DNA from: Deltaproteobacteria bacterium
GTDB lineage: Bacteria > SAR324 > NAC60-12
DNA: 34,685 bases
Assembly (NCBI GenBank): GCA_038150265.1
Contig: JAYOTF010000036.1
Location: 1 to 34,685, forward strand
Reading direction: 5' to 3'
Shown here one piece after another: positions 1 through 34,685 of this stretch. The stretch's first letter is position 1, and each line of letters starts with the position of its first letter. A program made the position numbers and the translations under genes. A model generated the notes under the pieces. It was not told the origin of the DNA and did not search any database. It worked only from the letters and a program-made list of their open reading frames with translations.

Positions 1-118
1 GGAGGTGGAGCAGGCTCTGGACTCAACAGAATACCTGCTCCCCGGGGGCTTTCCAAACCGCAACCGGATGCGGGAAAGCATTGATGCCGCTCTGGAAGAG
101 GTCCGCAGCGGCTTTTAG
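1..118 (+). CDS. 3' end of a CDS entering from the left (…EVEQALDSTEYLLPGGFPNRNRMRESIDAALEEVRSGF*), product unknown
   Basis: Frame starting at nt 2 is open to TAG 116-118 and converges tightly on the stop of the DUF3501 gene at 124; too short to assign. Confidence 0.45.
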   Translation, partial: EVEQALDSTEYLLPGGFPNRNRMRESIDAALEEVRSGF

Positions 119-123
119 CAGAG

Positions 124-675
124 TTAGGCGAGGTCGGCTTTCAGGGCCGCTTTTTGCTCTGGAAGCAGATCGAACTCAAGGCGCATCTCCGGATGCTCGC
201 AGCCCAGGGAAACCGGCGCCGCTCCCTGGGTGTCGAACTTGAGGTACTGCACCGACGAGAGGCGCTCGTCTCCCACCTGGCGGGCATCGAACTGCGCATA
301 AGCCCGCTTCCCATTTTCCAACGCCAGGTACAGCTTCTCCGGGAGCCCCAGCAGCTTCCGCAGCTGCACGTCTCGCTCTTCCGGAGTGGCATACTCGATC
401 AGGAGCACGCAGCCCAGCTCTCCGGACTCACCAATCAGCTCATTGTAGGTGTCCACTTCGTGCTGAATGGCCGACTCCTTGACCAGCCGCTCCGTCCGGA
501 CCATTTCCTGAATCTGGTACCGCACCGTGTCCGTGTTTTCAAACAGGAAGGTCAGGTGTTCGCCCACATGGATGCGGCGGGCTTCCTTGGTCTTCAAGAT
601 GGTGGCACGAATGGCATCGCGCTGCTCCTCATAGGTTTCGTAATCCAAAATTTCACTGCGTTGTACTTTTTGCAT
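124..675 (-). CDS. DUF3501 family protein
   Basis: Motifs RRIHVGEHLTFLFENTDTVRYQIQEM and LSSVQYLKF; third gene of the rubrerythrin / Fe-S oxidoreductase / DUF3501 triad; GGAG RBS. Confidence 0.85.
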   Translation of the reverse strand: MQKVQRSEILDYETYEEQRDAIRATILKTKEARRIHVGEHLTFLFENTDTVRYQIQEMVRTERLVKESAIQHEVDTYNELIGESGELGCVLLIEYATPEERDVQLRKLLGLPEKLYLALENGKRAYAQFDARQVGDERLSSVQYLKFDTQGAAPVSLGCEHPEMRLEFDLLPEQKAALKADLA

Positions 676-676
676 G

Positions 677-2053
677 CTACGACTCCTGATTCGGGGGAAC
701 GACTTTTTGAGGGAATCCGTCCTCGCGGTACGCCCGGGCCAAAATGGTCATCGGGTGCAGCGGACGGACTCCTGCGAACTGCTTAAACTGAATGGCCGCC
801 AACGGGCAGTCGGTGGCCCACACCTCGGCATTGCCTTCCTTCATGCCGTCAAAGGCTTTCTGCCCAATGCGTCCGGAGTCTTCAAACGACTCCACCTTCA
901 TGGCAAAGGTGCCATCGTGGCCGCAGCACTCCATGGTTGTGCTGGCTTTCACCCCGGGAATCTGACGCAGCAGGTCGCGTCCCTTGAAGCCCACGCTTTG
1001 GGCCCGGAGGTGGCACGGCGCGTGGTAGGACACCTTTTCTCCGGGGGTGCTTCTGAAGTTCTTGTTGAACCGCTCTTCCTTGCGGATGTCCCACAGGAAG
1101 TCCGTCGGGTTCTGGATGGCAGCAGCCAGCTTCTTCGCCCGCTCCCGGTCTGCGCCGGCAAGGAGTTCCGGATACTCGCGGGCCATCATCATGGAGCAGG
1201 TGGGGTTGATCGCCAGCACCTTGGCTCCTGACTCCACATACGGCATGAGGATGTCCAGGTTGTGCCTGGCCTGCTTGCGAACCTGTTCCAGATCGCCTTG
1301 CTCCCAAGACGGCATGCCGCAGCACTGAAGCCCCTTGGCGCATGCACAGCGGACCTGGCTCTTTTCCAGCACATTGAGGGTGTCGAAGCCAATCTCGGGC
1401 TCGTTGTTCTGCACATAGCAGGTTTGGAAGAGCACGGCTTCCACCTGGTTCGAGGCGCTCTGCACCTTGCCCTGATCCTCCGCCTGCCTCTCAAAGGTCT
1501 GGCTCGCAAAGTCCGGAAGGTCCTTGTCTCGGTGAATGCCCAGCACCTTTTCCATGAGCCAGCGGTGGGCCTGCACCCGGTTCATCACATTGGCCATGCC
1601 GAAGCTGGCCCGGGCGGCCTTGGCGGAAGCGTCCGGATTTCCCAGCACCTTGTCGCGCAGGGTCGGGGTCTTCTTCTTGGCTTCCTGTGCCTTGTAGCGG
1701 TGGACCAGCTTGGGGAAATCGAGCTGGAACTCGTGTCCGTCGCGGGGCGTGTAGGGACACTGCACCTCACAGAGCTTGCACTGGAAGCAGGCGTCCATGA
1801 TCCGGGACGTGTCCTGATCGTTGACACGCCGGACGTCGCCGTCGTAGCGGTTGTCCAGCAGGTCGAAGAGAATCGGAAAGGAGTCGCAGTACTTGAAGCA
1901 CATGCGGCACCCGTGGCACAGCTCATAAGCTCGCGTCAGCTCCTTCTGCAGCGCACCCGAGTCCCAGTACTTGGGCTCGTCCGGGTCATACGAAAGCCCG
2001 TCGGTGGGGGCGTAGGAGATTCGTTCGTCTGTGCTCATATCCAATTCAGTCAC
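677..2053 (-). CDS. Fe-S oxidoreductase (GlpC/heterodisulfide-reductase-like with CCG domains; rubrerythrin-associated)
   Basis: CHGCRMCFKYC and CFQCKLCEVQCP 4Fe-4S motifs, two CCG motifs (QCCGMP, ECCGHDG); start may be ATG 2038 rather than GTG 2053. Confidence 0.88.
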   Translation of the reverse strand: MTELDMSTDERISYAPTDGLSYDPDEPKYWDSGALQKELTRAYELCHGCRMCFKYCDSFPILFDLLDNRYDGDVRRVNDQDTSRIMDACFQCKLCEVQCPYTPRDGHEFQLDFPKLVHRYKAQEAKKKTPTLRDKVLGNPDASAKAARASFGMANVMNRVQAHRWLMEKVLGIHRDKDLPDFASQTFERQAEDQGKVQSASNQVEAVLFQTCYVQNNEPEIGFDTLNVLEKSQVRCACAKGLQCCGMPSWEQGDLEQVRKQARHNLDILMPYVESGAKVLAINPTCSMMMAREYPELLAGADRERAKKLAAAIQNPTDFLWDIRKEERFNKNFRSTPGEKVSYHAPCHLRAQSVGFKGRDLLRQIPGVKASTTMECCGHDGTFAMKVESFEDSGRIGQKAFDGMKEGNAEVWATDCPLAAIQFKQFAGVRPLHPMTILARAYREDGFPQKVVPPNQES

Positions 2054-2090
2054 AATGGTTGAGGCGGGCAGGGGTTGCCCAGGCCAGGAG

Positions 2091-2119
2091 CCCGGAAGGG
2101 GGCGGGAGCCACTTCCGGG
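2091..2119. other. Intergenic stem-loop between rubrerythrin and Fe-S oxidoreductase
   Basis: CCCGGAAG…CTTCCGGG 8-bp stem plus inner GGC/GCC; no U-tract, so more likely an mRNA-stabilising or attenuating hairpin. Confidence 0.4.
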
Positions 2120-2133
2120 ACAGGTCAGGAGGC

Positions 2134-2553
2134 TCAGGAAATGCTGTCAAGCATTTGCTGGAAGCGTCCGGCGTGAGACTTCTCGGCCTTGGCCAGGGTC
2201 TCAAACCAGTCTGCAATCTCCGGGAAGCCCTCGTCACGAGCGGTCTTTGCCATGCCCGGGTACATGTCGGTGTACTCGTGGGTCTCACCTGCAATGGAAG
2301 CCTTCAGGTTGTCCGCGGTGTCACCAATCGGCAGACCAGTGGCTGGGTCTCCGACCTTGCGGAGGTAGTCGAGGTGACCGTGCGCGTGGCCGGTTTCGCC
2401 TTCTGCCGTCTCGCGGAAGTTTCCGGCGACCTCAGGGTAGCCCTCGACGTCAGCAATTTTGGCCATCCACAGGTAGCGGCGGTTGGCTTGGGATTCTCCA
2501 GCAAAGGCTTCTTTGAGGTTCTCGTGGGTCTTCGTCCCTGTCAGGTTTGACAT
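2134..2553 (-). CDS. rbr: Rubrerythrin (short, di-iron domain only)
   Basis: [41 protein letters not shown]; no C-terminal rubredoxin CxxC pairs; AGGAG RBS. Confidence 0.93.
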
Positions 2554-2639
2554 GGCTTCTCCTTACAAGATTGAGTTGATTGAGTAGGGTTATACGTAAA
2601 CGTACCATTCCACGCTATCGCAATTCCGGGCTTTCTCCA

Positions 2640-2676
2640 ATCGTTTATTTCTATCTATACGATAGGCAGGGGCTAT
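2640..2676. promoter_or_regulatory. OxyR-type (LysR) binding site
   Basis: ATCG-N7-CTAT-N7-ATAG-N7-CTAT matches 15/16 defined positions of the oxidised-OxyR consensus ATAG-N7-CTAT-N7-ATAG-N7-CTAT; lies between divergent rbr and tpx. Confidence 0.8.
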
Positions 2677-2808
2677 GAGTCGAACGTGAAAAATCGCTTG
2701 TCAAACGTTCCCACCTCACCCAGACTTTTCAAGGATCATCCCCTTCGCGCCCATCTCCGACCCGATGCGTTGCGAGTTCTCTTCACTCATGTCTGTCAAG
2801 GAGTTCCT

Positions 2809-3306
2809 ATGGCTGAAATTACCCTTCGCGGTGAAGTCCAACACACCTGCGGCGACCTCCCGGCTGCGGGAAGCACCCCTGCCTTCACCCTCGTCGGCGG
2901 CGACCTCGGCGCCGTGACCCACGAGTCCCTCAAGGGCAAAAACGTCATCCTCAACATCTTCCCCAGCATCGACACCCCCACCTGCGCCCAGTCGGTCCGG
3001 ACCTTCAATGAAAACGCCGCTGGCCAGGACAACACCGTTGTCGTCTGTGTGTCGGCCGACCTGCCCTTTGCGCAAACCCGCTTCTGTGGTGCGGAAGGCA
3101 TTGAAAACGTGACCGTCGCCTCGACCTTCCGGAACCCGGAATTTGGCACCGACTTCGGTGTGCGCATTGAAGACGGTCCGCTCGCTGGCCTGCTCGCCCG
3201 GGCCATCGTTGTCCTCAACGGCTCCGGAGCGGTCACCCACACCGAGTTGGTTCCGGAAATTGCCAACGAGCCCAATTACGACGCGGCGCTTCAGGCCCTG
3301 CAATGA
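2809..3306 (+). CDS. tpx: Thiol peroxidase (atypical 2-Cys peroxiredoxin)
   Basis: FPSIDTPTCA, SADLPFAQTRFCG, EIANEPNYDAAL; ATG 2809 preceded by AAGGAG (ORF-track start 2686 is over-extended). Confidence 0.95.
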   Translation: MAEITLRGEVQHTCGDLPAAGSTPAFTLVGGDLGAVTHESLKGKNVILNIFPSIDTPTCAQSVRTFNENAAGQDNTVVVCVSADLPFAQTRFCGAEGIENVTVASTFRNPEFGTDFGVRIEDGPLAGLLARAIVVLNGSGAVTHTELVPEIANEPNYDAALQALQ

Positions 3307-3752
3307 CCCCTCCGGTGGTCCTCCGGGCGGTCCAGGAGTCGGATTACCCGGAGTGGAAGGCGCTTTATCAGCAGTATGCCGACTTCTATCAGGTTCCCAT
3401 GCCTCCCGAGGTTCTGGAAGCCGTCTGGGGTTGGCTGCAGGACCCTCAGCATGAAACCGAAGGACTCGTTGCCGAAGACGCCGGACACCTCGTGGGCCTG
3501 GCGCATTTTCGACGCATGCCCAGCCCACTCCGAGGGAGTGACATCGGTTTTCTGGATGACCTGTTTGTCACTCCGGACGCTCGTGGCGAACGCCTGGGAG
3601 AGGCACTGATTGCGCGACTTGAGGAAATTGCTCGCGAACGCGGCTGGCCCAAAATCCGCTGGATCACCGCAGATGACAACTACCGGGCGCGTGGGCTCTA
3701 TGACCGCGTGGGGCAGAAGACCTCGTGGAACCTCTACGAGATCACCTGCTGA
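3303..3752 (+). CDS. GNAT family N-acetyltransferase
   Basis: LDDLFVTPDARGERLGEALI acetyl-CoA motif, RWITADDNYRARGLYD; ATGA overlap with tpx. Confidence 0.9.
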   Translation: MTPPVVLRAVQESDYPEWKALYQQYADFYQVPMPPEVLEAVWGWLQDPQHETEGLVAEDAGHLVGLAHFRRMPSPLRGSDIGFLDDLFVTPDARGERLGEALIARLEEIARERGWPKIRWITADDNYRARGLYDRVGQKTSWNLYEITC

Positions 3753-3770
3753 CTCCCGATGAACGTCGAC

Positions 3771-3812
3771 CTCAAGCACGGGAAGAGGCCCCGGCCCTTC
3801 CCGCTTGAGTTT
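3771..3812 (+). terminator. Probable intrinsic terminator of tpx-GNAT
   Basis: Bulged hairpin CTCAAG-ca-CGGGAAG-a-GGCC / GGCC-CTTCCCG-CTTGAG followed by a short TTT. Confidence 0.45.
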
Positions 3813-3918
3813 GCCTCTCCGCCTGCCGGATACTTTACTGTTTTGACCCCTTGCCCCCAGCAACCGGGTGGCAACCTCCTGAGCAGTCGCTCCTCGTTTC
3901 TCAGCACACATTCATGCC

Positions 3919-6390
3919 ATGGCACTTCTGACCCCCATTCGCTGGCTTCAGGACTTTGTTTCCTGCCCCCTCACTCCGGAAGAACTTGCGGAGCGATTGA
4001 CCATCTCTGGAATGGAGGTGGAAGGTGTGGCGCACATCGGCCAAAACTGGGGAGACCGCTGCCGGGTCGCCGAGGTGGTCGCTGTGGAGAAGCATCCGGA
4101 TGCCGACTCCCTCAGCCTGGTCACCGTGAAGTACGGCGACGAGGACTCCCTCCAGCTGGTCACCGGCGCCCCGAACATCCGGGCGCTCGAAGCCGGGCTT
4201 CCGGAGGCTCCCGTCAAGGTCGCGCTGGCGCTGACCGGCGCCAAGCTGATCAACCCTTACAAGGAAGGGCATCCGCTCACAGAGCTGAAGCCCTCGAAGA
4301 TCCGGGGCATTCGCTCAGAAGGCATGATCTGCTCCGAGCTGGAGCTTGGGATTGGCGAGTCTCATGAAGGCGTGCTCCTGCTTCCGGAAGAGGCCCCCAC
4401 AGGCGCGCTGCTGCAGGACTACCTCGGAGATGCCGTCCTCGATTTCGACATCAAGGGAGGCTTCGCGCACCTGCTTTCCATCCTTGGCATTGCCCGCGAA
4501 ACCGCAGCGATCCTGGATGTTCCTCTGAAACGAGAGGTGCTTCCGGAGGTATCGTCCCTCGAGGTGGTTGCTCAGCCGGACTACGTTGGACTGGAGATTG
4601 CGGATCCGGACCTCTGCCCACGCTACTCGGCCCTGCTCATCCGGGGGGTCAAGGTGGGACCTTCACCCTTCTGGATGCAGCAACGCCTACTCCGCTGTGG
4701 CATGCGTCCCATCAACAACATTGTCGACATCACCAACTACGTCATGCTGGAGCTGGGACAGCCGCTCCACGCCTTTGACTACCAGAAGCTTTGCGAGCGC
4801 GCAGGCGGACGCCCCACCATCATCGTGCGCCGGGCTCAGCCGGGAGAGACCCTGACCACACTGGATGACGTGGAGCGCAAGCTTGACGAAAACATGCTGA
4901 TGATCACCGACACCGCCGGACTGATTGCCATTGCCGGCATCATGGGGGGCGCCGACACCGAGGTTTCAGAAGACAGCACCGACATCCTGATCGAAGCGGC
5001 CAGCTTCGAGTTCCTCAACAACCGCCGCACGGTGCAGCAGCTGAAGCTCCGGACCGAAGCCGCTGAGCGCTTTGGGAAGCAGCTCGACCCCGACGGCACC
5101 CTGCCAGCGGCACTCCGAGCCGCGGAGCTGATGGCCGCCCATGGCGGAGGCACGCTCGAAGCCGTCGCTGGCGACCTCTACCCGGGACGTCCGGAGCCGG
5201 TCACGCTGCAGCTGGATCCGCACTACGTTCAGCGCCTCCTTGGCATTGACTTGCCTGTAGAAGAGATGATCCGGATCCTCAGAGCCCTTGAGTTTACGGT
5301 CACTCCGGGAGACGTGCTGCAGGTAAAGGTCCCCAACCACCGCCAGGATGTCCGCATTCCGGCAGATCTGGTGGAAGAGATCGTCCGCATCCACGGCTAC
5401 ACCCAGATGCCAGCCACCTTGATCCGGGATGAACTGCCGCCTCAGCGTCCCAATCCGGGTGTCGAAAACGCGGAGCGCATCCGGAACCTGCTCACCGGAC
5501 TCGGCCTGGATGAGATCATCACCTACTCCATGATTGATCCGCATGATGAGGCACGGCTGGCGCAGCAAGAGGCTCCGGACCTGACCCAGTTTGTGCCGCT
5601 CAAGAATCCGCTTTCCCAGGAGCGTACCCACCTGCGGCGCACCTTGCTTCCCGGAGCGCTGCAGACGGCTCGCTCCAACCTGCGTTTCCTGGATCGTGTG
5701 ACCCTGTTTGAAATCGGGAGCGTCTTCCACCCCCAGGCGGGCGAAGTCCTTCCGGCAGAACCCCGGCGCCTGAGCATTCTGCTGACTGGAGTCCGGCAAG
5801 CCGCAGGATGGCAAGAGGCCGAGGCCGGCAAACTGGACTTCTTCGACCTCAAGGGCCTGCTGGAGGAATTCTTTCAGGCCCTGCATCTCACCGTCCAGTG
5901 GGAGCAGGCACAGGAAGCGCCGTTTCATCCGGGACGCTGCGCCGCGCTGACGGTCAATGGCGAACCCATCGGCCACGCAGGCGAACTGCATCCGGAGCTG
6001 CGACACGCGTTTGAGCTTCCGGAACAACCGCTGGCGCTGGCACACTTCGACGTTGCCGCCTTGATGGCACAATCGGTCTCCGGATACCAGATGCAGGAAA
6101 TTTCTGCCTTTACGCCTGTGTTTGAGGACCTTGCCGTGGTGGTGGATGTGGACGTTCCAGCGGCTTCGGTTGAAGCCTTGCTGCATGAAGCCGGTGGGGC
6201 CCTGGTCCGCGAGGCCCGGCTGTTTGACGTCTATCAGGGCGAGCAGGTTCCTGCAGGCAAGAAGAGCCTGGCCTATGCCCTGACGTATCAGGCGACCGAC
6301 CGGACCCTCAGCGACAAAGACGTTGAGAAGACGCGCAAGCGCCTCATCAAGCGCCTGGAGCAAACCCTCGGTGCCTCCTTGAGAGCCTGA
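3919..6390 (+). CDS. pheT: Phenylalanine--tRNA ligase beta subunit
   Basis: HPDADSL tRNA-binding OB fold, RPINNIVDITNYVMLELGQPLHAFD (B3/4), DLVEEIVRIHGY (B5), LFDVYQG…GKKSLAY anticodon-binding domain. Confidence 0.97.
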   Translation: MALLTPIRWLQDFVSCPLTPEELAERLTISGMEVEGVAHIGQNWGDRCRVAEVVAVEKHPDADSLSLVTVKYGDEDSLQLVTGAPNIRALEAGLPEAPVKVALALTGAKLINPYKEGHPLTELKPSKIRGIRSEGMICSELELGIGESHEGVLLLPEEAPTGALLQDYLGDAVLDFDIKGGFAHLLSILGIARETAAILDVPLKREVLPEVSSLEVVAQPDYVGLEIADPDLCPRYSALLIRGVKVGPSPFWMQQRLLRCGMRPINNIVDITNYVMLELGQPLHAFDYQKLCERAGGRPTIIVRRAQPGETLTTLDDVERKLDENMLMITDTAGLIAIAGIMGGADTEVSEDSTDILIEAASFEFLNNRRTVQQLKLRTEAAERFGKQLDPDGTLPAALRAAELMAAHGGGTLEAVAGDLYPGRPEPVTLQLDPHYVQRLLGIDLPVEEMIRILRALEFTVTPGDVLQVKVPNHRQDVRIPADLVEEIVRIHGYTQMPATLIRDELPPQRPNPGVENAERIRNLLTGLGLDEIITYSMIDPHDEARLAQQEAPDLTQFVPLKNPLSQERTHLRRTLLPGALQTARSNLRFLDRVTLFEIGSVFHPQAGEVLPAEPRRLSILLTGVRQAAGWQEAEAGKLDFFDLKGLLEEFFQALHLTVQWEQAQEAPFHPGRCAALTVNGEPIGHAGELHPELRHAFELPEQPLALAHFDVAALMAQSVSGYQMQEISAFTPVFEDLAVVVDVDVPAASVEALLHEAGGALVREARLFDVYQGEQVPAGKKSLAYALTYQATDRTLSDKDVEKTRKRLIKRLEQTLGASLRA

Positions 6391-6749
6391 TGGGAAAACA
6401 CCTCGCCCATTTCCTTGCGGCGTTCCGGTACTCCATGGCGGGCTTTCGAGACACCTGGGGATCGGAGATGGCGTTCCGGCAGGAGGTCCTTCTGGCCTGT
6501 GTCCTTGTTCCGGGCGCCATGGTGCTCCCGGTCCCGCTGCTGGCCAAGCTGTACCTGATCGGCGCCATGCTGCTGGTGCTGATCACCGAGCTGCTCAATT
6601 CCGGCCTGGAAGCCATTGTGGACCTGGCGTCTCCCGGAAAGCACGACCTTGCCAAAAAGGCCAAGGATTGCGGAAGCGCGGCAGTCTTCATTGCCCTGGT
6701 GCACCTCGGAGCCGCCTGGGGACTGACCCTGTTCAACCTGACACGCTAA
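6390..6749 (+). CDS. dgkA: Diacylglycerol kinase
   Basis: EMAFRQE, ELLNSGLEAIVD, AKKAKDCGSAAV; three hydrophobic segments; TGATG overlap with pheT. Confidence 0.93.
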   Translation: MGKHLAHFLAAFRYSMAGFRDTWGSEMAFRQEVLLACVLVPGAMVLPVPLLAKLYLIGAMLLVLITELLNSGLEAIVDLASPGKHDLAKKAKDCGSAAVFIALVHLGAAWGLTLFNLTR

Positions 6750-6757
6750 CGTTTGCC

Positions 6758-7003
6758 ATGCACATCAAACTCCTGCCCTTTGCCGTGCTCAAGGAACACC
6801 TCCCCGCGGAAGGGCTCTCGCTTGAGCTTCCGGAAGGCGCCTCCGCCACCGACGCCCTTGAGGCCCTGGCGCAGCAGCATGAGGCCCTGGCCCCGCTGCT
6901 CAAGGTGACGCGGCTGGCCCATGAGGATGAATACGTCGCCAAGCGTGCGCCCCTGGTCGACGGCGCTGAATACTGCCTCATCCCTCCCGTCAGCGGCGGT
7001 TGA
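6758..7003 (+). CDS. moaD: MoaD/ThiS family sulfur carrier (molybdopterin synthase small subunit)
   Basis: 81 aa, MHIKLLPFAVLKE…LIPPVSGG with C-terminal Gly-Gly. Confidence 0.85.
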   Translation: MHIKLLPFAVLKEHLPAEGLSLELPEGASATDALEALAQQHEALAPLLKVTRLAHEDEYVAKRAPLVDGAEYCLIPPVSGG

Positions 7004-7022
7004 TTATTTTTGCGCCTTTTTC

Positions 7023-7064
7023 TTGCATCTTCTGGGAATCACTCTATGTTCATGCATTGAACAT
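7023..7064 (+). promoter_or_regulatory. Putative sigma70 promoter with overlapping palindromic operator
   Basis: TTGCAT (7023-7028)-N16-TATGTT (7045-7050); perfect inverted repeat ATGTTCA-N5-TGAACAT at 7046-7064 in an AT-rich gap. Confidence 0.6.
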
Positions 7065-7090
7065 TGCTGTTTTCCTAGAAGAATTGCCGC

Positions 7091-7654
7091 GTGACCCCTG
7101 AAGAACACCGAACCCTGAACCTGCTGGAAGCCGTGGAGGTCAGCCCCTCGGTCAATCAGCGCGAGTTGGCCAACCAACTGGGCATCTCTTTGGGGCTCAC
7201 CAACGCCTACCTCCAGAAAGTCCTCAAGAAGGGCCTCCTCCGGGCCACGCAGGTGGAACCGCGACGCTGGCTGTACTTCCTGACCCCACAGGGGGCCCTT
7301 GAGAAGAGCCGCCTCAGCGTCAACTACCTGCACCGGACCCTCGACTCCTTCCGGGACCTCCGGGCACGGACCGAAAAGCTCCTCCTCACCCTGGAAGACC
7401 AGCAGGTCAGCGGCATCCACCTCTGCGGAGATGGCGACCTCCTCGACATTGTTCAGCTCTGCCTGTCCGGCACCCAGATGAACCTGCTTTCCATTCTTCC
7501 GGAAGAGGAATTGCTGGCCAGTCAGTACCCGCTCCCGGTGCTTCGTTCCTCTGAGCGCGTGCTCATCGCGTCCCTGAGCCAGGGAGAAGCACTCGGCAGC
7601 TACCTCAAGGCCAACGGGCTCCTCGAAGGCAAGCACTGGGTCCAGTTCTACTGA
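7091..7654 (+). CDS. Winged-helix transcriptional regulator (MarR-like, EPS-associated type)
   Basis: NQRELANQLGISLGLTNAYL HTH, YFLTPQGALEKSRL wing; C-terminal Rossmann-like segment; GTG start. Confidence 0.85.
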   Translation: MTPEEHRTLNLLEAVEVSPSVNQRELANQLGISLGLTNAYLQKVLKKGLLRATQVEPRRWLYFLTPQGALEKSRLSVNYLHRTLDSFRDLRARTEKLLLTLEDQQVSGIHLCGDGDLLDIVQLCLSGTQMNLLSILPEEELLASQYPLPVLRSSERVLIASLSQGEALGSYLKANGLLEGKHWVQFY

Positions 7655-8676
7655 CGCTCCAGCGCCTGCAGCCGCTCCCGGATTCGCTCCACCAGTCCCT
7701 CATCCGTCAATAAACTCAGGCAGCCACCGTGCGGGCAGTCGCTTCCTCGACACGTCCGAGGCTCGGTGATCTCCGGAAGCAGCACCCACTGCCGCTGCTG
7801 ATACGGCCCCCAGCGACGGGGCGTGAAGGGCACCGCCGGACAGTAGAAGCTCAGCAGCGGACGGTTGAGTGCATCGGCCAGGTGAATGGGACCGGTGCTG
7901 CTGGCCAGCAGCAACTCCGCTGACCCCACGAGCTGCAGCATTTCCTCCAGCGAAAACCGCCCCGTGCGGTTCAGCACACGCGCCTCCGGAAATCCAGCCC
8001 GCAGCTGCTCAGCGAGCGAGGCGTCGTCAAAGCTTCCGGTCACCACCACCGCCCAGTCGGTTTCTCGCAGCAGCGTCTCAATCAGCAGGCGGTACTGGTG
8101 CAGTGACAGATTCGGCGCCGAGCCTCCGCTCCCGGGATGCAGAATCGCATAACGCGGAGGCAGCCCCTCGCGAACCTTCAGGGGCTCCGGAACCTGAAGA
8201 CGTGGGGAAAAGGCAAACTGCGCAGGAACGTCTTCCTGAAGCACCGGCTTGAGCAGCTCCAGGTTGTAATCGGCTTCATGCCGGGCACACTGACTGCGGT
8301 GCTGGCTCAGACGGTCCGTAAACAGAAACCGGTACCACCGATCGGCAGAGCCAATCCGCTGCGGAATGCCCGCCCACTTCAGCGGCAGGGCCAACTCCGG
8401 ACGCGGGTGAAAGAGGATGGCGGTAGAAAAATCCTGCTCCCGGAGTTCAGCAGCCAGCCGTCGCAGGCCCTTCCAGCCCCGGTGCTTCTGCGGATCATAC
8501 GTCAGGATCTGGTCGATGCCCTCGTAGTTCCGCAGGATCGGGTGCGTGTAGGTTCGGGCAAGGAAGCTGATGGATGCCTCGGGAAACCGCTCCCGCAATG
8601 CGGTCACCGCCGGAAGCGTGAGGACGGTGTCTCCAATGCGGTCGGTCCGGACCAGCAAAAAGCGCAGGCCCGTCAT
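7648..8676 (-). CDS. Glycosyltransferase family 9 (LPS heptosyltransferase-like)
   Basis: RTDRIGDTVLTLP, HPGSGGSA, STGPIHLA, RWGP motifs. Confidence 0.9.
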   Translation of the reverse strand: MTGLRFLLVRTDRIGDTVLTLPAVTALRERFPEASISFLARTYTHPILRNYEGIDQILTYDPQKHRGWKGLRRLAAELREQDFSTAILFHPRPELALPLKWAGIPQRIGSADRWYRFLFTDRLSQHRSQCARHEADYNLELLKPVLQEDVPAQFAFSPRLQVPEPLKVREGLPPRYAILHPGSGGSAPNLSLHQYRLLIETLLRETDWAVVVTGSFDDASLAEQLRAGFPEARVLNRTGRFSLEEMLQLVGSAELLLASSTGPIHLADALNRPLLSFYCPAVPFTPRRWGPYQQRQWVLLPEITEPRTCRGSDCPHGGCLSLLTDEGLVERIRERLQALERQ

Positions 8677-9479
8677 CGCATGCCTTCCCGGAAGGTGGGG
8701 TACCTCAGGGAGAGGCCAAGCTCGTTGAGCAGGCGGGAGTTGTCGATCTGCCGCTGCGGAGCCGGCATCGACTCAGCAGCCAGCGAGCGAGCCGGGAGCA
8801 GATCTGGCGTCAGGTCCGGATGATGCGCCACCAGCCACTGCCCAGCGTCCCAGGACGCACAGGCTTCCTGATCCACCGCATTGACCACTGCTGGCCCCTC
8901 CGGATGCGCCACCAGCCAGCGAACCACCTGGGCCAGGTCATAGACGTGAATCCGGTGCGTCGGTGACGGCGACTCCGGAAGACCCCGCCCGTCTTTCAGG
9001 CGCTCCACGAGGTTGCGTCCGGGGCCATAGATGCCGCCGGGTCGCACCACCTGCACCTCAAAGAAACGCCCCAGCGTTTGTTCCGTCATCAGGCGCAGGC
9101 GTCCGGAAATTCCATCCGGCTCAAAGGAAGAGGTCTCCGACCACTGGCCATCACGGCGCGGGTACACGCCTGTGGTCGACACATAGACCAGCCGCTTCAG
9201 GTGAGGACGGTGCGCTTGCATCCAGGCTCCCCATGCTTCCAGGCGGGCCTGCTCAGCGTCCAGCTCTCGAAAAACCGGAGGGGCCGTGACCACCAGAACC
9301 ACCGGCGCTTCCGGAAGAACCGCACTTGATTCAGGAGTGGCCCAGTCCCAGCGGTACCGTGGAACGACGCTGGTGGGATCGGTGCTGCGAGACGCCGCCC
9401 ATGAGCCGGCGGGCCAGGTGAAGTCATGGATGAGGGTGCGGCCCAGAAAGCCGACCCCCAAAATCCCGATTGGAGTCAT
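8673..9479 (-). CDS. NAD(P)-dependent epimerase/dehydratase-like atypical SDR (YeeZ-like)
   Basis: GILGVGFLG, YVSTTGVY, RPGGIYGPGR, RIHVYDLA, YPTFREG; ATG 9479 overlaps upstream stop (ATGA); ORF-track N-extension to 9749 is spurious. Confidence 0.82.
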   Translation of the reverse strand: MTPIGILGVGFLGRTLIHDFTWPAGSWAASRSTDPTSVVPRYRWDWATPESSAVLPEAPVVLVVTAPPVFRELDAEQARLEAWGAWMQAHRPHLKRLVYVSTTGVYPRRDGQWSETSSFEPDGISGRLRLMTEQTLGRFFEVQVVRPGGIYGPGRNLVERLKDGRGLPESPSPTHRIHVYDLAQVVRWLVAHPEGPAVVNAVDQEACASWDAGQWLVAHHPDLTPDLLPARSLAAESMPAPQRQIDNSRLLNELGLSLRYPTFREGMR

Positions 9480-10738
9480 CGAGCCTCTGAGGAAGAAGGT
9501 GGGGTCAATTTCAGTTGTACCCGCATGTGGACCACCGAACGCTGTTCCAGGCGTTTGTAATCCTGATGCGTGAGGGTGGCCGCTTGCACGCGGGGGTGGG
9601 CTTCCAGTTGCCGGAGGAGGCGCGGGATGTTGCTTTCTCGCAGCGTCAGCAGTTCCAGTTGCAGCAGGTGCCCTTCGTAGTGAACCGCCTCCAGCCAGGC
9701 CAGGGAAAGCGGGGCCAGCAACGAGTCCAGCAGCTCCGGAGGCAGCCACGCCTGCTGCTCGGCAATCCGCGTTTCCACCGCGGCCAGGCGTTCATGGAGC
9801 CCCTGCTGCTGCTGCGCTTCCTGCAGGGCCGCCCGGCGTTGTTCGTAGGCTGCCAGCTGCTGCTCCGTCCGCTTCAGGTCCTGATCCAGCGCCTTCAGGT
9901 GGGCCTCCGGAACCCAGCGGAGCGCGCCCCACACACCGAGCAGCACCAGTCCCACCGCCAGCAGCGCCCCCTCTCGCCACCACCCGGACTTCTGAGGCAC
10001 GGAGTCAAGCCAGCGAAACGACGCCTCCCACGCAGGCAGATGCTCGAGCGCGTCTGAGAAGCTCACACACGAGCGCTCCTGCGGAGCCTCAGGGCGGCGA
10101 GGCCGGAGCTTGAGCAGAGACAGCTCCTGGCACCCCTGCACATCTTCCGCCCAGGCGGCAAGCTGCTCTTCCGCCAGCTTGGGCATGGGCACCAGCTTCT
10201 TCTCAGGCGAGGTCGGTTCCAGGTAGTACCAGTCTTCCAGCCCATGGAGGGCCCATGCTTCTGCAGCGGCTTCCGGAAGGGATTCCAGCAGCAGTCCCAA
10301 CAGGGGGTGCAGGTGCACCGGCCTGCCAAATTCTTGCTCCAGCGCCTGCTTCAGGTCCAGCGCTGCCGCCGTGGCGCCCACACAGAGGTACGTCACGGAC
10401 TCCGCTCCCCCTTGAGGAGACCGCGCCACCCCAATCAGAGGGAACGGCTCGGGCGCGCCTTCTGGCACGGGCGGTGGTTGCAGTTGCTGGCGGACAAAGG
10501 AGGGCAGTTCCTGAGGCGACAGGGAGATGCCCACGCGCTGCTGGGTGAGCAGCCACGGGCTTTCCAGCAGCAGCACCAACCGCCGAAAGGTGAGCCCCCG
10601 AAGCTCCTGAATCAGGGCTTCCGGAGTCCAGCGGTGGCGCCGGGGCTTGTAGCATCGTTGCTCGTCCTCCAAGCGCCACCAGAGGGTGTGGGCGCCTAAA
10701 ACCACATGGAGCGTCTGGCGGGAGCGCTGCTGAGGCAA
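9476..10738 (-). CDS. Hypothetical bitopic membrane protein, PilN/GspL-like architecture
   Basis: ~260-aa N-terminal domain, one TM (GALLAVGLVLLGVWGAL), coiled coil, C-terminal WLEAVHYEGHLLQLE…LLRQLEAHP pattern like PilN; TTG start; fills the gap between pfaD and the SDR. Confidence 0.55.
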   Translation of the reverse strand: MPQQRSRQTLHVVLGAHTLWWRLEDEQRCYKPRRHRWTPEALIQELRGLTFRRLVLLLESPWLLTQQRVGISLSPQELPSFVRQQLQPPPVPEGAPEPFPLIGVARSPQGGAESVTYLCVGATAAALDLKQALEQEFGRPVHLHPLLGLLLESLPEAAAEAWALHGLEDWYYLEPTSPEKKLVPMPKLAEEQLAAWAEDVQGCQELSLLKLRPRRPEAPQERSCVSFSDALEHLPAWEASFRWLDSVPQKSGWWREGALLAVGLVLLGVWGALRWVPEAHLKALDQDLKRTEQQLAAYEQRRAALQEAQQQQGLHERLAAVETRIAEQQAWLPPELLDSLLAPLSLAWLEAVHYEGHLLQLELLTLRESNIPRLLRQLEAHPRVQAATLTHQDYKRLEQRSVVHMRVQLKLTPPSSSEAR

Positions 10739-10742
10739 GGCG

Positions 10743-12362
10743 TCAAGAGGCGAAGGGGACGGGTGTGTAAACGCCCAGCTCGGGCGATGGGGTCACGCCC
10801 AGCCAGCGCAACTGCTGCACCCGGCTCAGGTAGGCAGCGCCCTGCATGAGGTGCCATGCCACTTCAACGGCCCGCCGGTTTTCCGGAGCCTCCAGGTACG
10901 AACCCCGTACCCAGTCGTTGAAGGCCCCCATGGCCGGGCCACACCAGATCTGGTAGTCGGTCTCGCGTCCGGACTCGCCGTGGTTCGACCAGCGTGAGGA
11001 CAGCCCCAGGTACCAGCGGAAGACCAGGGCCATCTTGCGCTTCGGATTGCCCTGCGCCCGCGCAATGACCTCCGGGTCGCGCTCATTGAAGAAGGCCTCC
11101 GTTTCCTGCCAAATGGCCTCCAGCGGCTGGCGGAAGACCTGCTTCTCCAGGCGTTCGCGTTCCGGAGCCGGAATGCTTTCCAGCGAGTCAAAGTTACGGT
11201 ACAGCTCATAAAGCTTCTGGGCCCGCATCGGGAACATTGTCCCCCGCTTGAGCACCTGCAGTTCCACGCCCATCTCAAACATGTCTGCGGCCGGAGCCAT
11301 CGCCACATCCGCCATTTCCGCTTGCGCCAGCAGGCGCTTGGTGTGCTCCGATGCTCCGGCTTCCCGGCAGGCCTGATTGACGGATCCGGTCACCACGTAA
11401 GCCGCGCCCATCGCAAAGCAGGCCAGCACCGAGGCAGGGGTCCCAACGCCGCCTCCGGCCCCCACCCGAACCGGCACCGCGTACCCGTGGGCCGCTTGAA
11501 TCTGATCCCGGAGGGCAATGATGCCCGGGAGCAGCGAAACCAGCGGGCGGTTATCGGTGTGCCCTCCGGAGTCGGCTTCAACCGTCACATCATCCGCCAT
11601 CGGGACCTGACTCGCCCACTGCGCCTGCTGTTCGGTGATGTGGCCCTGAGCCAGCAGTTCGCGGAGCAGGCGTTCCGGGGCCGGTTCCATGAACTTCCGG
11701 GCGACCTCTGTCCGGGAAATTTTGGCAATCACCCGATTGTGCGGCACCACCTGTCCTTCGGGAGAAACCGTCAGGCCGGCCACCCGGTAGCGGACAATGT
11801 GCGCCGTCAGGTCCAGGTACGCCGAAGCTTCCACCGTCCGGACGCCGTAGCGCAAAAACAGCTCGCAGCCGTTGCGCTCCAGGGCATCTTCGCTTGGGCT
11901 GTGGATCAGGTTGAAGGCATAGGGGCCCTGCGGCAGTGCTTGCTGAATGCGCTGGATGGCGGCTTCAATGCGGCCTGGAACCAGCCCGGCCGCGCCAAAC
12001 GAGCCCAGCATGCCGGCCTGTCCCATGGCAATCACCAGCTCTTCCGAGGCAATGCCGTTGGCCATGGCGCCGGTCATGTACGCAAAGTGAAGCCCGTGTG
12101 CGGCCCGGAACTGCGGGTCTCCCAGCCGATGTGCGGGCAACGCCGGCAGGCTTCCAACCCACTCCGCGGCGTCCTGCCCCTGCTGAAACGCCCCCTCGTC
12201 ACACACCCCGAGGTGCCCCTGCACCCGGACCACCTGCAACGGGCGTTCAGCCTGACTCAGCAGGTGACGGATTGAGGCGGCCTCATAGGCCACCTGTTGA
12301 GCGTTGAGGGCAATGGGAGCAAAGGTCTGCCCCGGGTCCGGGGGCATCAACAAGGCAGTCAT
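10743..12362 (-). CDS. pfaD: PfaD family PUFA/polyketide biosynthesis enoyl reductase
   Basis: GAMANGIASEELVIA, NLIHSP, VEASAY, AKISRTEVA, EADSGGHTDNRP, MAPAADMFEMGV, DYQIWCGPAMGAFNDW. Confidence 0.93.
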   Translation of the reverse strand: MTALLMPPDPGQTFAPIALNAQQVAYEAASIRHLLSQAERPLQVVRVQGHLGVCDEGAFQQGQDAAEWVGSLPALPAHRLGDPQFRAAHGLHFAYMTGAMANGIASEELVIAMGQAGMLGSFGAAGLVPGRIEAAIQRIQQALPQGPYAFNLIHSPSEDALERNGCELFLRYGVRTVEASAYLDLTAHIVRYRVAGLTVSPEGQVVPHNRVIAKISRTEVARKFMEPAPERLLRELLAQGHITEQQAQWASQVPMADDVTVEADSGGHTDNRPLVSLLPGIIALRDQIQAAHGYAVPVRVGAGGGVGTPASVLACFAMGAAYVVTGSVNQACREAGASEHTKRLLAQAEMADVAMAPAADMFEMGVELQVLKRGTMFPMRAQKLYELYRNFDSLESIPAPERERLEKQVFRQPLEAIWQETEAFFNERDPEVIARAQGNPKRKMALVFRWYLGLSSRWSNHGESGRETDYQIWCGPAMGAFNDWVRGSYLEAPENRRAVEVAWHLMQGAAYLSRVQQLRWLGVTPSPELGVYTPVPFAS

Positions 12363-12404
12363 GGTGTGTCAGCAAAGCGGGTTGTCAGGAAAGCAGGGCC
12401 AGGC

Positions 12405-12650
12405 TCAGTCTTCGTCTTCAGCATCATGCTGAAACCGGAAGGACGCCTCCTCGGTGGTGCTTTTGCCAAAGCGCTGCTTGAGGCGTTCAATTTCCTGCTC
12501 CAGGGTGGTGATGATCTGGCGGACGTGCTCGTCCGTGTAGGCGTAGGTCACCCGGTTGGACAGGTTGCCCACCAGGCGGATCTTGTCCATGGCGGCATTC
12601 ATGCGTTTTTCGGCAAGCCGCTCAAATTTTTCCAGTTTGTCTGTGCTCAT
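12405..12650 (-). CDS. Small conserved-looking hypothetical protein (81 aa, helical)
   Basis: KFERLAEKRMNAAMDKIRLVGNLSNRVTYAYT; ATG 12650 with AAGGGA RBS, 14 nt after the hisN stop. Confidence 0.7.
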   Translation of the reverse strand: MSTDKLEKFERLAEKRMNAAMDKIRLVGNLSNRVTYAYTDEHVRQIITTLEQEIERLKQRFGKSTTEEASFRFQHDAEDED

Positions 12651-12664
12651 GAGGTCCCTTCGGT

Positions 12665-13468
12665 TCAGGAGTGGAGGAGGCTTAAAACGTTTTGATGCAA
12701 AGAATCCGAGGCGGCCGCCACGACCGTCCCGTCCCATCCGGGAGCCAGCACCGATTGTCCGGCCCAATCGGTCACACGACCTCCGGCGGCGGTGATGACG
12801 GCCGCTGGGCCTGCGATGTCATAGGGCTTCAGGTCCGCTTCCAGCACCAGGTCAATGTGTCCGGAGGCCAGCAGTCCGTAGCTGTAGCAGTCTCCGCCAA
12901 AGCGCTGCATCTTGACCTGACGCTGCACCGGCTCGAGGCGAGCCTGCTGCTCCGGGGAAAACATGGCAGGGTCCGTGCTGTAGGCATACGCCTCGGCCAG
13001 AGTGGTTTTTCCAGACACCTGAGCCGGAGCAGTTTGCCACTCGGGGTAAGCGATCCGGTGTTCGGCATGAGTCGCCGAAGCCGTCCACCAGCGTTCTCCC
13101 AGGGCAGGCAGGGCCATCATGCCCAGCACCGGAACGCCTTCATGAGCCAGCGCAATGAGGGTCCCGAAGAGGGGGAGCCCAGAGATGAAGGCCCGGGTGC
13201 CGTCAATGGGGTCCAGGATCCACTGCCACTCCCGGTCGCGTCCGGAGTGTCCGTGTTCCTCTCCGAGGATGCCATGCTCCGGAAAGCGGGTTTCCAGCAG
13301 CTGACGCATGGCGCTCTCGGCTTCACGGTCGGCGCGGGTGACGGGGCTTTCGTCTGCCTTGTCTTCAACAGCAAGGGGCTTGCGGAAGTAGCGCAGCGCC
13401 ACCGATTCAGCATGGTCGGCAAGTTCGTGCAACACAGGCACCAGGGAGGCGAGGACGTCCGGGGTCAT
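12665..13468 (-). CDS. hisN: Histidinol-phosphatase, inositol monophosphatase family
   Basis: KADESPVTRADREAE, GILGEE, WILDPIDGTRAFISGLPLFGTLIAL, GGDCYSY, LKPYD. Confidence 0.85.
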   Translation of the reverse strand: MTPDVLASLVPVLHELADHAESVALRYFRKPLAVEDKADESPVTRADREAESAMRQLLETRFPEHGILGEEHGHSGRDREWQWILDPIDGTRAFISGLPLFGTLIALAHEGVPVLGMMALPALGERWWTASATHAEHRIAYPEWQTAPAQVSGKTTLAEAYAYSTDPAMFSPEQQARLEPVQRQVKMQRFGGDCYSYGLLASGHIDLVLEADLKPYDIAGPAAVITAAGGRVTDWAGQSVLAPGWDGTVVAAASDSLHQNVLSLLHS

Positions 13469-14775
13469 CAGTTGGGCTCCAGGTCAAGGGGCTCGCGCTC
13501 CAGCTCTTCCACCAGGCACTTGAGGAAGAGAAACAGCGTTTGCAGGATCGAGTAAATCGGGACCGCCAGCAGGGCCCCGGCGATGCCGGCGAGGTGCTCG
13601 CCTGTCATGAGGGCAAAGACAATGATCGCCGGGTGAATGTGGGCAGCGGTGCCCATGATCTTCGGGTTGAGGAAATTGGCCTCAATGAAGTGAATGAGCA
13701 AAATCCACGCAAGCGCCAGCAGTCCTGTGCTGAAGGAGACCGTCAGGCCCATCACAATGATGGGCACACTCGACAGAATGGTCCCGAAAATCGGAATCAG
13801 CGAAAACAGCGTCGCCACCAGCGCCAGTGTCACGGCAAACGGAATGCCCAGCAGCAGCAGCCCCACGAGCGTGAGGAAGCCATTCACGAGGCAGATGATG
13901 ATCTGCCCCCGGACCACGCCGTTGAGCCCTTCGTCCAGCTGCTCCATGAGGTGCCCCATCCGAATCGTGTAGCGGTGCGGAATGAAGCTCTTCCAGAACT
14001 CGGCAATCCGGTTGGTATCCACCAGAATGAAGCCTGCGACCATGAAGGTCAGGAACAGCGTAAACACCGACCCGGCCACCCCGGTCACCAGCTGACGCCC
14101 AAACGTCACCAGCCGCAGCAGGTCTGAGGAAAGGCTTTCCGTTGCTCCGGTGAGGAGGTTGTTCACCCGCTCATTGAGGGTGAGGCCGTTGGAGAGCTGA
14201 CTTTCTCCGGGCACCCGGGGCTTCGGAATGATCTCAATGCGCTGCGCATCCAGGGTCCGGACCTCATAGACGTACCCTTCCAGCAATTGAGCGAGGGGGT
14301 GATCTGGAGCCAACGGGTCGGTTTCCGAGGCTGGCCCTGCTGGCGTCAGTTCCGGATCCGGCAGCGACGCCACGGGTTCCGGAGGGCTCGGCAGAACCGC
14401 CTGCCAGGACTCCAGCTGCTTCTCCACCACAGGCTGCCACTCCTCCACCAGCACGGAAACGCGTCCCGGAACCTCCTGAACCATCCGGGCCAGCTCCGAA
14501 CTGATGCGCGGCACGAGGTAGGTGCTGAACCCGCCCAGCACCAGAAGCAGAGCCAGGTACAGCAAAATGACAGCTGCGCCTCGAGGCAGGCGCTTGTCCC
14601 CATGAATCCGCCACTGGTGCATCCGCTCAATGGCAGGCGCCAGGACGTAGGCCAGGAAGATGGCCAGGATGAAGGGGAAGAGGATTTGGTTGAGGAAGAG
14701 CAGCACCCCCAAGCCGGCCAGAATGAGCACCAGCATGACCCCAAGTCGTCCGCGCCGAGAGAACAGTTCAAGCAT
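13468..14775 (-). CDS. AI-2E family transporter
   Basis: PFILAIFLAYVLAP, VVRGQIIIC, LIPIFG, EANFLNPKIMG, HPAII, GALLAVP; start ATG 14775 or GTG 14817. Confidence 0.9.
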   Translation of the reverse strand: MLELFSRRGRLGVMLVLILAGLGVLLFLNQILFPFILAIFLAYVLAPAIERMHQWRIHGDKRLPRGAAVILLYLALLLVLGGFSTYLVPRISSELARMVQEVPGRVSVLVEEWQPVVEKQLESWQAVLPSPPEPVASLPDPELTPAGPASETDPLAPDHPLAQLLEGYVYEVRTLDAQRIEIIPKPRVPGESQLSNGLTLNERVNNLLTGATESLSSDLLRLVTFGRQLVTGVAGSVFTLFLTFMVAGFILVDTNRIAEFWKSFIPHRYTIRMGHLMEQLDEGLNGVVRGQIIICLVNGFLTLVGLLLLGIPFAVTLALVATLFSLIPIFGTILSSVPIIVMGLTVSFSTGLLALAWILLIHFIEANFLNPKIMGTAAHIHPAIIVFALMTGEHLAGIAGALLAVPIYSILQTLFLFLKCLVEELEREPLDLEPN

Positions 14776-15075
14776 GTCCGTTTTTCGTGATGGTCGTTCG
14801 GTGGGAGTGGCGCCCACAAGAGTCCGGATTCACTGCAACAGCAACCCATGCCCCGGTGGATTCCGGAAGCGTCCCCTTGGAGGTGGTCAATGGAAACCGC
14901 CCCTATCCTGCCAGCAATTGCCTCGTTTTTCCAGTAAACTCCTGCCGCAGGGCAATCGGCATGAAGGGAAGCCACCGGCTCATCGTGAAAAAACAGTCGA
15001 GACTCGCTGGAGAGGTTCCCTCGCTGGAGTAAAGAAGATTCCAGCTGTAGCACAAGCCTGGAGCGATCACCAACC

Positions 15076-15156
15076 TAACTTTTCAGCAGAGGGGCTCAGG
15101 CAGCGAACTCAAGGGGTCGCTCTTTGTAACTGTTCAGCAGGGGGGCTCAGGCAACG
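15076..15156. repeat. Two 30-bp direct repeats (27/30 identical) separated by 21 bp
   Basis: TAACTTTTCAGCAGAGGGGCTCAGGCAGCG (15076-15105) and TAACTGTTCAGCAGGGGGGCTCAGGCAACG (15127-15156). Confidence 0.85.
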
Positions 15157-15159
15157 TGT

Positions 15160-18072
15160 TCATTTTGATTGTGCCTGGCTAAGTTGGTTCGGAAGCGCCT
15201 CCACAACGGTGCCGTCACTGAAGGTGACAGAGGTTGGGGTGGCTGATGGATTGAAGACCAAGTACGTTCGGGTACCGTCTGCCTGACGGAACACCGCGTA
15301 GTGCGGGGTGTCTGCCGTCACGCTGAGGTCCGGAGGCCCCACCTCCCGGAGGAAGGAAAGCCAGTGCAGGGCATGCGAACGGGTGTCTCCGAGCTCAAAG
15401 GAGCCGTACTCGTCCCAGCGCTCAAAGCCGGCCTGGGGGTCCACCAGGGCCAGGTACTTGGCAAACAGGTCCTGCCAGATGTCCTTGGGGTTGGCCACCT
15501 TGCCCCGGTCCTGATAGATCACCATCTCCCGGTCCAGCGCCTCCAGGTTCCGCTTCACAAACTCCGGGCTGGCGGCGAGGTATGTGGAAGACGGGGTCAG
15601 CGGAAGCAGGTTGATGCCATGAATCTGACGAGGCTCATCGGTCCACCAGGTGGTGTGAGCGAGCCGTCCGCCGAAGACAATGCTCACCTGCTCATTCTGG
15701 TACTCAGGCGGCAGGCTCCGGCCGTGGATGTCGAACCAGTAGTGGTTCACGGACTGGATCTCGGTCGCATAGAGGTACATGCCGAGGTCCACCAACTCTG
15801 GCCGTCCGGTGGCAGCGCCCCACTGGATGAGGCCGGCCCACGCGTTGATGGATTCCGAAGACGACTCCTGGTTGTTGCCGTTGGGGTCCATGCCGGTTCC
15901 CCCGGCCCAACCGTGGCCTTCATACGGATCAAAGGCCCGCAGGTAGGGAAAGTCCCGGCGCCCGCGTTCAGCAGTGGCAATGTCAGAAACGAGGAGGTCG
16001 ATCATGGCGCCCCAGTTTTCGGGCTTTCCCCACTCCGGATCCTGCAAGGCAATGTCGCTGGCCGCGCGGATCCAGTAGCCATAGTGGAAGTGGTGGTCGT
16101 TGAGGTTCTTGACCGCGTCATACTCTTCCGGATAGCTCACCACGGTTCCAATGCCGGGGCTGTAGTGGAAGTACGTCTTGGCGCTGGTTCCAGAGAGCCA
16201 CTCTTCCATGCGCTCTCGGGTCAGATCCAGCAACCGATCACGGATCGCCGTCTCCCCCTGGGCCTCAGCAACGTTCATGAGCTGCGTGATGCGCTGCAGC
16301 CCCTTTCCTTGCCAATAGGGGCCCCAGCCAATTTCCAGAATCATGCTGCGGGCACGGGCGGCATCGCGGGAAATCTGGGTCTCCAGCGCGTCCCGGAAGT
16401 CTTCGGTCTGCACGCCTGGCCAGGCAGGCACAAAGCCGGGATACCGCAGGCGCGTGGTGAAGTCGTTGGTCGCATAGAGCTGAATCGGCCCCCGGATGCT
16501 GTCCAGGGCACCGCGCTTGGCCTTGGGCAGGCTCGCGTTTTCGTCATAGTGATGGGGGTAGAGTCCCACAATGGGGGGAGCCGTGAAGCCTTCGTGCTGC
16601 TCGGTCGTGGTGCGGAAGTGCGTGATCACCTCGCTGTTGGCACGGTCCACCTCCCACTCGGCACGCGTGTCGCGGATGAAGGTGTAGGCGCTGCGGAGGA
16701 AGTACCGGACGGTCACCGCGCGGGAGTTCGGAAGCACCGCCGCCGAAGCATAACGCCGGTCCTTGGGGAGGTTGAGCACCCACCCTGAACGGTCTGCTGG
16801 CGCCAGATCCGGGTTGATCTCAAAGCGGACATTGTCCACATCCACCGACATGGGACCCGTGGGCTCCAGGACAACCAGGTTCGTCAGCTTGGTGATGTCA
16901 GCAAAGGCGCCCGGACTGTAGCGGTTGCCGTTCGCCAGAATGTCCCGGACCGGAATCCGGAAGGTCTGCCAGGTCCCCGGCTCTGGAAGCGGGACCGAGT
17001 AGTCACTGACGTTCGGCCAGCCGCTGTCGAGCTTCACCAAAAATTCGGCTCCCGAATCGGCCTGGTTGAGCCGCAGGTCAAACACCAGCTCGCCCTGAGC
17101 CGCCCAGTAACTCAGGTCGGCACGCTGGGGGCCCTGCTCCTCGCCAAACACCATGAAGATGTTGCCATCCTGCCCCGACTTGCGGATCTGAAGGAACTTG
17201 TCCTCGCGGTCGTCACGGTCCATGAAGAACACCGAATCGCCTTCCGAATCGGTGACGTTGATCTGACCTTCCGGATTGTAGGTGCCCCAATTCAGTTCCG
17301 GATGCAGCCGGCCGTCATACACCACCAGCTGCTCCTGATCGCCAAACGTCGGTTGCGGCGGCGCTTCAGAGCCGGTGCTGTCAGCACTCGACCATAGCCC
17401 TCCGGACGGGCCAAAGACCGCATAGGTCTTGCCGGCGCCTTCCACCAGCAGCACCCGCGAGTCACCCGAGAAGACCGAGGCTTCAAAACCGGGAGCGGGC
17501 TTGACCTGCAGGTCTCCCGTGGTCAGCTCGAAGTACGCATAGGGACTGCCGTGGGAAAGGGTGCTGACCATCTGCTGATCGCCCTGCTCAAAGGCCACAT
17601 CAATGGACCAGTCTCCATGATCGGCCAGCTTGGCGGCTTCCGGCTCAAATCCGGTGGGAGCCAGCACCAGGTCAGCGCCGTGCGGATAGAACACCTCCAC
17701 GTCCTTCCGGGGTGTTGGGACGATCTTCTTCTGCGGCAGCCCCATCTCCAGCCCCTCCGGAGTCGCCTTGAACGTCAACGGATGCGCGTGCAGCACCTCC
17801 GACCACTGGGTAAACATCACAGACGAGTACCACTGATTCGTGGGCACGGCCTTTTCCCACATGGCTCCGGTCCGGTAGGGCGCTTCCGGCACCTCGCGGT
17901 CACCTCGAGAGGGTTCCAGTCGGTAGCCCCCCTTTCCCAGTTGCTGAACCTCCGGATTCACGGACGCAGGACCCGGCTGACCGGTGGCGCATCCCACGAG
18001 CATCAGCAACGCGCCCCAGCTTAGTAATCGATTACATTTTTGCGCAGTGTTCGTTCCAAATAGAGCCTTCAT
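15160..18072 (-). CDS. GH81 endo-beta-1,3-glucanase, predicted lipoprotein, with inserted beta-sandwich domain
   Basis: PTNQWYSS, LNDHHFHYGYW, FDPYEGHGWA, NQESSSESINAW (GH81 catalytic D/E/E), HGINLLP; lipobox LVG-C28; GAGG RBS. Confidence 0.9.
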   Translation of the reverse strand: MKALFGTNTAQKCNRLLSWGALLMLVGCATGQPGPASVNPEVQQLGKGGYRLEPSRGDREVPEAPYRTGAMWEKAVPTNQWYSSVMFTQWSEVLHAHPLTFKATPEGLEMGLPQKKIVPTPRKDVEVFYPHGADLVLAPTGFEPEAAKLADHGDWSIDVAFEQGDQQMVSTLSHGSPYAYFELTTGDLQVKPAPGFEASVFSGDSRVLLVEGAGKTYAVFGPSGGLWSSADSTGSEAPPQPTFGDQEQLVVYDGRLHPELNWGTYNPEGQINVTDSEGDSVFFMDRDDREDKFLQIRKSGQDGNIFMVFGEEQGPQRADLSYWAAQGELVFDLRLNQADSGAEFLVKLDSGWPNVSDYSVPLPEPGTWQTFRIPVRDILANGNRYSPGAFADITKLTNLVVLEPTGPMSVDVDNVRFEINPDLAPADRSGWVLNLPKDRRYASAAVLPNSRAVTVRYFLRSAYTFIRDTRAEWEVDRANSEVITHFRTTTEQHEGFTAPPIVGLYPHHYDENASLPKAKRGALDSIRGPIQLYATNDFTTRLRYPGFVPAWPGVQTEDFRDALETQISRDAARARSMILEIGWGPYWQGKGLQRITQLMNVAEAQGETAIRDRLLDLTRERMEEWLSGTSAKTYFHYSPGIGTVVSYPEEYDAVKNLNDHHFHYGYWIRAASDIALQDPEWGKPENWGAMIDLLVSDIATAERGRRDFPYLRAFDPYEGHGWAGGTGMDPNGNNQESSSESINAWAGLIQWGAATGRPELVDLGMYLYATEIQSVNHYWFDIHGRSLPPEYQNEQVSIVFGGRLAHTTWWTDEPRQIHGINLLPLTPSSTYLAASPEFVKRNLEALDREMVIYQDRGKVANPKDIWQDLFAKYLALVDPQAGFERWDEYGSFELGDTRSHALHWLSFLREVGPPDLSVTADTPHYAVFRQADGTRTYLVFNPSATPTSVTFSDGTVVEALPNQLSQAQSK
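18023..18040. promoter_or_regulatory. LacI-type operator inside the 5' end of the GH81 gene
   Basis: Perfect palindrome GTAATCGATTAC (18024-18035); minus strand AAAATGTAATCGATTAC matches AAAATGTAATGGATTAC at 25227-25243 in 16/17 nt. Confidence 0.65.
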
Positions 18073-18128
18073 GCTTCCTCAGGTCATGGACTGCGTGACA
18101 GGCAGTCGAAAAAAGTTAAGGCGGTGGA

Positions 18129-19160
18129 TTAGGTGGTTTCCGGACCCCCTGCCGGTTCCTTCAGGGCAAAGCAGCGGGCAAAGTGACCGGGCCGGACCTG
18201 TTGCACCGGAGGCAGCTCCTGGCGGCAGGCGTCCTGAACGAGGGGGCAGCGCTCGGCAAACGGGCACCCGCGGCTTTCCGGAGTCCACAGCGGGACATCG
18301 GCCTTGGTGGCCTCCTGGCGCCGGGACCGCTTGCGCTTCGGATCCGGAACCGAGTCCAGCAGCAGCTGTGTGTAAGGGTGCTGAGGCTGCTGCGTCACCG
18401 ATTCACTGTTGCCCCACTCCACCATGTGTCCGGCGTACATGACGGCGGTCCGCTCTGCAAAGTACCGGGCCGTGGCAATGTCATGCGTGATGTAGAGAAA
18501 CGCGATCTGCTTGTCGCGCTTCATGTCTTCCATCAGGTTCAGGATGCCCAGTCGAATGGAGACATCGAGCATGGAAATGGGCTCATCAGCCAGGATGACC
18601 TCGGCTCCGACCGCCAGGGCCCGGGCGATGGCGACGCGTTGTCGCTGGCCGCCACTGAGCTCATGAGGGTACTTCTCTGCGGTTTCCTGCACCGGAGCCA
18701 GCCCCACCTGGTTCAGCAGTTCGCCAATGCGGACCTTCAGCTCGGCCTCCGAAAGCTGGGGGTGGTGAAGCTGCAGGGGCCGCATCAGGTGGTGCTCCAC
18801 GGTGTGGACGGGGTTCAGCGAGCCAAACGGGTCCTGAAAGATCATCTGCATCCGGGAGGCGTACCGGAGGCGTTCGGCAACCGACTGAATTTCCGTGATC
18901 TCCTGCTGGTCAAAGCGGATGCGTCCGCTGCTGGGCGTGTTGAGCCGGCAAAGCGCCCGGGCGCAGGTGCTCTTTCCGGAGCCGGACTCGCCCACAACGG
19001 CCAGGGCTTCTCCGGGGTACAGGTCAAACGAAACCGCATTGACGGCCCGCAGCACCTGCTTCTTGAAGAGGCTGTTCTGGTTGGCAAAGTCCACCACGAG
19101 GTCCTGCACCTCAACGATCGGGCGTTTGGTCGGTGCCGCTTGCTTCAGGTTCGCCGTCAT
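18129..19160 (-). CDS. ABC transporter ATP-binding protein (Opp/Dpp F-type)
   Basis: GESGSGKST, LSGGQRQR, ILADEP, HPYTQLL, C-terminal CPFAERC; ATG 19160 overlaps upstream stop. Confidence 0.93.
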   Translation of the reverse strand: MTANLKQAAPTKRPIVEVQDLVVDFANQNSLFKKQVLRAVNAVSFDLYPGEALAVVGESGSGKSTCARALCRLNTPSSGRIRFDQQEITEIQSVAERLRYASRMQMIFQDPFGSLNPVHTVEHHLMRPLQLHHPQLSEAELKVRIGELLNQVGLAPVQETAEKYPHELSGGQRQRVAIARALAVGAEVILADEPISMLDVSIRLGILNLMEDMKRDKQIAFLYITHDIATARYFAERTAVMYAGHMVEWGNSESVTQQPQHPYTQLLLDSVPDPKRKRSRRQEATKADVPLWTPESRGCPFAERCPLVQDACRQELPPVQQVRPGHFARCFALKEPAGGPETT

Positions 19161-20146
19161 GCCGCCCTCCCGGCATTCCAGCAGGCCACCTGCCGTCCTG
19201 CGACGGGCTCCAGTGGCGGAACCGCCTGGAGGCACGCTTCCGTCTGATGCGGGCAGCGGGCCTGAAAGGCGCACCCGGCCGGAAGCTCCAGCAGGTTGAC
19301 CGGACTTCCCGGAATGCCCTCGAGCCGGACCTTGGGGCCATGAATGGTGGGGAACGATGCCAGCAGGCCCTGTGTGTAAGGGTGCGTTGGGTGGCTCATG
19401 ATCTGCTCCGCGGTGCCAATTTCCACCAGCTTGCCCGCGTACATCACCCCAATCCGGTCGGAGATTTCTCCCATCAGGCTCAGGTCGTGGCTGATGAAGA
19501 GCACTGAAAATCCAAACTGTTCCTTCAACTCGTAGAGCTCTTCCATGATCTCCCGCTCCACCACCACATCCAGCGCAGTGGTGGGTTCATCCATGATGAT
19601 CAGCTTGGGATTCAGCGCGAGCGCAATGGCAATCACCACCCGTTGCCGCATGCCCCCGGAGAGTTGATGCGGGAAGCTGCTCAGGCGACTGGAGTGGATG
19701 CCGACGACCTGAAGCAGCTCTGCAGAACGCTCCAGCGCCTGCGCGGGGGTGAGGTCTCGGTGTGCCAGCAGCACGTCGCTCATCTGCTCACCAATCGAAA
19801 TGACCGGATTCAGTGAGTTCATGGCGCTTTGGAAGACGATGCTCACCTCACTCCAGCGGAACTTCCGGAGCTGCTCGTCTCCCATGCGCAGCACATCCTG
19901 GCCATTGAACCAGACCTCGCCTTCGGAAATCAGGGCGGGCATCTTGTGCAGACGGGAGATGGCAAACGCCAGGGTTGATTTGCCGCATCCGGACTCACCG
20001 GCCAGGCCCAGCGTTTCCCCGGAGTGGATTTCCAGAGACACCTCATTCACTGCGCGGGCAATGCCGTTGGGCGACACATAATCCACACACAGCCCCCGCA
20101 GGTTGAGGAGCGCTCCTCCCGGCTGTTGCGATGGGACCGCACTCAT
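19157..20146 (-). CDS. ABC transporter ATP-binding protein (Opp/Dpp D-type)
   Basis: GESGCGKST, LSGGMRQR, MDEPTTALD, HPYTQGLL, CAFQARC. Confidence 0.95.
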   Translation of the reverse strand: MSAVPSQQPGGALLNLRGLCVDYVSPNGIARAVNEVSLEIHSGETLGLAGESGCGKSTLAFAISRLHKMPALISEGEVWFNGQDVLRMGDEQLRKFRWSEVSIVFQSAMNSLNPVISIGEQMSDVLLAHRDLTPAQALERSAELLQVVGIHSSRLSSFPHQLSGGMRQRVVIAIALALNPKLIIMDEPTTALDVVVEREIMEELYELKEQFGFSVLFISHDLSLMGEISDRIGVMYAGKLVEIGTAEQIMSHPTHPYTQGLLASFPTIHGPKVRLEGIPGSPVNLLELPAGCAFQARCPHQTEACLQAVPPLEPVAGRQVACWNAGRAA

Positions 20147-21120
20147 GACTGACTCCGTTGTCGCTCAATTTTTACCGACAGCTGCTTCCAGATCCGCAGG
20201 TGCGGTCCGGTCTTCAGCTTGGGATTGCTCACCTGGTCGATGGACATGTTGATCAGCGCCAGGGCTCCTCCGAACACGGCGATGATCGTGGCCGGCGTGA
20301 AGACGTCCCACCATGCTCCGGTGAAGAGCGAGGAGTTGTTCTGTGCCCAGTAGAGCATCGTCCCCCACGTCACCGCACTGGGATCGCCGAGCCCCAGAAA
20401 CTCGAGACCCGCCTGGCTGAGCAGGGCATACAGGACCACCCCGATGAACCCACCTCCAACAATGGAGATCAGGTTGGGGAGGATTTCGACCAGGATGATG
20501 CGCCAGCGGCGCTCGCCCATGACTTCAGCAGCCAGCACAAACTCCTTGTAGCGCAGGGCCATGGTCTGGGCTCGGATGATCCGGGTGCCCCAGGGCCAGG
20601 CGGTCAGCCCAATCAGCAGCGCAATCACCGGGGGCCCGACTTGCCCCAGGAAGGCGGCCAGCACAATCAGCAACGGCACTTGAGGAAAGACCAGGACCAC
20701 GTTGGTGAAGAAGTTGATCCATTCGTCGACCTTGCCCCCAAAGTAGCCCGAGGACATGCCGAGCAGCACCGCGATGGTCATGGCAATGGCTCCGGAGCCA
20801 AAGGCCACGGCCAGCGACGTCCGGCCTCCGTAGAGCGCCTGGCTGTAAATATCGCGACCGCTGCGGGTGGTGCCCAGCCAGTGTTCGGCGCTCGGGGCCT
20901 CGTGGGGCCGCGCCACCCGACGTTCCGGGTCAAACGGCGCCAACACCGGGGCCAGCGAACACGCCACAATCATCAGCACCATCAGGCCCACCCCAATCAG
21001 GGCCGGCGGGTTTCCATGAAAAAATCCACGGATCCGGTGAAACCGCTTCTTCTGCCTCTCAGGCCGGGCCTTGGCCCCAGACTCCGGCAAAGCGGGTTTC
21101 CCAGTAACCGATGCGTCCAT
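20143..21120 (-). CDS. ABC transporter permease (OppC-type)
   Basis: HWLGTTRSGRDIYS, EFVLAAEVMG EAA loop, LEFLGLG. Confidence 0.93.
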   Translation of the reverse strand: MDASVTGKPALPESGAKARPERQKKRFHRIRGFFHGNPPALIGVGLMVLMIVACSLAPVLAPFDPERRVARPHEAPSAEHWLGTTRSGRDIYSQALYGGRTSLAVAFGSGAIAMTIAVLLGMSSGYFGGKVDEWINFFTNVVLVFPQVPLLIVLAAFLGQVGPPVIALLIGLTAWPWGTRIIRAQTMALRYKEFVLAAEVMGERRWRIILVEILPNLISIVGGGFIGVVLYALLSQAGLEFLGLGDPSAVTWGTMLYWAQNNSSLFTGAWWDVFTPATIIAVFGGALALINMSIDQVSNPKLKTGPHLRIWKQLSVKIERQRSQS

Positions 21121-21121
21121 G

Positions 21122-22099
21122 TCACTTTCCTCGCAAACGGGGGTCGAGCCAGATCAGCAACAGATCGGCGACAAAATTGGCGGCCAGCATGCACAGCACA
21201 ATCAGCAGCAAAATGGCCTGAATCAGCGGGTAGTCCCGGGCGTTGATGGCCTTGAGCATCAGGTTCCCCAACCCGGGATAGTTGAAGACCACCTCGGTAA
21301 ACAGGGAGCCTGCCAGCACAAAGCCCACCGCCATCGAGACCGCGGTCATGACCGGCAGCATGGCGTTGCGCTGGGCATAGCGGAGCATCACCCGCCACGG
21401 CGTCAGCCCCTTGGCCTCGGCCATGGTGATGTAGTCTTCTCCCAGCACATTGATCAGGGCGTTGCGCATGTTGAAGAGCCACCCGGAGATGCCCACCACG
21501 ACCATGGAGAGCATGGGCAGGGTGGAGTGCTTGATCACACTGGAAATGAACTCCCAGGTCCACGCCGGATCCAGCTCCGGATCGTAGGCATACGAAAGCG
21601 GAAACCACTTCAGCTTCAACCCGAGGAAGAAGAACACCACCATTGCGCTCACCACATACGGAAACGCGCTGATGAACATGGTCAGAGGCGGGACAATGGA
21701 GTCAAACCAGCGCCCCCGGTTGGAGGCGGCATAGGTTCCGGAGAGGATGCCGATGAGGACACTGAGGAACAGCGAGGTGCCCGCCAGGAACACCGTCCAG
21801 GGCAGCCCAATCATCAGCACTTCGGTCACCGGTGTGGGAAAGAGCAGGACCGAGGGGCCCAGGTCCCAGTTCACCACACTGACGAGGTAAGACAGGTACT
21901 GCTCCCAGATGGGGCCATCGACAAACCCATACATCGCCCGAACGGCTTCCATCTGAGACGGGTCCATCTTCCCCATCGCGCCCGCAAAAAGCGCATCCAC
22001 CGGATCTCCCGGCATGAGCCGAGGGATGAGGAAGTTGAACGAAATCGCCAGAAAGAAGGCGGTGGCGTAGAAGGTCAGGCGGCGTGCGATAAAGCTCAT
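21122..22099 (-). CDS. ABC transporter permease (OppB-type)
   Basis: PRLMPGDP, EDYITMAEAKGL, EVVFNYPGLG, RDYPLIQ. Confidence 0.95.
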   Translation of the reverse strand: MSFIARRLTFYATAFFLAISFNFLIPRLMPGDPVDALFAGAMGKMDPSQMEAVRAMYGFVDGPIWEQYLSYLVSVVNWDLGPSVLLFPTPVTEVLMIGLPWTVFLAGTSLFLSVLIGILSGTYAASNRGRWFDSIVPPLTMFISAFPYVVSAMVVFFFLGLKLKWFPLSYAYDPELDPAWTWEFISSVIKHSTLPMLSMVVVGISGWLFNMRNALINVLGEDYITMAEAKGLTPWRVMLRYAQRNAMLPVMTAVSMAVGFVLAGSLFTEVVFNYPGLGNLMLKAINARDYPLIQAILLLIVLCMLAANFVADLLLIWLDPRLRGK

Positions 22100-22118
22100 C
22101 AGCGTTCTCGGCTCGGCC

Positions 22119-23765
22119 CTACTTCATGTGCAGTTCATTGAAGAGAATCACCCGCTTGCCGGCATCGTACCAAACCGGGTGCACGTACGGATTCTCAGCC
22201 GTGGGCCACCCGGTGATGCGGGTGGAGTTGTACTGGAACCACGTCGGGTTGGAAAACAGGCTGATGAAGGGCAGGTTCTCGGCGGTGAAGCGCTGCAGCT
22301 CCGCCAGAATCTCCTGCTTGCGCGACGCATCGGTGATCCGTCCATACTCCTCAATCAGGCGGTCCACCTTCTTGGCATGAATGCCATGGTTCGCATGCCA
22401 GATCTGACCAATCCGGGAGGTGTGGAAGTACTCGTTGAAGGTCTGAATCGGATCCACGGAAAGCAACGACCAGTTGATCGCCGCCTCGTAGGTTCCCTGC
22501 TTGAGGCTGCCGTCGTACACGCCCCAGTCCACCGCTTCCACTCGAGACTTGATGCCAATCTCTTCGAGGTACTCGGTCACCATCTGGACCGTCTGCACCC
22601 AGTCCGTCCAGCCGTTGACCACCCGGATGTTGAAGTCAATGGGAGACCCGTCCGGATTCTCCAGGAAGCCGTCCCCGTCGGTGTCCTGGTATCCGGACTC
22701 CTCCAGCAGCGCACGAGCCGCCTCCGGATCGTAGTCCGTGAGCGAGCCGTACTCCTTGGAAACCTGCGGGTCCATGTACTTTTCGAAGTAGCTGCCCAGG
22801 CCTCCGGGGAAGTGATTCACCGTCGGATAGCCATAGGCGGCCAGATCCACAATCGTCTCCCGGTCAAGCGCCATGGAAAACGCCTTGCGGAAGTTCAGGT
22901 CACTGAACGGCTTCTTGCGCGTGTTGAGGTAGATGTGAATCGCATCGTTGGCCGGGTACCAGTAGTGGTGCGTGTCCGGATTCGGAGCCACGTAGGTCTT
23001 TTCAATGTCCGCAATGAAGTTCGAGCCCCAGTCGATCTCATCATTCATCAGCGCCGGCTGAATCTGAGAGTTGTCGTTGAAGGCGCGGTACGTCACACAG
23101 TCCAGGTAGGGGCGCCCTTCCAGGTAGTAATTGGGATTCCGGCAGATCTGCATCTGCTGGGGCTTGACGTACTCAACCTGGGTAATGGGGCCACTGCCCA
23201 CAGGATTCGGGTTCTCAAACGTTGTTGGGTCCTCCACCGCCCCCCAGATGTGTTCCGGAACCACCTGATAATTGGGAATGGACCACTCCACCGTGGTGTC
23301 CACATCCTTCAGCACCACCTGAAAGGTCTGGTCATCCACAGCCACCACGTCCGTGACCTTTCCGGAGGCAAAGAGCCCCGCCGCATCAAACGCCGGGTAC
23401 TTCTGGGCCAGCTTCATGCTGAACGCCACATCCTGGGCCGTCAGTGCCTGTCCATCGGACCACTTGAGCCCGGAACGGAGGGTGTAGTTGATCGCCTTGA
23501 GGTCTTCCGAGTAGCTGAAGGATTCCACCAGCCGGTAGTCCACGGTGCCGGCCATGGTGTTGTACACCAGCAGGGGCTCAAACATGAGGCCCTTGATGTT
23601 GTCGCCGTTGGTGAAGGGGTTGAAGTTTTCCGTGAAGGCAGGGGTGATGATCGGGACCGTCAGCGTTCCGCCCTGTTGGGGAGCCGCGTGAACAGAGGCA
23701 GCCAACCCGAGCCCGACAAGCAGGTGGGTCGATGCCATGGACCAGAAGCGAAGAGTGGATCTCAT
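22119..23765 (-). CDS. Family 5 extracellular solute-binding protein, oligosaccharide-binding subtype
   Basis: Signal peptide ending VHA, NFNPF, KWSDGQALTAQDV, CRNPNYY…DC, GWTDW; ATG 23765 with AAGGAG RBS. Confidence 0.92.
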   Translation of the reverse strand: MRSTLRFWSMASTHLLVGLGLAASVHAAPQQGGTLTVPIITPAFTENFNPFTNGDNIKGLMFEPLLVYNTMAGTVDYRLVESFSYSEDLKAINYTLRSGLKWSDGQALTAQDVAFSMKLAQKYPAFDAAGLFASGKVTDVVAVDDQTFQVVLKDVDTTVEWSIPNYQVVPEHIWGAVEDPTTFENPNPVGSGPITQVEYVKPQQMQICRNPNYYLEGRPYLDCVTYRAFNDNSQIQPALMNDEIDWGSNFIADIEKTYVAPNPDTHHYWYPANDAIHIYLNTRKKPFSDLNFRKAFSMALDRETIVDLAAYGYPTVNHFPGGLGSYFEKYMDPQVSKEYGSLTDYDPEAARALLEESGYQDTDGDGFLENPDGSPIDFNIRVVNGWTDWVQTVQMVTEYLEEIGIKSRVEAVDWGVYDGSLKQGTYEAAINWSLLSVDPIQTFNEYFHTSRIGQIWHANHGIHAKKVDRLIEEYGRITDASRKQEILAELQRFTAENLPFISLFSNPTWFQYNSTRITGWPTAENPYVHPVWYDAGKRVILFNELHMK

Positions 23766-23784
23766 GTGATTTCTCCTTGTTGAA

Positions 23785-25176
23785 TTAAGGCCTTGAGGAA
23801 GCCTGAAGCAAAGCATCTTTCCCTGTCTGCCGTCGACGCTCGTGCATGAGGCGGCAGAAGGCTTTGGCGCTCTCCTTGAGGGTACGTTCCTGAGTCTCAT
23901 AGTTGACGTGGACGAGGCCGAAGCGCTTCTCGTACCCTTCCGCCCACTCGAAGTTGTCCATCAGGCTCCAGGCGAAGTACCCGGTGATGTTCACCCCCTG
24001 CTCAATGGCCTGGTGCACGGCGTTGAGGTGAGCATCGAAATAGCGACAGCGTTGATCGTCATCGACCTCTCCCTTCTGAACCTGGTCGGCGCCGGCGGCT
24101 CCGTTTTCCGTGATCATCAAGGGGGGAAGCTGATACTGACGGTGCAAGTCAACCAGCAACTCGGTGAGCCCTTCGGGGTAGATTTCCCAACCGATGTCGG
24201 TGTGCTCCGCCTCCGGGTTGGGTTCAATCTGTAGGAAGTGCTCCTTGTCGTAACGGCTGATGTTGCGGGTGTAGTAGTTGATCCCGATGAAGTCCATGGG
24301 TGCCGAAATCGTGGCCAGATCGCCCTCCAGTACCAGCGGCTCTTCCTGCGGGTTGAAGCGGTTGTAGATGTGCGGATACTCCCCCCGGAGCAGGGGCTCG
24401 AGGAACCAGTGGTTGCCTCCCGCTTCAGCCAGCTTGGCCGAAATCAGGTCGTCATAACGGTCCGTCTGCGGGGTCATCGGCCCCATGTTCAGCACAATGC
24501 CACTCTTGGCAGCCGGCGCATTGTGACGCAGCACCTCCATTCCCATCCCATGGGCCAGAAGCAGGTGGTGTGCAGCCTGACGCGCATAGCGGATGCTCTT
24601 CAGCCCCGGAGCGTGCACGCCATAGCCGTACCCCAGAAACGACGAGCACCAGGGCTCGTTCAGGGTCGCGTATGAGGTCACGCGGTCTCCCAATTCCCGA
24701 GTCATCAGGTCGGCATAGTCCCGGAACCGGTAAGCGGTTTCCCGGTTGAGCCACCCTCCTCGGTCCTCCAGGTGCTGGGGCAGGTCCCAGTGATACAGGG
24801 TGACGTACGACTGCAGCTCCAGCTCGCCCAGGCGGTCCAGCAAGCGCTTGTAAAAATCAATGCCCACCTGGTTCGGGGTGCCGTCTTCGGCCATCACCCG
24901 TGGCCAGGCGATCGAAAACCGGTACGCGTCCACCCCCAGCTCCTTGATCAGGTTCAGGTCCTGCTCCCAGCGATGGTAATGATCACACGCCGGATTCCCC
25001 GTGTCCCCGTTCTTGACCTTGCCTGGTGTGTCACAAAACGTATCCCAGATGCACGGGATTCGCCCGTCTTCTTGAGTGGCTCCTTCAATCTGAAAAGACG
25101 CCGTCGCCACCCCGTAAGTGAACTCAGGGGCCAGCAGGCTTGTGCCTTCAGGGAGCTTGAATCGGAAACTTGCCAT
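23785..25176 (-). CDS. GH1 beta-glucosidase
   Basis: GVATASFQIEG, CDHYHRW, YRFSIAWPR, TLNEPW (acid/base), ITENGA (nucleophile), WSLMDNFEWAEGY; no signal peptide. Confidence 0.96.
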   Translation of the reverse strand: MASFRFKLPEGTSLLAPEFTYGVATASFQIEGATQEDGRIPCIWDTFCDTPGKVKNGDTGNPACDHYHRWEQDLNLIKELGVDAYRFSIAWPRVMAEDGTPNQVGIDFYKRLLDRLGELELQSYVTLYHWDLPQHLEDRGGWLNRETAYRFRDYADLMTRELGDRVTSYATLNEPWCSSFLGYGYGVHAPGLKSIRYARQAAHHLLLAHGMGMEVLRHNAPAAKSGIVLNMGPMTPQTDRYDDLISAKLAEAGGNHWFLEPLLRGEYPHIYNRFNPQEEPLVLEGDLATISAPMDFIGINYYTRNISRYDKEHFLQIEPNPEAEHTDIGWEIYPEGLTELLVDLHRQYQLPPLMITENGAAGADQVQKGEVDDDQRCRYFDAHLNAVHQAIEQGVNITGYFAWSLMDNFEWAEGYEKRFGLVHVNYETQERTLKESAKAFCRLMHERRRQTGKDALLQASSRP

Positions 25177-25229
25177 GGTGGATCAAATCTTCGCCATTGG
25201 GTGTCAAAGGTACATTCTCAAAATTGAAA

Positions 25230-25245
25230 ATGTAATGGATTACAT
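25230..25245. promoter_or_regulatory. LacI-type operator 1 of the glucan locus
   Basis: ATGTAAT-GG-ATTACAT inverted repeat in the AT-rich divergent intergenic region. Confidence 0.75.
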
Positions 25246-25255
25246 AAAATGAGAC

Positions 25256-25313
25256 TTGAACATCTCCAGGCTGTCAAGACATAATTTCAAAAAAATGAAT
25301 GCAATCGTTTCCA
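25256..25313 (+). promoter_or_regulatory. Putative promoter of the LacI gene plus operator 2
   Basis: TTGAAC (25256-61)-N18-CATAAT (25280-85); TGCAATCGTTTCCA (25300-13) fits TGnAAnCGnTTnCA. Confidence 0.55.
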
Positions 25314-25319
25314 GGAAGC

Positions 25320-26363
25320 ATGAAACATCAGATTGACCTCGAAAAGTATCAAGAAGACGCGCTGGTCCCGACGCTACAGGATGTCGCCCGCCAGGCGCAG
25401 GTTTCTACCGCCACAGTCAGCCGTGCGCTCAGTCAGCCGGATGTGGTCAGCAAGCGCACCCTGAAGCGGGTGCAGCAGGCGGTTGAGTCAACGGGGTACG
25501 TCGTCAACGAAGCCGCCCGGAGCCTCCGCAAGAAAAAATCGGGAGCCTTGCTGGTGATGGTGCCTGCGGTGAGCAGTCCCTTCTTCTCGTTGGTGATGCG
25601 CGGGCTGGAGGCGACGGCGACTCAGGCGGGGTACAGCATCCTGGTGGCCAATACCGAGGATGATGACTTCAAGGAGCGGCAGCTGTTCAGCTACGTCCAG
25701 CAGAACCGTGCGGATGGGGTGCTGATCCGGGGAGGGCGGCCGCCGGTGCAAAAGGGAGAGGTTCAGGGGCGCATCCCTCCGATTGTGGCGGTCAACGAAC
25801 GCATTGAGGGAATCGCCGTGCCCACGGTAGCCGTCAACGGGGAGGACGCGGCCAAGGAGGTGATCCGCTACCTGCTGGGGCTGGGACACCGGCGCATCGG
25901 CCACATCAGCGGCCCCGTCTCGCGCGCGTCTTCGGCCACTGATCGCTTTCGGGGCTATGAAGCCGCCCTCCGGGAGGCCGGGCTGACTTCAACGTGGAAC
26001 CATGCCACCGAGTACAACATGGAGTCCGGAACCCTGGCGGCTCGGGAGTGGATCTCGCTGCCGGAGCGCCCGACCGCGGTGTTCTGTTCGTGTGACGAGG
26101 TGGCCTTCGGCTTCAACTCTGCGCTGTACCGCAGTGGCTTCCGGGTGCCCCGGGACGTGTCGGTGGTCGGCTTTGACGACATTCCCCTGGCCGAGTTCTC
26201 CATTCCCTCGCTCACGACCATCCGGCAGCCTTACCAGGAAATCGGGGTCCGTGCCGTGAAGCTGCTCCTTGAGCAGATCCAGCACCCGAATGAGCCGCTG
26301 GACAGCGTCTTCTTGAAGGGCGAGCTGATCCCCCGTGAGAGCACCCGCCGGCTGGGTGAGTGA
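25320..26363 (+). CDS. LacI family transcriptional regulator (glucan locus)
   Basis: TLQDVARQAQVSTATVSRAL HTH, AARSL hinge, VPRDVSVVGFDD, PSLTTIRQP; ATG 25320 preferred because ATG 25299 overlaps operator 2. Confidence 0.93.
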   Translation: MKHQIDLEKYQEDALVPTLQDVARQAQVSTATVSRALSQPDVVSKRTLKRVQQAVESTGYVVNEAARSLRKKKSGALLVMVPAVSSPFFSLVMRGLEATATQAGYSILVANTEDDDFKERQLFSYVQQNRADGVLIRGGRPPVQKGEVQGRIPPIVAVNERIEGIAVPTVAVNGEDAAKEVIRYLLGLGHRRIGHISGPVSRASSATDRFRGYEAALREAGLTSTWNHATEYNMESGTLAAREWISLPERPTAVFCSCDEVAFGFNSALYRSGFRVPRDVSVVGFDDIPLAEFSIPSLTTIRQPYQEIGVRAVKLLLEQIQHPNEPLDSVFLKGELIPRESTRRLGE

Positions 26364-26375
26364 AGCCTCGGCGCC

Positions 26376-27392
26376 TTAAGCCGACTCCCGCAAAATGAGT
26401 CGCCCCTCCAGCAGCGTCGATGCCCGCTCCGGTATCCGCTCTCCGGAGTCAATGATCTGAAAGAGGGTCTCGACGCTATGCTCCGCAATGGACGCATAGT
26501 TCTGGGCCACCGTGGTGAGAGCCGGCGCCGTGTACTGAGACCAGAGGTGGTCATCGTGCCCCGCCACCCGCAAGGCGCACCCGTACCCTCGTCCCACCCG
26601 GATGCCCAGCTCATAAGCGGCGGCCAGGAGGCCAATCGCAATGCGGTCGTTGCTGCACAAGATGGTCCGGGAGGGAAGGCGGTGTTCATCGATCAGGCGC
26701 TTTCCCTCGGTGTACCCCACCTGCTCAAACTCCCAGTCCTTGCCCTCCAGGGAAAGCACCTGCGGAACCTGCCCCAGCCGCTCCATCGATGCGATGTACG
26801 CTTCGCGCCGCTTGTGGGCGTTCTGGTTCACAGGGGGCATGTCAAAGTAACACGGCGGCTCCCCGGTTCGGCACAGGTAATCGACCATCAGCCCCATGCT
26901 CTGCCCGTTATCCGACCCCACAAACGCATCCCCCACCGCCACATCGCTGTCAAAGGTGACCGTCGGAATCTCCTGAGTGAACGACTCCAGCTGCCTTCGA
27001 TCCGACGCGGCTCCAAGCGGAGCCAGCAAGGCGCCCACGGGCTTCAGCGAACGCAGGGACTCCAGGGCTCGGTTTTCGAGCTCGCTCTTCCCGTGGGAAC
27101 AGTTCAGGATCGGCCAGTATCCAGCTTCCAGACAGCGCTGCTCCAGGTTCCGAGCCAGTTGCGCATAAAACGGATCGGTCAGGTTCGGCACCAGGATTCC
27201 AATGTTCTTGGTCAGGCGTCGATTCTGGTTGATGGCAAAAATGTTGGGGCGGTAGTCGTGCTTCTTCAGCGTCTGCTCAATCCGATCTCGGGTTGAAGGA
27301 CGCACACTGGTGGGGTCGTTGAAGTACTTCGAAACCGTCGGACGAGAGATGCCGCAGGCGGTTGCAAACTCTTCCATCGTCGTGATCTTCAT
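26376..27392 (-). CDS. LacI family transcriptional regulator (polyol locus)
   Basis: TMEEFATACGISRPTVSKYFN HTH, YRPNIFA, RVAGHDD, PALTTVAQ; AAAGG RBS. Confidence 0.92.
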   Translation of the reverse strand: MKITTMEEFATACGISRPTVSKYFNDPTSVRPSTRDRIEQTLKKHDYRPNIFAINQNRRLTKNIGILVPNLTDPFYAQLARNLEQRCLEAGYWPILNCSHGKSELENRALESLRSLKPVGALLAPLGAASDRRQLESFTQEIPTVTFDSDVAVGDAFVGSDNGQSMGLMVDYLCRTGEPPCYFDMPPVNQNAHKRREAYIASMERLGQVPQVLSLEGKDWEFEQVGYTEGKRLIDEHRLPSRTILCSNDRIAIGLLAAAYELGIRVGRGYGCALRVAGHDDHLWSQYTAPALTTVAQNYASIAEHSVETLFQIIDSGERIPERASTLLEGRLILRESA

Positions 27393-27509
27393 CCTTTCCT
27401 TTCCGGGAACTTTCCGTAAGGGCCTGAGGCCAGAAGCCCCTCGTTTGAGGACCGGGAAGCCCGGTCTGCAGCGGCTCGTGCCGGTATGGTGAGGGAGTAT
27501 AACGAAAAT

Positions 27510-27525
27510 CTTTACTCGCGAAAAG
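27510..27525. promoter_or_regulatory. Putative LacI-type operator of the polyol locus
   Basis: CTTTACTCGCGAAAAG is a CG-centred imperfect palindrome in the AT-rich divergent region, adjacent to TTGACT (27533-38). Confidence 0.5.
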
Positions 27526-27671
27526 TTATTTCTTGACTCTTGTAATCCTCATTGTTCTACTCAGGATCCGGTCCCCCTTCGTTTTGTGCCGTCCTGGCAG
27601 AAGCATCGCCTGGAGCGGCCAGCGCAGGCCCCGGATTTTTGGAAACCGCAGCAACGGCAGGGAGCAGCACA

Positions 27672-28616
27672 GTGAAAAAAATTACAGTGGTCGGAGAGAT
27701 TCTGGTGGAGATCATGGCAGACGCCCCGGGAAACGGGTTTCGTGAGCCGCTGGCCCTGACGGGTCCCTTTCCCTCCGGAGCCCCTGCCATTTACATTGAC
27801 CAGGTGGCCAAGCTGGGACAGCCCTGCGCCATCATCTCATCGGTGGGCCACGATGACTTTGGGCGTGTCAACCTCGACCGCCTCACGGAAGACGGCGTGG
27901 ACGTTTCGGCCATCAGCCTCAACCCGGACCGTCCCACCGGAACGGCCTTTGTCCGCTACCGAGCAGACGGATCCCGCGACTTTGTGTTCAACATCAAGCA
28001 CAGCGCCTGCGGACGCCTTCAGCTCAATGAAGCCGCGCACCGGGTGCTTCAGGAGACCGACCACCTGCACATCATGGGCTCCTCCCTGTCGAGTCCGGAA
28101 TTCATTGCCATCAACCTGAACGCCGCTCAGCTGGTCAAGCAGCGGGGCGGGAGCATTTCCTTTGACCCCAACCTCCGCAAGGAAATCCTGGCCCAGGAAG
28201 GAATGCGTGAGGCCATGTCGGAAGTGCTGGCCCTGACCGACCTCTTCTTACCCAGCGGTGAAGAGCTCTTCCTGCTCACGGAAGCCACCACTCCGGAGGC
28301 GGCGGTGCAGGAGTTGCTGGGTCGCGGCATCCGGGCGGTCGTCCACAAGCTGGGAGCCGAGGGCGTCCACTACTTTGATGCGCACGAACACCACGTCGTC
28401 CCGGCTTTCTCGGTCGACGAGCGCGACCCCACTGGAGCCGGAGACTGCTTTGGGGGCGCCTTCACCACCTTCTGGCTCCGGGGTGGCGACCTCCGGCAGG
28501 CCCTGACCTATGCCGCTGCTGCCGGCGCCCTTGCGGTGACCCAGCGGGGCCCCATGGAAGGAACCGCCTCCCTGGAAGCCCTGGAACACCTGATCCAAAC
28601 GCAATCCCGCGCCTAA
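27672..28616 (+). CDS. PfkB family sugar kinase (tagatose kinase-like)
   Basis: GEILVEIMA, GPFPSGAPAIYIDQ, SFDPNLRKE, DPTGAGDCFGG; GTG 27672 with GGAG RBS. Confidence 0.88.
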   Translation: MKKITVVGEILVEIMADAPGNGFREPLALTGPFPSGAPAIYIDQVAKLGQPCAIISSVGHDDFGRVNLDRLTEDGVDVSAISLNPDRPTGTAFVRYRADGSRDFVFNIKHSACGRLQLNEAAHRVLQETDHLHIMGSSLSSPEFIAINLNAAQLVKQRGGSISFDPNLRKEILAQEGMREAMSEVLALTDLFLPSGEELFLLTEATTPEAAVQELLGRGIRAVVHKLGAEGVHYFDAHEHHVVPAFSVDERDPTGAGDCFGGAFTTFWLRGGDLRQALTYAAAAGALAVTQRGPMEGTASLEALEHLIQTQSRA

Positions 28617-28636
28617 CCGCCTTTCGCTGCTGACGC

Positions 28637-29890
28637 ATGGACATCCACGAACTGATCTCAAAAAACCGACAGGGCCAACAAGCCGGCCTCCCCAGCTTCT
28701 GCACGGCCAACGAGGCCGTCCTCCGCGCCACCCTGAAGCTGGCTGTCGCCCACGACCTCCCGGTGCTCATTGAAGCCACCTGCAATCAGGTCAATCAAGA
28801 CGGCGGCTACACCGGCATGAAGCCTGCCGACTTTGTCGCCTGGCTTTCGGAGCTGGCCCAGCAAACAGGCGTTGCCGCCGGGCAGCTGATGCTCGGAGGC
28901 GACCACCTCGGCCCCAACCCCTGGCGCAAGGAGCCCGTTGAAACGGCCATGGCCAAAGCAGAGGCGTTGGTCAGGGAGTATGCAGAGGCAGGCTTCCGGA
29001 AAATCCACCTGGATGCCAGCATGGCCTGCGGTGGCGAGGAGCGTCCGAGCTTTGCAGAAGTCGCTCGCCGAGCGGCACGCCTGTGCCGGGTTGCTGAAGA
29101 ATCGGCTCCGGATCCGGAGGGGCTGATCTATGTCATCGGCACCGAGGTTCCGGTTCCGGGAGGCGAGACCGAGGAAATGTCCGGACTCCAGATCACGACG
29201 CCGGAGCGCTTGGCCGAAACCGTGTCCACACACCAGGAGGCCTTTGAACACGAAGGCGTGGGCGCCGCATGGGAACGCGTGGTCTCGGTGGTCACACAAC
29301 CCGGAGTTGACTTCAACCACAGCGGCATCCACCGCTTTGCTCCGGAAGCCGCCACCCAGTTGGTCGCAGCGCTCGACTCGTACCGTAGCCTCACCTTTGA
29401 GGGGCACTCCACCGACTACCAGCCCACCGAAGCCCTGGCCGAGCTGGTTGCTCACCACGTGTTCTTCCTCAAGGTCGGGCCCGAGCTGACCTTCCGCTTC
29501 CGGGAGGCCATCTTTGCGCTGGCAGCCCTGGAAGACCGGCTCTGCCCTTCCACCCGCTCGGGAATTGTGGAAGTGCTGGACGCCGCCATGGACCGCCACC
29601 CGCAGGACTGGGAAGCCTACTACAGCGGCTCCCCCAGCGAGGTCGCGCTGCTCCGACACTTCAGCCTCAGCGACCGCATCCGTTACTACTGGCAAGAGGC
29701 TGAGGTCGTCCGTGCGCTGCAGAGGCTGATGGACAACCTGAGTCAAGCCCCCTTGACGATGGGGATGGTTCCCCAGTACTTTGGTTTATTCGAATTTGCC
29801 GACATTCCGTCGGACCCGGAGGAGCTGTGTGACCGGCACATCCAGCGGGTTGCGGCACGGTACTACCGCGCTTGCGGCCTGCTCCCCTGA
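28637..29890 (+). CDS. GatZ/KbaZ family protein, probable D-tagatose-6-phosphate 4-epimerase
   Basis: LIEATCNQVNQDGGYTGM, GGDHLGPNPW, KIHLDASM, GTEVPVPGG, FEGHSTDYQ, LKVGPELTF, SDRIRYYW. Confidence 0.9.
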   Translation: MDIHELISKNRQGQQAGLPSFCTANEAVLRATLKLAVAHDLPVLIEATCNQVNQDGGYTGMKPADFVAWLSELAQQTGVAAGQLMLGGDHLGPNPWRKEPVETAMAKAEALVREYAEAGFRKIHLDASMACGGEERPSFAEVARRAARLCRVAEESAPDPEGLIYVIGTEVPVPGGETEEMSGLQITTPERLAETVSTHQEAFEHEGVGAAWERVVSVVTQPGVDFNHSGIHRFAPEAATQLVAALDSYRSLTFEGHSTDYQPTEALAELVAHHVFFLKVGPELTFRFREAIFALAALEDRLCPSTRSGIVEVLDAAMDRHPQDWEAYYSGSPSEVALLRHFSLSDRIRYYWQEAEVVRALQRLMDNLSQAPLTMGMVPQYFGLFEFADIPSDPEELCDRHIQRVAARYYRACGLLP

Positions 29891-29937
29891 CTCCCACCCC
29901 CTTCGGATCTTCCACCTCTTGCTTGAAGGAGAACCTC

Positions 29938-30930
29938 ATGGAGGCAGTCGTCTACAACGGTTTGGGCCAAGCGCAGCTTGGCCACCTTTCTCCCAATGAG
30001 CCCGGCGCTGGCGAAGCCCTGGTCCGCATGAAAGCCAGCGGCATCTGCCACACCGACATTGACATCCTGCACGGTCGCTACGGCACTTCCACCTTTCCGC
30101 TGGTTCCCGGACACGAATACGCGGGCCTTGTGGAAGCCGTTGGCCCAGACGTCACCGCGTTCAAGGCCGGAGACCGCGTGGTCATCGACCCCAACATCGG
30201 CTGCGGCACCTGCCCCTCGTGCCGCAAGGGCCGCGTCAACCTCTGTGACTCCCTGGGCGCCTATGGGGTCACCGTCAATGGAGGATTTGCCGAGTACAGC
30301 ACCGTCGCGGTGGAAAACCTGGTGGCCATTGGCGACCTCCCCTTCGAGGTGGCCGCCTTCGCTGAGCCCGTGGGCTGTGTGCTCAACGGCGTTGATGCCA
30401 TTGGCACTCACGATGTGGAAGAAGCGATTGTCTTTGGCGCGGGGCCGATCGGGATGCTGATGGCCATGAGCCTACGCTCCCGGCAGGTCGCTCAGGTGCG
30501 GGTGGTGGATATTGAGGAGAGCCGGTTGGAACTGGCGGAATCCCTGGGCTTCTCTGCGCTTGCGTCCGGCTCCGAGGAGTTGGCCAAGCTGCAGAAGGGC
30601 GTGGACCTTGCGGTGGATGCGACCGGCATTCCGGAGGTGGCCACCAATCTGCTGAACTACATCGACAACGGAGGCAAGATCCTCTTCTTTGGTGTCTGCC
30701 CTCCGGACTTCCGCATGACGATTTCTCCCTTCGAGGTCTTCCGGAGGCAGCTCAAGATTGCCGGTTCCCACTCGCTGAATCACAACATTCCGGAGGCACT
30801 GGAGGTCATTCAGTCCGTTGGGTCTGACCTCAACAAGCTGGTCTCCCACTCGGTGCCCCTGGCTGACATTCCGGACTTCCTGCTGGGCAAGGCGCCCCGG
30901 GATCGGCTCAAGGTTCAGGCCGTCCTCTAG
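29938..30930 (+). CDS. Zinc-dependent polyol dehydrogenase (MDR family)
   Basis: GICHTD, PGHEYAG, CGTCPSCRKGRVNLC, GAGPIG; ATG 29938 with AAGGAG RBS. Confidence 0.9.
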   Translation: MEAVVYNGLGQAQLGHLSPNEPGAGEALVRMKASGICHTDIDILHGRYGTSTFPLVPGHEYAGLVEAVGPDVTAFKAGDRVVIDPNIGCGTCPSCRKGRVNLCDSLGAYGVTVNGGFAEYSTVAVENLVAIGDLPFEVAAFAEPVGCVLNGVDAIGTHDVEEAIVFGAGPIGMLMAMSLRSRQVAQVRVVDIEESRLELAESLGFSALASGSEELAKLQKGVDLAVDATGIPEVATNLLNYIDNGGKILFFGVCPPDFRMTISPFEVFRRQLKIAGSHSLNHNIPEALEVIQSVGSDLNKLVSHSVPLADIPDFLLGKAPRDRLKVQAVL

Positions 30931-30940
30931 GCGCACGCGC

Positions 30941-31555
30941 TCACGCGTAGTGGGAAATATCGTTGAAGAGCCCCAGACGCACCTGAAAGTGCGGTGACAC
31001 TTCCAGCAGGTTCAGTGCTGCTGGATGCTGATCCAGGCGGTCTCGGAAGCGCCGGACGTCCAGTCCCAGCAAGCTGCTAATCAGCAGGCGGTTGGTGCCC
31101 TTGTGAGCCACGACCGCCACCGTCTGGCCCCGGTGCTGCTCCACAATCTGCTGCAGGGCCGGGAGCGCCCGCGCAAGCACGCTGGCTCCAGAATCGCCTC
31201 CCCCTGGAGCCGTGCCATACGGATCTTCCTGCCACTGGGCCCAGTTTTCTGCAAACTGCTCGGCCACCACCGCTTTGTCCAGCCCATCCCACTGTCCGTA
31301 GTTGATCTCGCGCAAGCCCGGATCGGTTTGTGGGGTGAGTCCATGGGGCGCTCCCACCAGCGAGGCCGTCTCAATCGTCCGGCCCATCGGACTGCAGTAA
31401 ATGGCCGCCAGCGGAGCCGACGCCAGGCGTTTGCCCAGCTGCACCGCCTGCGTCCGGCCTTCGTCAGAAAGTTCCACATCGATGGAGCCTGCAAAGGGGT
31501 CTCGTCCGGAAACCACGGTGGCGCCGTGGCGAATCAGGTACACGTTCGTTTTCAT
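30941..31555 (-). CDS. Histidine phosphatase family protein
   Basis: LIRHGAT, SPMGRTIETA, LREINYGQWDG, VAHKG. Confidence 0.9.
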   Translation of the reverse strand: MKTNVYLIRHGATVVSGRDPFAGSIDVELSDEGRTQAVQLGKRLASAPLAAIYCSPMGRTIETASLVGAPHGLTPQTDPGLREINYGQWDGLDKAVVAEQFAENWAQWQEDPYGTAPGGGDSGASVLARALPALQQIVEQHRGQTVAVVAHKGTNRLLISSLLGLDVRRFRDRLDQHPAALNLLEVSPHFQVRLGLFNDISHYA

Positions 31556-31660
31556 GGTGTCTTGAGGAGAAGCGGTCAGGAGAGGGGGAAGCCCGGTAGC
31601 AGGACTTCCGGAGGTGTTCAGCGGGCCCCTTCAGTGGCGGCTCCCGCAGGTTCAGGAGGA

Positions 31661-33133
31661 TCAGGACTGGATGTAGTGCTCCAAAGTCGCTGCTGTTCCG
31701 TTGGCCCAGATGCTCTTCAGCGCTTGGGCAAAGGCTGCGGTGAAGGCCGGGTGCTCCGCCAGTTCCCCAAAGAGGCTCCGCTGCTCCAGAAACGCCTGGG
31801 GGCGCTCCCGAGCCTCTAGCGCCGCCTGAGAAAGCGTGGACGCGTTCGGATCATCCAGGTTGATCGTGTTCCCGGAATCGGTTGTGCCGGCACAGTAGCG
31901 GCACCAGAGCGCGCTCACCAGCGCCAACCCGGGAACCGGCAGGCCTTGCTGCAAGCGGTCTCGTGTCGATGGCAGGATGAACTTCGGCTGGCGGTTCGAG
32001 CCATCCTGACACAGCCGCGGAATCGTGTCCTTGACTTCCGGGTTCGAGAAGCGCTTCTCGATCAACTCGTAGTAGGCCCTCAGGTCCATGTCCGGAACCG
32101 GCGGGACAATCGGGATGATCTCCTCCTGCTCCAGCTTCCGTAAAAATCCCTGAATGAGCGGGTGCCGCATGGCTTCATCGACGAGGTGAATGCCAAGCAG
32201 CGCTGCCGGATACGCCAACGCCGCGTGCCCGCCATTGAGGATGCGGATCTTCATCATCTCAAAGGCCTCCACGTGGTCCGTGAAGGTGACTCCGACGTCT
32301 TCGAGCGGAGGGCGTCCATTGGGAAAGTGATCCTGCAGCACCCACTGCCGGAAGGGCTCACAGAAGACCGGCCAGTGGTCTTGCACACCGTAGTGCTGCG
32401 TCAGCACCTGGCGCTCAAGGGAGCTGGTTGCCGGCGTGATGCGGTCGACCATTCCGTTGGGAAACGCCACCTCGGCTTCCACCCATTTGGCCAGCTCCGG
32501 ATCCTGAAGCCGTGCCAGCCCCAGCACGGCGTTTCGGGTGACCTCGCCGTTACCGGGAAGGTTGTCGCACGACATCACCGTGAAGGGCGGCAGCCCCGCC
32601 TTGCGACGCAGGTGCAGGCTCCGGAGGATCGCTCCAAACACGCTCTGCGGCTGGGCCGGGTGAGCCGCGTCCGCCTTGATTTCCGGGTGGTCCGGATCGA
32701 ACTGCCCCGTCGCGGGATTGATGCAGTACCCGCCTTCTGTCACGGTCAGGGAGACGATCCGCGTTTCCGGACGCGTCATTTGCTGAATCAGGGCCTGGTT
32801 CTTTGACTCCACGGGCACAAACCCGATCAGGGCGCCGTTGACGCGGGCCCGCTTTTCCCCATCCTCCACCTCGACCAGCGTGTACAGCCAGTCTTGCGGC
32901 TCCAGGGCTTCACGCATGCGCAGGTCTCCCGGACGGACCCCGGCTCCAATGAGCGCCCAGTCCAGCGCCTTGCCCTGATTGAAGAGGTCCTCGAGGTAAA
33001 CGGCCTGATGCGCCCGGTGGAAGTTGCCGACTCCAATGTGAACGATGCCCGGAGCCAGCTGGTCACGCTGGTAGTTGGGGCGTTGAAGGGTGTCCGGAAG
33101 TTCGTGAAGGGTCTTCAGGGATAGGGAAATCAT
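31661..33133 (-). CDS. mtlK: Mannitol 2-dehydrogenase (long-chain polyol dehydrogenase)
   Basis: GIVHIGVGNFHRAHQA, SLTVTEGGY, SCDNLPGNG, MVDRITP, KIRILNGGH, RQPKFILP. Confidence 0.9.
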   Translation of the reverse strand: MISLSLKTLHELPDTLQRPNYQRDQLAPGIVHIGVGNFHRAHQAVYLEDLFNQGKALDWALIGAGVRPGDLRMREALEPQDWLYTLVEVEDGEKRARVNGALIGFVPVESKNQALIQQMTRPETRIVSLTVTEGGYCINPATGQFDPDHPEIKADAAHPAQPQSVFGAILRSLHLRRKAGLPPFTVMSCDNLPGNGEVTRNAVLGLARLQDPELAKWVEAEVAFPNGMVDRITPATSSLERQVLTQHYGVQDHWPVFCEPFRQWVLQDHFPNGRPPLEDVGVTFTDHVEAFEMMKIRILNGGHAALAYPAALLGIHLVDEAMRHPLIQGFLRKLEQEEIIPIVPPVPDMDLRAYYELIEKRFSNPEVKDTIPRLCQDGSNRQPKFILPSTRDRLQQGLPVPGLALVSALWCRYCAGTTDSGNTINLDDPNASTLSQAALEARERPQAFLEQRSLFGELAEHPAFTAAFAQALKSIWANGTAATLEHYIQS

Positions 33134-33153
33134 GCGTTGTGCTCAGTGTCGGT

Positions 33154-33828
33154 TCACGCCTGCAGAAGGGCCTGAAGCTGATGGGTGGTGTGCAGCAGGC
33201 TCTGGACACCTGCTTGCGAGAGTTGTTCAATCCGGAAGGCATTCATGTGCTGACCCGCGATAAAGCCATGGACCGGCATGTTGGCGTTCCGTGCCGCCTG
33301 TACGCCGGTGGGCGAGTCTTCAATGACGACACACTCCTGAGGAGCCACGCCATGCTGGGCGGCAAGGTGCAGGTGCAGGTCGGGAGCCGGCTTCGGACGA
33401 AAGGCGTCGGTGCTGAAGGCCTTGCCCGCGCACAGGTCCCACAGTCCAGCAGCCGTCAGGGTTTTTTGCAAGCGTGCCGAGGAGCTGTTGGAGGCAACAG
33501 CCCAAGGCTTTTCGAGGGATGCCAGCAGGGCGGCCATGCCGGGGACCGCTTGTACCTGCGAGGTCACAGCGGCTTCAATCGCCTGATCAATCTGCTCGGC
33601 CTGTGCATCCGGAACCTCGATCCCACCGTCTTCTGCAAGCTGCTGCAGAATCTGCTGAAGCGTCTTGCCGCAGGTCGGCACCATCCACTCTTCGAGAACC
33701 CCCTGTTGCCGAAGGGGATGGTGCCGGGGAAGGACGTCAGGCAACCAGCGCTCCAAACTGGAGAGAAGGGTTTGGTCAGCAATGATTTCACTGTCCAGCA
33801 GTACGCCGTCGCAGTCGAAAATCACCAT
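33154..33828 (-). CDS. HAD-IA family hydrolase (sugar/polyol phosphatase-like)
   Basis: FDCDGVLLDSE, VASNS, KPAPD, IEDSPTGV. Confidence 0.9.
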   Translation of the reverse strand: MVIFDCDGVLLDSEIIADQTLLSSLERWLPDVLPRHHPLRQQGVLEEWMVPTCGKTLQQILQQLAEDGGIEVPDAQAEQIDQAIEAAVTSQVQAVPGMAALLASLEKPWAVASNSSSARLQKTLTAAGLWDLCAGKAFSTDAFRPKPAPDLHLHLAAQHGVAPQECVVIEDSPTGVQAARNANMPVHGFIAGQHMNAFRIEQLSQAGVQSLLHTTHQLQALLQA

Positions 33829-33841
33829 CTTGATTTCCTGA

Positions 33842-33860
33842 CGTCCCCAACCCGGGGACG
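33842..33860. other. Small intergenic stem-loop
   Basis: CGTCCCC-AACCC-GGGGACG between sorbitol dehydrogenase and HAD genes. Confidence 0.4.
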
Positions 33861-33863
33861 GGC

Positions 33864-34634
33864 TTAACTCATCCAGTTGCCCCCGTCCACGTTGTAGGTT
33901 TGCGCCGTAATGTACCGTGCATCATCTGAGGCCAGAAAGACGGCCGGGTCCGCAATGTCTCGGGGCTCACCCATGCGTCCCAGCGGCACCGCTTCTCCCA
34001 CCAGGCGCTTCTTCTCTCCCAGTGGACGGTTCTCGTACTGGGCAAACAGCGAGTCCACGTGGTCCCACATTGGGGTGTCAATGACACCGGGGGCAATGGC
34101 ATTGACCCGGATCTGGTGCTTGGCCAGCTCCAGCGCCAGCGACTGCGTCACGCTGATGATCGCCGCCTTGGTGGCACAGTAGAGCACAATGTATGGCTCT
34201 CCCCGCCGTCCGGCCTGAGACGAAAAGTTGATGATGGAACCGCCCCCCCGCTTGATCATGGACGGCACGGCTGCCTGACAGGTAAAGAGCGTCCCTGCCA
34301 CGTTGACGTCAAATTGGCGACGGTAACGCTCCTCGGTGACCTCTTCGAGGGCACACATGTCAAACACGCCCGCGTTGTTGACCAGCAGGTCAATGCCCCC
34401 GAAAGCCGCTTCTGTTGCGCTGACGGCGGCCTTGATGGAGTCCTGATTGGTCACATCCATCCGGACGCCCCGAGCCTGGTCGCCCAGCTCCTTTGCCAGC
34501 GCCTGAGCATCGTCCTCCAGCAGGTCGGCAATCATCACCTGAGCGCCCTCACGGACGTAGGCTTCTGCGATGCTCCGACCAATACCCCGAGCCGCTCCTG
34601 TAATCAGTGCGGCTTTTCCCTCTAAGCGTTTCAT
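33864..34634 (-). CDS. Sorbitol/L-iditol 2-dehydrogenase (SDR, SmoS/PolS-like)
   Basis: TGAARGIG, NNAG, SSQAGRRGE, YCATKAAIISVTQS, MWDHVDSLFAQYENRPLGEKKRLVGEAVPLGRMG, NVDGGNWMS; AAGGAG RBS. Confidence 0.92.
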   Translation of the reverse strand: MKRLEGKAALITGAARGIGRSIAEAYVREGAQVMIADLLEDDAQALAKELGDQARGVRMDVTNQDSIKAAVSATEAAFGGIDLLVNNAGVFDMCALEEVTEERYRRQFDVNVAGTLFTCQAAVPSMIKRGGGSIINFSSQAGRRGEPYIVLYCATKAAIISVTQSLALELAKHQIRVNAIAPGVIDTPMWDHVDSLFAQYENRPLGEKKRLVGEAVPLGRMGEPRDIADPAVFLASDDARYITAQTYNVDGGNWMS

Positions 34635-34685
34635 GAGATTCGATCTCCTTGTGAGTTGAATGAGTGGATCTTGTTTTCATGTGGC

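What the first reader, a model, noticed from the sequence alone, without database searches (positions are those of the whole stretch)
188..34465. Highly iterated palindrome TCCGGA throughout the window (HIP1-like signal)
Seen: a manual scan gives about 100 copies of TCCGGA (one per ~340 bp; count approximate) versus about 12 expected at ~63% GC. It occurs in all three codon phases (CTT-CCG-GAA Leu-Pro-Glu at 4383; ATC-CGG-AAC Ile-Arg-Asn at 5480; TCC-GGA Ser-Gly at 6079), in intergenic DNA (14823, 14862, 31607) and in tandem (29107-29118), with about 14 copies in pheT alone. It often uses T-ending codons that are otherwise disfavoured at this GC. Known: cyanobacterial HIP1 has similar density and is linked to DNA methyltransferases, and Dcm/Vsr repair biases motif frequencies in E. 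coli. Inference: a genome-wide TCCGGA system (methylation-directed repair, recombination/uptake signal or nucleoid-protein site). No methyltransferase is encoded in this window.
Basis: partly seen in the sequence, partly recalled or inferred. Interest (0 to 1): 0.8.

Follow-up and report, generated by a model that had tools for sequence, protein, structure and literature searches.

The report
Phased TCCGGA palindrome across SAR324 genomes
An uncultured SAR324-type bacterium and a clade of its relatives carry the six-letter DNA palindrome TCCGGA thousands of times per genome, spaced in step with the turns of the DNA helix, which points to a still unknown factor that reads the whole chromosome through this word.

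Summary
The window holds 106 TCCGGA (12.4 expected). The whole 3.39-Mb genome holds 9,711, making it the commonest hexamer (8.7x).

The excess survives an amino-acid-preserving codon shuffle (4.2x, z 182) and Markov orders 0-3. It is equally strong in intergenic DNA. 41% of protein-permitted places are filled, uniformly over genes.

It is a lineage trait of part of the SAR324 order at GC 35-62%.

Sites turn over fast. Neighbouring sites show a 10.5-bp helical periodicity written into synonymous codons. The register is whole turns in two genera and half turns in a third.

There is no m5C methylase, Vsr, MutH or SeqA. The one conserved methylase-like gene does not track the trait.

Best reading (0.45): sites of an unidentified double-strand DNA reader, kept by weak selection.

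The scan had already noted this motif and its phasing on another piece of the same genome (e1-7657551). I re-tested both claims. New here: the phyletic tests, the turnover, the uniformity and the register flip. My four searches of the held paper library listed no report of it.

The parts
188..34465 (.). Array of 106 dispersed TCCGGA sites (one per 327 bp), in all three codon phases and in intergenic DNA
   Evidence: all positions listed; 12.4 expected; genome-wide context
3919..6390 (+). pheT, 14 TCCGGA sites filling 14 of 21 places that the protein sequence permits
380..500 (.). Three sites at 380, 421, 495 (spacings 41 and 74 bp, close to 4 and 7 helical turns)
   Evidence: positions; genome-wide spacing preference
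22651..22728 (.). Three sites at 22651, 22692, 22723 (spacings 41 and 31 bp, close to 4 and 3 turns), inside the SBP_bac_5 gene
   Evidence: positions
14823..14867 (.). Two intergenic sites 39 bp apart, between gene calls 13468-14817 and 15160-18072
   Evidence: intergenic enrichment 2.20 per kb against 0.30 expected
31607..31612 (.). Intergenic site between gene calls 30941-31555 and 31661-33133
29107..29118 (.). Tandem pair TCCGGATCCGGA (spacing 6 bp; 14 such pairs in the genome)
10620..10625 (.). Site that reads TCCGGG in contigs of the four public runs laid (A>G at 10625): an example of site turnover among close strains
23367..26024 (.). Longest site-free stretch of the window (GH1 glycosidase and LacI-family genes). 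Not significant: GH1 has only 5 permitted places, 0 filled, p 0.07

Best explanation
TCCGGA (core CCGG with a T on the 5' side of each strand; weak extension to TTCCGGAA) is a weakly but constantly favoured DNA word. An as yet unidentified sequence-specific factor reads it on double-stranded DNA, and that factor senses several sites at once, as an abundant architectural (nucleoid-type) protein or protein array would.

No single site matters. What is maintained is the density of sites and their helical register relative to neighbours.

SHOWN:
- The excess exists in every codon phase and in intergenic DNA, and is made through synonymous codon choice.
- It is uniform over genes.
- It is inherited by a clade across a wide GC range.
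- Individual sites turn over quickly but are retained somewhat more than other words.
- Co-occupancy of neighbouring permitted places oscillates with a 10.5-bp period out to about 180 bp. Wrong-phase pairs are depleted 2- to more than 10-fold.
- The favoured phase differs between genera.

INFERRED:
- The periodicity means recognition on the duplex surface by something that contacts or is affected by more than one site.
- The per-site advantage is small. The odds of a permitted place being filled are about 6.4 times the codon-usage expectation, equivalent to a scaled selection or conversion strength near 1.9.

For: (1) A real DNA-level signal. 9,711 sites; 8.67x base composition; 4.18x an amino-acid- and codon-usage-preserving shuffle in all phases (observed 2034/2372/4240 against 517/720/831). 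Intergenic density is 2.20 per kb against 0.30 expected, and TCCGGA is the top intergenic hexamer.

(2) 8,646 of 20,959 protein-permitted places are filled (0.413).

(3) Uniform. The variance of per-gene occupancy is 0.0213 against a binomial 0.0214. 0 of 1,144 testable genes are under-occupied. Correlation with codon score is 0.01 and with GC3 0.02. There are 3 site-free stretches of 3 kb or more against 1.8 expected.

(4) Helical phasing. The pair-distance spectrum peaks at 10.6 bp with power 369 against a null maximum of 58. Conditioned on permitted places, power is 208 against a permutation maximum of 55, while the permitted places themselves show almost none. The co-occupancy ratio is 0.13-0.42 at 11-17 bp and 1.4-1.8 at 31, 41-42, 51-53, 61-63, 72 and 95 bp. 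The mean resultant stays at or above 0.11 out to 180 bp.

(5) Shared by relatives, at a fixed 10.5-bp period. cos-z is +10.3 in G000 (independent halves +8.6, +5.8) and +4.4 in g11 (G044 +3.9, G051 +2.2). It is -6.3 in G013 of g12 (halves -4.9, -3.9). Pairs near whole turns against pairs near half turns: 1132:577, 122:46 and 81:151. In G013, conditioned co-occupancy is 0.0-0.09 at 31-33 bp.

(6) It is not a generic bending code: AA/TT is not phased to the sites.

(7) Graded recognition. The outer-variant TCCGGG/CCCGGA is co-phased with full sites (z 22.8, same offset), while inner variants are not (z 2.0-3.6). The -1 T preference (x1.57-1.70) is shared by G000, G002, G013 and g11, and is also seen in 317 intergenic sites.

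(8) Turnover fits weak selection. 491 of 1,079 sites are shared with G002 at 82.5% nucleotide identity. With amino acids identical, retention is 0.515/0.694/0.484 by phase against 0.42 for other hexamers.
Against: No reader gene was identified, and no protein family is known to me that binds a 6-bp word at about 10^4 sites with this phasing.

The two halves of the site are nearly independent (cooperativity 1.0-1.22). A symmetric dimer that needs both halves would give more.

The opposite register in g12 rests on one genome (two independent halves). A second g12 genome could not be fetched.

G002 alone is weak (cos-z +1.8; 5 of 500 jitter nulls reach its peak), and G051 alone is weak (12 of 500).

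Selection cannot be told from a conversion-type drive by these data.

Gene calls are my own rough ORF calls. MAG binning may have removed atypical islands, which would inflate the apparent uniformity.
Confidence: 0.45

Rival explanations
1. HIP1-like methylation-linked system. An orphan DNA methyltransferase marks TCCGGA, and a methyl-dependent process (strand discrimination in mismatch repair, SeqA-like tracking of new DNA, or methyl-dependent transformation/recombination as now proposed for HIP1) favours a high density of sites.
For: The word is a palindrome.

There is a precedent in cyanobacteria. Elhai 2015, PMC4390886 (abstract and passages read): HIPs co-occur with cognate methylases. 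Kamoku and Nielsen 2024 preprint (abstract read): methylated HIP1 raises transformation.

G000 has a conserved PF01555-type gene ('MTase 2', C51) with motif I DPFMGGGT and motif IV SPPY. It has 915 homologues at E<=1e-10 among the 8,000 candidates scored; those of the 120 listed that carry an organism name are mostly labelled SAR324, and some are named DNA methylase.

Same-face pairing in g1 and g11 recalls SeqA on GATC (recalled knowledge).
Against: G000 has no PF00145, Vsr, MutH, SeqA, PF02384 or Eco57I-type gene.

m5C methylases: 17 of 64 genomes have any hit, 0 of 3 in g12, and only fragments in g11 and g1.

MTase 2 does not track the trait. It is present with intact SPPY in 15 of 15 non-enriched genomes examined. 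It was not found in enriched G018, G047 and G052, nor in g7, g10 and g8. Its catalytic tetrapeptide is altered in 8 of 17 enriched genomes: APPA, NPPM, HPPL, RPPL, RPPF, CPPY, NPPY, RPPY.

Its core is structurally closest to tRNA m2G methyltransferases (Trm11 Z 18.5, TrmN 16.9), with no DNA methylase among the top 50.

The second methylase (C45, beside a retron-type RT) has an orthologue only in G001.

The half-turn register in g12 is not predicted.
Confidence: 0.18
2. Intrinsic DNA mechanics without a dedicated reader. TCCGGA is an anisotropically bendable or bent element, and selection acts on chromosome curvature: coherent bends in g1 and g11, cancelling bends in g12.
For: The helical period of 10.3-10.6 bp and its sign flip between genera are what adding or cancelling bends would give. 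The excess is uniform over genes.
Against: It does not explain why one hexamer alone, out of many of the same composition, is chosen (ACCGGT 745, AGGCCT 1,639, TGGCCA 2,111 against 9,711). It does not explain why a -1 T is preferred in all genera. General bending signals (AA/TT) are not phased to the sites. No such property of this word is known to me.
Confidence: 0.12
3. DNA-uptake or recombination signal spread by molecular drive, as for DUS/USS and as now proposed for HIP1. Cells prefer to take up or recombine DNA that carries the word.
For: ComEC is present in G000 and in 26 of 26 high-quality genomes of the order. Fast turnover with constant density and uniform spread over genes is what a drive gives. 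Rodriguez-Cruz et al. 2026, PMC13756078 (abstract read) argue this for HIP1.
Against: ComEC does not discriminate enriched from non-enriched genomes. A 6-bp palindrome gives little discrimination. Neither the short-range depletion nor the helical co-occupancy, let alone its sign flip, follows from single-site uptake.
Confidence: 0.1
4. Context-dependent mutation or very-short-patch-type repair bias alone creates the word; it has no function.
For: The half-sites are nearly independent (cooperativity 1.0-1.22). The max-order Markov o/e is only 1.22.
Against: One-off neighbours are not drained: TCTGGA 1.29, TCCAGA 1.23, TTCGGA 0.82, TCCGAA 1.04 relative to the shuffle.

The other NCCGG contexts sit at expectation while TCCGG is 3.1x (counts).

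Alternate states at non-shared sites include transitions and transversions at several positions.

There is no m5C methylase or Vsr.

A per-site mutational process does not give phase-dependent co-occupancy.
Confidence: 0.05
5. By-product of codon, codon-pair or dipeptide usage.
For: Phase 2 (xxT-CCG-GAx) is the commonest (4,240 of 8,646).
Against: The excess survives the amino-acid-preserving shuffle in all three phases. It is as strong in intergenic DNA (7.4x, top hexamer). It forces otherwise rare T-ending codons. It holds from 35% to 62% GC.
Confidence: 0.01

Closest known systems
HIP1 (GCGATCGC) and alternate highly iterated palindromes of cyanobacteria. Sources: Elhai 2015, PMC4390886 (abstract and passages read); Xu et al. 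2018, PMC5861425 (search listing only); Rodriguez-Cruz et al. 2026, PMC13756078 (abstract read)
   Same: A short GC-rich palindrome is hyper-abundant genome-wide, in genes and between them. It is a lineage trait with exceptional members that lost it. Sites are retained more than neutral words. The function is unresolved.
   Different: It is a hexamer, not an octamer, in a different phylum. No cognate methylase tracks it, and there is no m5C methylase at all in the most enriched genera. The two half-sites are nearly independent. [quoted passage not shown] The helical register is inverted in one genus.
GATC / Dam / SeqA / MutH of gamma-proteobacteria (recalled knowledge, not from a call)
   Same: A palindromic word is read on duplex DNA. 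SeqA prefers pairs of sites on the same helical face, as the whole-turn preference in g1 and g11 would suit.
   Different: No SeqA, MutH or Dam-class match beyond a motif-I hit was found. From recall, GATC is not strongly over-represented. Here the word is 8.7x enriched, and g12 prefers half turns.
DNA uptake sequences (DUS of Neisseria, USS of Pasteurellaceae; recalled knowledge)
   Same: A dense word spreads through coding and non-coding DNA of a clade, with turnover of individual copies. Uptake machinery is present.
   Different: Uptake sequences are 9-12 nt and asymmetric. No helical co-occupancy between copies is known to me. ComEC does not track the trait.
Dcm/Vsr very-short-patch repair bias on CCWGG-related words in E. 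coli (recalled knowledge)
   Same: A repair system can shift word frequencies genome-wide.
   Different: The enzymes are absent here, the predicted depletion of deamination products is absent, and the effect here is far larger.

Membership tests
Highly iterated palindromes (HIP class, Elhai 2015) | A short GC-rich palindrome far above expected frequency throughout the genome | tested here: met
   9,711 sites, 8.67x; top outlier under Markov orders 0-3 and under the synonymous shuffle
Highly iterated palindromes (HIP class, Elhai 2015) | A methyltransferase specific for the iterated word is present where the word is frequent (abstract of PMC4390886) | tested here: inconclusive
   No m5C methylase in G000 or in g12. 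The only conserved methylase-like gene does not track the trait, has unknown specificity and may act on RNA. Specificity cannot be read from sequence here.
Highly iterated palindromes (HIP class, Elhai 2015) | One-letter deviants biased to the first and last letters | tested here: inconclusive
   The outer variant TCCGGG is 2.23x the shuffle and is co-phased (z 22.8), but the inner variant TCAGGA is also 2.08x
HIP1 itself | The word GCGATCGC | tested here: not met
   The word here is TCCGGA; CGATCG has only 445 sites (o/e 0.40)
HIP1 itself | Sites conserved between relatives beyond neutral expectation (abstract of PMC13756078: 'evolutionary conservation') | tested here: met
   retention 0.515/0.694/0.484 against 0.42 with amino acids identical. 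The excess is modest: only 491 of 1,079 sites are shared at 82.5% identity.
Dcm/Vsr-type repair-driven word bias | m5C methyltransferase and Vsr endonuclease present | tested here: not met
   G000, 97.8% complete; order-wide
Dcm/Vsr-type repair-driven word bias | Depletion of the deamination-product words one step away | tested here: not met
   TCTGGA 1.29, TCCAGA 1.23, TTCGGA 0.82, TCCGAA 1.04 relative to the shuffle
DNA uptake sequences | Competence machinery present | tested here: met
   ComEC in G000 and in 26 of 26 high-quality genomes, but equally in non-enriched ones
DNA uptake sequences | Preferential uptake of DNA carrying the word | not testable with these tools
   Needs uptake or transformation assays
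Dam/SeqA/MutH-type hemimethylation reading | SeqA or MutH homologue | tested here: not met
   none in G000 (the control E. coli rang)
Dam/SeqA/MutH-type hemimethylation reading | Methylated word | not testable with these tools
   Only assembled contigs of public runs were served; no kinetic or signal data
Type II restriction-modification on TCCGGA (BspEI/Kpn2I/AccIII type; names recalled) | CCGG-family endonuclease fold present | tested here: inconclusive
   PF07832 and PF09019: 0 of 64 genomes, but no control genome rang either

The most novel reading that the evidence does not exclude
TCCGGA is the positioning code of a bacterial chromatin-like fibre. A sequence-specific architectural protein assembles along the chromosome through these roughly 10^4 sites. 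Its lattice changed from a same-face arrangement (genera g1, g11) to an alternating-face arrangement (g12).

Inside the TCCGGA-rich lineages, that protein gained a 120 to more than 350 aa highly charged N-terminal extension and, in four genera, lost its catalytic tetrapeptide while staying intact.
Probability: 0.2. Interest if true: 0.9.

Novelty: new variant of a known kind. Interest (0 to 1): 0.8.

Why it matters
Highly iterated palindromes have been a cyanobacterial puzzle for three decades. Here the same kind of signal appears in an unrelated, globally abundant but uncultured marine and estuarine lineage, with two features that make it experimentally tractable.

First, the signal has a helical grammar. 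Phase-dependent co-occupancy is written into synonymous codons. That argues for reading on duplex DNA by something that senses several sites, and it yields direct designs for binding, curvature and pull-down assays.

Second, nature provides comparisons. There are sister lineages without the word, small low-GC genomes nested in an enriched genus in which the excess is only 1.6x, and a genus with the inverted register. Together these are what phylogenetic profiling needs to find the responsible gene.

The signal also matters in practice. A word that fills 41% of permitted places shifts codon usage, and probably k-mer-based binning signatures too, in SAR324 genomes.

Tried and rejected
1. MTase 1 (G000 C45:2844-3617, PF01555, beside a retron St85-type reverse transcriptase). 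Its only orthologue is in G001 (71%). It is accessory and rejected as a cause.

2. MTase 2 as the TCCGGA methylase or reader. A supposed signature in the target-recognition region (3 columns) follows phylogeny and not the trait once g3, g4, g6, g9 and g5 are viewed. Catalytic-motif loss occurs only in enriched genomes (8 of 17 against 0 of 15). That amounts to about 3 independent events, and within family f1 about half of the lineages are enriched, so by my rough estimate the association is weak. The fold is closest to tRNA m2G enzymes. I keep it as a lead only. In one search, five loci (g3, g4, g6) failed my ORF filter and L089 and L092 were not included; one search covers all 32 by tblastn.

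3. CCGG-family endonuclease folds PF07832 and PF09019: nothing in 64 genomes, and the controls were silent. Uninformative.

4. Population variants. 20 runs were found, all served as contigs. Four were laid on 3001-23000. Only 40 of 252 variant places were listed; 1 destroys a site (0.83 expected) and 1 creates one (0.14 expected). No power.

5. Motif-free islands as signs of foreign DNA: none found. The window's 2.66-kb gap is explained by few permitted places.

6. AA/TT, WW, SS and AAA/TTT phasing around sites: no 10.5-bp peak.

7. A substitute iterated palindrome in non-enriched G014: none (top palindrome o/e 2.3, 170 kb).

8. Dense viral contigs as SAR324 fragments: rejected. There were no blastn hits, and 0-3 ORFs per contig had weak protein hits, for the 13 top loci of 80.

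9. A second g12 genome for the register flip could not be fetched. I used split halves of G013 instead.

10. Literature. Four searches listed no paper that treats TCCGGA as an iterated genomic word, and none of the papers listed holds SAR324 together with the palindrome or word-frequency terms. Supplements were not consulted.

Full report
OBSERVATION

The window holds 106 exact TCCGGA. 100 dinucleotide-preserving shuffles give 12.4 +/- 3.8 and at most 22.

The window is contig C36 of a 3.39-Mb, 87-contig, 61.3% GC genome that is 97.8% complete. Genome-wide there are 9,711 sites, one per 349 bp. TCCGGA is the commonest of all hexamers. It is 8.67x its base-composition expectation and stands far above same-composition palindromes (ACCGGT 745, AGGCCT 1,639, TGGCCA 2,111).

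CONTROLS

I made a rough gene call of my own: longest ORFs scored by codon usage, 2,637 genes, 2.94 Mb. Shuffling synonymous codons within each gene, which keeps protein sequence and codon usage, gives 2,068 +/- 36 sites against 8,646 observed (4.18x, z 182, 20 shuffles). The excess appears in every phase.

In 1,200 short intergenic gaps (144 kb) the density is 2.20 per kb against 0.30 expected, and TCCGGA is again the top hexamer.

Markov o/e for orders 0-4 is 8.67, 7.57, 3.95, 2.39, 1.22. The last figure is low because the pentamers TCCGG/CCGGA carry the signal themselves. T precedes CCGG on 44% of sides. The other NCCGG contexts sit at expectation. The two sides are almost independent, with cooperativity 1.22.

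One-off neighbours are not depleted.

Of 20,959 places where the protein sequence permits the word, 8,646 (41.3%) carry it. To make it, the genome uses T-ending codons in 62.6% of cases before Pro-Asp/Glu, against 17.4% overall.

Occupancy is remarkably even. Per-gene variance equals the binomial value (0.0213 against 0.0214). None of 1,144 testable genes is under-occupied. There is no link to codon bias or GC3, and there are no motif-free islands. Occupancy is lower only in the first tenth of genes, which may partly reflect my over-long start calls.

WHO HAS IT

Relatives found through PheT are SAR324-lineage genomes by their record titles. Loci of relatives at 35-62% GC show o/e of about 4-10. 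Other SAR324-labelled loci and the Chloroflexota hits do not.

I counted whole genomes over 64 genomes of the order, with the reversed word AGGCCT as control:
- g1: 3.9-5.9
- g11: mostly 10-32
- g12: 14-30
- g4: 3-8
- g6: 4.5-4.7
- g3: 3.8
- g10: 2.6
- g7: 1.8-2.5
- g2 (9 genomes), g5, g8, g9: about 1
- family f2: 0.1-2

A PheT tree of 34 rows put 19 enriched rows and one weak one in a single clade (SH-aLRT 97), sister to a non-enriched clade. The rows were the window plus 33 of the 79 loci: the SAR324-like full-length rows plus four Chloroflexota. I labelled a row 'enriched' at o/e >= 3.5, so the label is defined by the feature itself.

A genus-level PheT tree (24 rows, quick method, one bad row, G019) refines this:
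- Clade A (g11, g4, g12, g1) is enriched throughout, except for two small, fast-evolving g11 genomes (G041, G050, ratio 1.6) nested inside it.
- g2 is sister to A.
- A second clade holds the moderately enriched g3 and g6, the weak g7 and g10, and the flat g9, g5 and g8.
- Parsimony needs 4 changes. Either the trait is old in the family and was lost several times, or it was gained twice.

These are single-gene quick trees, and kin are not independent.

The non-enriched G014 has no substitute iterated palindrome.

HOW SITES EVOLVE

I compared G000 with G002, a genome of the same genus: 396 genes, 374 kb aligned, 82.5% nucleotide identity. 491 of 1,079 sites are shared (0.455 against 0.336 for all hexamers). 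With amino acids identical, retention is 0.515, 0.694 and 0.484 by phase against 0.42 for other hexamers. The alternative states are ordinary synonymous one-offs at several positions, both transitions and transversions.

So individual sites come and go, while density is held. From, the odds of a permitted place being filled are about 6.4 times the codon-usage expectation. That corresponds to a scaled advantage or conversion bias near 1.9 (my arithmetic, an inference).

HELICAL GRAMMAR

I tested both.

Pair distances in G000 peak at 31, 41-42, 52, 63, 72, 84 and 94 bp. The spectrum peaks at 10.6 bp with power 369, against a null maximum of 58.

The signal could have come from alpha-helix periodicity of proteins. 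It does not. Conditioned on permitted places, co-occupancy still oscillates (power 208 against a permutation maximum of 55), while the permitted places themselves show almost no such period. Co-occupancy is 0.13-0.42 at 11-17 bp and 1.4-1.8 at whole turns. Phasing is detectable to about 180 bp.

AA/TT and similar bending signals are not phased to the sites. The outer variant TCCGGG/CCCGGA is co-phased (z 22.8), and the inner variants are not.

The -1 T preference (x1.6-1.7) and avoidance of G at -1 are shared by G000, G002, G013 and g11, and are seen in intergenic sites too. The -2 C and -3 G preferences are confined to g1.

THE REGISTER DIFFERS BETWEEN GENERA

At a fixed 10.5-bp period and distances of 18-110 bp:
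- G000: cos-z +10.3 (two independent halves +8.6 and +5.8); 1,132 pairs near whole turns against 577 near half turns.
- G002: cos-z +1.8; 78 against 42.
- g11: cos-z +4.4 (G044 +3.9, G051 +2.2); 122 against 46.
- G013 of g12: cos-z -6.3 (halves -4.9 and -3.9); 81 against 151.

Conditioned on permitted places, G013 has co-occupancy of 0.0-0.09 at 31-33 bp and troughs at 21, 42, 53, 63, 72 and 84 bp. Its peaks lie at 27, 37, 47-50, 57, 67, 76 and 88 bp.

So the same word and the same period are kept, but neighbours favour the same face in g1 and g11 and opposite faces in G013.

CANDIDATE ENZYMES

G000 has no PF00145, Vsr, PF02384, MutH, SeqA or Eco57I-type gene. m5C methylases are sporadic in the order and absent as full-length genes from g1, g11 and g12.

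Two PF01555-type genes exist.

MTase 1 sits beside a retron-type reverse transcriptase, and its only orthologue is in G001.

MTase 2 is vertically inherited. It is found in 52 of 64 genomes, including the non-enriched g2, g9 and g5 and 18 of 19 f2 genomes. It was not found in g7 or g10, in g8 (only a weak motif-level match to other methylase-like genes), or in several g11 genomes, even with a profile query. So its presence does not track the trait.

Two derived states of MTase 2 do lie only in TCCGGA-rich lineages:
- The catalytic tetrapeptide is SPPY in 15 of 15 non-enriched genomes. It is altered in 8 of 17 enriched ones: g12 CPPY/NPPY/RPPY, g3 APPA, g6 NPPM/HPPL, g4 RPPL/RPPF. The reading frames are intact.
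- A long charged N-terminal extension is present in g1, g12, g11 and g4. It is short in g2, g5 and most f2 genomes.

This amounts to about three independent events, so the association is weak.

A confident model of the core (pLDDT 92) is closest to tRNA m2G methyltransferases (Trm11 Z 18.5/181 aligned, TrmN Z 16.9), with no DNA methylase in the top 50. Foldseek gave weak mixed hits that included EcoDam. Its substrate is unresolved. I treat it as a lead, not a finding.

ComEC is universal in the order. CCGG-family endonuclease folds were not found, but the controls were silent.

INTERPRETATION

Codon or dipeptide artefacts and simple repair bias are excluded, or nearly so.

The phase-dependent co-occupancy includes active avoidance of wrong-phase neighbours that is stronger than mere loss of benefit. 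In G013 at 31-33 bp the ratio is below 0.1, whereas the neutral level would be about 0.3. A per-site mutational, repair or uptake process does not predict this. It points to recognition on duplex DNA by something that senses several sites.

I therefore favour an unidentified sequence-specific architectural reader kept by weak selection (0.45). Behind it come a methylation-linked HIP1-like system (0.18), intrinsic DNA mechanics (0.12), an uptake/recombination drive (0.10) and mutation bias alone (0.05).

Against my reading:
- No reader was found.
- The half-sites are nearly independent.
- The register flip rests on one genome.
- Selection and conversion-type drive cannot be separated with these data.

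COMPARISON AND NOVELTY

The closest known class is the highly iterated palindromes of cyanobacteria (PMC4390886, abstract and passages; PMC13756078 and the 2024 preprint, abstracts; PMC5861425, listing only).

This case shares the defining hyper-abundance, the lineage distribution and the modest site conservation. It differs in the word, the phylum, the lack of a tracking methylase, the half-site independence and above all the helical grammar with a lineage-specific register.

Four literature searches listed no report of an iterated TCCGGA, and none of the papers listed holds SAR324 with the palindrome or word-frequency terms. The scan itself had flagged the motif and its phasing on another window of this genome.

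I class it as a new variant of a known kind.

Noticed in passing
L273, L222, L216/L234/L238, L215, L226 (viral-contig loci): Several IMG/VR contigs at 34-39% GC are very dense in TCCGGA: for example 13 sites in 5.7 kb with 13 of 16 CCGG in that context (L273), and 22 sites in 10 kb (L215). They were ascertained by three close sites. They share no nucleotide similarity with the SAR324 DNA I hold. Some are clearly phage-like: RecE/RecT plus a DNA methyltransferase on L222, a head protease on L226, an SbcC-like nuclease on L273. Hosts are unknown. Earlier scan notes describe T4-like phages with the same word.
   Followed up: partly
L230/L231 (one 249-kb viral contig): 31 TCCGGA in 10 kb fall largely inside a 2,324-aa collagen-like tail-fibre gene, so here the density may be a coding-repeat effect and not a genome-wide signal.
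   Followed up: partly
G000 contig C45:1404-5096 (locus L080): A retron St85-type reverse transcriptase (469 aa) lies directly upstream of a 258-aa PF01555 methyltransferase (TSPPYW ... DPFAGGGT) and a 311-aa protein with no Pfam or NCBIfam match. This is possibly a defence island; the methylase has an orthologue only in G001.
   Followed up: partly
G000 contig C51:1-1387 (locus L081) and orthologues L083-L094, L358-L377: The conserved methyltransferase-like protein 'MTase 2' carries RDERPRR-type Arg/Asp/Glu repeats at its N-terminus in g1 (an open frame of up to 351 aa upstream of the core in G002). It loses its (S)PP(Y) catalytic motif in genera g3, g4, g6 and g12 while the frame stays open. 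All forms share a KRRxSxSQxN-like motif before the core.
   Followed up: yes
L029, L032, L033, L036, L047, L061, L062, L064 (Chloroflexota/Anaerolineae loci): GCGCGC is the commonest hexamer in many of these loci (for example 114 counts on both strands in 22.5 kb of L029). This may be another iterated palindrome in an unrelated lineage, or a simple (GC)n effect.
   Followed up: no
G023, G021, G026 (family f2 genomes): TCCGGA is strongly under-represented relative to the reversed control (133 against 987; 40 against 182; 37 against 151). This is the pattern expected of restriction avoidance. These genomes also have many PF01555-type hits (16-18).
   Followed up: no
window 18848-19971: Contigs of all four public runs laid join 18850 to 19968, skipping about 1.1 kb of the window (table 5). 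The match on one side is short (40 letters), so this may be a strain-level indel or a repeat artefact.
   Followed up: no
PheT relatives: After SAR324, the nearest PheT relatives are Chloroflexota (Anaerolineae) at 41-56% identity. In the PheT tree, two SAR324-order rows (L043, L052) group with them. This hints at an old transfer of pheT or a tree artefact.
   Followed up: no
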